Positions 1 through 32,000 of a DNA stretch of 32,000 bases are shown one piece after another. Positions within the stretch are counted from its first letter, which is position 1, and the number at the start of each line of letters is the position of its first letter. The DNA is taken from positions 1,320,001 to 1,352,000 of the forward strand of contig NZ_CP034549.1 in NCBI RefSeq assembly GCF_003966335.1. The letters run 5' to 3'. Under the pieces are notes generated by a model. It searched no databases and was not told the DNA's origin. It saw only the letters and a program-made list of their open reading frames with translations. The DNA is from Nonlabens ponticola (GTDB lineage Bacteria; Bacteroidota; Bacteroidia; Flavobacteriales; Flavobacteriaceae). Made by a program: the position numbers and the translations under genes.

Positions 1-174
1 GGTCTTGATCTAGGTATAGGATACAAGTTTTACATTAGTGAGGACGTGCAATTCTACGGTGAGTATCAGGGTTACACAGGGTTCTTAAATCTTCTCGACG
101 TCGGGCCAGATGTAGATGTAGAGTTGCGTAATGCAGCGTCAATTTTCAATGTAGGTGTGATACTCAAGTTATAA
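1..174 (+). CDS. 3' end of an ORF truncated by the window edge; possibly the C-terminus of an outer-membrane beta-barrel protein
   Basis: My own translation. Frame 1 is open from base 1 to TAA at 172-174 (GLDLGIGYKFYISEDVQFYGEYQGYTGFLN...ASIFNVGVILKL*). It shows an alternating aromatic/Gly beta-strand-like pattern. It is absent from the ORF track because it has no start in the window. Confidence 0.4.
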   Translation, partial: GLDLGIGYKFYISEDVQFYGEYQGYTGFLNLLDVGPDVDVELRNAASIFNVGVILKL

Positions 175-217
175 GAGGCCTTAAAGAACCATATTTTAGC
201 TTTCAAATAAGATTACT

Positions 218-649
218 ATGAAACTACTTATCATAAACGGTCCCAACCTTAATTTGCTAGGGAAACGAGAGCCTGACGTATACGGTAATAAAAGCTTTGA
301 TGACTTTTTTGCTGACTTGCAGTTTCATTTTAAGGATATCGAGCTTGCCATGTTTCAATCCAATATTGAAGGTGAATTGGTCGACGAGCTGCAACAGGCA
401 AGCGAGAGAGGATTTCATGGCATTGTACTCAATCCTGCCGCTTACACGCACACATCAATCGCGGTAGCAGATGCTGTCGCGGCAATTAGCATACCCGTGG
501 TCGAGGTGCATATCTCAAATGTGATGGATCGCGAACGAATAAGACACACTTCGTACGTCTCAAAAAATGCCAGTGGAACCATCTCTGGTTTTGGCCTGGA
601 CGGTTACAAGTTAGCCATACAAGGACTCAAACAGCAATTGAAAGCTTAA
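218..649 (+). CDS. aroQ: Type II 3-dehydroquinate dehydratase
   Basis: 143 aa. The N-terminus MKLLIINGPNLNLLGKREPDVYG, plus NPAAYTHTSIA and VEVHISN, match the canonical type II DHQase motifs. Confidence 0.95.
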   Translation: MKLLIINGPNLNLLGKREPDVYGNKSFDDFFADLQFHFKDIELAMFQSNIEGELVDELQQASERGFHGIVLNPAAYTHTSIAVADAVAAISIPVVEVHISNVMDRERIRHTSYVSKNASGTISGFGLDGYKLAIQGLKQQLKA

Positions 650-673
650 TTGCCAATAACTTTTACGAATAAA

Positions 674-707
674 AAAAGCCCTTTTTGAAATATCAAAAAG
701 GGCTTTT
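674..707. terminator. Bidirectional intrinsic-terminator-like hairpin between the convergent aroQ and TM2 genes
   Basis: AAAAGCCCTTTTTGA (674-688) pairs perfectly with TCAAAAAGGGCTTTT (693-707), with a 4-nt loop. An A-run/T-run lies on either side. Confidence 0.65.
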
Positions 708-726
708 CATTTTGAGTAATCGCAAC

Positions 727-1074
727 TTATAGTCCAGGATAGTTACCTGTCAAAATATCAATCAAGTCGATAATTGCCCAGATGCCTAATCCACCAAAAG
801 TTAGGATATATAAAATGTTCCAACCTACAGGGCTGCCTAAGTACCATCTGTGTCCAGCAACGAAGCCAAGGAAAAACCACAATACTGTAGCGATAGTTTG
901 ACTTTCTTCCCACACCACAGCGGCTGGAGATGATAATACAGTTGTTGTTTCTTCTACAGCAGTTTCTACATTTATAGTAGTCACCACATTGCGCTCCACA
1001 GGAAAGGAAGCATAACTGATAGAGCTGATAAGCATGAAGATACTTACTACAGCAAGTGTAAAGTTTGATTTCAT
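727..1074 (-). CDS. TM2 domain-containing membrane protein
   Basis: 115 aa with an N-terminal signal/TM segment. The C-terminal GHRWYLGSPVGWNILYILTFGGLGIWAIIDLIDILTG matches the TM2 domain pattern. Confidence 0.8.
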   Translation of the reverse strand: MKSNFTLAVVSIFMLISSISYASFPVERNVVTTINVETAVEETTTVLSSPAAVVWEESQTIATVLWFFLGFVAGHRWYLGSPVGWNILYILTFGGLGIWAIIDLIDILTGNYPGL

Positions 1075-1120
1075 AAAAAGGTTTGTTTGTTAGTTATCTT
1101 TACCAAATATACCCAAATTA

Positions 1121-1999
1121 ATGAAAAGCCTTACAACGTTTCTTTTGCTTTTTAACATGCTCGCGGCGACCTCTCAAACTGTTGAATACAGCGGTTTAAT
1201 AGCCTTACCAGACAGCACATTCATAACGTACAAGGTGGATATTATAGAAAATGATGGCTATATTTCTGGATATTCCTACACAGATCTCAATGGTCCTCAT
1301 GAGAGCAAGAATAGTATTGTCGGTCGCTATGATGATAAATCAAATCATCTAGAATTTAGAGAAGTTGATTTGATCTATACCAAGTCGCCCATCGACGAGC
1401 TGGATTTTTGCTACGTCTACTACAGTGGACAAATGCGTCGATTGAATGGTAAATCTAATCTTGAAGGCAACTTTAAAAGCTACTACGATGATCTGGAACC
1501 ATGCATCAATGGAGAACTCATGCTACAAAGTGCGGAAAAGGCAGAGCGCAAATTAGAAAAATTGAAACGTAAAATCGATAAGACATCAAGGATCGCAGAC
1601 AGTGTAAAGCAACGACTTAATGAAAGTTCATTCTTTAATGTCAATAAACGCCAAGGCTTAAAAGGAGGCGAGACGCTCAATGTCTTATGGAATAGTAAAG
1701 TAGCCTATCTTGAAATCTGGGATCCAGGAACGGTAGATGGTGATGCAATGTCCATTTCACTGAATGGAAAAACCCTAGAAAAAAGCTATGCACCTAAAAA
1801 GTCCAAGCGCAAAATACCATTGATTCTCGACAAGGATCAAAGTAAATTAACTCTTATCGCCTTGACAGAAGGAACTGAGCCACCCAACACTGCTCAAATC
1901 AGACTTACCGATGGAAACGGCAAAGAAATAAGCATGCTGTCCAGTTTTAAAGTAGGCGAGAAAGTTGAGGTAGTTTTCTACTTCAAAGACTTGAAATAA
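1121..1999 (+). CDS. Hypothetical secreted protein
   Basis: A 292-aa ORF with a signal-peptide-like N-terminus (MKSLTTFLLLFNMLAATSQ). I recognise no family. A terminator hairpin follows it. Confidence 0.6.
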   Translation: MKSLTTFLLLFNMLAATSQTVEYSGLIALPDSTFITYKVDIIENDGYISGYSYTDLNGPHESKNSIVGRYDDKSNHLEFREVDLIYTKSPIDELDFCYVYYSGQMRRLNGKSNLEGNFKSYYDDLEPCINGELMLQSAEKAERKLEKLKRKIDKTSRIADSVKQRLNESSFFNVNKRQGLKGGETLNVLWNSKVAYLEIWDPGTVDGDAMSISLNGKTLEKSYAPKKSKRKIPLILDKDQSKLTLIALTEGTEPPNTAQIRLTDGNGKEISMLSSFKVGEKVEVVFYFKDLK

Positions 2000-2019
2000 A
2001 AGCTCAATACCTATGAACA

Positions 2020-2050
2020 AAAAATGCTGGAGAATCTCTCCAGCATTTTT
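2020..2050. terminator. Bidirectional intrinsic-terminator-like hairpin between convergent genes
   Basis: AAAAATGCTGGAGA (2020-2033) pairs with TCTCCAGCATTTTT (2037-2050), with a 3-nt loop. Confidence 0.65.
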
Positions 2051-2082
2051 GAATTAGATCAATCTGTTAACTTTAAAATTCT

Positions 2083-3474
2083 CTACAAGTGAATCACTTC
2101 ATCATAAGCATCTGCAACAGCCTCCATCACAGCCTCACTCATAGTCGGGTGTGGATGCACTGCTTTTAATACTTCGTGTCCAGTCGTTTCTAGCTTGCGC
2201 GCGACCACTGCTTCAGCGATCATGTCGGTTACGCCAGCACCTATCATGTGACATCCTAGCCACTCGCCATACTTGGCATCAAAAATTACTTTTACAAAGC
2301 CATCCTTAGTACCAGCAGCACTTGCCTTCCCTGATGCACTAAACGGAAACTTACCTACTTTAATATCATAACCAGCTTCTTTGGCTTGTGCTTCGGTATA
2401 ACCTACGCTTGCAATTTCTGGAGTAGAGTAGGTACAACCAGGAATATTGCCATAATCAAGTGGCTCAACGTGCATGTCTGCTATTTTCTCTACACACAAG
2501 ATACCTTCAGCACTTGCAACGTGAGCCAGCGCTGGGCCAGCGGTTATATCACCAATGGCATAGTAACCTGGGATGTTTGTCTGGTACCAGTCGTTGACTA
2601 ATACTTTACCTCGATCTGTTGAGATACCAACTTCTTCAAGGCCTATGCTCTTGATGTTGGTTTCAATACCTACCGCGCTTAATACGATGTCTGCCTCAAG
2701 AGTTTCTTCACCTTTTTTAGTCTTCACGGTTGCCTTCACGCCATCACCACTTGTGTCAACACTAGTAACCTCGCTTGAAGTCATGATGTTGATGCCTGTT
2801 TTCTTAAAGCTGCGTTCCATTTGTTTTGAAACATCCACATCTTCAACAGGAACGATGCGATCTAGATATTCAACGATAGTAACCTCAGTGCCCATTGCGT
2901 TATAGAAGTATGCAAACTCAACGCCTATGGCGCCAGAACCTACAATGATCATCTTTTTAGGCTGGCTCTCTAGTGTCATCGCCTCACGATAACCTATAAC
3001 CTTTTTGCCATCTTGTGGCAATGCTGGCAATTCGCGAGACTTTGCACCAGTGGCGATGATAATATGGTTAGCCTCAACAGTAGATGTTGATCCGTCTTCT
3101 GCCTTGACCTCAATTTTCTTTGCTTTTTTAAGCGTGCCGTAACCCATGATCACGTCGATCTTGTTCTTTTTCATCAAGAACTGCACACCTTTACTCATGC
3201 CATCTGCCACGTCGCGAGAACGTTTTACCACAGCATTAAAATCTTTATCTACATTATCTGCCTTCAAACCATAGTCTGCAGCATGATTCAAATAATTGAA
3301 TACATCAGCACTTTTGATGAGCGCTTTTGTTGGGATACAACCCCAATTGAGACACACGCCACCTAGCGATTCCTTCTCTACAATAGCCACCTTCATTCCT
3401 AGTTGAGAGGCGCGTATGGCAGTCACATATCCACCAGGACCACTACCCAAAACGATAACATCGTACTTACTCAT
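2083..3474 (-). CDS. lpdA: Dihydrolipoyl dehydrogenase (E3 component)
   Basis: 463 aa. It has the FAD-binding GSGPGGY motif, the redox-active disulfide CLNWGCIPTK and the C-terminal dimerisation motif HPHPTMSE. Confidence 0.95.
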   Translation of the reverse strand: MSKYDVIVLGSGPGGYVTAIRASQLGMKVAIVEKESLGGVCLNWGCIPTKALIKSADVFNYLNHAADYGLKADNVDKDFNAVVKRSRDVADGMSKGVQFLMKKNKIDVIMGYGTLKKAKKIEVKAEDGSTSTVEANHIIIATGAKSRELPALPQDGKKVIGYREAMTLESQPKKMIIVGSGAIGVEFAYFYNAMGTEVTIVEYLDRIVPVEDVDVSKQMERSFKKTGINIMTSSEVTSVDTSGDGVKATVKTKKGEETLEADIVLSAVGIETNIKSIGLEEVGISTDRGKVLVNDWYQTNIPGYYAIGDITAGPALAHVASAEGILCVEKIADMHVEPLDYGNIPGCTYSTPEIASVGYTEAQAKEAGYDIKVGKFPFSASGKASAAGTKDGFVKVIFDAKYGEWLGCHMIGAGVTDMIAEAVVARKLETTGHEVLKAVHPHPTMSEAVMEAVADAYDEVIHL

Positions 3475-3549
3475 ATCTGTCGATTTTTAAGAGCTGTAAA
3501 AATATAGAATAAACGCCAACTGATCGTATTTTTGACCAACCCATTTACC

Positions 3550-4590
3550 ATGTACAAATCACTTGTCAGGCCGCTGCTGTTCCGTTTTGATCCAGAAGGC
3601 GTACACCATTTCTCATTCAAGGCTATTAAATTATTGAGCAAGGTGCCTGGTTTTAGCACGCTTTCGCGAAAGCGTTACAAGCTCCAGCATCCTGCATTAA
3701 AAAGAAATCTATTTGGGTTAGAGTTTGAAAATCCTGTAGGTCTGGCCGCAGGTTTTGATAAGGATGCCAAAGCATTTGCAGAGTTCTCCAATCTAGGTTT
3801 TGGATTTGTAGAAATAGGCACGCTCACGCCTAAACCTCAAGAAGGAAATCCGAAACAAAGGCTTTTCAGGCTTAAGGATGATGCGGCGATCGTCAATCGC
3901 ATGGGCTTTAATAATGGCGGCGTTGACGCTGCAGTTGAGCGATTGAAAAATAATAAAGCCAGCGAGGACCGTGTACTGATAGGCGGCAATATAGGTAAGA
4001 ACAAAACGACACCTAATGAGCAAGCTGTCGAGGATTACATTATTTGTTTTAATAAGCTCTTTAACCATGTGGACTATTTCACGGTCAATGTAAGCTCGCC
4101 CAACACACCAGGATTACGCGAACTGCAAGACCGCAAACCATTGACACATATCTTGCAGACACTGCAAGATTTGAATAATGCACGACCACAGCGCAAACCA
4201 ATTTTACTCAAAATCGCACCAGACCTGACTGACGAGCAATTGCTGGACATCATAGGAATCGTAGAAGACACTCAAATTGACGGTGTTATAGCAACCAATA
4301 CGACTATCGAGCGCAAGGAGCTTAAAAGCGATATCACCCTGCAAAAAGAAGCAGGTGGTTTGAGCGGCGCACCACTTACAAATCGTGCGACACAGGTCAT
4401 CAAATTTCTATATGAAAAAAGCCATGGAGCTTTCCCAATCATCGGCGTTGGCGGAATCATGACCGCTCAAGATGCCATTGATAAAATAAAAGCTGGCGCC
4501 AGCCTCGTACAACTATACACTGGTTTTGTCTATGAAGGACCTGCTTTGGTAAGAGATATCAATAAAGAGATTCTAAGACAAGGCTTGTAG
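3550..4590 (+). CDS. pyrD: Dihydroorotate dehydrogenase (quinone), class 2
   Basis: The ORF track starts at TTG 3532. The ATG at 3550 gives [23 protein letters not shown], which matches the canonical PyrD N-terminus. [18 protein letters not shown] and GVGGI motifs are present. Confidence 0.93.
3658..3675. repeat. Iterated palindrome copy (PAL), perfect 18 bp ACGCTTTCGCGAAAGCGT, inside pyrD
   Basis: Read directly from the sequence. It is translated in frame as T-L-S-R-K-R. Confidence 0.9.
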
Positions 4591-4600
4591 AATTTTGAGT

Positions 4601-4628
4601 TGTCATGCTGCACTCGATGCGGCATCGG
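4601..4628. repeat. Hairpin repeat family HP-A (TGTCATGCTG...) just after the pyrD stop
   Basis: TGTCATGCTGCACTCGATGCGGCATCGG. The arms ATGCTGCA (4605-4612) and TGCGGCAT (4618-4625) have one mismatch. It shares the 10-mer TGTCATGCTG with the copies at 11128 and 13558. Confidence 0.6.
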
Positions 4629-4701
4629 CTAGACTCTAATTCAAAATTTATTGAGGTGTCTGCTTAAGAATTATTTCAATGTAATACACTTGTAATCACC
4701 A

Positions 4702-5319
4702 ATGCTAGAAACCTACCTAACATTCTCTTTCACCGCATTCTTGCTAGCCCTATCGCCAGGTCCAGACAATATCTTCGTACTCACGCAGTCCATAGCAAGA
4801 GGTGCGAGATACGGCATCGCAGTTGCAAGCGGCTTGATTACAGGATGTATACTTCATACCTCGGTAGTAGCGCTTGGCTTTGCTGTAATTCTAAGAGATA
4901 ATGAATGGTTGCTGCTGCTTATCAAGATTTTTGGAGCCTTGTACCTGTTGTTCCTTGCCTACAAAGTCAATCAATCCAGCGACGAAATTAAGCTGGACGC
5001 TAGTGTGGTCAACAACAACTCATGGTGGAAGCTTTATCGCATAGGCATCACCATGAATCTGCTGAATACCAAAGTAACATTGTTCTTCCTGGCATTACTG
5101 CCTCAATTTGTAGTTCCCAACTCTACAGAAGAGTGGATCCAGATATACATTCTAGGCGGTATTTTCATGCTAGTGTCACTCGCAGTCTTCTACAGCATAG
5201 CTTTTTTAGGCGGCAGCGCTGCAAGGTTCATAAGATCTTCAAGATGGTTTGCACCAGTAATGAAGTGGTTGCAGATTGTAGTATTTGTAGGTATTGCGGT
5301 TGCGATTTTTATTTTGTGA
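4702..5319 (+). CDS. LysE/RhtB family amino-acid exporter
   Basis: 205 aa and multi-TM. The N-terminal FLLALSPGPDNIFV motif is typical of the LysE family. Confidence 0.85.
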   Translation: MLETYLTFSFTAFLLALSPGPDNIFVLTQSIARGARYGIAVASGLITGCILHTSVVALGFAVILRDNEWLLLLIKIFGALYLLFLAYKVNQSSDEIKLDASVVNNNSWWKLYRIGITMNLLNTKVTLFFLALLPQFVVPNSTEEWIQIYILGGIFMLVSLAVFYSIAFLGGSAARFIRSSRWFAPVMKWLQIVVFVGIAVAIFIL

Positions 5320-5337
5320 TTAAAACTATCTAATTCC

Positions 5338-5949
5338 TTACATGACGAGGTTTCGATTATAATAATCGGCCTCAAATCTCACGAATTGAATATTAGAGTT
5401 TAGTACCTGAGTTAAATCTTTCCAGCTAAATGATTTTCCTCTGCGTTGAGTCATTGCATTGGTTAGAACGATTTTATAGTAATAATGAACAGCTATAAAC
5501 AAAGCGGATATGCTTTCTAAAACATTTTTGAGATTTGCTTCATAATAAAATTCATTTCTTTCGTACTTTACCTTATTATGAATCGTCCACCAATTTGGAG
5601 CTTTGCTTGAGGACCAACCTTCGTATGGTTTAATGGGATTCAAATTAGATCCGATAAAAACAGATTCTGTGAATAAATCTGGTAGTTTGATTATTAAATC
5701 TTTTTGGTACTTGTAAATATTATCTGCTTTAGAGCTGCTCGTCAATTTTTTACAAATGTGTTTTAGAATAACATCAATTTCAGCGCAGCTCGATAATAGC
5801 AATCTTGTAAATTCTATCGAATATGACGAGAAGTTATCTTCTGTAAAGTCTATATATCTGGAGGCAATCTTCAAATCATATTCCAAAGCACAGAAATAAT
5901 CCCAATACTTCATTGATAGATCTTCTTCTGTAAGATTTTGAATGACCAT
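5338..5949 (-). CDS. Hypothetical protein of unknown family, AT-rich; see findings
   Basis: A 203-aa ORF with an ATG start 22 nt downstream of the GH15 stop on the same strand. It appears mostly helical. I cannot assign a family with confidence. Confidence 0.6.
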   Translation of the reverse strand: MVIQNLTEEDLSMKYWDYFCALEYDLKIASRYIDFTEDNFSSYSIEFTRLLLSSCAEIDVILKHICKKLTSSSKADNIYKYQKDLIIKLPDLFTESVFIGSNLNPIKPYEGWSSSKAPNWWTIHNKVKYERNEFYYEANLKNVLESISALFIAVHYYYKIVLTNAMTQRRGKSFSWKDLTQVLNSNIQFVRFEADYYNRNLVM

Positions 5950-5970
5950 AAATCTATAATTTAATTTTTT

Positions 5971-7752
5971 TCATTTAGAGAGAGCGGAACTTTCATTAAA
6001 ATTAATCGCAGTCTCGATTAATGCCAGGTGAGAATAGGCCTGTGGGAAATTGCCCAGCAAACGCTTAGTCTTGAAATCAATATCCTCGCTAAACAAGCCC
6101 AAGTGGTTGCTATAGGAAAGGAGCTGATCAAAATAGGCTCTTGCTTTCTCTGTCTCACCAATCTTGTGCAGGCTGTCAATCAGCCAAAAAGTGCAAATTG
6201 TAAATGAACTGCTAGGCTCGCCAAAGTCGTCATTGTTCTTATAACGATACATCAATCCATCGTTGCACAGCTCACGCTCAGTAGCTTGAACGGTACTCAC
6301 AAATCGCGGATCGGTCGCCTCTATAAAACCGTACTGCTGCATTAACAACGTTGAAGCATCTAGGTCTGGTGAGCCGTAGGATTGTGTGTATGCCTGGACT
6401 TCATCATTCCAGCCGTTTTGATAGATATCATCATGGATGGTCTGCCTTAATTCTTGCCACTCTTGTAGATATCTACTTTTACCAATGATCTCGCTGATTT
6501 TGATCGCACGATCTATGGCCACCCAACACAATAGTTTTGAGAATACAAAATGCCTGTCCTCTGTACGCAGTTCCCAGATTCCTTTATCTGGTTTCTGCCA
6601 GTTTTTATTGACGATCGATGTGATGCTCTTTATTATAGTCCACAGTTCCTCGCTATTTTCCAGACTGGTCTCAAATTGGTCAAACTGCTGATAGATTACC
6701 TCCATCAGGATACCATAGATGTCATTTTGCTTCTGGATATAGGCAGCGTTTCCTATTCTTACTGGACTAGAATCTTTGTAACCAGAAAGGTGGTCAAGAA
6801 ATTCTTCAGTCAGGTCTTTCTCACCATTGATACCATACATGATCTGGATTTTCTCATCTTTTTCTGGAATCAAGTTGACGATAAATTGTAGGAACCTCTT
6901 AGCAGACTTGGTATGACCCAAACTCGTGATAACTCTAATAACCATAGATGCATCACGTATCCAGCAAAATCTATAATCCCAATTCCTTACTTCACCGATG
7001 GTTTCGGGCAAGCTAGTGGTGGCAGCGGCAAGCACGGCACCAGATTTCTCATAGGTCAGCGCTTTTAGGGTAAGTGCACTGCGTACGATTTCTTCATTGT
7101 AAAGCTGGTAGCTAGTCGTGCGCTCACTCCAGTTCATCCAGTAGGTTTTGGTGCGCTGGAATTTCAAATAACAGCGATCCAGTGTCTGGCTGGTTAGTTT
7201 TTCGTGGTACGACAACAACAGAAAAGCATTCTTTTCTAAGGTGATAATCTCCTGATTGAGTACCGCATCATAGTCCAAATCACTATACAAAAATGCCGAC
7301 TCGTACTCGCCATCCTGCGTATTGCTGTGTATGTATTCTCCTTTATTAGTAGAGTGCGTCTCAACCGCAGCATATTTCAATCTAGGATTATAAGAAATTT
7401 TGAATTGCGGCTTGCCTTTCAGCAGCCTTAAAAACCTCACGATATCTGGCGGTGAATAAAAAGTGCCGTCTTTTTGCTCGTATCTAGGCATGAAGTCAAT
7501 GACCTGAAAAGCGTCAGTGCCATTGTCAAAAGTCGTGCTCAGGATATTGGTTTGCCATAAATATTCCTGGTGCACTTGATAATCATCGTTCAACTTAAAC
7601 GAGAGGCTACCACCTTTCTCATCATCAAGGATTTTAGCAAAAACAGATGCGCTATCAAAAATGGGCAAGCAGCACCAGTCGATGGACGCATTTTTTGAAA
7701 TAAGTGCCGCACTTCTGCAATTACCTATGATACCGTAATCCAAATTCTCCAT
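5971..7752 (-). CDS. Glycoside hydrolase family 15 protein (glucoamylase/trehalase-like)
   Basis: 593 aa. The N-terminus is MENLDYGIIGNCRSAAL. NWDYRFCWIRDAS and the C-terminal GNFPQAYSHLALI are typical of bacterial GH15 enzymes. Confidence 0.9.
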   Translation of the reverse strand: MENLDYGIIGNCRSAALISKNASIDWCCLPIFDSASVFAKILDDEKGGSLSFKLNDDYQVHQEYLWQTNILSTTFDNGTDAFQVIDFMPRYEQKDGTFYSPPDIVRFLRLLKGKPQFKISYNPRLKYAAVETHSTNKGEYIHSNTQDGEYESAFLYSDLDYDAVLNQEIITLEKNAFLLLSYHEKLTSQTLDRCYLKFQRTKTYWMNWSERTTSYQLYNEEIVRSALTLKALTYEKSGAVLAAATTSLPETIGEVRNWDYRFCWIRDASMVIRVITSLGHTKSAKRFLQFIVNLIPEKDEKIQIMYGINGEKDLTEEFLDHLSGYKDSSPVRIGNAAYIQKQNDIYGILMEVIYQQFDQFETSLENSEELWTIIKSITSIVNKNWQKPDKGIWELRTEDRHFVFSKLLCWVAIDRAIKISEIIGKSRYLQEWQELRQTIHDDIYQNGWNDEVQAYTQSYGSPDLDASTLLMQQYGFIEATDPRFVSTVQATERELCNDGLMYRYKNNDDFGEPSSSFTICTFWLIDSLHKIGETEKARAYFDQLLSYSNHLGLFSEDIDFKTKRLLGNFPQAYSHLALIETAINFNESSALSK

Positions 7753-7847
7753 AAAGTCCTTAATAAAACCAGCTGGCTGGCTATTTTAAATATGATTTGC
7801 CGAAATTTAAGGATTAAACATCCATTCCAGTAAAGTAAGACCAGTTT

Positions 7848-10055
7848 ATGAGCAAAACCATCATAGTTTCAAATCGATTGCCACTTCAATTATCTATTGA
7901 AAACGACCAGGTGAGTTCGCACCCCAGCGTTGGTGGACTGGCGACAGGTTTGAAATCGGTACACAGAGACAACAATGGCTTATGGATAGGTTGGACTGGA
8001 CTCACAAAGGAAGAGACGCCCGACCACCTCAAATCTGAAATACAGCAAGCAGTCACAAATCAACAGTGTGCTGCTGTGGAATTGACCCAGCGCGATATGG
8101 ATGGCTTTTACTATGGTTTTAGCAATCGTACTATTTGGCCGCTGTTCCATTATTTTATGGAATATGCAGAATTTGATGATGAAAATTGGGAAATCTATAA
8201 AAGCGTAAATCAGAAGTTTGCTCAGGTCGTGCTGGAAAATCTAGAAGATGGCGACACCGTTTGGGTACACGATTATCAATTGATGTTGCTGCCACAAATG
8301 ATCAAAGAGCAGCGACCCGACGTTTCCATTGGATTTTTCCTGCACATTCCGTTCCCATCCTACGAGGTTTTTAGGACCTTACCATGGCGTGAACAATTGC
8401 TCAATGGCCTGCTGGGTGCAGATTTGTTGGGCTTCCATACCTATGATTATGAGCGTCATTTCTTGAGTTCGGTAAGTAGGATTCTGGGGCATGAGGTAAG
8501 CTTCAATGAGATCACGTTCAAAGATCGTCTAATCAAGGTAGACAGCTTTCCCATGGGTATCGATTATGAGAAGTTTTCCGCTTCCGCGAAAGCGAACTAT
8601 CAACAAACTGATAAAACACAAAGCGAGCTACAACGTCGATTGGATCTTCATGCAACGGCCACGCCAGATGCCAAAATGATTCTTTCCATAGATCGTTTGG
8701 ATTACACAAAAGGGATCGCAAATAGGCTGCGTGCATTTGAACATTTTCTAGAGAAATATCCGCATTATTCTGAGAAAGTCAGACTAGTCATGCTAGCGGT
8801 ACCTAGCCGATCAAATGTGCCACAATATCAAGTGTTGAAGAAAGAAATTGACGAGTTGGTAGGACGCATCAATGGTAAATTTTCTACCGTGAGCTGGACG
8901 CCAGTCTGGTATTTCTATAGATCCATGCCTTTCGAGAATCTTATCGATCTCTATACATCATGCGATGTCGCGTTGATCACACCTATACGCGATGGAATGA
9001 ATCTGGTCGCCAAAGAATACGTCGCCACCAGAATCGACCGCACTGGCGTATTGATCCTGTCAGAAATGGCTGGTGCCGCCAAGGAAATGAACGAGGCACT
9101 ACTCATCAACCCAAACAACATTAATCTGATTGCGGATACCATCAAAGAAGCGCTAGAAATGCCCGTAGAAGAACAAAAGAAGCGTAATAAGTTCATGCAA
9201 AGCCGCTTGAAACGTTACAATGTGGAAAAATGGGCGAGTGATTTCATGGTCAAACTAGACGCAGTAAAAGGCAATCAAACCGTAGTCAAGGCAAAGCATA
9301 TCAATGAGAAAAGGCAAACGGTAATTCTCGAGCAATTTCAAAAAGCCAATAAGCGCATATTCTTCCTTGATTATGATGGCACATTGCGAGGTTTTGTCAA
9401 TAATCCAGGCGATGCAAAACCTGATGTAGCATTGCTGGAAATGATCAAAAAGCTGCAAGCACCTGACCAAAACGAAGTGGTGATTATTAGCGGTCGCGAC
9501 AGCGTGACGCTAGGCGAGTGGTTTCAGGACGTGCCTGTCACGCTAATTTCTGAGCATGGTGTGTTGAAAAAAACATACGGGCAGGATTGGGAACTTACCG
9601 AAACTATGAACAATGATTGGGTACCTACCATCCAGCCTGTATTGCAAACCTATGTAGACCGTACACCAGGAACTTTTATTGAAGAAAAAAACTACAGTAT
9701 TGCCTGGCATTACCGCAAAGCAGATCCACAATTAGGTGAGCAGCGAGCCAATGAGCTATCAAACGTGATACGGGAATTAACCAGCAATCATGGGTTGAGC
9801 GTGCTGTCTGGGAACAAGGTCATTGAGATCAAGAGTAGCAATGTCCACAAGGGTAAGGCAGCTAACAATCATATCCTGAACAAGAACTATAACTTTATAT
9901 TCTGCATAGGCGACGACTGGACAGACGAGTTCATGTTTCACGATCTACCAGAAACTGCCATCACAGTCAAGGTAGGACTTGCTAATACCGCAGCTCGCTA
10001 CTACGTTGATGATACAGATCAAGTCAGAGACATGTTGCAAATGTTTATTAAGTAA
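7848..10055 (+). CDS. otsA: Bifunctional trehalose-6-phosphate synthase (GT20) / trehalose-6-phosphate phosphatase (HAD) fusion
   Basis: 735 aa. The N-terminal IVSNRLP, HDYQLMLLP and GMNLVAKEY motifs are GT20 OtsA motifs. The C-terminal FFLDYDGTL and GDDWTDE are HAD OtsB motifs. Confidence 0.93.
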   Translation: MSKTIIVSNRLPLQLSIENDQVSSHPSVGGLATGLKSVHRDNNGLWIGWTGLTKEETPDHLKSEIQQAVTNQQCAAVELTQRDMDGFYYGFSNRTIWPLFHYFMEYAEFDDENWEIYKSVNQKFAQVVLENLEDGDTVWVHDYQLMLLPQMIKEQRPDVSIGFFLHIPFPSYEVFRTLPWREQLLNGLLGADLLGFHTYDYERHFLSSVSRILGHEVSFNEITFKDRLIKVDSFPMGIDYEKFSASAKANYQQTDKTQSELQRRLDLHATATPDAKMILSIDRLDYTKGIANRLRAFEHFLEKYPHYSEKVRLVMLAVPSRSNVPQYQVLKKEIDELVGRINGKFSTVSWTPVWYFYRSMPFENLIDLYTSCDVALITPIRDGMNLVAKEYVATRIDRTGVLILSEMAGAAKEMNEALLINPNNINLIADTIKEALEMPVEEQKKRNKFMQSRLKRYNVEKWASDFMVKLDAVKGNQTVVKAKHINEKRQTVILEQFQKANKRIFFLDYDGTLRGFVNNPGDAKPDVALLEMIKKLQAPDQNEVVIISGRDSVTLGEWFQDVPVTLISEHGVLKKTYGQDWELTETMNNDWVPTIQPVLQTYVDRTPGTFIEEKNYSIAWHYRKADPQLGEQRANELSNVIRELTSNHGLSVLSGNKVIEIKSSNVHKGKAANNHILNKNYNFIFCIGDDWTDEFMFHDLPETAITVKVGLANTAARYYVDDTDQVRDMLQMFIK
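8579..8594. repeat. PAL copy, CGCTTCCGCGAAAGCG (1 mismatch), inside the otsA-otsB fusion gene
   Basis: Read directly from the sequence. It is translated as A-S-A-K-A. Confidence 0.75.
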
Positions 10056-10230
10056 ATGGCTAAGTCGATATTGCTATGCTGAAGTTGGACTCAAGAAACA
10101 GCTCATGTCCCTTATTTATTGGATTTCAAAACGATAGCCAGGCGAGAACTTGACTCAAGGAAAAATGGTAATACGTGACTGATGACTTTTGAGTTTCCGC
10201 AAACGATAGCGTAATGGTATCTTTACGCCA

Positions 10231-11094
10231 ATGGAACGAGTCAAAATAATCGAGTGCCCGCGTGACGCCATGCAAGGAATCAAGGAAATGATTCCTACCG
10301 CTACCAAGGTACAGTACATACAATCACTACTGCGATGCGGATTTGACACCATCGATTTTGGCAGTTTTGTATCGCCGCGAGCCATTCCTCAAATGGTGGA
10401 TACTGCCCAAGTTTTGGCTCAATTAGATCTTTCAAAAACGGATTCTAAACTACTCGCAATCGTTGCCAATCTGCGCGGTGCGCAGGCAGCCTGCGAGCAT
10501 CCAGAGATTGATTATTTGGGTTATCCGTTTTCCATAAGCGAGAACTTCCAGATGCGTAACACGCACAAAACCATTGCGCAATCTGTAGAGCTGCTTCAAG
10601 AGATTTTGGATCTCGCTTTCGCGAAAGGGAAAAAAGTAGTCGTTTATATATCGATGGGATTTGGTAATCCATACGGCGATCCATGGAATGTTGAGATCGT
10701 AGGCGAGTGGACGCAGCAATTAAGCGCCATGGGCGTGGAGATCTTGTCACTGTCTGATACGGTAGGAACATCAGATCCTGAATCTATTGAATACCTGTTT
10801 TCTAACCTGATTCCTGCTTATCCAGCTATCGAATTTGGTGCACACTTGCATACCACGCCAACAAAATGGCACGAAAAAGTGGATGCCGCCTACAAAGCTG
10901 GTTGCCGCAGATTTGATGGTGCAATTCAAGGTTTTGGCGGTTGCCCTATGGCCAAAGATGAACTCACCGGCAACATGCCTACCGAGAAAATGGTAAGTTA
11001 TTTCAATCAAGCAAAAGCCGATTCAGGCATCAAAATGACCTCATTTGAAAGCAGCTATAATGAGGCGAGTACTATTTTTGGGAGGTATCATTGA
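10231..11094 (+). CDS. Hydroxymethylglutaryl-CoA lyase
   Basis: 287 aa. The N-terminus MERVKIIECPRDAMQG and the internal SLSDTVG and GAHLH motifs fit the HMGL-like TIM-barrel family. Confidence 0.9.
   Translation: MERVKIIECPRDAMQGIKEMIPTATKVQYIQSLLRCGFDTIDFGSFVSPRAIPQMVDTAQVLAQLDLSKTDSKLLAIVANLRGAQAACEHPEIDYLGYPFSISENFQMRNTHKTIAQSVELLQEILDLAFAKGKKVVVYISMGFGNPYGDPWNVEIVGEWTQQLSAMGVEILSLSDTVGTSDPESIEYLFSNLIPAYPAIEFGAHLHTTPTKWHEKVDAAYKAGCRRFDGAIQGFGGCPMAKDELTGNMPTEKMVSYFNQAKADSGIKMTSFESSYNEASTIFGRYH
10614..10629. repeat. PAL copy, CGCTTTCGCGAAAGGG (1 mismatch), inside the HMG-CoA lyase gene
   Basis: Read directly from the sequence. It is translated as A-F-A-K-G. Confidence 0.75.
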
Positions 11095-11127
11095 GTGGCT
11101 TTGCTTCAATCCGTAAATAATAATTAT

Positions 11128-11139
11128 TGTCATGCTGAT
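11128..11139. repeat. Left half of an HP-A hairpin repeat (TGTCATGCTGAT) apparently split by the IS110 element
   Basis: The same TGTCATGCTG prefix occurs in the intact copies at 4601 and 13558. The arm ATGCTGAT (11132-11139) is the exact reverse complement of ATCAGCAT at 12245-12252. Confidence 0.5.
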
Positions 11140-11140
11140 T

Positions 11141-12244
11141 TCTATGACAATGACAAGCTATTTTTATAAATAGTTTGGTTTTTGATCAGTGCGTAGATGA
11201 TGTGAATGATTTTGTTCCTGACGGCATTTAATACACTCATCTTATTTTTTCCTTCTGCAATTTTTCTCTGGTAATAGTACTTGAGGTCACATTCGAGTCT
11301 CACGGCTCTCATGGCGGCCATGTGCAACAAGGTCTTCATGGACTTATCTGCCATGTGGGACACCCTATTTCTAGATTTGAGTGATATTCCCGATTGATAG
11401 TTGAAGGGAACCACGCCAGCACTGCAGGCAAGTTTCCTGGGATCGGTGTAGGTGTTGAAGCCTTCGGTCTTGATGACGATAGCCGTCGAGAGCACCGTTC
11501 CCACACCTGGCACACTGCGTACCAGTTCTATCTGTTCCCTTATGGTTTGATCCATGTCTATCAACTCTTCCAAGATGGCTTCAAGATCCTTTATCTGTTG
11601 GCTTACCAGCTTTAGGCTCTTGTTGAACATATTGACAAGTCTGCGCTTGAGCCTTGGATCCTTGATCAGTTTCAGGTCTCTTTGCTGCTGGAGCAGCCTG
11701 GCGCGTGTCTTTATCTTCGATCTTCTTTCAGTCATCACGTACTTCATCTCCATGATCGTTTCACTGCACGGTTTCCACGGATCGAGTTCCTTATGATTCT
11801 TCTCGACAAAATTGGCGATGCGCTCTGCATCGACCTTATCATTCTTTCCTCTGACAAGTCCCAGGCTTTTCTTTAAATGGAAGGGATATATCACAAAGGT
11901 CTTTAGCTCCAGCGTCCGCAGGACCTCATAGAGATTGTAATTGTACCTTCCAGTGTTCTCCATACCCAGCAGTATGTTCCTGTCCTTACTCACCAATGGT
12001 ACAAGGAACTTCTTGATGGCACCCACCTTATTCTTGATCACGAAGAACTGATCACATCGTTGCTCTCTGATACAGATATCCAATGTCTGGGCACTGATAT
12101 CTATACCGATAATTAAATCTGTCATACCTTTATTTTTGATTAATAATGAAGAGAGGAGATCATCAATAATTCAATTCCTTAATAATGGGCTCGTATCCCT
12201 AATTTCTATTTGAAAATTTGATGATTAGATAGGCTCAGGTCTGT
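11141..12244 (-). mobile_element. IS110-family insertion sequence; boundaries are approximate and inferred from the split hairpin
   Basis: It contains a single DEDD-type transposase ORF. I found no terminal inverted repeats, as expected for IS110. It is flanked by the two complementary half-arms of a hairpin repeat. Confidence 0.55.
11142..12125 (-). CDS. IS110 family transposase (DEDD recombinase)
   Basis: 327 aa. The N-terminus is MTDLIIGIDISAQTLDICI (RuvC-like DEDD). The C-terminal SVPGVGTVLSTAIV and NKMSVLNAVRNKIIHIIYALI are typical of the IS110/IS116/IS902 transposase domains. Confidence 0.92.
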   Translation of the reverse strand: MTDLIIGIDISAQTLDICIREQRCDQFFVIKNKVGAIKKFLVPLVSKDRNILLGMENTGRYNYNLYEVLRTLELKTFVIYPFHLKKSLGLVRGKNDKVDAERIANFVEKNHKELDPWKPCSETIMEMKYVMTERRSKIKTRARLLQQQRDLKLIKDPRLKRRLVNMFNKSLKLVSQQIKDLEAILEELIDMDQTIREQIELVRSVPGVGTVLSTAIVIKTEGFNTYTDPRKLACSAGVVPFNYQSGISLKSRNRVSHMADKSMKTLLHMAAMRAVRLECDLKYYYQRKIAEGKNKMSVLNAVRNKIIHIIYALIKNQTIYKNSLSLS

Positions 12245-12252
12245 ATCAGCAT
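12245..12252. repeat. Right half-arm (ATCAGCAT) of the HP-A hairpin split by the IS110 element
   Basis: It is the exact reverse complement of 11132-11139. See the finding. Confidence 0.45.
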
Positions 12253-12479
12253 ATTGATTGATCGATCAAGAACTTATTATAGTGTACCTGAACCTATCCT
12301 CTCTTTTTCTATTGAAAATAATACATGCAAGTCTAAAGGAACTGGTTTCAGCATCTTACGTGGTCACTTTACTTACAAATCATTGATACTGCAATACTAC
12401 GAACAGATCACATTGTTAAATCCTTTGCACATCAAACTAACAAGTGTTAGTTTCGTTAGGAAATAACGACTCAATATTT

Positions 12480-13556
12480 GTGAATAAATTTCATGACATA
12501 ACGCTTTCAGAGGTTTACAAAGAAACCGAGGATACAACGGTACTCACATTTGATGTGCCGCAAGAATTGCGTGAAGAATTTAATTATCGTCAAGGCCAGT
12601 TTTTGACCTTACGAGCTACTATAAATGATGAAGACGTACGCCGCAGTTACTCGCTGTGCAGCAGTCCGCTGGACAATGAATGGAAGGTTGCCGTAAAGGA
12701 GATTTTTGAAGGTAAGTTCTCGACCTATGTCAACAGAGAACTTAAGGTAGGCGACACGATTAAGGTCGCAGCACCTAGCGGTGATTTTGGGATTGAGTGT
12801 GCGGATGAAAAGCAGACTAAAAACTACGTTGCATTTGCCGCAGGTAGTGGTATTACACCCATGCTCAGCATCATCAAGACACACTTGAAAAAAGAGCCAA
12901 ATGCCAAATTCAAGTTATTCTATTTAAATCGCACGGCAAAATCCATTATCTTCAAAGAAGAGATAGAGGCTCTGAAAAACAAGTACTTAAGTAGGTTTGA
13001 GGTCTTTTATTTCTTGAGTCGTGAACAAAGAGATATACCACTTTTCAATGGTCGATTTGATCAGGAAAAGTTGCAGCAGTTGACACAGACATTGATTAAC
13101 GCACCGCATACCGATGATGCATTCATCTGCGGTCCAGAAGAGATGATTTTCTTGATAAGAGACGAGCTTGTTACTGCAGGAATGAATAAGGAAAACATCT
13201 ATTACGAGCTTTTCGTGAGTGGATTGAGTGATGCAGACAAAGCTAGAGCAGCGGCCGCGCTGGAGAAAAAAGTAGATGGTGTTGACGTGACGATCATCGA
13301 TGGGAGCAAGGAATTTCACTTTGTGCTAGGTGATGATCACGATAATGTATTGGATGCAGCGATTGCCGCTGGTGCAGATTTACCATATGCCTGCAAAGGT
13401 GGCGTATGCAGCACCTGCAAGTGCAAGGTAGAAGAAGGCAGCGTAGAGATGAAAGTCAACTATGCACTCACGGATGATGAGGTCGATAAGGGTTACGTAT
13501 TAAGCTGCGTGAGTGTCCCAACCAGTAAAAAGTTGGTAGTGAATTATGATGTATAA
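12480..13556 (+). CDS. paaE: Phenylacetyl-CoA epoxidase reductase subunit PaaE (FNR-like domain plus 2Fe-2S ferredoxin)
   Basis: The ORF is open from 12444. GTG 12480 gives (M)NKFHDITL, which fits the usual length. It has the RRSYSLCS flavin motif, the GSGITPM NAD motif and the C-terminal CKGGVCSTCKC 2Fe-2S cluster motif. Confidence 0.9.
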   Translation: MNKFHDITLSEVYKETEDTTVLTFDVPQELREEFNYRQGQFLTLRATINDEDVRRSYSLCSSPLDNEWKVAVKEIFEGKFSTYVNRELKVGDTIKVAAPSGDFGIECADEKQTKNYVAFAAGSGITPMLSIIKTHLKKEPNAKFKLFYLNRTAKSIIFKEEIEALKNKYLSRFEVFYFLSREQRDIPLFNGRFDQEKLQQLTQTLINAPHTDDAFICGPEEMIFLIRDELVTAGMNKENIYYELFVSGLSDADKARAAAALEKKVDGVDVTIIDGSKEFHFVLGDDHDNVLDAAIAAGADLPYACKGGVCSTCKCKVEEGSVEMKVNYALTDDEVDKGYVLSCVSVPTSKKLVVNYDV

Positions 13557-13557
13557 C

Positions 13558-13583
13558 TGTCATGCTGAATTTATTTCAGCATC
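13558..13583. repeat. HP-A hairpin repeat (TGTCATGCTGAATTTATTTCAGCATC), terminator-like, directly after the paaE stop
   Basis: The arms ATGCTGAA (13562-13569) and TTCAGCAT (13575-13582) pair perfectly, with a 5-nt loop. A T-run lies a few nt downstream. Confidence 0.7.
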
Positions 13584-13617
13584 TCTCAGTTTTTTGCAGT
13601 ACAGTTTTTGATGATTA

Positions 13618-13633
13618 CGCTTTCGCGAAAGCG
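13618..13633. repeat. PAL copy, perfect 16 bp CGCTTTCGCGAAAGCG, intergenic between paaE and paaA
   Basis: Read directly from the sequence. Confidence 0.9.
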
Positions 13634-13670
13634 GATTCATTAAAAATCTACCGAGTAAAACGAATAACTA

Positions 13671-13692
13671 AAGCCATCCTGCGAGGGCTTGA
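13671..13692. repeat. Degenerate copy of hairpin family HP-B (AAGCCATCCTGCGAGGGCTTGA)
   Basis: It matches the 30055-30077 copy (AAGCCGTCCTGCGACGGCTTGA) except for two substitutions that break one stem pair. Confidence 0.5.
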
Positions 13693-13755
13693 ATAGATAA
13701 ACGAAAATGTTGCAAGCTGGCTGTTAACCAGTAACCGACAACTAATAACTACATT

Positions 13756-14718
13756 ATGAGCGAAGCAGAAATTAAAAGTCTAGAAGAGCAGTTTGATGCA
13801 AAAATTGCCCGTGATGAGAAAATTGAGCCGAAAGACTGGATGCCAGAGAAGTACCGCAAGACGCACATCAGGCAGATAAGTCAGCACGCGCATTCTGAAA
13901 TTGTAGGGATGCTGCCTGAAGGTAATTGGATCACACGCGCGCCATCGTTGCGTCGCAAAGTTGCTTTATTAGCAAAGGTTCAAGACGAGGCTGGACATGG
14001 CTTGTATCTGTACAGCGCCTGTGAAACATTGGGCATTACTCGTGAGCAGATGTATGAAGATTTGCATTCCGGAAAAGCAAAATATTCTTCCATTTTTAAT
14101 TATCCTACAGTCACTTGGGCAGATATGGGTGCGATAGGCTGGTTAGTCGATGGTGCTGCTATTATAAATCAAGTACCACTTTGCAGTACTTCATATGGGC
14201 CGTATGCAAGAGCCATGGTGCGTGTTTGTAAGGAAGAAAGCTTTCACCAGCGACAAGGTTATGAGATCATGCTATCCCTTTGTAATGGTACTGATGAGCA
14301 AAAAGAAATGGCACAAGACGCGCTTAATAGATGGTGGTGGCCATCACTCATGATGCTAGGCCCTACTGATGCGGCTAGTACACATACAGAGCAGTCCATG
14401 AAATGGAAGTTGAAGCGCAAGACCAACGATGAATTGCGCCAGCAGTTTATTGATCAAACCGTTCCTCAAGCTGATATTCTAGGGTTGACGATTCCTGATC
14501 CAGATTTGAAATGGAATGAAGAAACGGGACATTATGATTTTGGCGAGATTGATTGGGATGAATTCTGGCAAGTGGTCAAAGGTCATGGTCCTATGAACAA
14601 ATCAAGACTAGATGCGCGACGCGACGCTTGGGAAAACGGTGCATGGGTACGCGAGGCTGCCACGGCTTATGCAAACAAACAACGAGAGCGTAAAGAAGAA
14701 GCTGCGCAGGCTTCATAA
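13756..14718 (+). CDS. paaA: 1,2-phenylacetyl-CoA epoxidase catalytic subunit PaaA
   Basis: 320 aa with ferritin-like di-iron motifs (QDEAGHG ... EESFHQRQG). It sits in paa cluster context. Confidence 0.95.
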
Positions 14719-14727
14719 GTTTTACAT

Positions 14728-14757
14728 TCAAGCCGTCGTAGGACGGCTTCGCTTTTT
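14728..14757. repeat. HP-B hairpin repeat, terminator-like, between paaA and paaB
   Basis: TCAAGCCGTCGTAGGACGGCTTCGCTTTTT. The stem is AAGCCGTC/GACGGCTT with loop GTAG, followed by a T-run. Confidence 0.75.
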
Positions 14758-14777
14758 ATTTATCAGAAATTCGAAAT

Positions 14778-15068
14778 ATGTCCTCTAATCAAGAAACACC
14801 TCTTTGGGAAGTTTTTATAAGATCAAAGAATGGTCTAGAACACAGGCACTGCGGTAGCCTGCACGCAGAAGATGCAGAAATGGCTCTCAACAACGCACGC
14901 GATGTATACACACGCCGCAATGAAGGTGTCAGCATCTGGGTTGTTGAATCCAAAAACATTACCGCCAGCAGTCCAGACGATAGTGGCTCTTTATTTGAAC
15001 CTGCTAGTGATAAAGTTTACAGGCACCCAACGTTTTATGAGTTGCCTGACGAATTAAAACACATGTAA
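14778..15068 (+). CDS. paaB: 1,2-phenylacetyl-CoA epoxidase subunit PaaB
   Basis: 96 aa. PLWEVFIRSKNGLEHRHCGSLHA and YRHPTFY are typical of PaaB. Confidence 0.93.
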   Translation: MSSNQETPLWEVFIRSKNGLEHRHCGSLHAEDAEMALNNARDVYTRRNEGVSIWVVESKNITASSPDDSGSLFEPASDKVYRHPTFYELPDELKHM

Positions 15069-15109
15069 ATCTTTAAGTTGAAGATCAAGTCTAAGATTAA
15101 GTATAACGA

Positions 15110-15463
15110 ATGGACGAAAAGAAATATGATCTTGAAGATCGATTGATCAAGTTCGCTGTAGAAATTATCAATTTATCTAGAAAGGCAGATTGGAATGACT
15201 ACGCTTCAAGGTATTATCAGCAACAGCTGATACGTTCCTCTGGATCTGTCGCTTTAAATTTTGGAGAATTTTTAGGTGCCAGTAGTCAAAAAGACAAACT
15301 CAATAAACTGAATATTGCTCACAAAGAGATTAAAGAATGTAGGAACAATATACTTATTCAAATTGGTGCAGAACTCAATATAGTGTCAGAACTCAAAATA
15401 CTATCGCGAGAATCACTTGAATTAATCAAAATACTGAGAGCTATTATAAAATCTAAATCTTAA
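15110..15463 (+). CDS. Four-helix-bundle protein (23S rRNA intervening-sequence protein / Avd-like family)
   Basis: 117 aa. YDLEDRLIKFAVEIINL ... QLIRSSGSVALNFGE ... HKEIKECRN fits the PF05635-type four-helix-bundle pattern. It is AT-rich: 16 G+C in the 60 nt at 15301-15360 by hand count. Confidence 0.85.
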   Translation: MDEKKYDLEDRLIKFAVEIINLSRKADWNDYASRYYQQQLIRSSGSVALNFGEFLGASSQKDKLNKLNIAHKEIKECRNNILIQIGAELNIVSELKILSRESLELIKILRAIIKSKS

Positions 15464-15515
15464 AGTGAAAGACAAGGGTTAAACTTACACTTATCCTTCA
15501 ACTCAAACTTCTCTC

Positions 15516-16316
15516 ATGAAACCTATAAAAGAACTCAATCCACAATTTCTCGAGTCAAAAGAAAACAAACAACACCTAATTGATTACTTGTTAGGCGTTG
15601 CAGATAATTACTTAATATTAGGCCAAAGATTAGGAGAATTGTGCGGTCATGGGCCTAACCTCGAGCCTGATATTGCGATTACTAATATTTCATTGGATTT
15701 GCTAGGTCAAGTGCGTAGTTACTATCAATACATTGCACAGCTTAAAGGAGATAAAACTACCGAAGATGATATCGCATTTCTACGCAAAGAGCGTGAGTAC
15801 AAGAATGTCTTACTAGTTGAGCAACTTAATACTGACTTTGGTTACGTGATCGTTCGTCAGTATTTCTTTGATGTTTACAACAGATTGTTTTTGAACGCCT
15901 TACAACAAAGTGCAGATGAGACATTAAGAGCACTTGCTTTTAAAGGGATCAAAGAGGCTAGTTATCACGAGCGTTTTTCTGGTGATTGGTTAAAGCGATT
16001 TGGCGATGGTACAGAAGAAAGCCACAATCGAGTACAGCAAGCCGTCAACGACTTGTGGATTTATACAGATGAGCTTTTTCACAAAACAGATGCAGACAGA
16101 GCGATGATAGAGGCTGGCGTTGCACCAGACATGCTTCAATTGAAAGAGTATTACTATGAAAAAGTAGAAGAGCAGCTGCGCACCGCTACGCTTGATATTC
16201 CAGAAGTTGAGTATTTTCAAAAAGGCGGTAAACAAGGAATTCACAGCGAGCACATGGGACGCATCCTGGCTGAAATGCAGTACATGCAGAGAACTTATCC
16301 TAACTCGAGATGGTAA
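15516..16316 (+). CDS. paaC: 1,2-phenylacetyl-CoA epoxidase subunit PaaC
   Basis: 266 aa. LLGVADNYLILGQRLGELCGHGPNLEPDIA is typical of PaaC. The position in the cluster supports the call. Confidence 0.9.
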   Translation: MKPIKELNPQFLESKENKQHLIDYLLGVADNYLILGQRLGELCGHGPNLEPDIAITNISLDLLGQVRSYYQYIAQLKGDKTTEDDIAFLRKEREYKNVLLVEQLNTDFGYVIVRQYFFDVYNRLFLNALQQSADETLRALAFKGIKEASYHERFSGDWLKRFGDGTEESHNRVQQAVNDLWIYTDELFHKTDADRAMIEAGVAPDMLQLKEYYYEKVEEQLRTATLDIPEVEYFQKGGKQGIHSEHMGRILAEMQYMQRTYPNSRW

Positions 16317-16810
16317 AGCAGCAATTTGATATCGATCCTTTAATTCTAGAGATACTTGAAAGCGTAAAAGACCCAGAAATTCCAGTACTCAACGTCATCG
16401 ACCTTGGAGTCATAAGAGATGTTCAAGTTGAAGGTAATGAGATTAATATAAAACTAACACCTACTTACAGCGGCTGCCCTGCGATGGATGTCATTGGTGA
16501 TGACCTAGAACGAGCATTTAAGAAACATGGTTACACCACGCATGTACAGCTAATCATGAGTCCGCCGTGGACGACAGATTGGATTACAGAAAGAGGTCGC
16601 AAGGCTCTTGAAGAATACGGTATCGCCGCGCCGCTTGATGAGACGGCCGACAAGGACGTCTTGCTCAATGAGAAAAAGTTGGTCAAGTGCACCAATTGTG
16701 GCTCTCAAAACACAAAGCTGGTCAGCCAATTTGGTTCTACGGCCTGCAAGGCCATGTTCCAATGTCAAGATTGTCAAGAGCCATTTGACTACTTTAAGTG
16801 TTTAAAGTAA
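16310..16810 (+). CDS. paaD: Phenylacetate degradation protein PaaD (DUF59/SUF-like domain plus C-terminal Cys-rich zinc ribbon)
   Basis: 166 aa. It overlaps the paaC stop by 7 nt. It has the DPEIPVLNVIDLGVIRD and TPTYSGCPAM motifs and a CTNCGS...CQDCQEPF ribbon. Confidence 0.9.
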   Translation: MVKQQFDIDPLILEILESVKDPEIPVLNVIDLGVIRDVQVEGNEINIKLTPTYSGCPAMDVIGDDLERAFKKHGYTTHVQLIMSPPWTTDWITERGRKALEEYGIAAPLDETADKDVLLNEKKLVKCTNCGSQNTKLVSQFGSTACKAMFQCQDCQEPFDYFKCLK

Positions 16811-16830
16811 GTAGTAGATTTGAATGTTTT

Positions 16831-16846
16831 CGCTATCGCGAAAGCG
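16831..16846. repeat. PAL copy, CGCTATCGCGAAAGCG (1 mismatch), intergenic between paaD and paaG
   Basis: Read directly from the sequence. The flanks TTT...AAA extend the symmetry. Confidence 0.75.
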
Positions 16847-16914
16847 AAATTTTAAAAGTCATCAATTAAAATAATAACCTAAGTCGTTCTTTGGCGGCTT
16901 CTGAAACCAATAGA

Positions 16915-17694
16915 ATGTCCCAATCCATACAATTAGAAATCAATAACGGCATTGCCCAGATTACTTTAAATCGTCCGCAAGTTTTCAATTCTTTCAATAA
17001 AGAAATGGCTTTTGCCATGCAAGATGCTTTGGATCGCTGCAAGCAAGGTGACGTAAGAGCAGTGATGATTACTGGTAGTGGTAAGGCATTTTGCGCGGGT
17101 CAGGATATTCAGGAAATAACAGATCCAGAAAAGAATCCAGGTTTTGAAGCCATACTTGATGATCATTACAATCCTATAGTTACGCGCATACGTGATTTAG
17201 AAAAGCCTGTTGTTGCTGCCGTGAACGGTGTCGCAGCCGGTGCTGGTGCTAATATTGCACTGTGTTGTGACGTCGTCATTGCTACCAAGAGCGCTGCATT
17301 TATTCAAGCATTTTCAAAAATAGGATTGATTCCAGATAGTGCGGGTACGTACTTTTTGCCTAAGTTGATAGGTTTTGGAAAGGCTAGTGCGGTTATGATG
17401 CTAGCAGACAAAATCACTGCAACCGAGGCTGATCAAATGGGAATGATCTATAAAGCAGTAGAGGATGATGAGTTTTCAGCTTTCGCGAAAGCGGTAACCG
17501 AAAAGCTATCAAAACTACCTACCATCGCTCTCGCAAACACAAAGAAAGCCTTGAACGAGAGCATGTCAAACACAGTAGAACAGCAACTCGCTCTAGAATC
17601 TAAGCTACAAATCCAAAGCGCCAACACCGCAGATTATGAAGAAGGCGTCGCTGCATTTATGGAAAAAAGAAAGCCAGAATTCAAAGGCCAATAA
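16915..17694 (+). CDS. paaG: Crotonase-family 2-(1,2-epoxy-1,2-dihydrophenyl)acetyl-CoA isomerase PaaG
   Basis: The ORF is open from TTG 16891, and ATG 16915 (MSQSIQLEINNG) is the likely start. LNRPQVFNSFNKEM and GKAFCAGQD resemble PaaG. Confidence 0.85.
   Translation: MSQSIQLEINNGIAQITLNRPQVFNSFNKEMAFAMQDALDRCKQGDVRAVMITGSGKAFCAGQDIQEITDPEKNPGFEAILDDHYNPIVTRIRDLEKPVVAAVNGVAAGAGANIALCCDVVIATKSAAFIQAFSKIGLIPDSAGTYFLPKLIGFGKASAVMMLADKITATEADQMGMIYKAVEDDEFSAFAKAVTEKLSKLPTIALANTKKALNESMSNTVEQQLALESKLQIQSANTADYEEGVAAFMEKRKPEFKGQ
17479..17492. repeat. PAL copy, perfect 14 bp GCTTTCGCGAAAGC, inside paaG
   Basis: Read directly from the sequence. It is translated as A-F-A-K-A. Confidence 0.85.
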
Positions 17695-18705
17695 TTGGAT
17701 AGCTTAACCCAAATCGTATTAGGCGCCGCTACCGGCGAAGTTGTTTTAGGACGTAAAGTAGGCAACAAAGCCATGCTTTATGGAGCTATTGCCGGCACGA
17801 TTCCCGACCTAGATGTGCTTGTCAAAAACTTTACCGACACGATTACAGCTACAGAGGCTCATCGTGGATTAAGCCATTCCATTGTTTTTTGCGTGCTGGC
17901 AGCACCATTGCTAGGTTGGCTGGTCAATAAAATCGAGCGTAAAGCAAATCTAGGCTGGAAACCTTGGGCGTGGTTATTCTTTTGGGGTTTGTTCACGCAT
18001 CCTTTATTAGATGTGTTCACAACTTGGGGAACGCAGTTGTTCTGGCCATTTGACCTGCGACTTGCGTTCAATAGCATATTTGTGATTGATCCATTTTACA
18101 CGATTCCGTTTCTGGGTTGCGTGATTTGGGCGATGTTCTTGAATAGAAAGTCTGCTCAACGCAGGAAAGTCAACTGGGCAGGAATAATCTGGAGTTCTTG
18201 TTACCTACTTTTGACTTTAGTATTGAAATCAATAGTTCACGGCAAATTTGAAAAAGCGCTAGAAGATAAGGGATATTCCTATTCAGAAATATCTACCAGG
18301 CCAGCTGCATTCAACACGATCTTGTGGAATGGCAATGTAGATGCGCGCGATGCCTATCTCATAAGTGACTATTCTTTTTTTGATACGCAGCCTATCGAGT
18401 TTGAGAGATTCCCAAAAAATCGCGCTCAAGAACCCAACTATGAACCGCAGCAAGCACAAATCAATCTTAAAAGACTTATTGATATTTCGCAGGGTTGGTA
18501 TCTTATGGAACAAAAGAAAAACACCTGGTTTTTCTATGATTTAAGATTTGGCCGCATACCAGTGAGCGATAGTGAGCAGAATTTTGTTTTTGCTTATGAG
18601 CTGGATCAAACAAACGAAACCTTAATCGCAACAGAGACAGAGAAAGACTTTGACAATGTCGATTTTATTCTGGAAAAACTTTGGGAGCGTATCAAGGGCA
18701 ATTAA
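17695..18705 (+). CDS. YdjM/DUF457-like membrane-bound metal-dependent hydrolase
   Basis: 336 aa. The TTG start directly abuts the paaG stop. The N-terminus (M)DSLTQIVLGAATGEVVLG...GTIPDLD...HRGLSHS matches the YdjM-like family pattern. Confidence 0.8.
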   Translation: MDSLTQIVLGAATGEVVLGRKVGNKAMLYGAIAGTIPDLDVLVKNFTDTITATEAHRGLSHSIVFCVLAAPLLGWLVNKIERKANLGWKPWAWLFFWGLFTHPLLDVFTTWGTQLFWPFDLRLAFNSIFVIDPFYTIPFLGCVIWAMFLNRKSAQRRKVNWAGIIWSSCYLLLTLVLKSIVHGKFEKALEDKGYSYSEISTRPAAFNTILWNGNVDARDAYLISDYSFFDTQPIEFERFPKNRAQEPNYEPQQAQINLKRLIDISQGWYLMEQKKNTWFFYDLRFGRIPVSDSEQNFVFAYELDQTNETLIATETEKDFDNVDFILEKLWERIKGN

Positions 18706-18722
18706 AAACGATATAATAGTAT

Positions 18723-19943
18723 ATGAATATTCAAAAAGTAGGGATAGTTGGCGCAGGAACTATGGGTAGTGGTATCGCTCAAGTTGCCGCTACTGCAGGA
18801 TGTAGCGTCACACTCTTTGATGTGAATAGCGATCAACTAGTCACAGCGCAAGATTCTTTAGAAAGGATCCTGGCAAGATTGGTAGAGAAGAATCGGATTG
18901 ATAATGAAGAGAGAGATAGGATATTGGGTAATATCGCTTTCAAGGAGCTAGGCGACGCAGAAGTTCATGCCGAGCGCAGTCGAGGTACGAAAGCGGAATC
19001 AGAACTATCATCCTGCGATTTAATTATTGAGGCAATCGTTGAGAATCTTGAGGTCAAAAAGAAGGTTTTTCAGAATCTGGAGAAAATCGTGAACGACGAC
19101 TGCGTTATTGCTACCAACACATCTAGCCTAAGCGTGACCAGTATTGCAGCCTCGCTAGAAAAGCCAGAACGTTGTATTGGAATCCATTTTTTTAATCCAG
19201 CACCTTTGATGAAACTGGTTGAAGTAGTGCCAGCCGTGCAAACCAATACTGAGATCACTGAAGGAATAGTTGAAACTATCAAAAGTTGGGGTAAAACGGT
19301 TGCCGTCGCAAAGGATACACCAGGCTTTATCGTCAATAGAGTGGCACGACCATTCTATAGTGAATCGCTGCGCATGCTGGAAGAAGGCATGGCAGATGTA
19401 CCTACCATAGATAAACTGGTGCGTCAAATGGGATTCCGTATGGGGCCTTTTGAGCTGACAGATTTCATAGGCCATGATGTGAATTATGCTGTGACAGAAT
19501 CTGTTTTTGCGGCCTTTTACTATGATCCACGCTACAAGCCGTCATTAACTCAAAAGCGATTGGTTGAAGCTGGATGGTTAGGTAAAAAAAGGGGCAAAGG
19601 TTTTTACACCTATCAAGATGGAAAGAAACAGGAGCTAGATCACAATCCAGAAATGATCACTGGCGCAGATGGAAAAGCGATGCAAGACCGCTTGCTGGTC
19701 ATGCTCATCAATGAAGCTGCGGATGCACTTTATCTAAATATCGCCAGTGCTGAAGATCTAGACAATGCAATGACCAAAGGAGTAAATTACCCTAAAGGGC
19801 TACTCGCCTGGGCAGATGAGAAAGGACTGGACTGGTGTGTAAATCAGCTGGATGCTTTGTATGATTTCTATAGAGAAGACCGCTATCGCTGCTCGCCATT
19901 ATTGCGCAGCAAGGCAAGTAAGAAGGAAAGGTTTTTCGCATGA
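18723..19943 (+). CDS. paaH: 3-hydroxyacyl-CoA dehydrogenase PaaH, carrying an apparent 15-aa in-frame insertion
   Basis: 406 aa. It has the N-terminal Rossmann motif VGIVGAGTMGSGIAQ, IEAIVENLEVKKKVF and the HFFNPAP motif. The segment KELGDAEVHAERSRG looks inserted; see the finding. Confidence 0.9.
   Translation: MNIQKVGIVGAGTMGSGIAQVAATAGCSVTLFDVNSDQLVTAQDSLERILARLVEKNRIDNEERDRILGNIAFKELGDAEVHAERSRGTKAESELSSCDLIIEAIVENLEVKKKVFQNLEKIVNDDCVIATNTSSLSVTSIAASLEKPERCIGIHFFNPAPLMKLVEVVPAVQTNTEITEGIVETIKSWGKTVAVAKDTPGFIVNRVARPFYSESLRMLEEGMADVPTIDKLVRQMGFRMGPFELTDFIGHDVNYAVTESVFAAFYYDPRYKPSLTQKRLVEAGWLGKKRGKGFYTYQDGKKQELDHNPEMITGADGKAMQDRLLVMLINEAADALYLNIASAEDLDNAMTKGVNYPKGLLAWADEKGLDWCVNQLDALYDFYREDRYRCSPLLRSKASKKERFFA
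18934..18997. repeat. Split PAL copy: left half TCGCTTTC (18934-18941) and right half GAAAGCGGA (18989-18997), separated by 47 nt
   Basis: Read directly from the sequence. Removing 45 nt restores ATC GCT TTC (G/A)CG AAA GCG GAA, which reads I-A-F-A/T-K-A-E. Confidence 0.6.
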
Positions 19944-20347
19944 TGGATGGAAAAAGCATTCCCGCTAAAATGCTCTCTCTGGATCCTTTCTCGCAATGGC
20001 TGGGAATAGAAATATTGAGCGTTGAGGTAGGTCGCGTGAAACTGGGTTTGACCATACGACCAGAAATGCTCAACAGCATGGGCAAAGCTCATGGCGGTAT
20101 AACTTACTCGCTTGCCGACACGGCATTTGGATTCACCTCAAACACGCACGGTAAAAAAGCGGTCTCCATTGAGACCAGCATCAACCACATAGAAGCCCTA
20201 GAAGCTGGCGATTACATCACTGCAGAATGCACGCTGGATAAAACCAAAACCAAAGTTGGTTTCAATATCGTCGAGATCAAAAAAGACGATGAGTTGGTGG
20301 CGCTATTTAAGGGTGTGGTTTATAGGACTAATAAAGATTGGGAATAG
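19940..20347 (+). CDS. paaI: Hydroxyphenylacetyl-CoA thioesterase PaaI (hotdog fold)
   Basis: 135 aa. Its ATG overlaps the paaH stop (ATGA). GKAHGGITYSLADTAFG is typical of PaaI thioesterases. Confidence 0.88.
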   Translation: MMDGKSIPAKMLSLDPFSQWLGIEILSVEVGRVKLGLTIRPEMLNSMGKAHGGITYSLADTAFGFTSNTHGKKAVSIETSINHIEALEAGDYITAECTLDKTKTKVGFNIVEIKKDDELVALFKGVVYRTNKDWE

Positions 20348-20348
20348 T

Positions 20349-20368
20349 TTCGCTTTCGCGAAAGCGAA
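20349..20368. repeat. PAL copy, perfect 20 bp TTCGCTTTCGCGAAAGCGAA, directly after the paaI stop
   Basis: Read directly from the sequence. This is the longest perfect copy in the window. Confidence 0.92.
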
Positions 20369-20398
20369 CATGGTTTAGAATGATTGTTAAGTAGAAAT

Positions 20399-21496
20399 AT
20401 GGCAGAAAAGAAAATCACTTATTTATTTGGAGCAGGAGCTAGTTATTATGCGGTGCCTATTTTGAATGGCTTATCGGATAAGTTTCGATTGGTAGCCAAA
20501 GAATTAAAACAGTCGGTAAGTGCAGGCAGTAGGTATGGTAGCTTTGATACGAAACCCTATCGCAATACGATATTTGAATTCTCGAGAGATCTAGAACACC
20601 TCGCAGAAATGAGTGAACAGTATGGTACACTTGACACTTATGCTAAAAAGTTAGATTTGAATGCTGAAAACGAATCATTACAAAAACTCAAGTTTTTAGT
20701 CAGCATATTCTTCACTATATGGCAAGGGCATTTTCATAAGAAAGAGGTAATTGAAGAAAATAAAAATCAAAAGCTATTCTACAACGATATTGACTCGCGA
20801 TATAAAAGTTTAGTTGCAAACTATTTAATAAAAGCATCGAACGCTGCGCCTAAATTGGATAATAATGTGAGATTTTTAAGTTGGAACTATGATAACCAGT
20901 TAGAAAGTGCTTTTTCATTATTTTTTAAAAGCCGACTTAATTTAACAGAATTGAATGAGCAGATAAAATTTTTACCAAATAATGAAAGCAAATTTCAAAA
21001 TAACGAAATTCTCCATCTTAATGGTGTTTCCAATTTTTGGATCAACGACTCACAAATTTTAGATAGGATATTCCAGCAAGATGATGAGTTATCAAATAAT
21101 GGAATTGTACGAAGAATTGCAGAATTATATAATCCATCAAATTTCAGTAAATGTCTTAGCTTAATTAATTATGCTTGGGACGATAATTCTTCAAAACTGA
21201 AAGAAGCTACTAGAATTTTGAAGCAGACAGATATTCTCATTATTATAGGTTACTCTTTCCCTACTTTTAATAGAGCAATTGATTCAAAATTATTAAGTGG
21301 ACATGACAACACATTTGAAAAAATAATTTATCAAGATCCTAATGCGTCAGAAGAATTATTGGAATTGTTTCATATAAATTTCGTGGGAAAGAGTGATTTT
21401 AGAATTCTCAAACAGGTTGATCAGTTTCACATACCACCAGAATATTTTCCTCAAGGTCGGAAACGTAAAAGATCAATAAAAGCTCAAGGCTATTAA
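20399..21496 (+). CDS. Stand-alone SIR2-like (SIR2_2-type) domain protein of unknown function
   Basis: The ORF is open from TTG 20384, and ATG 20399 (MAEKKITYLFGAGAS) is the likely start. The motif order GAGAS ... WNYDNQLE ... LHLNG ... IIGYSF..N..D parallels the SIR2_2 signature GAGxS / TTNYDxxxE / KLHG / GYSxxD. The gene is very AT-rich. Confidence 0.6.
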   Translation: MAEKKITYLFGAGASYYAVPILNGLSDKFRLVAKELKQSVSAGSRYGSFDTKPYRNTIFEFSRDLEHLAEMSEQYGTLDTYAKKLDLNAENESLQKLKFLVSIFFTIWQGHFHKKEVIEENKNQKLFYNDIDSRYKSLVANYLIKASNAAPKLDNNVRFLSWNYDNQLESAFSLFFKSRLNLTELNEQIKFLPNNESKFQNNEILHLNGVSNFWINDSQILDRIFQQDDELSNNGIVRRIAELYNPSNFSKCLSLINYAWDDNSSKLKEATRILKQTDILIIIGYSFPTFNRAIDSKLLSGHDNTFEKIIYQDPNASEELLELFHINFVGKSDFRILKQVDQFHIPPEYFPQGRKRKRSIKAQGY

Positions 21497-21528
21497 TAAA
21501 GTCAAAGAGCATAAAGTATTATAACATT

Positions 21529-22740
21529 ATGAACACATACATAATAGACGGAATAAGAACACCGGTAGGTAACTACAAAGGAACCTTGTCAACGATACGG
21601 CCAGACGATCTTGCAGCTTATGTCATCAAAACCTTGGTTGAGAAACATCCAGAAATACCGCAAGAAGATTATGCAGATGTCATTATGGGCTGTGCTAATC
21701 AGGCAGGTGAGGACAATCGCAATGTCGCGCGCATGGCTGGATTACTGGCTGGATTACCTTACAGTGTTCCTGGAGAAACGGTAAATAGATTGTGCAGTTC
21801 TGGATTAAGCAGCATCGTACATGCGCACAGAGCAATTCAAACTGGCGATGGCGATATTTTTATATCAGGTGGTGTGGAAAACATGACTCGTGGACCGTTG
21901 GTAATTGCAAAACCAAGCAGTGCGTTTGGCACGGACGCTAAAATGTATGACAGCAGTTTTGGCTGGAGATTTGTCAACCAGAAAATGGCAGATATGTACG
22001 GCGTGGATGGCATGGGAAATACCGCCGAGAATCTGGTCGCCAAGTTTGATATATCACGTGAAGATCAAGATGCTTTTGCAGCATGGTCACAGCAAAAGGC
22101 GGCAGCCGCAAGAGAATCTGGTAGATTGGCTAAGGAAATTATCTCGGTTGAAATACCACAACGTAAAAAAGATCCTATCATATTCAAGGATGATGAGTTT
22201 ATCAAACCTACTACCACTAAAGAGGTATTGGCAAAACTGCGACCAGCCTTCAAAAAAGAAGGTGGATCTGTCACCGCAGGTAATTCCAGTGGACTTAACG
22301 ATGGTGCAGCAGCCACCATTGTTGCGAGTCAAGATGCGGTAGATAAATATGGTTTGAAACCACTCGCACGTATTTTAAGTAGTGCAGCAGTAGGCGTGGA
22401 GCCTAGAATTATGGGAATAGGTCCTGTAGAGGCCAGCAATCGTGCTCTCAAAAAAGCAGGTCTGACTATGGCTGACATGGATGTAATTGAACTTAACGAA
22501 GCTTTCGCTTCTCAAGCGCTGGCTTGTATTAGAGAATGGGGCTTGAAAGATGACGATCCTAGAATCAATCCTAATGGCGGTTCTATAGCGATAGGGCATC
22601 CACTAGGTATGACAGGAACAAGACTCGCTTTTACCGCAGCGTTGGAGTTATCGCTTTCGCGAAAGCGGTATGCTCTCATCACCATGTGTGTAGGCGTAGG
22701 TCAAGGTTACGCCATGGTTATAGAAAATGTTGCTCTTTAA
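21529..22740 (+). CDS. paaJ: 3-oxoadipyl-CoA / 3-oxo-5,6-dehydrosuberyl-CoA thiolase
   Basis: 403 aa. It has the thiolase motifs VNRLCSSGL (active-site Cys), NEAFASQ, GHPLGMTG and CVGVGQG. Confidence 0.92.
   Translation: MNTYIIDGIRTPVGNYKGTLSTIRPDDLAAYVIKTLVEKHPEIPQEDYADVIMGCANQAGEDNRNVARMAGLLAGLPYSVPGETVNRLCSSGLSSIVHAHRAIQTGDGDIFISGGVENMTRGPLVIAKPSSAFGTDAKMYDSSFGWRFVNQKMADMYGVDGMGNTAENLVAKFDISREDQDAFAAWSQQKAAAARESGRLAKEIISVEIPQRKKDPIIFKDDEFIKPTTTKEVLAKLRPAFKKEGGSVTAGNSSGLNDGAAATIVASQDAVDKYGLKPLARILSSAAVGVEPRIMGIGPVEASNRALKKAGLTMADMDVIELNEAFASQALACIREWGLKDDDPRINPNGGSIAIGHPLGMTGTRLAFTAALELSLSRKRYALITMCVGVGQGYAMVIENVAL
22652..22667. repeat. PAL copy, perfect 16 bp CGCTTTCGCGAAAGCG, inside paaJ
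   Basis: Read directly from the sequence. It is translated as L-S-R-K-R in a loop that is variable among thiolases. Confidence 0.9.
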
Positions 22741-22838
22741 TATATTCTCATTCTTGATAAGCAAATAAATTGCTTAATTCCTACAAATCTACATTCTGGT
22801 ATAGAGCTTGTTGCGTATTACCTTTTAGAATATAGCTT

Positions 22839-25148
22839 ATGAAATATCTGTACTTACTGTTTTTATCATTTGGAGTTTTTAGTGCTGCTCAAGAAAATGT
22901 TGCAAAATCTATTAATACGACTGCGTATAAAGATCATTACAATGTTCCTCACGAGGCTCTTTATCTTCATTTGAATAAGAATGTTGTGGTGCCCAGCGAG
23001 CCCATAGGCTATAGTATTTATGTAAAAGATATCGCACAATCAGGCATAGATACCTTGGCTACTAATGTTTATGTCACTTTAGAGAATGACCAAGGAAAAC
23101 GAGTAGTTAGTGACCTCAATCTTTTATCGAAAGGATATGGTCATGGTCTAATAACAACTGATTCACTGGAGACCGGAAACTATATACTTAAGGCTTTTAC
23201 TGGCTGGATGCGCAATTTTGACAATCCGCATTTTTTCCAAGAAACAATTACCATAGTAGATCCTACTGAAAATATAACACGTGCCAATGCGGCTAGAGAA
23301 TTCGACATTCAATTGATGCCAGAAGGTGGTCATTTGGTAGAAGGTATCCCGAATACGGTAGGTGTTGTCATTAAGGATCAATATGGCCAAGGTGTTGCGA
23401 CAAAAGGTATTGTGGTAAATGATGATAACACGATAACCACCTTTAATACTGACTCAAGAGGATTAGGTCGTTTCACTCTTTTTCCACAAGGCGTCAAACA
23501 ATATATATGTAAAGTCAATTTGAATGACAAATCATTGACTGAAGTTCTACCTATGGCAAAAAACGAAGGGTACAACCTGCAATTAATACCGTGGAGTAGC
23601 GATATCACCATTCAACTCAATAGAAGAAATAGGAATGATAAAGACGTCAAGGTCATACTTCATAAAGGGCAAAAGTTGGTAGTTTATGACCCAGTTTTTG
23701 TAGATGATAAAGCTGTTTATAGTCTCAAAAAATCTACTTTACCTACTGGTGTTAATAAGGTTACCGTCATTGAAAATGGTAAGGAGGTTCTTTCTCGTAC
23801 ACTTTTTAACGACTATGATTTTGAGGTATTAGATGTTTCAAATCCTAGTGTAATTGTAGAACAAGATAGTTTATCACTGTATGTATCAGCCGTAAAAAAT
23901 TCGGGTGATTTAGTATCAAGTATTTCTGTGCTACCAGCTGGTAGTGTTGCCTATAACAACGACGCGTCAATTGTATCTTCTTTTATTCTACGTCCTTATA
24001 TTAAAGGCTCTGTACAGGATCCTAATTATTACTTTGAAAATATGGATCGACGCAAATTATACGATCTTGATAATTTGTTGATTACACAAGGATGGAGCGC
24101 CTACAAATGGGAAGATTATAAAGAAGTCAATGTAAAGTATCCCTATGAAGAAGGCATAGGTGCTAGAATTGCAGTTAATGGCAAAGTACAGGAGAGCTAT
24201 TTTGTGTTACCATTGAAAAATTCATCCAGCTCATTGTTTACTAAGGACGAGTTGGATGAGTCTAGAACATTTATGCTTAAGGGCTTAACGCCTACAAATA
24301 AGGAGCAACTCAAGGTCTCTGCTACAAAAAAGAATCAACGCCCGGTAAAACCATCGCTTGCTCCTACATTTTATCCTAGTATTGTTCCTGATTTTGATAA
24401 TTCTTACGATTATATATTGAGTAATGATTTACCACAAATTGAAAGTGGACAAATGATCTCATCATTTTCGTCTGGGACCACTCAATTGAGTGAAGTATTA
24501 GTAAAAGCCAAAGCAAGAGAAGAGAGGCGTCAAAAGCTGGTTGATGAATCTTTCAATCAGGTTTATGTATTCAACGAGGCCGATAGAAGAAATACATTAA
24601 ATCTCGCATTATGGCTCAACCAGCACGGATTTATTGCAAATCAAGATGGTGGATTTCTCACGGTCTCTAATAGAAATCCACAAAGCATTAATGCCTCTGT
24701 TGAGCCGCTGTTTGTAGTAGATGATGTCATTTATAACGATCCTTCAATTCTAGGTAATCTAGATATGAATACGGTAGATTATATTGAAATTAACCGACAA
24801 GGAAGTGGGTATGGTTTTAGAGGCTCTGGTGGCGTTATTATTATTAATACAGATCCTACATTATCCTCAGTAAATTCCACAAATGCCAACGTAAGTTCCT
24901 ATAAATTTCCAATCACCTTTAAAAAGCCGCAAGAATATTTTAAACCAGCGTACCTAAGTACACAAACAGATGTTTTTCAAAAGCTAGGTGCAATACATTG
25001 GGAACCACGAGTCAATTTAACAGGTGAATCAATCGAGAAAATAAAGTTCACATCACAATACAGAGGTGATGCCTTGATGATTGTAGAAGGAATGAATGCT
25101 GATGGCGCGCTTGTGAGCCGGATAGTTAAGTTCAATATTCCTGAGTAA
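22839..25148 (+). CDS. Large secreted/outer-membrane-associated protein with a C-terminal TonB-receptor-plug-like segment
   Basis: 769 aa with a signal peptide (MKYLYLLFLSFGVFSAAQ). The N-terminal region looks like an MG2/carboxypeptidase-regulatory-like beta sandwich (weak call). The C-terminal LFVVDDVIYND...VDYIEINRQGSGYGFRGSGGVIIINT resembles a plug domain. Confidence 0.55.
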   Translation: MKYLYLLFLSFGVFSAAQENVAKSINTTAYKDHYNVPHEALYLHLNKNVVVPSEPIGYSIYVKDIAQSGIDTLATNVYVTLENDQGKRVVSDLNLLSKGYGHGLITTDSLETGNYILKAFTGWMRNFDNPHFFQETITIVDPTENITRANAAREFDIQLMPEGGHLVEGIPNTVGVVIKDQYGQGVATKGIVVNDDNTITTFNTDSRGLGRFTLFPQGVKQYICKVNLNDKSLTEVLPMAKNEGYNLQLIPWSSDITIQLNRRNRNDKDVKVILHKGQKLVVYDPVFVDDKAVYSLKKSTLPTGVNKVTVIENGKEVLSRTLFNDYDFEVLDVSNPSVIVEQDSLSLYVSAVKNSGDLVSSISVLPAGSVAYNNDASIVSSFILRPYIKGSVQDPNYYFENMDRRKLYDLDNLLITQGWSAYKWEDYKEVNVKYPYEEGIGARIAVNGKVQESYFVLPLKNSSSSLFTKDELDESRTFMLKGLTPTNKEQLKVSATKKNQRPVKPSLAPTFYPSIVPDFDNSYDYILSNDLPQIESGQMISSFSSGTTQLSEVLVKAKAREERRQKLVDESFNQVYVFNEADRRNTLNLALWLNQHGFIANQDGGFLTVSNRNPQSINASVEPLFVVDDVIYNDPSILGNLDMNTVDYIEINRQGSGYGFRGSGGVIIINTDPTLSSVNSTNANVSSYKFPITFKKPQEYFKPAYLSTQTDVFQKLGAIHWEPRVNLTGESIEKIKFTSQYRGDALMIVEGMNADGALVSRIVKFNIPE

Positions 25149-25215
25149 GGCTTTATGTTTTCAAGGTTGTTCCCTTATCTAGGAAATGGTTAAAACCCAT
25201 GATATCATTTAATTA

Positions 25216-25231
25216 CGCTTTCGCGAAAGCG
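25216..25231. repeat. PAL copy, perfect 16 bp CGCTTTCGCGAAAGCG, intergenic between convergent genes
   Basis: Read directly from the sequence. Confidence 0.9.
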
Positions 25232-25245
25232 GGACGTTTATAAAT

Positions 25246-26040
25246 TTATATCAACTTCTCAATAAAGAAGAACGAGCTACCATTGTCTCGTAAATAAGTA
25301 GGTCCAGTACTGGCGCCAAAAGCTCTGTTGGTCCTGATGGTTATGATTTGTCCAGCAGTCACTTCAATAGTTTGGGTAAAAGAGATAGAGCCATTTTCCG
25401 TTGCAGTGCTGGTAGCATTAAGCTCTGTACTGCGGTATAGTGCTCCTTTACCTGTAACAGCACTACCATCGGCAGCACTGAGGTATAATCGTGCCTCGAT
25501 CTCTGATTTATTAGTGGTTGCTGTGAGCGATATACCGACTGATATTTGATATCTACCAGATTCCAAAACTTGCAGCTCGCCACTGTTTAGGCGGTTGTAT
25601 AACATCGCATTATCGTTAAATGTAGCTACAGATGCAAGCAAAGGAACAATAGCCCTGCCAGAATTGGGATTAAGATTGATGCTTGATGTTCCTGACGTTT
25701 CGTTCTCATATTTAGCCATTTGACCTACATAGGCGTTGAGCCGCTGCCATCTGTTACCATCCCAATAGTAATAACCTTTTCCTAGATCTGCATTGGTATT
25801 GAATACAAGGGTACCTTCCTCAATACTCAATGGTAAGGGTGCTGTGTTGTTTAAATCAGTAAGCGCTGTACTGGGTAATAGTACACCACTAGAATTGCTG
25901 GGATCATCCACATGCAACATAGTACCATTAGCAGGCGAGTCTATGCCAATGGCTACTTGAGCGAGAGCGGTATTACAAGATGCCATCAGCAATAGACCAA
26001 GGCATTTTGAAATAATCGATATTTTTAGCGCAGTATTCAT
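25246..26040 (-). CDS. Secreted protein, paralog B; the C-terminal domain is C1q/TNF-like by pattern (tentative)
   Basis: 264 aa with a signal peptide. The N-terminal AQVAIGIDSPANGTMLHVDD...LPS...L.DLN...PLP...EGTLVFNTN...GYYYWDGNRWQRL is shared with the upstream paralog. The C-terminal GRYQISVGISL ... VTAGQIITIR ... SSFFFIEKL suggests a jelly roll. Confidence 0.55.
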   Translation of the reverse strand: MNTALKISIISKCLGLLLMASCNTALAQVAIGIDSPANGTMLHVDDPSNSSGVLLPSTALTDLNNTAPLPLSIEEGTLVFNTNADLGKGYYYWDGNRWQRLNAYVGQMAKYENETSGTSSINLNPNSGRAIVPLLASVATFNDNAMLYNRLNSGELQVLESGRYQISVGISLTATTNKSEIEARLYLSAADGSAVTGKGALYRSTELNATSTATENGSISFTQTIEVTAGQIITIRTNRAFGASTGPTYLRDNGSSFFFIEKLI

Positions 26041-26811
26041 CTAATCAATTTTAATTACAAAAAAGGTGCATTGTTCAGGATCTCTTAAATAGACAAGATC
26101 ACTGTCTCTTTGCACGCCGTATGAAATAAGGCTTACCTCGTCACCAGCCTGCAATTCGTGAATCTCAGTAAAACTAACTGAGCCATCATCATCATTGCCA
26201 CTGTCAGTATCTTGTAATTCATTACTCTCATAATAACCACCGGGAAAAGAGTCGCCACTTGAATTAGAAATTTTAATTCTCGTCTCAATTGTGTTCTCAC
26301 CATCTTGACTTTCAAAACCTATTCCTAAGAAAAATTTATAACGTCCACTCGCTTTTATCTTTAACCTTGTGCGACCTATAACCTCATAAAGATCTGTGGT
26401 TTCATTAAAAATCGTTTTATCTAGAACCTCGAGCTCAACAGCATTTTCAGGCAATCGATTTAAGTTTGAGGCATCGCCTCCAGCAAATTGATTGGTGAAT
26501 AATGCCTTTTTACCAATAAAAGGATCACGGTACTCCCATCTATGATTGGGGTCATCCCAGTAAACATAGCCAGGACCAGTTGCAGTATTTGTATTATAAA
26601 CTATAGTGCCGTCAAGTATCCCGTTGGGTAGTGGTGACTCATCATTCAAATCAGGAATACTTGCCCTTGTCAATATGACGCCAGTTTCTTGTTGCGGGTC
26701 ATGGACCTGCAACGCAACACCTGGGGCCATTTGCGTAATATTTATTCCAACCTGTGCTTGTAATTCCCCAATTATTAGCAGGCAGGAAATGAATAGTATT
26801 TTTTTCATCAT
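26041..26811 (-). CDS. Secreted protein, paralog A of 25246-26040
   Basis: 256 aa with a signal peptide. Its stop directly abuts the start of paralog B. It has the same N-terminal pattern (AQVGINITQMAPGVALQVHD...IPDLNDESPLP...DGTIVYNTN...GYVYWDDPNHRWEY) and the C-terminal GRYKFFLGIGF ... LQAGDEVSLI ... CTFFVIKI. Confidence 0.55.
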   Translation of the reverse strand: MMKKILFISCLLIIGELQAQVGINITQMAPGVALQVHDPQQETGVILTRASIPDLNDESPLPNGILDGTIVYNTNTATGPGYVYWDDPNHRWEYRDPFIGKKALFTNQFAGGDASNLNRLPENAVELEVLDKTIFNETTDLYEVIGRTRLKIKASGRYKFFLGIGFESQDGENTIETRIKISNSSGDSFPGGYYESNELQDTDSGNDDDGSVSFTEIHELQAGDEVSLISYGVQRDSDLVYLRDPEQCTFFVIKID

Positions 26812-27059
26812 CCCTATATGATACCACGAAGTTAGGACGATAACTGTTTATAAAATGCTAATACAGTCAGTTTGTCCTATAAATCGGTTATTAATGAATA
26901 ATCGACGATTATCTGTCGTCAAAATACGCTGTTAATCTATAATTATCTATTAATAAGGCTATTACATCCTTGTGATTCAAGAATAATATATCCTATTTTT
27001 TATATGGCGATAATAGCTGGTTTGGCTAACGCCTGTTAGTTAAAGCAGGACCTTTTCAG

Positions 27060-27067
27060 TAAATTTG
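27060..27067 (+). promoter_or_regulatory. Candidate Bacteroidota -7 promoter box (TAnnTTTG) upstream of paaZ
   Basis: TAAATTTG lies at 27060-27067, ending 21 nt before the paaZ ATG. I found no convincing -33 TTG at the expected spacing. Confidence 0.3.
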
Positions 27068-27088
27068 AAGTAAATCAATATCAATCTC

Positions 27089-29632
27089 ATGAGCGTATTA
27101 GAGTCATATATTAATGGTCGCTGGACCGCCGGAAATGAAGACAGCGCAAAACCAATGTACGATGCCATCACGGGCGAGGTCATCGGACTTACAAGCACAA
27201 ATGACTTGGATATACCATCGGTTTTACAATACGGTCGCGATCACGGCAAGGTATTGCGCGATATGACGTTCCAGCAGCGTGGCAATATGATCAAGAAATT
27301 AGCTCTGTACCTTGAAAAACGCAAGAAGCAGTTTTATGAGGTAAGCTACAAGACCGGCGCCACTCGTGCCGACTCTTGGGTAGATATAGAAGGTGGTTTC
27401 GGAAATCTATTTGCCAACGCCAGCCTGCGCAAGCTCTTTCCAGACCAGAGCTACGCGGTAGAAGGCGATCCTATTGATTTGTCTCGTGGTGGTCGCTTTA
27501 TGGCGCATCACATTTTGGTACCCAAAAAAGGTGTTGCAGTACATATCAACGCTTTCAACTTCCCAGTTTGGGGTATGCTGGAAAAATGTGCCATTAACTG
27601 GATGGCAGGTATGCCAGCAGTGGTTTTGCCAGCGCCACAAACAGCATTCTTGACTGAGGCTGTAGCAAGAGAGATCATCAATTCTGGCATTTTGCCAGAA
27701 GGCGCTCTGCAATTACTCAGTGGTTTGACTACAAATATCCTGGATACCGTAAATTCTACTGATGTGGTCACATTTACTGGTAGCGCCGCAACAGGACGCA
27801 AGCTCAAGGCGCATCCACGATTGTTGGAAGAATCGGTGCCGTTTACTATGGAAGCAGATTCATTAAACTCTTCTGTGTTGGGACCAGATGCTGTTCCTGG
27901 CACGGCCGAGTTTGATATTTTTATCAAGGAAGTACGCAAAGAAATGACTTCTAAAGCTGGTCAAAAATGTACCGCCATACGCCGTATCATGGTGCCAGAA
28001 AACCTGATGGAAGATGTTCAAATTGCGTTAGGCAAGCAGCTATCTCAAACAGTCATTGGCGATCCATTATTGCGTGAGACGCGCATGGGCGCTTTGATCA
28101 ATAACGATCAGTGTGACACATTGAAAGAACAAATAAAGAAAATTTCAAAAACCGCCAAGATTGTTTACGGCGATCTCGATGAAGTTGAAATTCAGGGCGA
28201 TCGCGCGCAGAATGGCGCTTTCATGTCACCTATTTTGATGCGCGAGGACCAGCCGTTCAAGAACACGATGGTTCATGAGGTAGAATGTTTTGGCCCAGTC
28301 AGCACTTTGATGCCGTATAAGAATCTGGACGAGGCGATAGAGCTGGCTCATATGGGTAAAGGCTCGTTGGTGAGCAGCGTGGTTACTAGTGATGACGCTT
28401 TCGCGAAAGTGTACACCATAAACGCCGCATCTTCACACGGTAGAATTTTGACACTCAATAAAGAATCTGCACCACAATCCACGGGACATGGTTCACCATT
28501 ACCATTATTGGTTCATGGAGGTCCAGGACGCGCCGGTGGCGGCGAGGAAATGGGTGGTTTGCGTGGTATTAAGCATTACATGCAACGTTGTGCAGTTCAA
28601 GGAAGTCCAACATCACTGACCGAAATTACAGGGATTTATCAGCCAAATGGCGCTTATAAAGAAGCCGAAAAGCATCCGTTTGCATATCATTATGAGGACA
28701 TCAAACCCGGAATGTCGCTAGAAACTCATAAACGCACGCTGACAGATACCGATATCCAGAATTTTGCCAACCTCACATGGGATCATTTCTATGCGCATAC
28801 TGATATCACAAGTCTTGAAGGCAGTATTTTCAAAAAGCGCACCGCACACGGTTACTTTATCATCAGCGCTGCGGCTGGACTTTTTGTGTATCCTAACAAA
28901 GGACCAGTAAGTGCCAACTACGGTCTGGAAGACATCAGATTCCTAAGACCGTTGTACCACAACGATACCATCTATGTGCGTTTGACTTGTAAGGAAAAAC
29001 GTGAGCGCGACGTGAGTGGTCGCGAGCATCCATCGGGAATCGTCAAATGGTATGTAGAAGTATTTGATGCAGAGCCTGTAGATTATGAAAACGGCAAGAC
29101 AGATGAAGAAGCTGATTCTCTCGTTGCCATTGCTACGATTTTGACGATGGTAGAAAAGAAACAGGATACTTTCAAAGAAATTACTGAAGATTATATCAAG
29201 TTCGCTTTCGCGAAATTGAACGCTGATTCAAAACCTCAATGGGGTTCTATGACTGCACAACATATGGTCGAGCATCTTGAAATGAGTTACCGTATCGCCA
29301 GCGGCGAGATTCAGGATTTTGAGGTAGCAACACCAGAAGAACATCTGGAAAAAGTAGCCGCTACTTTATGGAACTATAAAAAAATGCCACAAAACCACAA
29401 GATGCCACTCATGAAACAGGACGGCACTTTGGAAGACTTGAAATACGAAGACCTGGAAACGGCTAAAGAGAAGATGCTCGAAGCGAGACAGCAATACTTA
29501 AATTATTTCAAGCGTCATCCTAAGATCGTGACTAAGAATGCTGTTTTTGGGGAATTGAGTAAGTATGAGTGGTATTTACTCGAGAGGAAGCACTTGAATC
29601 ACCACTTTGAGCAGTTCCAAATTTCCGCATAG
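27089..29632 (+). CDS. paaZ: PaaZ-type bifunctional aldehyde dehydrogenase / MaoC-like hydratase, with an extra C-terminal DinB/DUF1569-like domain
   Basis: 847 aa. It has an ALDH domain (EADSLN, GQKCTAIRR) and a MaoC hotdog domain (about residues 540-690). It then has about 156 further aa with PQWGSMTAQHMVEHLE ... FGELSKYEWYLLERKHLNHHFEQF, a DUF1569-like pattern. Confidence 0.9.
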   Translation: MSVLESYINGRWTAGNEDSAKPMYDAITGEVIGLTSTNDLDIPSVLQYGRDHGKVLRDMTFQQRGNMIKKLALYLEKRKKQFYEVSYKTGATRADSWVDIEGGFGNLFANASLRKLFPDQSYAVEGDPIDLSRGGRFMAHHILVPKKGVAVHINAFNFPVWGMLEKCAINWMAGMPAVVLPAPQTAFLTEAVAREIINSGILPEGALQLLSGLTTNILDTVNSTDVVTFTGSAATGRKLKAHPRLLEESVPFTMEADSLNSSVLGPDAVPGTAEFDIFIKEVRKEMTSKAGQKCTAIRRIMVPENLMEDVQIALGKQLSQTVIGDPLLRETRMGALINNDQCDTLKEQIKKISKTAKIVYGDLDEVEIQGDRAQNGAFMSPILMREDQPFKNTMVHEVECFGPVSTLMPYKNLDEAIELAHMGKGSLVSSVVTSDDAFAKVYTINAASSHGRILTLNKESAPQSTGHGSPLPLLVHGGPGRAGGGEEMGGLRGIKHYMQRCAVQGSPTSLTEITGIYQPNGAYKEAEKHPFAYHYEDIKPGMSLETHKRTLTDTDIQNFANLTWDHFYAHTDITSLEGSIFKKRTAHGYFIISAAAGLFVYPNKGPVSANYGLEDIRFLRPLYHNDTIYVRLTCKEKRERDVSGREHPSGIVKWYVEVFDAEPVDYENGKTDEEADSLVAIATILTMVEKKQDTFKEITEDYIKFAFAKLNADSKPQWGSMTAQHMVEHLEMSYRIASGEIQDFEVATPEEHLEKVAATLWNYKKMPQNHKMPLMKQDGTLEDLKYEDLETAKEKMLEARQQYLNYFKRHPKIVTKNAVFGELSKYEWYLLERKHLNHHFEQFQISA
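28395..28412. repeat. PAL copy, ACGCTTTCGCGAAAGTGT (1 mismatch), inside paaZ
   Basis: Read directly from the sequence. It is translated as A-F-A-K-V. Confidence 0.75.
29201..29220. repeat. PAL copy, TTCGCTTTCGCGAAATTGAA (2 mismatches to the 20-bp form), inside the paaZ C-terminal extension
   Basis: Read directly from the sequence. It is translated as F-A-F-A-K-L and lies 13 codons into the extra domain. Confidence 0.65.
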
Positions 29633-29652
29633 GCTTCACAAATTTCTTTGAT

Positions 29653-29678
29653 TGTCAAGCCGTCGCAGGACGGCTTCG
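29653..29678. repeat. HP-B hairpin repeat; left member of a 26-bp perfect inverted repeat flanking the GIY-YIG gene
   Basis: TGTCAAGCCGTCGCAGGACGGCTTCG is the exact reverse complement of 30054-30079. Confidence 0.9.
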
Positions 29679-29720
29679 CTTTAAATCTAACGCAATGACA
29701 GAATCAAACGACGATATGTA

Positions 29721-30044
29721 ATGAAAACAATGTACACTTACATAATGGCTCATATTAAGAACCGTTTATTCTATGTGGGCGTTACAAACAATATTAAGCA
29801 ACGAGTCTTTGACCATAAGCATGCGACCTTTGGGACACATACGGGTCATTACAATATCAAACAATTAGTTTGGTATGAGAAACATGACCAACCGTTGGAA
29901 GCGATCAGAAGAGAAAAGCAAATTAAAAAATGGAAACGAGAGTATAAAATCAATCTCATAGAGTCCATAAATCCTGAATGGATCGATCTTGCGGCAGATT
30001 GGGATTTTACTCGCTATTTGACAAGTAAGGAAAGATTTAAATAA
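29721..30044 (+). CDS. Small GIY-YIG nuclease family protein (YhbQ/UPF0213-like)
   Basis: 107 aa. YTYIMAHIKNRLFYVGVTNNIKQRVFDHK ... LVWYEKH ... AIRREKQIKKWKREYKINLIESINPEW is the classic small stand-alone GIY-YIG pattern. Confidence 0.9.
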   Translation: MKTMYTYIMAHIKNRLFYVGVTNNIKQRVFDHKHATFGTHTGHYNIKQLVWYEKHDQPLEAIRREKQIKKWKREYKINLIESINPEWIDLAADWDFTRYLTSKERFK

Positions 30045-30053
30045 ACTATAAAC

Positions 30054-30079
30054 CGAAGCCGTCCTGCGACGGCTTGACA
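30054..30079. repeat. HP-B hairpin repeat; right member of the 26-bp perfect inverted repeat
   Basis: CGAAGCCGTCCTGCGACGGCTTGACA is the exact reverse complement of 29653-29678. It overlaps the first candidate start codon of the next gene. Confidence 0.9.
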
Positions 30080-30847
30080 CATAAAACTAATATTTTGACT
30101 GCACCATACGTAAAAACAACTACAGAAAATCAAATACAAACCATAGAATTCTTCCATCCAGCGCACAACTCGCTGCCAGGAGATATTCTGGCGCAACTTG
30201 CACAAGCCATAACAGATGCTGGTAATGACGATGCCACCAAAGTCATCATCCTAAAATCTGGTGGCGAGCGCACCTTTTGTGCTGGAGCCAGTTTTAAGGA
30301 ATTGATTGCCATCGATGACGCTCAGACTGGTGAGAAATTTTTTATGGGATTTGCAAATGTGATCAACGCCATGCGCAAATGTCCAAAGTTCATAATCGGG
30401 CGTGTACAAGGAAAAACAGTTGGTGGTGGCGTTGGTGTCGCTAGTGCAACAGATTATTGTTTTGCAACCAAATTTGCCAGCATCAAATTGAGCGAACTCA
30501 ACATAGGTATTGGACCCTTTGTGGTTGGTCCAGCGGTAGAACGCAAACTAGGATTGAGTGGTATGAGCCAAATTGCGATCAACGCCAATGAATTTTACTC
30601 ACCAGAATGGGCGCAACAAAAAGGATTGTTTGCTGAAGTGTATGAATCTACCGAAGCCATGGATGAAGCAGTACAAAAGTTTGCAGAAAATCTATGCAAC
30701 TACAATCCAGAAGCCATGAAACACATGAAAGAAATGATGTGGTCTAATTGCAATCATTGGGATACTTTACTTGCGGAGCGAGCCAAGATTTCAGGAAAAT
30801 TGGTGTTGAGCGAGTTTACTAAAAAGACCTTGAAGAGATTTAAGTAG
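30074..30847 (+). CDS. Enoyl-CoA hydratase/isomerase (crotonase) family protein, possibly with a PaaF-like role
   Basis: 257 aa counted from TTG 30074. There is no ATG near the N-terminus, and an alternative TTG at 30095 gives (M)TAPYVKT. The FCAGASFKE and GGGVGVASATDY crotonase motifs are present. Confidence 0.85.
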   Translation: MTHKTNILTAPYVKTTTENQIQTIEFFHPAHNSLPGDILAQLAQAITDAGNDDATKVIILKSGGERTFCAGASFKELIAIDDAQTGEKFFMGFANVINAMRKCPKFIIGRVQGKTVGGGVGVASATDYCFATKFASIKLSELNIGIGPFVVGPAVERKLGLSGMSQIAINANEFYSPEWAQQKGLFAEVYESTEAMDEAVQKFAENLCNYNPEAMKHMKEMMWSNCNHWDTLLAERAKISGKLVLSEFTKKTLKRFK

Positions 30848-30955
30848 AGCTGTAAGGCACCCATTTCATCGATACAATTATCTGATTCATAGATTTTGTT
30901 CTTCGTGACCTGTGTTGCGTGATGATATTGCAGTCATCATTCAAATAAGCAAGTC

Positions 30956-32000
30956 ATGAAAACTGTCATCATTATCTCAGTTGTATTTTTTATCAGCAAC
31001 TTCACTCGAGTATCTGCATCAGTTGATTGTGATTGTAAGCAAGAGCTTAACTTTTATTATAATTCACTTAAAGAGATTGAATCTTATGAGCAAATCAAAG
31101 GATCAAACGAGCAGGAATTTGATGAGCTATATGCTGACTTGATTCATTCAATCAGTGGTAATGTGACTAGAGTTGAATGTTTTAGAAAGATTTCTCAATT
31201 ATCTGCGCTCATAAAAGATGAGCATGCGCTTCCAATCATGAAAGGTTTTCCTATCGAGAAAGGAGATAGCCTCACTAATCCTACAACGCTAGCACAGCTG
31301 CGATCTAGCGATTACTTTCAAGAATTGCCTAGAGTTTCAATGAATCTTGATTCATTGCAGACAGTACTTGAACCAAGACCTATAGATAAAGTTGAAGGAT
31401 TATATCCTTTAAAAGACATGACATTGGGAATCGTCAAAACTTCCAACAATGAATACATCTCTGTCGTCATAACTTCAGAGTCAGATCTATGGGAGCCTGG
31501 TATGATTCAAGGTTATTATACCCAATTGCCATCAGGTAATTTTCAGGTCACATTTGCGCAGTTATCTCACAAACAATGGTACACTGTGCGCAATGAGAAT
31601 TTTGCAAATGGTCGTTTTTTTATCACCAGACTCAAAAAAGAAAATTTGCCTCAATTCTATGACATTATCGATGAGAACGAGGCCAAATTTAGCTACAAGC
31701 GCATCAATAAGGATGTTGACTACCTAAGAATGGGTAGCTTCTCTCGCATGACTAATAATGTAGCACAATCTAAAGAGTTACTTGCTCAAGTAGAAGGTAA
31801 GCTAAACGGCGACCACTTAATTTTTGATTTGCGCAACAATAGCGGTGGTGCAGCTCGAGTTTCAAAGCCTTACCGCAAGCTGATCAAAAAATTTGCTAAA
31901 AACGGTAAAGTCTGGATTCTATTAAACAAATACTCGGCTAGCCAGGCAGAAATCACTGCATTAAGCTTGAAAGATCTTGACAACGTTAAATTGGTGGGAC
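30956..32000 (+). CDS. S41 family (C-terminal processing/tail-specific-like) peptidase, 3'-truncated by the window end
   Basis: My own translation from ATG 30956: MKTVIIISVVFFISNFTRVSAS... is open to base 32000. It contains LIFDLRNNSGG and SASQAEITALSLK, which resemble the S41 motifs. It is absent from the ORF track because it has no stop in the window. Confidence 0.75.
   Translation, partial: MKTVIIISVVFFISNFTRVSASVDCDCKQELNFYYNSLKEIESYEQIKGSNEQEFDELYADLIHSISGNVTRVECFRKISQLSALIKDEHALPIMKGFPIEKGDSLTNPTTLAQLRSSDYFQELPRVSMNLDSLQTVLEPRPIDKVEGLYPLKDMTLGIVKTSNNEYISVVITSESDLWEPGMIQGYYTQLPSGNFQVTFAQLSHKQWYTVRNENFANGRFFITRLKKENLPQFYDIIDENEAKFSYKRINKDVDYLRMGSFSRMTNNVAQSKELLAQVEGKLNGDHLIFDLRNNSGGAARVSKPYRKLIKKFAKNGKVWILLNKYSASQAEITALSLKDLDNVKLVG

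Follow-up and report, generated by a model that had tools for sequence, protein, structure and literature searches.

HIP1 (Highly Iterated Palindrome 1, GCGATCGC) of cyanobacteria is a perfect palindrome, hyper-abundant within and between genes throughout its lineage, which arises in coding frames without disrupting them, is conserved at orthologous positions above neutral expectation and is spaced roughly regularly. Its function was long unknown; it has been linked to orphan methylases and recently to natural transformation, whose efficiency it raises in a methylation-dependent way, and a current proposal is that it serves as an uptake signal. The uptake sequences of Pasteurellaceae (USS) and Neisseriaceae (DUS) are asymmetric 9–12-mers with demonstrated uptake bias, present at ∼1 per kb in hundreds to thousands of copies, with dialects among related genera. 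They build up by substitution wherever a protein segment or spacer tolerates it, with a frame bias; around their strong core the extended flanks are weaker, and some resident prophages carry copies. REP/REPIN sequences with their RAYT transposases are short, palindromic, high-copy and lineage-specific as well, but extragenic, imperfect, 20–40 nt long, insertion-derived and often paired; REP-type palindromes are also possible targets of IS110/IS1111-type elements. Finally, parS, Noc NBS, SlmA SBS and matS are perfect 12–16 bp palindromes read by dimers, some of them genic, with tens of copies in regional distributions.

The palindrome described here shares the listed distributional properties of HIP1 and of USS/DUS, and differs from each in a characteristic way. 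Compared with HIP1 it has another sequence, belongs to another phylum and is longer (a 14–22 bp core plus ∼20 bp of biased flanks versus 8 bp); its density is lower and its enrichment per copy far higher (∼1e5-fold by composition), it has no known cognate methylase, and its dyad hosts a specific 47-nt insert. Compared with USS/DUS it is a longer palindrome of lower density whose halves are not enriched alone, in hosts not known to be competent. From parS, NBS, SBS and matS it is set apart by sequence, half-site spacing and number, its copies running into the hundreds and being scattered along contigs wherever these were sampled. A likeness to REP elements, proposed in a sequence-only reading of this DNA, does not hold: ∼69% of copies are intragenic, they are base-perfect and made by substitution with no length change, lone half-sites are not enriched, and the window shows no RAYT gene. 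A literature search found no paper that mentions GCTTTCGCGAAAGC.

The window, a stretch of 32,000 nt from Nonlabens ponticola, contains 11 matches to the 14-mer GCTTTCGCGAAAGC with at most two mismatches. Six are perfect, four have a single mismatch and one has two, while 0.19 are expected and 2 is the largest number seen in 100 dinucleotide shuffles; by our own arithmetic, base composition alone predicts ∼7e–5 perfect 14-mers per 32 kb. One further copy, in paaH, is interrupted by 47 nt between its halves. The perfect palindrome as a whole extends beyond this 14-mer core to 16–22 bp, with a consensus of roughly T-T-n-C-GCTTTCGCGAAAGC-G-n-A-A; the core includes TCGCGA and two CpG steps. These are the copies that the sequence-only reading had reported; their coordinates are confirmed, including those of the 18-bp (3658–3675) and 20-bp (20349–20368) perfect palindromes. 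Gene context bears out that four copies are intergenic (at 13619, 16832, 20352 and 25217) and the others genic, which, the split paaH copy aside, makes seven in pyrD, the otsA-otsB fusion, an HMGL-like gene, paaG, paaJ and, twice, paaZ.

In the window the coding copies are read as AFAKx/ASAKA five times and as LSRKR twice. The use of two frames only is what could favor a protein-level motif (AFAKA or LSRKR) as the source of the repeats, and the sequence-only reading had noted that the third frame, RFRES, is never used. This is true of the window and fails across the clade, where 26 of 128 coding copies are RFRES and all three frames occur. Alignments of orthologues at the examined PaaG, PaaZ, PaaJ and PaaD sites are gap-free, the peptide is missing from outgroups and unrelated residues stand in its place; a linker of PaaH with one 6-codon length difference is an ambiguous exception. 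AFAKA and LSRKR are not conserved in distant orthologues, and the proposed resemblance to HIP1 and USS, as an element of the DNA that sits in unrelated proteins and leaves their frames intact, is upheld. Moreover, the codons for AFAK are exactly GCTTTCGCGAAA, the first 12 bases of GCTTTCGCGAAAGC, in 103 of 111 peptides, 31% of copies are intergenic, and the observed count was reached in 0 of 100 shuffles. Together these lines of evidence refute both a protein-level motif and a chance origin, to which we give practically no weight.

Individual coding sites illustrate how copies are gained and kept. In pyrD the perfect 18-bp palindrome ACGCTTTCGCGAAAGCGT (3658..3675) is read as L-S-R-K-R around residue 42, and N. 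marinus (L121:1896) likewise has a perfect copy at this site. The otsA-otsB fusion gene has a one-mismatch copy, GCTTCCGCGAAAGC (8580..8593, A-S-A-K-A), and the HMGL-like gene another, GCTTTCGCGAAAGG (10615..10628, A-F-A-K-G); since N. marinus has the identical variant at the same site (L121:4200), the latter was inherited. In paaG, with a perfect 14-mer at 17479..17492 (A-F-A-K-A), AFAKA is confined to one Nonlabens subclade and is replaced, gap-free, by ETAQQ, TEIEK and similar peptides in other orthologues; one paaG has the motif 3 codons away from this site, a sign that it was gained independently. The 16-bp palindrome in the thiolase gene paaJ (22652..22667, L-S-R-K-R) is perfect in L121, L122 and L166, with gap-free alternatives LTGKK in L123, EQKKK in Dokdonia and EQGKR in Ulvibacter. 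At residue 436 of paaZ the window has the one-mismatch copy GCTTTCGCGAAAGT (28397..28410, A-F-A-K-V), where L123, L166 and Dokdonia L164 have a perfect copy in the same codons and Ulvibacter has KIARE. The two-mismatch copy GCTTTCGCGAAATT at residue 705 of paaZ (29204..29217) is a doubtful member of the motif set; the identical variant occupies the same paaZ site at L166:20295.

For the spacer copies, positions outside the window are assigned from gene order and not from alignment in the first two cases. The spacer that separates paaA from the paaE-like reductase gene has a perfect 16-bp palindrome (13618..13633), with counterparts at L121:6573 and L123:5540. The one-mismatch copy GCTATCGCGAAAGC in the paaD-paaG spacer (16832..16845) looks like a decayed copy, and perfect copies lie directly past paaD at L121:9915 and L123:8783. 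The perfect 20-bp palindrome TTCGCTTTCGCGAAAGCGAA (20349..20368) begins a few nucleotides past the paaI stop codon, and this position is also occupied at L121:13873 (one mismatch) and L122:13382. A perfect 16-bp palindrome at 25216..25231 separates the convergent genes 22839-25148 (+) and 25246-26040 (–).

Between genomes 38 of 81 coding copies (47%) are kept, versus 2.0% of control 14-mers, at a third-position identity of 45%; there are 234 perfect copies to 24 with one mismatch. These comparisons show that copies arise by point substitution at tolerant places, variable protein segments (in all three frames) and intergenic spacers, not by insertion, and that an established copy stays base-perfect while nearby synonymous sites saturate. 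The palindrome is a feature of the DNA itself, neither a protein motif nor an inserted repeat.

The split copy in paaH, also noticed in the sequence-only reading, is real. Its left half (CGCTTTC, 18934..18941) and right half (GAAAGCG, 18989..18997) enclose the 47-nt mini-insert AAGGAGCTAGGCGACGCAGAAGTTCATGCCGAGCGCAGTCGAGGTAC (18942..18988, + strand); the layout is GCTTTC + 47 nt + GAAAGC, and the net gain of 45 nt gives PaaH 15 in-frame codons (KELGDAEVHAERSRG). Among 7 orthologues the insertion occurs in N. ponticola only and is missing from the other 6. Homologous full-length mini-inserts were found at 8 other places, L088 and seven metagenome loci, and each lies between CGCTTTC and GAAAGCG or close variants of these; with paaH this makes nine, at differing loci and in both genera; four shorter or partial copies are joined to the palindrome at other positions. 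The paaH mini-insert is thus a member of a small conserved element family, truly inserted into the dyad. Occupation of the dyad by a conserved element would mean that cutting or recombination takes place there, at least occasionally. In adding in-frame codons to a conserved enzyme the mini-insert, and it alone, resembles Rickettsia palindromic elements (RPE) and in-frame MITEs, but it is much shorter, palindrome halves bracket every full-length copy found, and the palindrome itself adds no length.

It might be argued that the palindrome is a landing site or collapsed form of the mini-insert, or of a palindrome-targeting IS110-type element, and that its abundance reflects element activity. The placement of 9 of 9 full-length mini-inserts between the two halves, once in frame, fits such an origin, and an IS110-family transposase gene is present in the window. 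However, palindrome halves do not flank the IS110 copy, coding copies swap residues one for one with unchanged length, and mini-inserts occur at a few per Mb versus ∼200 per Mb for the palindrome. A mobile element thus accounts for the interruptible dyad but not for hundreds of conserved intact copies, and we consider it an improbable explanation. The proposal of an insertion hot spot is partly supported, by paaH; its other support, copies adjoining "inserted genes" at 20384 and 22839, is weak, since these genes are common to other Nonlabens species.

Enrichment is limited to the whole palindrome: half-sites outside it are at expectation (5 observed versus 4.7). On each side ∼20 bp of flank show a dyad-symmetric bias, C-poor and T-rich 5', G-poor and A-rich 3'. 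The preferences are position-specific and are shared by intergenic copies and by coding copies of every frame; they differ between Nonlabens and Dokdonia in a dialect-like manner. At the same aligned sites, the fraction of depleted bases in the flanks is 0.109 with the motif and 0.181 without; no copy-specific complementarity was found past 16–18 bp. None of the models considered here explains the flank bias mechanistically.

These properties bear on the possibility that the palindrome acts in transcripts, as a terminator, 3'-end stabilizer or processing signal. A hairpin with a 6–9 bp stem and a 4-nt loop (–7.8 to –10.6 kcal/mol) is predicted, and of the 31% of copies that are intergenic many lie ≤20 nt from a stop codon. 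Yet the distances to stop codons vary, ∼69% of copies are genic, in every frame and on both strands, the flanks lack pairing covariation, and a T-run upstream with an A-run downstream on either strand is the opposite of an intrinsic terminator. With no Rfam match in addition, a function in RNA is very improbable.

TCGCGA occurs outside the palindrome 19 times versus 23.6 expected. A simple restriction-site explanation based on this NruI hexamer fails, as it is neither enriched nor avoided there. The same count weighs against a bias of methylation or repair, in which a methyltransferase, mismatch-processing or nicking enzyme would read the CGCG/TCGCGA center in a longer context and perfect near-matches. 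TCGCGA and the two CpG steps of the core, the great excess of perfect over one-mismatch copies, and the analogy with HIP1 and orphan methylases agree with it. On the other hand, we know of no repair system that reads 16–22 bp, conservation at orthologous sites favors maintenance over continual re-creation, and copies are absent from a phage that multiplies in a Nonlabens host. A bias of this kind therefore has little probability in our view.

The palindrome is genome-wide and lineage-specific, not confined to this locus. Its density in Nonlabens and Dokdonia (Flavobacteriaceae) is ∼0.1–0.35 copies per kb, or roughly several hundred per genome, as calculated from ∼1 Mb of partly motif-selected tiles and one syntenic locus, not whole genomes. 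Among 120 genome tiles bearing the 16-mer, 107 belong to Dokdonia, Nonlabens or unnamed Flavobacteriaceae, and these have 73 further copies in 767 kb, versus 1 in 94 kb for the 13 tiles of other taxa; in 64 kb of loci picked for another sequence there are 13 copies. Four Nonlabens and one Dokdonia have 6–8 perfect copies per 20.8 kb in their syntenic paa loci, while in the corresponding loci Rasiella and Patiriisocius have no match within two mismatches and Ulvibacter has just two 2-mismatch chance matches. In Ulvibacter and Rasiella the same locus has another over-represented word, CTTCGGAA(A), with 20 observed versus 1.4 expected. Five Paa proteins and Lpd hit ranking place Dokdonia no nearer to Nonlabens than the motif-less genera are, so the distribution calls for either losses or a transfer of the reader, a point against our best explanation below. 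One contig, phage-like in having portal, terminase and tail sheath genes, has at least 6 copies, some of them inside the portal and terminase genes; a cultured virulent Nonlabens phage has none.

The palindrome might instead be the site of a chromosome-organizing dimer (compare Noc, SlmA, MatP or a ParB relative, or the part in nucleoid structure suggested for HIP1), with copies kept by selection as regularly placed anchors of the nucleoid. In favor of this are the perfect symmetry of the dyad, an enrichment confined to the complete site, and a footprint that is both extended and symmetric, and also the conservation of orthologous sites, the absence of copies from the virulent phage and the spacing in paa loci, which is more even than uniform (CV 0.29–0.74). 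Xu et al. gave the same interpretation to HIP1 conservation. It is harder to reconcile with the copies in phage portal and terminase genes, and known systems of this kind have tens of sites, whereas base-perfect 16-mers number in the hundreds here. The geometry does not match either: the TTTC and GAAA blocks are 4 nt apart in parS and NBS and 2 nt apart here. We regard this role as rather unlikely.

Our best overall explanation, to which we give a probability of roughly 0.45, is that a dimeric DNA-binding protein recognizes the palindrome as a word of the HIP1/USS class, and that the likeliest function of this word is that of a self-DNA tag for uptake or recombination. At the level of class we are confident that it is a genomic word of the HIP1/USS/DUS type, its copy number upheld by selection or molecular drive. 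A putative homodimeric protein would read it as a double-stranded site, contacting ∼45–50 bp. As for function, we tentatively suggest, by analogy, a tag that marks lineage DNA for uptake and/or recombination in natural transformation: tagged fragments would be preferentially taken up or integrated, a preference that would in turn propagate and maintain copies. The parallels with USS/DUS (intergenic enrichment, frame bias, placement in variable parts of proteins, turnover with conservation, near-even spacing) may be taken to support this, and so may the precedent of HIP1, likewise a palindrome, in transformation, the separate word of Ulvibacter and Rasiella, and the presence of copies on the phage-like contig but not on the virulent phage. 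In Riemerella columbina, own DNA is taken up preferentially. It should be noted, however, that known uptake sequences are asymmetric, shorter and denser than the present palindrome, and that even spacing and conservation suit a role in nucleoid architecture equally well. To our knowledge neither a reader protein nor a methylase nor a competence phenotype is known in Nonlabens or Dokdonia, which also counts against uptake. While the observation made in the sequence-only reading is confirmed, its interpretation as a whole is partly supported. For a phylum in which we found no comparable word described, the palindrome represents such a word in two genera of marine flavobacteria.

Searching the window for the palindrome core GCTTTCGCGAAAGC with up to two mismatches returned 11 sites (six perfect, four with one mismatch and one with two), against an expectation of 0.19 and a largest count of 2 in 100 dinucleotide-preserving shuffles; by base composition alone a perfect 14-mer is expected ∼7e–5 times in 32 kb. 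The 10- and 12-mers most repeated in the window are, by a wide margin, sub-words of this palindrome. The coordinates of the sequence-only reading were recovered on re-search, including the longer perfect palindromes of 18 bp at 3658–3675 and 20 bp at 20349–20368. According to ORF and Pfam annotation, four copies lie in spacers (13619, 16832, 20352 and 25217) and seven within genes, namely pyrD, the otsA-otsB fusion, an HMGL-like gene, paaG, paaJ and paaZ (two copies), where the reading is AFAKx/ASAKA in five cases and LSRKR in two. The PaaG and Lpd sequences encoded here match proteins of Nonlabens ponticola at 100% identity.

The palindrome was created by substitution and is conserved at the level of DNA. 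An alignment of 120 PaaG homologues is gap-free at the palindrome site, where AFAKA is confined to one Nonlabens subclade, other Nonlabens having ETAQQ, ATAQK or EIAQQ and Dokdonia TEIEK. Codon alignments give a similar picture at PaaZ residue 436 (AFAKA in Nonlabens and Dokdonia, KIARE in Ulvibacter), at the PaaJ site (LSRKR versus QEQGK; an exact-protein look-up of PaaJ gave no match) and at the PaaD site, where bearers use GCT TTC GCG AAA GCG and others GCA TTT GCA and similar codons. In one paaG the palindrome is displaced three codons from its usual place, which indicates an independent gain. The comparison of orthologues suggested in the sequence-only reading therefore speaks for a DNA-level word and not a protein motif, as motif-free orthologues carry unrelated residues without gaps. 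In ∼1 Mb of ingroup sequence (Nonlabens, Dokdonia and unnamed Flavobacteriaceae), the tetrapeptide AFAK occurs 111 times in long open frames, and in 103 of these cases its coding sequence is precisely GCTTTCGCGAAA. With crude gene calls (open stretches of ≥100 codons), 186 perfect copies were divided into AFAKA (70), LSRKR (32), RFRES (26) and intergenic (58, or 31%). That the third frame, RFRES, is never used had been noticed earlier and holds for the window, but the 26 such copies beyond it make this absence a sampling effect.

An origin by insertion is rejected on the same alignments: five coding sites were examined, of which four are gap-free and one, the PaaH linker, is ambiguous, with near-equal total segment lengths. 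REP elements and REPINs, to which the repeat had been likened, are extragenic and added by insertion, whereas 128 of the 186 perfect copies lie inside long open frames, so this likeness has to be dropped. Length added relative to an empty orthologous site, as expected of a MITE or RPE, was found only for the 47-nt mini-insert in paaH and not for the palindrome itself.

The word is not restricted to this locus (restriction to it was the outcome that the sequence-only reading had regarded as fatal); copies occur across Nonlabens and Dokdonia tiles and in other loci. In an exact scan of one genome per species with the 16-mer CGCTTTCGCGAAAGCG, 107 of the 120 matches listed came from Dokdonia, Nonlabens or unnamed Flavobacteriaceae MAGs. 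Among these listed matches, 8-kb tiles of the ingroup held 73 copies in 767 kb besides the one that selected each tile, and the 13 tiles from other taxa held one additional copy in 94 kb. Loci of 20.8 kb each from one syntenic region, the paa cluster, were obtained via PaaG homologues and hence are unselected for the palindrome. They contain eight perfect copies in N. marinus (L121), six in N. spongiae (L122), seven each in Nonlabens sp. Asnod2-A12 (L123), a MAG (L166) and Dokdonia pacifica (L164), and none in Ulvibacter litoralis (L165), Rasiella (L167) and Patiriisocius (L168). At up to two mismatches the Rasiella and Patiriisocius loci gave no match, and the Ulvibacter locus just two two-mismatch matches, compatible with chance. 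Seven metagenome loci picked for another sequence carry 13 copies in 64 kb (0.20 per kb). Over tiles, which are partly motif-selected, and unselected loci the density is ∼0.1–0.35 per kb, which extrapolates to several hundred copies per 3-Mb genome.

Maintenance of individual sites was assessed in 14 gene families from six ingroup genomes. Of 81 coding occurrences, 38 (47%) are base-perfect in another genome at the aligned position, compared with 2.0% of control 14-mers from the same genes, in which identity at third codon positions is only 45%. Perfect copies outnumber one-mismatch copies by 234 to 24, or by ∼127 to 24 after removal of the selecting copies. At the paaD, paaJ and paaH-linker sites presence among species is patchy, which points to turnover besides maintenance. 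N. ponticola itself has four one-mismatch copies in the window (8580, 10615, 16832 and 28397) versus six perfect ones, while loci of its relatives have 0–2 per 6–8 perfect. For at least three of the four (10615, 16832 and 28397) the same variant, or else a perfect copy, is present in a relative: N. marinus shares the variant at 10615, and other species are perfect at 28397 (aligned) and at 16832 (judged by gene order). With so many decayed copies, maintenance may be relaxed in this species, although the sample is small.

Spacer copies often sit at junctions between conserved paa genes and variable segments (20352 and 25217 in the window; L121:13873 and 17978; L122:13382; L123:17706). The variable segments hold genes for unknown 370-aa and 769-aa proteins, PTL_trimer genes and IVP genes, in a content that varies by species. 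Such placement could mark recombination breakpoints or merely reflect a preference for spacers.

The recognized unit seems to be larger than the core. About 90% of copies have C at position –1 and G at position +14, partly as an artefact of tile selection, and the outer consensus is TTnC...GnAA. Further out the flanks are unique sequence, which excludes a longer repeat or MITE around each copy, and yet they are biased in composition: from –20 to –3, C makes up only 7–11% and T 36–45%, and from +3 to +20, G 6.5–10% and A 39–45%. The bias fades by ∼40 bp and is seen for intergenic copies as well as for coding copies of every frame. A simple C-to-T mutational gradient would fit the intergenic composition, but the pattern is position-specific: C is nearly absent at –4, –6, –10, –15 and –18 and tolerated at –8 and –2, with T maxima at –3, –4, –7, –10 and –13. 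For this reason we favour a recognition constraint as the source of the flank bias. At the same aligned sites the fraction of depleted bases is 0.109 in sequences with the motif versus 0.181 in those without it (Mann–Whitney P-value = 1e–4, the sequences being phylogenetically non-independent); as flank composition co-varies with motif presence, the flanks belong to the element. Preferences also differ by genus, with [A/G/T]TAC-core-GTA in Dokdonia and TT[C/T]C-core in Nonlabens.

Several simpler readings of the palindrome do not hold. Beyond 16–18 bp, mirrored flank positions of one copy pair no better than shuffled left/right combinations, which rules out an extended hairpin, and the two halves appear to be read independently of each other. 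The half-site GCTTTCG occurs outside palindromes at expectation (5 versus 4.7) and so is not a functional unit. The hexamer TCGCGA is neither avoided nor enriched there (19 versus 23.6 expected), and we reject an NruI-type restriction-site word as the driver. An intrinsic terminator is likewise rejected, the sequence being T-rich before and A-rich after the hairpin on either strand and the copies mostly intragenic; nor is there a fixed position after stop codons, distances to which are broad, or a known RNA family, with no Rfam match in the window. The palindrome is lineage-specific, hyper-abundant and base-perfect, with an extended symmetric footprint. We infer that a dimeric protein that binds double-stranded DNA recognizes it and that it is kept by selection or molecular drive, which would place it in one class with HIP1, USS and DUS.

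The split copy in paaH shows that the dyad is also a residence site for a specific small element. N. ponticola PaaH has a 15-codon insertion missing from six orthologues, and the 47-nt insert (18942–18988) is flanked by CGCTTTC and GAAAGCG. Its homologues take the form AAGRAR, 6–8 variable nt, GACGCAGAAGTTTATRCTGAGC, 2–4 variable nt, AGTCGAAGTAC. Eight were found, of which seven are in metagenome loci of low GC content and one is intergenic in Dokdonia pacifica (L088), and all eight are bracketed by palindrome halves or near variants; intact palindromes occur in seven of the seven metagenome loci as well. These seven were the useful loci of a metagenome scan in which the 120 matches listed came mostly from an unrelated high-GC gene: most of matches L169–L288, on high-GC soil and marine contigs, are coincidental, the degenerate pattern exactly matching a conserved gene-end segment, GACGTAGAAGTTCATGCCGAGC. 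Shorter or partial mini-inserts with a variable palindrome junction are present at L054, L044, L062 and L013. The consensus fold is weak, with one covarying pair, and a search for a neighbouring gene common to the mini-inserts found none. The 12-mer GAGCGCAGTCGA of the mini-insert is also seen in other short intergenic contexts, GTTCGAGCGCAGTCGAGAAC (L121:6675; L026 around 3017–3030), which suggests a broader small-repeat family sharing this module. It had been proposed from the sequence that the palindrome is a target or hot spot for insertion; residence of the mini-insert in the dyad bears this out in part, but the event is rare and leaves hundreds of intact, substitution-derived copies unexplained.

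An insertion separates the HMGL-like gene from a paaE-like reductase gene, namely an IS110-family transposase gene (DEDD_Tnp_IS110 and Transposase_20; 11142–12125, minus strand, with its right end near 12410); the element lacks flanking palindrome halves and has no further copy in the fetched loci, and a link to the palindrome is rejected. No RAYT (IS200-like tnpA) gene was found within the 32-kb window. Small genes of the 23S_rRNA_IVP type (four-helix bundle) are present at 15110–15463 and in the paa clusters of L121, L122, L123, L166 and L167, with seven in N. spongiae. Their intergenic position in paa operons differs by species, suggesting a mobile or frequently inserted gene family, and no consistent link with the palindrome was seen. 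Directly 3′ of paaZ stands a small stand-alone gene with a GIY-YIG nuclease domain (29721–30044). It keeps this place in Nonlabens, Dokdonia and Ulvibacter and is therefore not a recent insertion.

Neighbouring genera may use another word. The Ulvibacter litoralis locus (20.8 kb) has 20 occurrences of the non-palindromic CTTCGGAA(A), counted over both strands, versus 1.4 expected, in several reading frames and both orientations; it is shared by the Rasiella locus, with eight occurrences of CTTC[G/A]GAAA, and is absent from the Nonlabens and Dokdonia loci compared. Possibly the family has here a second genomic word that is specific to a lineage. The Rasiella locus also has clustered TTCG[A/T]TATTC repeats with a period of ∼21 nt (9352–9414, 10800–10870, 13857–13960 and 18727–18776), in spacers of the paa cluster, which are probably operator sites of a local regulator and have no relation to the palindrome; as clustered intergenic repeats, the TTCGATATTC repeats were rejected as a genome-wide word. 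In five concatenated Paa proteins Dokdonia is 0.77–0.79 identical to Ulvibacter, Rasiella and Patiriisocius versus 0.70–0.73 to Nonlabens, and an Lpd search on the Dokdonia–Nonlabens placement gave Robiginitalea and Costertonia as next-best named matches. On this one locus the motif-bearing taxa are not a clade, which implies either that the word was lost and replaced or that its reader, the protein that would recognize it, was transferred.

Viral sequences carry the palindrome as well. The 16-mer is present in 40 IMG/VR stretches, and one 37-kb phage-like contig, encoding portal, terminase, major head, tail sheath and baseplate proteins, has at least six palindromes, some of them inside its genes for portal and terminase. 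No match at up to two mismatches exists in P12024S, a cultured Nonlabens phage of 35.7 kb; the motif is therefore not gained by every replicon in these cells. It builds up in the chromosome and in carriers that are probably resident prophages.

Among known systems, parS and Noc NBS are 16-bp palindromes with TTTC and GAAA blocks 4 nt apart and up to ∼100 copies; in our palindrome the blocks are 2 nt apart and copies number in the hundreds. The resemblance to HIP1 noticed at the outset stands: both words are short, perfect, strongly over-represented genome-wide (here in the sampled loci) and found in genes and spacers, and both are conserved across genomes above neutral expectation, although HIP1 is GCGATCGC or a close variant in cyanobacteria. 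USS and DUS differ in having an asymmetric core of 9–12 nt at ∼1 per kb. Like them, however, the palindrome arises by substitution at tolerant positions, with frame bias and an intergenic excess, and its genus-specific flanks, next to the different word of Ulvibacter and Rasiella, recall USS/DUS dialects. HIP1, a palindrome too, makes transformation more efficient and has now been put forward as an uptake signal, and Riemerella columbina, of the same class as our bacteria, prefers its own DNA in transformation.

Since the pattern mirrors that of uptake sequences, we favour a self-DNA tag for uptake or recombination as the putative function. The parallels are substitution at tolerant positions, frame bias and intergenic excess, conservation combined with turnover, the dialects, the other word of neighbouring genera, and the occurrence in a phage-like contig, probably a prophage, and not in a virulent phage. 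The main rival is a role in the nucleoid, for which Xu et al. argued in the case of HIP1 on similar data, on conservation and on spacing. In the paa loci the spacing of palindromes is more even than uniform (CV 0.29–0.74, P-value 0.002–0.36, the loci being orthologous and the tests non-independent). Methylation-linked bias, a mobile-element target, an RNA hairpin and a protein motif are weaker explanations or refuted.

Hyper-abundant genomic words are rare, and those that are understood (USS, DUS, Chi, perhaps HIP1) reveal how a lineage recognizes its own DNA in uptake, recombination and chromosome organization. Bacteroidota of this kind are abundant marine bacteria whose mechanisms of gene exchange are poorly known. 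In the literature searched no paper mentions, in such a context, the 14-mer or the 10 bp at its centre, or ties Nonlabens or Dokdonia to such a palindrome, and we found no description for Bacteroidota of a long base-perfect palindrome at several hundred sites. That AFAKA, LSRKR and RFRES are forced into many unrelated proteins shows clearly how pressure at the DNA level can act on protein sequence. The palindrome also marks DNA of the lineage in metagenomes, is a handle for pull-down, DAP-seq and transformation work, and could lead to better genetic tools in Nonlabens and Dokdonia, as happened with HIP1 in Synechococcus. Finally, we consider it possible, with a probability of roughly one in four, that marine Flavobacteriaceae share a family-wide system of self-DNA recognition for uptake or recombination, its specificity switched between lineages. 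Nonlabens and Dokdonia would use the 16–22 bp palindrome, read over ∼45–50 bp, and Ulvibacter and Rasiella the asymmetric word CTTCGGAAA, while the palindrome dyad would also be an entry point for a small mobile insert landing in frame in enzymes. If true, this would be the first USS/DUS-like system in Bacteroidota.

Follow-up and report, generated by a model that had tools for sequence, protein, structure and literature searches.

The window analysed here, a 32,000-nt stretch of Nonlabens ponticola DNA, contains a phenylacetate (paa) catabolic operon in which a SIR2-like gene lies between a paaI-like thioesterase gene and a paaJ-like thiolase gene, with intergenic gaps of 51 nt and 32 nt (Table 1). 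The longest open reading frame opens at TTG 20384, but orthologues, which start M-x-x-KKITYLFGAGAS, favor the ATG at 20399 instead. An earlier note on this DNA had this frame right and gave its length as 366 aa; the protein is 365 aa, and 366 is the number of codons including the stop. All 365 residues are taken up by the SIR2-like domain, with no extra domain and no sensor domain found, and only one of them is Cys.

Table 1. Features of the paaI-paaJ junction and of the SIR2-like gene (window coordinates).
Feature	Position	Strand	Evidence or remarks
4HBT thioesterase (paaI-like), upstream flank	19940..20347	+	Pfam PF03061; GC 0.453, native composition
Perfect 20-nt palindrome TTCGCTTTCGCGAAAGCGAA	20349..20368		Left boundary of variable cassette; homology break at 20367
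SIR2-like CDS, 365 aa and stop	20399..21496	+	ORF list and translation, orthologue starts, AF2, Foldseek
G11-A-G-A-S15, Rossmann glycine-rich loop, predicted NAD-binding	20429..20443	+	G11, G13 and S15 in 343/343 members
N163-Y164-D165 (NYD)	20885..20893	+	351/351 members; equivalent to N112-Y-D of ThsA
H206-L207-N208-G209, non-canonical "HG" motif	21014..21025	+	N208 aligned with the catalytic-His position
G284-Y-S-F-P-x-F-N-x-x-I-D295 (GYS...D)	21248..21283	+	G284, P288, N291 and D295 in 345/345 members
Thiolase (paaJ-like), downstream flank	21529..22740	+	Pfam Thiolase_N and Thiolase_C; GC 0.451, native composition

With a GC content of 0.317, the SIR2-like gene is the lowest-GC 1.1 kb in the window (mean 0.412, sd 0.031). 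Its foreign composition, pointed out in the earlier note from hand counts of 13/60 and 16/60 G+C within the gene and 31/60 in paaJ, is confirmed over the full gene (31.7% GC, against 45% in the flanks), and the counts themselves proved exact when recomputed. Every other perfect copy in the window is shorter than the palindrome on its upstream side, whose 16-mer core occurs 11 times in the window (0.01 expected). The earlier note was correct in singling out this copy, but the palindrome is no signature of the gene: it is a Nonlabens-wide repeat that here marks the left edge of a variable cassette.

Near the gene, matches to sigma-70 promoters, to terminators and to the Bacteroidetes -7 motif TAnnTTTG were no better than chance. 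As neither a promoter nor a terminator belonging to it is obvious, the gene is probably read through from, and co-transcribed with, the paa operon. It is accompanied by no transposase, recombinase or terminal repeats, no antitoxin-sized ORF fits either gap, and the window ORFs scanned include no TIR, HerA, pAgo, STAND or restriction gene.

Fold, motifs and the catalytic-histidine position

The AF2 model of the window protein (pLDDT 90.3, pTM 0.89) predicts a SIR2-type Rossmann fold. In a Foldseek search of the PDB, SIR2 proteins account for all six matches with E ≤ 1e-3 and sirtuins for at least the next 40; the top matches are SIR2-HerA 8sub_E (E = 6.9e-7), 8yhx, SPARSA 8jkz_A, KomBC 9v0g_E and DSR2 8xff_A, with modest TM-scores of 0.3-0.43. 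The model and these matches bear out the SIR2_2-like fold that the earlier note had read from the sequence. Its suggested profile check had a mixed outcome: the PADLOC "SIR2" model (414 positions) matches residues 3-139 with E = 5e-7, but Pfam SIR2_2 (PF13289) does not match the window protein even at E ≤ 10. PF13289 does match 17 of 47 close and 8 of 42 distant family members (E ≤ 0.01), and P0074, P0100 and P0109 score 26.4-26.9 bits against its gathering cutoff of 24.5. The window protein reaches no Pfam threshold and has no match in NCBIfam, PHROGs, BFVD structures or PLSDB plasmids. Searches of solved structures, by phmmer with the protein and by hmmsearch with full-length, N-terminal 222-residue and KLNG-subfamily profiles, returned only spurious matches (E > 0.3).

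The gene is one member of a very large family, so far unnamed, of stand-alone SIR2-like proteins of ~350 aa, for which Pfam, NCBIfam, PADLOC and PHROG hold no dedicated model. The family comprises at least 2,747 clusters (50% identity) at E ≤ 1e-3, of which the stricter E ≤ 1e-30 keeps 1,602; the 90%-identity set yielded 1,763 matches, under the source name "hypothetical protein". Among the members listed, nearly all are single-domain proteins of 330-390 aa. A literature check for SIR2 with MmeI found nothing relevant; it was incomplete, and an earlier description of the family is possible.

The four SIR2 motifs reported in the earlier note are all present in the order it gave: ITYLFGAGAS at residue 6, FLSWNYDNQLE at 159, EILHLNGV at 203 and LIIIGYSFPTFNRAID at 280. 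We aligned a family profile with a ThsA alignment in hhalign (E = 0.023, non-significant alone), using a ThsA sequence confirmed to be identical to 6lhx_A; against the single sequences of E. coli CobB and ThsA, hhalign aligned short pieces only. In the profile alignment, the GAGAS loop pairs with the AGAGLS motif of ThsA, the family NYD lies opposite its TTNYD, and the GYS...D motif pairs with its GFSFTDPN, as it does with the GTS motif of CobB. At the remaining motif, I-i-h-L-N-G is set against V-Y-K-M-H-G of ThsA, placing N208 opposite H152.

Conservation was counted in a 351-member sample, with 343-351 members aligned per site. Residue 206 is His in 295 of 349 members, with Lys in 39, Arg in 8, Tyr in 3 and Gln in 2. 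The His two residues upstream of the Asn, which the earlier note had remarked on, is thus present, but it is a feature of a subfamily, standing where K-L-H-G usually has its Lys. We rejected His206 as a register-shifted catalytic His, as the wider sample has Lys, Arg, Tyr or Gln there and hhalign favors N208. The reading had been based on its invariance in 47 close homologues, its place where a beta-strand ends, and an N-to-H spacing of 43, which compares with 38-49 in known enzymes.

N208 is found in 348 of 349 members and G209 in all 349. Members with Lys or Arg at 206 carry a KLNG motif, and KLNG(T/S) mirrors KLHG(S/T). Because the four motifs are collinear in hhalign and these KLNG variants exist, we equate N208 with the position of ThsA H152, in agreement with the earlier note's placing of an Asn where the catalytic His is expected. 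As judged from these alignments, the usual catalytic His is replaced in this family by an essentially invariant Asn. The full set of NAD-binding motifs (GAGAS, NYD, GYS..N..D) is retained, and NAD binding is predicted. D79, D132 and R134 are family-specific invariants in the helical small domain, where the family has motifs of its own, DTYAKKL and IDxRY.

The catalytic His has been assigned or mutated in ThsA, DSR2, KomC and the Paenibacillus SIR2-HerA SIR2, and structures in the PDB use the His mutants DSR2 H171A and KomC H146N; we read the loss of activity on His mutation directly for KomC H146A only. In KomC, from the Kongming system, H146A abolishes both NADase activity and defence (PMC13454610). 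Given this result and the Asn at the His site, a canonical NADase reaction is doubtful for the window protein.

The paaI-paaJ junction in Nonlabens

In most Flavobacteriaceae, paaI adjoins paaJ directly. Of 80 Flavobacteriaceae thiolase loci, about 29 have nothing at the junction, and elsewhere it holds a 23S_rRNA_IVP gene, a Zn peptidase or unknown genes. The SIR2-like gene occupies it in 2 of the 80 and in 4 further Nonlabens loci, and in Nonlabens only; the alternatives within the genus are nothing, a 23S_rRNA_IVP gene or the SIR2-like gene. N. antarcticus, the closest relative by thiolase identity, has no SIR2-like gene in its paa operon. Compared with N. antarcticus (L021) and with an empty-site Nonlabens (L056), the window stays homologous across paaI and the palindrome as far as 20367; there homology stops, and it restarts near 21532. 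The insertion between paaI and paaJ described in the earlier note is real, but it is neither recent nor unique, since diverged alleles (43-65% identity) sit at the same junction and in the same orientation in at least six Nonlabens lineages.

Across Nonlabens, the paaI-like thioesterase is 84-91% and the paaJ-like thiolase 84-89% identical. In one pair of loci (L001 and L004), the flanking proteins are 95-98% identical and the SIR2-like proteins 65%, and nucleotide identity drops to 43-80% exactly inside the SIR2-like gene. Its dS in this pair is 1.38, about three times higher than in the flanks (0.41-0.54), and its dN is 0.27 versus 0.02-0.03; the resulting omega of 0.19 indicates purifying selection on the protein. 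In five of five species its GC content is 0.27-0.32 versus 0.38-0.47 in the flanks, 10-15 points lower. One lineage of the family holds the paaI-paaJ junction in Nonlabens, with an allele turnover far above that of the flanking genes. That the slot in this catabolic operon is constant across the genus could instead point to a host function.

The earlier note had also asked whether homologues are consistently embedded in metabolic operons with native composition. They are not: in the loci sampled, distant homologues never lie in a paa context, and conserved paa-operon membership with native composition does not hold for the SIR2-like gene itself. We read the gene as a guest cassette gained by horizontal transfer rather than as coding for a phenylacetate-pathway enzyme.

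Homologue neighborhoods and candidate functions

About 15-20% of family members lie directly 3' of a type IIG or type I restriction gene, with MmeI/Eco57I-type type IIG enzymes immediately upstream, co-oriented and separated by gaps of -4 to 44 nt. These restriction-linked members are scattered across the family (24-57% identity) and include HLNG and KLNG types alike. The earlier note's statement that there is no partner gene therefore holds in the window but not family-wide. Further neighbors of homologues include HNH, HipA, GmrSD and AbiEii genes, and homologues are carried by Leptospira LE1-like phages and 12 IMG/VR contigs; about 80% of family loci have ordinary housekeeping neighbors. No gene recurred as a downstream partner in the family loci, and when all fetched loci were scanned by regex for canonical SIR2_2 proteins, only family members turned up.

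SIR2 domains are among the most common bacterial immunity effectors, and the genomic context and predicted fold together make a defence role likely for the SIR2-like protein. The best explanation overall, which we hold with middling confidence, is that the window carries a guest cassette encoding a single-domain, SIR2_2-type conflict or defence protein with Asn in place of the catalytic His. The canonical pocket of such a protein would bind NAD+ or a nucleotide derived from NAD, and the ligand would then be consumed or transferred in a His-independent reaction, or used as a signal or licence; the outcome would be to stop the growth of infected cells or to back up restriction. On this explanation, family members move between genomes and lie in defence islands and on prophages, and translational coupling to a type IIG restriction-modification enzyme is frequent among them. 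More tentatively, we propose that the minimal SIR2-fold, His-to-Asn class may be a new kind of single-gene immune module, possibly guarding or backing up type IIG or type I restriction enzymes, that carries out a His-independent reaction on NAD+ or a nucleotide or senses an NAD signal, and that in Nonlabens it may form a hypervariable cassette co-transcribed with a catabolic operon.

The invariant Asn could also mark an inactive SIR2-like pseudoenzyme. It would do no more than bind NAD+, ADP-ribose or a signal nucleotide, without consuming NAD, and would serve as sensor, sponge or regulator, for example by regulating or guarding a restriction enzyme. The fully retained NAD-binding motifs would suit such a protein, as would the loss of activity and defence in KomC H146A, the use of DSR2 and KomC His-to-Ala/Asn mutants for structural deposits, and the translational coupling of some members to type IIG enzymes. 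We nonetheless consider it unlikely: more than 20 polar residues, including N163, D165, Q167, D79, D132, R134, N291 and D295, are near-invariant over 2,700 clusters, a pattern that suits an enzyme active site better than a simple binder, and most members have no partner to regulate. An improbable reading, on which the protein brings the host no benefit, is that of a guest gene that is purely selfish, or of a module for addiction or a toxin, expressed from the junction and persisting by horizontal transfer and allele replacement. Presence, absence and replacement are indeed all seen among close relatives, the composition is foreign in every species, and other variable guests (23S_rRNA_IVP, GIY-YIG, DUF1697 and YdjM) occupy junctions of the same paa operon, but the purifying selection on the protein, the lack of a transposase, recombinase or terminal repeats and the lack of room for an antitoxin-sized ORF argue against this reading.

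Sirtuins regulate AMP-forming acyl-CoA synthetases, as CobB does Acs, and with this precedent the Nonlabens protein could be an accessory of phenylacetate catabolism, for instance a sirtuin-like deacylase or ADP-ribosyltransferase regulating an acyl-CoA ligase or another paa enzyme. The constant position and orientation in at least six lineages, the tiny or overlapping gaps and the undetected promoter and terminator would fit this role. It is nevertheless highly improbable: most Flavobacteriaceae and several Nonlabens, N. antarcticus among them, lack the gene in their paa operons, the distant homologues sampled never lie in a paa context, the protein lacks both the deacylation His and a Zn-binding Cys motif, and the gene is foreign in composition and diverges 5-10 times faster than the paa genes.

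A huge family with Asn for His and an intact NAD pocket could reveal new SIR2-fold chemistry, whether His-independent NAD cleavage, ADP-ribosyl transfer or a reaction on another substrate; alternatively, it would represent a widespread class of NAD- or ADPR-sensing pseudoenzymes. The type IIG coupling, if confirmed, would suggest a second layer attached to restriction-modification, and the Nonlabens locus would be a defence-like cassette turning over fast inside a conserved metabolic operon, outside a classical defence island.

Comparison with known systems

Canonical sirtuins (CobB, Sir2Af, SIRT2) share the fold and the GAGxS, NxD and G(T/Y)S motifs with the window protein, and hhalign sets CobB IAIGTS opposite the family IIIGYS. 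They differ in having a Zn-binding Cys4 site and a catalytic His, where the window protein has a single Cys and aligns an Asn, and in a small domain unlike its helical one; the SIR2-like gene is also mobile in genomes. A functional analogy only can be drawn with PrrC, an ABC-ATPase-like anticodon nuclease that acts in abortive infection and whose gene is a latent effector inside the EcoprrI restriction-modification locus. The restriction-gene-linked members of the SIR2-like family, whose start codons often overlap the preceding stop codons, resemble this arrangement, but the PrrC fold is unrelated and there is no restriction gene close to the window copy.

The SIR2 domains (PF13289) of ThsA, KomC and DSR2 have the four motifs in the same order as the window protein, and their H152, H146 and H171, respectively, contrast with the invariant Asn of the SIR2-like family. 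Thoeris combines ThsA, which has a C-terminal SLOG domain, with the TIR-domain protein ThsB, whereas the window protein has no SLOG domain and the window no TIR gene; Kongming's KomA and KomB are likewise missing from the locus. DSR1 and DSR2 are ~1,000 aa with a C-terminal sensor of ~700 aa, in contrast to the sensorless family proteins of ~330-390 aa. SPARSA, in which an APAZ fusion works with a short pAgo, matches at the level of fold only, as the window protein has no APAZ and the window no pAgo.

The best structural match is the SIR2 subunit of SIR2-HerA (Nezha; 8sub_E, 8yhx). The two are too dissimilar in sequence for HMMER to connect them, and no HerA-type ATPase gene is found in the window or directly beside the SIR2-like gene in ~76 family loci. 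The SIR2-HerA subunit is similar in size (~400 aa), and both proteins consist of a Rossmann large domain and a helical small domain, as predicted for the window protein. The putative catalytic residues of the Paenibacillus SIR2-HerA SIR2 are N163, D165 and H212 (PMC11472057); the N163/D165 pair falls at the same sequence positions in the window protein, which has Asn where that subunit has H212.

SIR2 fold and catalytic motif

The SIR2-like gene encodes a protein of 365 residues; the 366 claimed in an earlier note on this DNA took in the stop codon. The longest possible ORF begins at TTG 20384, and we prefer the ATG at 20399 because orthologs begin M-x-x-KKITYLFGAGAS. Each of the four SIR2 motifs read earlier from the sequence was located at its place in the protein. 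In profile searches, the window protein matched no Pfam or NCBIfam model, but the PADLOC 'SIR2' model matched it weakly (E=5e-7) and Pfam SIR2_2 matched 17 of 47 aligned homologs, three above the gathering score. An AlphaFold model built on the alignment of these 47 homologs was confident (pLDDT 90.3, pTM 0.89), and a structure search with it upheld the claimed fold. Its best PDB matches were all SIR2 proteins, namely the SIR2 subunit of SIR2-HerA (8sub_E, E=6.9e-7; 8yhx), SPARSA (8jkz_A), KomBC (9v0g_E) and DSR2 (8xff_A), followed by dozens of sirtuins. TM-scores were modest (0.3-0.43), fitting a common Rossmann core with a differing helical small domain.

We found 1,763 homologs in a 90%-identity database, and an exhaustive profile search gave 2,747 clusters (50% identity) at E<=1e-3, including 1,602 at E<=1e-30. 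Essentially every listed member has a length of 330-390 aa, and the sources name them 'hypothetical protein'. No dedicated model for the family was found in PADLOC 2023, Pfam 2025, NCBIfam 2026 or PHROGs v4, with the literature check incomplete. Judged by its predicted structure, the window protein is a SIR2-fold member of a very large unnamed family.

The motif H206-L-N-G209 is invariant in the closest homologs (47/47), which had suggested that H206 is a register-shifted catalytic His. Variation in a sample of 351 members overturned this candidate: H206 is present in 295/349 (substitutes Lys 39, Arg 8, Tyr 3, Gln 2), N208 in 348/349 and G209 in 349/349. A distant branch reads (I/V)-K-L-N-G-(T/S), the canonical K-L-H-G-(S/T) with His changed to Asn. 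We used hhalign to compare the family profile with an alignment built from 116 homologs of ThsA (query identical to PDB 6lhx_A). The result is collinear through four motifs, pairing family GAGAS with ThsA AGAGLS, SWNYDlQlE with TTNYDKLIE, IihLNG with VYKMHG, and IIGYSFPxFN with IGFSFTDPN, and thus sets N208 opposite ThsA H152 and H206 opposite K150. By itself, the pairwise E-value of 0.023 is not significant; we place N208 at the His position because the four motifs are collinear and KLNG variants exist. The earlier reading of Asn at this position is supported, and this Asn is an invariant that defines the family.

The equivalent His is H171 in DSR2, H146 in KomC, where H146A loses activity and defense (PMC13454610), and H212 in the Paenibacillus SIR2-HerA SIR2 protein, for which N163 and D165 are likewise putative catalytic residues (PMC11472057). 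KomC(H146N) and DSR2(H171A) are among the PDB entries. All NAD-binding features other than the His are kept, and with further invariant polar residues (D79, D132, R134, Q167, N291, D295, Q312) the site looks like a real, constrained pocket. About 60 of the 351 members carry a second His-Gly right after the motif (C-H-L-N-G-Y/F-H-G), in the part of the alignment that covers residues 206-213 of the window protein; the window protein itself reads H-L-N-G-V-S-N.

A variable cassette site in the paa operon

As claimed earlier, the gene is surrounded by a catabolic cluster, encoding a PaaE-like reductase, PaaA, PaaC, PaaD, enoyl-CoA hydratase, 3-hydroxyacyl-CoA dehydrogenase, thioesterase and thiolase. 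Its AT-richness was also confirmed: GC is 31.7%, against 45.3% in the thioesterase and 45.1% in the thiolase gene, the lowest of any 1.1-kb stretch in the window (mean 41.2%, sd 3.1%), and three hand counts of G+C proved exact on recount. Spacers of 51 nt upstream and 32 nt downstream separate the gene from its neighbors, its start overlaps the stop codon of the thioesterase in other species, and no promoter or terminator of its own was detectable for the gene, so expression by read-through from the operon would be the simplest inference.

Four Nonlabens homologs (46-63% identical) occupy exactly the same site. We surveyed this junction in 80 Flavobacteriaceae loci, sampled with the thiolase as query, and found the SIR2-like gene in some Nonlabens only. 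The thioesterase-thiolase gap is gene-free (12-215 nt) in ~29 loci, including Zunongwangia, Dokdonia, Aequorivita, Altibacter and Mesonia; in others it holds 23S_rRNA_IVP, a Zn peptidase of 285 aa or unknown genes of 170-195 aa. N. antarcticus, whose thiolase (91% identical) makes it the closest relative, carries 23S_rRNA_IVP here, and in another Nonlabens (L056) the site is empty. Homology of the window to both runs through the thioesterase and palindrome to 20367, breaks, and restarts at the thiolase start. These junctions support the proposed insertion between paaI and paaJ, but diverged alleles at the same site show that it was not recent.

The gene diverges in a way that an ordinary member of the operon would not. 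Between two SIR2-bearing loci, L001 and L004, flanking proteins are 95-98% identical and the SIR2-like protein 65%; dS is 1.38 vs 0.41-0.54 in flanks, dN 0.27 vs 0.02-0.03, and omega 0.19. Nucleotide identity drops from ~90% to 43-80% exactly inside the gene. Across four species, the protein's pairwise identities are star-like (57-65%), while flanks form a clear hierarchy. This fits either old alleles exchanged at a site that stays fixed or a very rapid diversification, with purifying selection acting. Homolog neighborhoods, which the earlier note had proposed to check, likewise showed no conserved paa member of native composition: the gene is absent from most junctions, and its GC lies 10-15 points below the flanks in 5/5 SIR2-bearing species. 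By these sequence comparisons, the gene is best read as an inserted cassette, old and fast-turning. The cassette, presence/absence and divergence evidence makes a role in phenylacetate metabolism unlikely.

Other genes vary at these junctions. A conserved putative neutral Zn metallopeptidase (PF04228) occupies paaI-paaJ in Aequorivita and relatives, and the 170-195-aa proteins, without Pfam match, do so in Aquimarina and Dokdonia. Low-GC small 23S_rRNA_IVP genes (four-helix-bundle, bAvd-like) are inserted at differing junctions in different Nonlabens, with four copies in one 17-kb locus; in N. antarcticus one takes the place of the SIR2-like gene. A YdjM membrane gene separates hydratase and dehydrogenase in the window alone, DUF1697 precedes paaI in L001 and L004, and a small GIY-YIG gene follows paaZ in several species. 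The operon as a whole seems to serve co-oriented guest genes as a landing pad.

An IS110-family transposase gene (DEDD_Tnp_IS110 + Transposase_20) lies just upstream of the cluster, beside a low-GC stretch (12001-12400). Two low-GC (0.31-0.39) ORFs lack a Pfam match; the 769-aa one comes after the thiolase, where locus L005 has a 760-aa gene without a Pfam hit on record (likened by position alone) and where different genes stand in L001 and L004. The window has 11 copies of the 16-nt palindrome CGCTTTCGCGAAAGCG (<=2 mismatches) vs 0.01 expected, within and between genes; the thiolase copy encodes S-L-S-R-K-R-Y. Its 14-mer core has a density of 2-4 per 10 kb in almost every longer Nonlabens locus (L023 has none) and also in Dokdonia pacifica, with none in nine loci (L035-L043) of other Flavobacteriaceae. 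The palindrome could serve as an uptake-like signal, as a binding site for a protein or as a recombination site.

Coordinates of genes and repeats in the window and in fetched loci (L-numbers)
Feature	Locus	Positions	Remark
SIR2-like CDS	window	20399-21496 (+)	ATG to stop; 365 aa
4HBT thioesterase (paaI)	window	19940-20347	neighbor
Thiolase (paaJ)	window	21529-22740	neighbor
Palindrome copies	window	3659, 8579, 10614, 13618, 16831, 17478, 20351, 22652, 25216, 28396, 29203	16 nt
IS110-family transposase	window	11142-12125 (-)	
Low-GC ORF	window	22839-25148 (+)	769 aa
Low-GC ORF	window	5338-5949 (-)	202 aa
23S_rRNA_IVP	window	15110-15463	
23S_rRNA_IVP	L001	2318-2671, 3602-3961, 5462-5821, 16173-16550	
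23S_rRNA_IVP	L021	3579-3956	N. antarcticus
Other species-variable junction genes	window	17695-18705, 29721-30044	
Other species-variable junction gene	L001	7005-7589	
Zn metallopeptidase	L042, L045, L048, L055, L057 etc.	~3000-3980	285 aa
Type IIG + SIR2-like unit	L007	4795-9092	
Type IIG + SIR2-like unit	L010	5203-9041	
Type IIG + SIR2-like unit	L129	3020-6990	
Type IIG + SIR2-like unit	L160	2860-6842	
Type IIG + SIR2-like unit	L165	2658-7008	

Restriction genes beside family members

The absence of a partner gene, claimed earlier, holds for the window, where no TIR, HerA, pAgo, STAND or restriction gene was found among the other ORFs scanned; it does not hold for the wider family, in which some members adjoin restriction genes. 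We fetched ~98 loci with a family member, 76 of which had an upstream neighbor ORF after duplicate removal. This neighbor is an MmeI/Eco57I-type type IIG enzyme in 12/76, co-oriented with the SIR2-like gene in 11/12; the gap from a full-length upstream gene is -4 to 44 nt, except in L177 (opposite strand, 298 nt). A few further loci have other methyltransferase, ResIII or HsdR genes upstream. Restriction-linked members, which share 24-57% pairwise identity and include HLNG as well as KLNG types, are spread through the family, so the link is recurrent and not limited to one clade. HNH, HipA-like, GmrSD and AbiEii genes lie in the same islands. Most other members are lone genes amid unrelated housekeeping genes, and the fetched loci revealed no recurrent downstream partner. 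Leptospira LE1-like phages also carry homologs, as do 12 IMG/VR contigs.

Two-gene units, in which the SIR2-like gene directly follows the type IIG restriction-modification enzyme, often with a 4-nt overlap, recur across unrelated metagenomic lineages. Such a unit may be an undescribed composite defense system.

Proposed function and relation to known systems

The SIR2-like protein combines a SIR2 fold and an NAD-type pocket, intact except for the catalytic His, with a mobile, fast-evolving gene often beside restriction genes, and we infer that it is a conflict or defense protein. In sirtuins, the N/D pocket is mainly responsible for nicotinamide cleavage, and the His acts in a later step. The protein could act on NAD+ or a related nucleotide without needing the His, for example by a glycohydrolase, base-exchange or ADP-ribosyl-transfer reaction; alternatively, it could bind its ligand without turnover and serve as a sensor or regulator. 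Coupling to restriction genes suggests a possible back-up or guard role, for which PrrC with EcoprrI is an analogue (analogy only).

Overall, what the earlier note observed is confirmed, and its interpretation has partial support: the structural and evolutionary claims hold, and defense or NAD signaling is a candidate function. The gene falls outside every named system tested. SIR2-HerA is the best fold match, but its HerA gene is missing from the window; ThsA of Thoeris has SLOG and a ThsB partner, and the SIR2-like gene lacks both; DSR2 has a long sensor that the window protein does not; and SPARSA, also a fold match, includes a pAgo that is absent here. The His, a feature that helps to define the SIR2 catalytic core, is replaced by Asn. 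Among known proteins, the SIR2 subunit of SIR2-HerA and the SIR2_2 domains found in ThsA, KomC and DSR2 come closest.

Follow-up and report, generated by a model that had tools for sequence, protein, structure and literature searches.

An Ssn-type GIY-YIG nuclease gene and its putative cognate tagged hairpins at a phenylacetate-operon junction in Flavobacteriaceae

The closest described relatives of the locus studied here are the Ssn proteins and the CGTC-tagged REPs. Ssn proteins carry a GIY-YIG domain, measure about 94 aa, and fall into CDD cd10448 (GIY-YIG_unchar_3), and their small genes typically lie between hairpin inverted repeats of 20 to 50 nt (Chenal et al., Nat Commun 2025, PMC11893778). 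The characterized enzymes, from Neisseria and Wolbachia, bind the flanking hairpin (the NTS/SRM) solely as single-stranded DNA, recognizing one strand alone, and cut a few nucleotides upstream of it; the 3 nt upstream of the palindrome are required for cutting, a C directly after the palindrome is required for binding, and the residues mutated in SsnA were Y6, Y17, and E64 (PMC11893778). The role described for Ssn in Neisseria is restriction of incoming single-stranded DNA, the same pairing of gene and hairpin is found across phyla, and the authors call the layout identical to that of an IS while also raising a RAYT-like domestication (PMC11893778). The initial annotation of our sequence stated that no mobility mechanism was known for genes of this kind, a view that is out of date now that binding and cutting of the hairpin in single-stranded DNA have been published (PMC11893778). 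The CGTC-1 REPs, in turn, are defined by a CGTC or TGTC tag, an 8- to 9-bp stem with A-T pairs at positions 1 and 2, a loop of 4 to 5 nt, and a 3-nt CCA tail (Di Nocera et al., BMC Genomics 2013, PMC3733652). This family includes the dRS3 repeats of Neisseria and RPE-6 of Rickettsia and is reported from Bacteroidetes too, and no dedicated enzyme had been found for CGTC-tagged REPs in 2013 (PMC3733652). REPs are described as influencing mRNA stability (PMC3733652, PMC3479197).

The stretch of Nonlabens ponticola DNA that we analyzed, 32 kb in length and referred to here as the window, carries a gene and a pair of repeats that resemble both of these systems. We consider it likely, from sequence comparison, that the gene encodes an Ssn-family single-stranded DNA endonuclease, that the repeat arms are its cognate TGTC-tagged REP hairpins, and that the two form a resident, co-evolving module. 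The surroundings are a phenylacetate-catabolism operon, with PaaZ (27089-29632), a crotonase (from 30095), PaaA (13756-14718), and a PaaE-like reductase; for the crotonase, databases contain the 250-aa version, which uses the TTG start at 30095. Between paaZ and the crotonase gene lies the nuclease gene (29721-30044, plus strand), which encodes a protein of 107 aa. The Pfam GIY-YIG domain (PF01541) matches residues 4 to 76 of this protein (E 4.9e-14), with no other Pfam domain, and the protein is thus a single domain without an extra DNA-binding domain. The GC content of the gene is 35.5%, against 43 to 45% in its neighbors, and the window holds no second copy of it.

The identity of the protein was established largely by comparison with Neisseria. 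A tblastn search of a plasmid collection with the window protein found one place in each of two N. gonorrhoeae chromosomes, entries that are filed as plasmids in the collection searched (43% identity, E 9e-16), and the ORF at this place is 43% identical to the window protein over 88 aa (BLASTP E 2e-25) and matches the profile of the window protein's homologues (A1) at E 3e-37. This ORF sits among 7 exact NTS repeats plus more dRS3 copies, and because it is embedded among these repeats we regard it as the gonococcal ssnA orthologue, a naming that rests on context and not on an accession, the ORF having no obvious ATG. Y7, Y18, and E65 of the window protein align with the catalytic Y6, Y17, and E64 of N. 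meningitidis SsnA; across the 35 homologues of alignment A1, Y18 and E65 are invariant and Y7 is nearly so. Judged by this homology, the window gene is of the Ssn type and not of the YhbQ type. A YhbQ-like assignment had been made at first, and it gives way to the SsnA relationship: a phmmer search of solved structures reaches UPF0213 (YhbQ) only distantly (EF2693, E 0.31), and the profile reaches EF2693 and BH0048 at E 1e-6 to 4e-5, the value for BH0048 being 1e-6. The matches among solved structures (PDB) were confined to distant ones to UPF0213, UvrC, and SLX1, with no Ssn structure among them. NCBIfam, PADLOC, and PHROGs gave no match for the nuclease, exact-sequence look-ups of the window protein and of proteins P0007 and P0136 returned no record, and no Rfam family reached its gathering score anywhere in the 32-kb window.

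The gene is enclosed by an inverted repeat with arms of 31 nt each (29653-29683 and 30049-30079), which are 97% complementary (30 of 31 positions paired) and 365 nt apart, giving a total span of 427 bp from arm to arm. Both arms are supported by inverted-repeat, shuffle, and folding results. The perfect core is 26 nt long (29653-29678 and 30054-30079), which bears out the exact reverse complementarity originally reported; the similarity continues for 5 more bases with one mismatch, where 4 had been given. The only enclosed ORF is that at 29721-30044, in agreement with the description of a 427-bp unit holding the 107-aa GIY-YIG gene alone. Allowing up to 3 mismatches, the 26-mer had no match in 100 dinucleotide-preserving shuffles, against 3 observed. 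Folded as single-stranded DNA, each arm forms an 8-bp stem with a 4-nt loop (-8.9 kcal/mol, z about -3). The left arm, with the motif on the top strand, begins 20 nt after the paaZ stop codon and consists of a TGTC tag (29653-29656), the stem strand AAGCCGTC (29657-29664), the loop GCAG, the stem strand GACGGCTT (29669-29676), and the tail CGCT. The right arm carries the same tagged hairpin on the bottom strand, reads CG-AAGCCGTC-CTGC-GACGGCTT-GACA on the top strand, and ends 15 nt before the TTG start of the crotonase. The tags of both arms consequently face outward. The loops (GCAG on the left, CTGC on the right) and the flanks (TGTC... on the left, ...GACA on the right) agree in orientation, from which it follows that the arms are true inverted copies, as had been claimed, and not just two similar palindromes. 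The 15 nt immediately outside the arms read ACAAATTTCTTTGAT and CATAAAACTAATATT, and they contain no direct repeat that would represent a target-site duplication.

The window arm (tag TGTCA, stem AGCCGTC, loop GCAG, stem GACGGCT, tail TCGCT) can be aligned, position for position, with the canonical NTS/SRM (tag TGTCA, stem TTCCCGC, loop GAAA, stem GCGGGAA, tail TCCAG), and it has both the GTC upstream of the palindrome and the C right after it. The published SRM pattern, HGTCWYN(0-2)YYVSBRHN(0-5)WNVSBRGN(0-2)RNCYNB, matched the canonical NTS and found no match in the window or in loci L001 and L004. The arm and the pattern have in common the HGTCW tag, the lengths of stem and loop, and the C after the stem; it is the differing stem letters that keep the pattern from matching the window arms. 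We treat the window arm as a putative new specificity variant within the SRM motif class, not as an absence of that class. When held against the CGTC-1 definition, both arms carry the tag as TGTC (the solo copies described below have [ACT]GTC or TTC), and the stem and loop conform, as AAGCCGTC/GACGGCTT with GCAG; a tail of the 3-nt type is present, but it reads CGC or CGG where the consensus is CCA.

Copies of the hairpin also exist outside the module. Between paaA and the next gene, a solo copy identified by sequence match and folding (14726-14752, plus strand) has a perfect stem with its core at 14730-14749, a TTC tag, the loop GTAG, the tail CGCT, and a T-run. Upstream of paaA, a decayed copy in the opposite orientation (13671-13694, minus strand; core 13671-13690) has a TTC tag, two stem mismatches, and a folding energy of -4.0 kcal/mol. 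The initial annotation, which named this hairpin HP-B, had listed a copy at 14728 and a decayed one at 13671; both are present, although the core of the first starts at 14730. A further match at 16881, with 3 mismatches, was rejected since it forms no real hairpin (z -0.5). The contigs of a genome collection were scanned with AAGCCGTCNNNNGACGGCTTC as the query, and what we say of solo copies in other genomes holds among the matches listed. These matches were mostly chance or terminator sequences with random flanks from unrelated phyla, and every Nonlabens or Flavobacteriaceae match listed shares the oriented sequence GTC-AAGCCGTC-G[C/T/A]AG-GACGGCTT-CGCT. At least 4 further Nonlabens or Flavobacteriaceae genomes carry tagged solo copies; among the matches listed, all of the solo copies in this group are intergenic, and they are found in both orientations relative to neighboring genes. 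Within the 3.6- to 8-kb pieces around them we found no GIY-YIG gene, that of the uncultured Nonlabens locus L091 excepted. The earlier statement that the hairpin exists as solo copies thus applies both to the window and to other genomes. The 32-kb window has just 4 GC-rich perfect hairpins with a stem of at least 7 bp, of which 3 are copies of this hairpin, so that it is no generic terminator; with 3 copies among about 29 window genes, the hairpin does not simply follow most genes, a possibility that had been raised at the outset.

The pairing of gene and hairpins extends well beyond the window. A metagenome scan recovered 80 loci with homologues at 41 to 61% identity, and flanks were compared in a set of 84 loci, metagenomic and others, in which the gene was flanked by 60 nt or more on either side. 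An inverted repeat between upstream and downstream flanks scored at least 18 in 33 of the 84, for which we give counts and no p-value because many loci share the same NTS and the cross-locus null is thereby inflated. Nearly all of the repeats in these 33 loci are tagged hairpins, most of them canonical and NTS-like, mostly TGTCATTCCCGCG..GCGGGAATCCAG. The geometry seen in the window, with the left hairpin on the plus strand, the right hairpin on the minus strand, and the tags outward, was found in 27 of 81 loci and its reverse in 2 of 81; the nearest NTS copies in N. gonorrhoeae have tags that face the gene, opposite to the window. An inverted pair of tagged hairpins surrounds every orthologue of the window gene, and other Ssn paralogues in Flavobacteriaceae loci have matching pairs of their own, with stems that include TTTCCGCA, ATTCCTGC, and CATCCGC. 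The proposal that gene and hairpins form a unit is therefore upheld, all orthologues and many distant homologues being flanked by inverted tagged pairs. The paralogues, for which a check for inverted HP-B pairs had been suggested, have inverted pairs of hairpins different from HP-B.

All 12 distinct loci recovered for the lineage of the window gene, which represent several genera, have it at the paaZ-crotonase junction. The orthologues at this junction are 86 to 87% identical to the window protein in L004, 79% in N. dokdonensis, 77% in L213 to L215, 53% in Croceibacter, and 49 to 60% in the metagenomic loci L126 to L130. PaaZ identities (65 to 92%) parallel those of the nuclease orthologues, which points to vertical inheritance with the operon. 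The stems at the junction loci are diverse (AAGCCGTC, AAGCCGCT, GAGCCGTC, AATGCGCC, A[AC]TGCGCA, AATCCGCA, and AAAGCGCA), and in most of these genomes the stems of the left and right arms are identical or nearly so. Double (compensatory) changes are seen in 5 of 7 stem pairs, and the high share of paired positions is partly by construction because the arms were gathered with a hairpin finder. The T and C of the tag and the C and G of the tail are invariant across the junction loci, and the G of the tag is present in 16 of 17 arms.

The same junction also records losses and replacements. The gene is frameshifted in N. marinus, where four hairpins occupy the junction, and truncated in L091. The N. 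antarcticus junction holds a gene of another Ssn lineage (38% identity) between hairpins of another kind, and that of N. ulvanivorans a decayed copy of the N. antarcticus-type gene; the PaaZ and crotonase of both species share 85 to 91% identity with those of the window. With another lineage present and both arms changed in concert, the N. antarcticus junction is a candidate example of cassette exchange. Croceibacter has three Ssn-type genes in successive intergenic slots of the operon. The junction is empty in Aureisphaera and Cochleicola, with spacers of 76 to 77 bp, and the Cochleicola spacer contains a single NTS-like hairpin beside the crotonase start. A search for empty paaZ-crotonase spacers holding a single HP-B had been suggested; empty spacers exist in these two genera. 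Presence and absence at orthologous sites (empty in L211 and L212, a different cassette in L207 and L208) vary between genera and species, not between strains. The junction shows slow turnover over evolutionary time.

Such turnover invites the reading that the 427-bp unit is an active autonomous mobile element, IS-like or homing, with the solo hairpins as MITE-like derivatives or insertion targets, which we consider distinctly improbable. It would account for the empty sites in Aureisphaera and Cochleicola, for the different lineage and hairpin pair at the same site in N. antarcticus and N. ulvanivorans despite similar PaaZ and crotonase sequences, for the three genes in successive slots in Croceibacter, and for the frameshifted or truncated genes in N. 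marinus, L091, and N. ulvanivorans, and it would suit the low GC content of the gene (35.5%, against 43 to 45% in its neighbors) and the layout that the Ssn authors call identical to an IS (PMC11893778). However, the sole ORF is a GIY-YIG nuclease, and it encodes no DDE, HUH, or serine/tyrosine recombinase domain. To our knowledge, GIY-YIG enzymes are hydrolytic nucleases for which strand-transfer activity is not known, and this chemistry speaks against transposition. So do the lack of a target-site duplication in the 15 nt outside each arm, the lack of a second copy in the window, and the lack of PHROG or PADLOC matches, and all recovered members of the lineage (53 to 87% identity) sit at one junction, where their divergence tracks that of their neighbors. 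The autonomous transposition or homing originally suggested is not supported, transposase chemistry and a target-site duplication being missing and the synteny being strict. As judged from its distribution, the module is a long-term resident of the phenylacetate-operon junction in Flavobacteriaceae and not a recently transposed element, and slow replacement of cassettes may occur at REP-marked intergenic slots.

That the hairpins are ordinary intrinsic terminators or mRNA-stabilizing stem-loops, locally duplicated, with the nuclease gene as an unrelated passenger, is very hard to credit: a T-run follows the copy at 14730, which has a terminator-like score, CGCTTT follows left arms, and effects of REPs on mRNA stability are described (PMC3733652, PMC3479197), but only 3 such hairpins occur among the roughly 29 window genes, the strand-specific tag, loop, and tail are the same whether the motif runs with or against transcription, every Ssn paralogue has a matching pair of its own, and the pairing of gene and hairpin is seen across phyla (in the metagenomic loci and in PMC11893778).

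Returning to a resident Ssn-family nuclease with cognate hairpins as the preferred reading, we infer that the protein would cleave single-stranded DNA at the window hairpin. By analogy with the Neisseria and Wolbachia enzymes, it would bind the hairpin solely in single-stranded DNA, on the strand that reads 5'-GTC-stem-loop-stem-C, and would then cut a few nucleotides 5' of the hairpin. With the tags facing outward, exposure of either strand in replication, conjugation, or transformation would present one site at the 5' edge of the module. On this reading protein and arms co-evolve: stems shift by lineage, left and right arms remain similar to each other, and the tag and tail are kept. The solo hairpins elsewhere may be further targets of the nuclease. 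A candidate cellular role would be control of incoming or recombining single-stranded DNA; alternatively, the module could resemble a RAYT system that has been domesticated and keeps up its own repeats. That the motif is found in either orientation with respect to transcription favors recognition as DNA over recognition as RNA. An RNase III-type duplex of the two arms, looping out the ORF, was considered and rejected, as the strand-specific tags occur in both orientations.

A bolder proposal, to which we give rather low probability, is that the cassette may be the missing mobilizing unit of the CGTC-tagged REPs, with single-strand cuts by the GIY-YIG enzyme spreading solo copies and swapping cassettes at REP-marked slots. 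If true, the cassette would be a counterpart of RAYT systems with a wholly different enzyme chemistry. The junction itself constitutes a natural experiment, in which intact genes, pseudogenes, an empty site, a replaced site, and arms that covary with the protein are found at one place, and this series could help to decide if Ssn/REP modules have become domesticated residents or persist as selfish cassettes that move slowly. Placing the Flavobacteriaceae gene in the Ssn family adds a new candidate pair of enzyme and site, with TGTC-AAGCCGTC-GNAG-GACGGCTT-CGCT as the putative site. Since the published SRM pattern misses this site, surveys probably undercount such Bacteroidota pairs. Any further pair of this kind may also serve as a tool for the sequence-specific cutting of single-stranded DNA.

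We conclude that this locus overlaps to different degrees with several known systems. Like YhbQ/UPF0213, the product is a small stand-alone GIY-YIG protein, but the relation is distant. It shares with the GIY-YIG homing endonucleases (I-TevI and the T4 Seg proteins) the GIY-YIG domain and a small gene placed between host genes, whereas those enzymes bind DNA through a second, dedicated domain, cleave the allele without the enzyme gene in its double-stranded form, and are not accompanied by hairpin pairs. In IS200/IS605, as predicted here, the enzyme recognizes hairpins in single-stranded DNA; however, those hairpins are subterminal and not mutual inverted copies, the chemistry of TnpA differs, and the window locus bears no sign of peel-and-paste mobility. 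The likeness to RAYT/REPIN systems is closer, in that a single-copy, largely vertically inherited nuclease gene lies between inverted copies of the single-stranded DNA hairpin repeat that it would recognize, solo or dimer copies are dispersed, and several enzyme-repeat pairs are able to coexist in a genome. In contrast to a RAYT, the window gene has a GIY-YIG domain alone by Pfam, so that the enzyme would be hydrolytic and not an HUH/Y1 transposase with a covalent intermediate, and its tag is (C/T)GTC where that of RAYT-associated repeats is GTAG.

The repeats correspond to the CGTC-1 REPs (PMC3733652) in their unpaired CGTC or TGTC tag, in their 8-bp stem, whose positions 1 and 2 are A-T pairs, in a loop of 4 nt and a short unpaired tail, and in their intergenic location; they differ in the tail, which is CGC in the window and not CCA, and in the evident enzyme gene, which the 2013 paper did not have and which is as in Chenal et al. 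2025. The module as a whole matches the Ssn family (PMC11893778) in its SsnA homologue of about 100 aa with a single GIY-YIG domain and the catalytic Y, Y, and E kept, in the position of the gene between inverted hairpin repeats, and in the features of the SRM, namely GTC 5' of an 8-bp palindrome, a loop of 4 nt, and a C after the stem; the two solo copies in the window are in keeping with the dispersed copies of that family. It departs from the published SRM in its stem (AAGCCGTC versus ATTCCCGC) and its tail (CGCT versus CYRG/CCA), and from the described members in its host, Flavobacteriaceae, no Bacteroidota member being named in PMC11893778, and in being embedded in a phenylacetate operon at a junction conserved across genera. 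The kind of system is one already described, the repeats in 2013 and the enzyme in 2025, to which the window feature adds a divergent recognition hairpin.

In Croceibacter atlanticus, three Ssn-type GIY-YIG genes, co-oriented with the phenylacetate-catabolism operon, occupy three successive intergenic slots of this single operon (3608-3946, 4792-5112, and 5760-6083 of L209/L210). The slots lie 3' of paaZ, of the crotonase gene, and of a hexapeptide-repeat gene, and each of the three genes has its own hairpin pair. A second conserved slot is found in Nonlabens within a 2-oxoacid dehydrogenase locus, at the junction of its E2 and E1 genes. Here, Ssn paralogues are present in N. dokdonensis (L001, 10144-10461) and N. 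ulvanivorans (L208, from 8630 to the end of the locus), and in N. marinus the 41-bp spacer holds no more than one solo hairpin, whose stem is AAGCCGC (L206, 7321-7340).

The N. marinus locus also bears on the origin of the right arm in the window, as two hairpins lie on each side of its frameshifted gene (3478-3532 and 3913-3981). Comparison of window positions 30044-30100 with this locus shows that the flank ACTA.AAACCG matches the inner right-hand hairpin copy and GACACATAAAACT the outer copy. This pattern suggests that an N. marinus-like ancestor had two directly repeated hairpins on the right, and that a deletion between them left the window with its single right arm. With the start assigned by the mechanical ORF call (TTG 30074), the crotonase gene would overlap the right arm. 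We set this start aside, as the homologues in databases are 250 amino acids long and thus place the start at TTG 30095, 15 nt past the arm.

Small genes of PF05635 ("23S rRNA intervening sequence protein," a four-helix bundle) also sit between genes of the phenylacetate operon, in gaps that vary from species to species. They were found at 15110-15463 in the window (GC content of 32.5%), at 7223-7600 in N. dokdonensis (L001), 4948-5220 in N. antarcticus (L207), 4791-5171 in N. ulvanivorans (L208), and 6314-6529 in L213, one of the loci with an orthologue of the window's lineage. They make up a second group of small accessory genes that appear in and vanish from the gaps between operon genes.

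The window is also enriched in a 14-bp perfect palindrome, GCTTTCGCGAAAGC, with 11 copies in 32 kb where shuffles predict 0.19. This count takes in perfect copies (3660, 13619, 17479, 20352, 22653, and 25217) and copies with one or two mismatches (8580, 10615, 16832, 28397, and 29204); the usual extended form is C-GCTTTCGCGAAAGC-G. Six copies fall within ORFs, against five that are intergenic, and we therefore rule out both a REP and a terminator. The palindrome could be an over-represented word resembling an uptake, Chi, or binding site.

A BIME-like cluster occupies a 3.6-kb contig from a Flavobacteriaceae MAG (L031): it comprises eight tagged, GC-rich hairpins belonging to three or more stem families, and the contig has no Ssn gene. 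Comparison with ssnA of Neisseria was possible because two N. gonorrhoeae chromosomes of ~2.17 Mb (NZ_CP119142.1 and NZ_CP119140.1) are misfiled among the plasmids in PLSDB.
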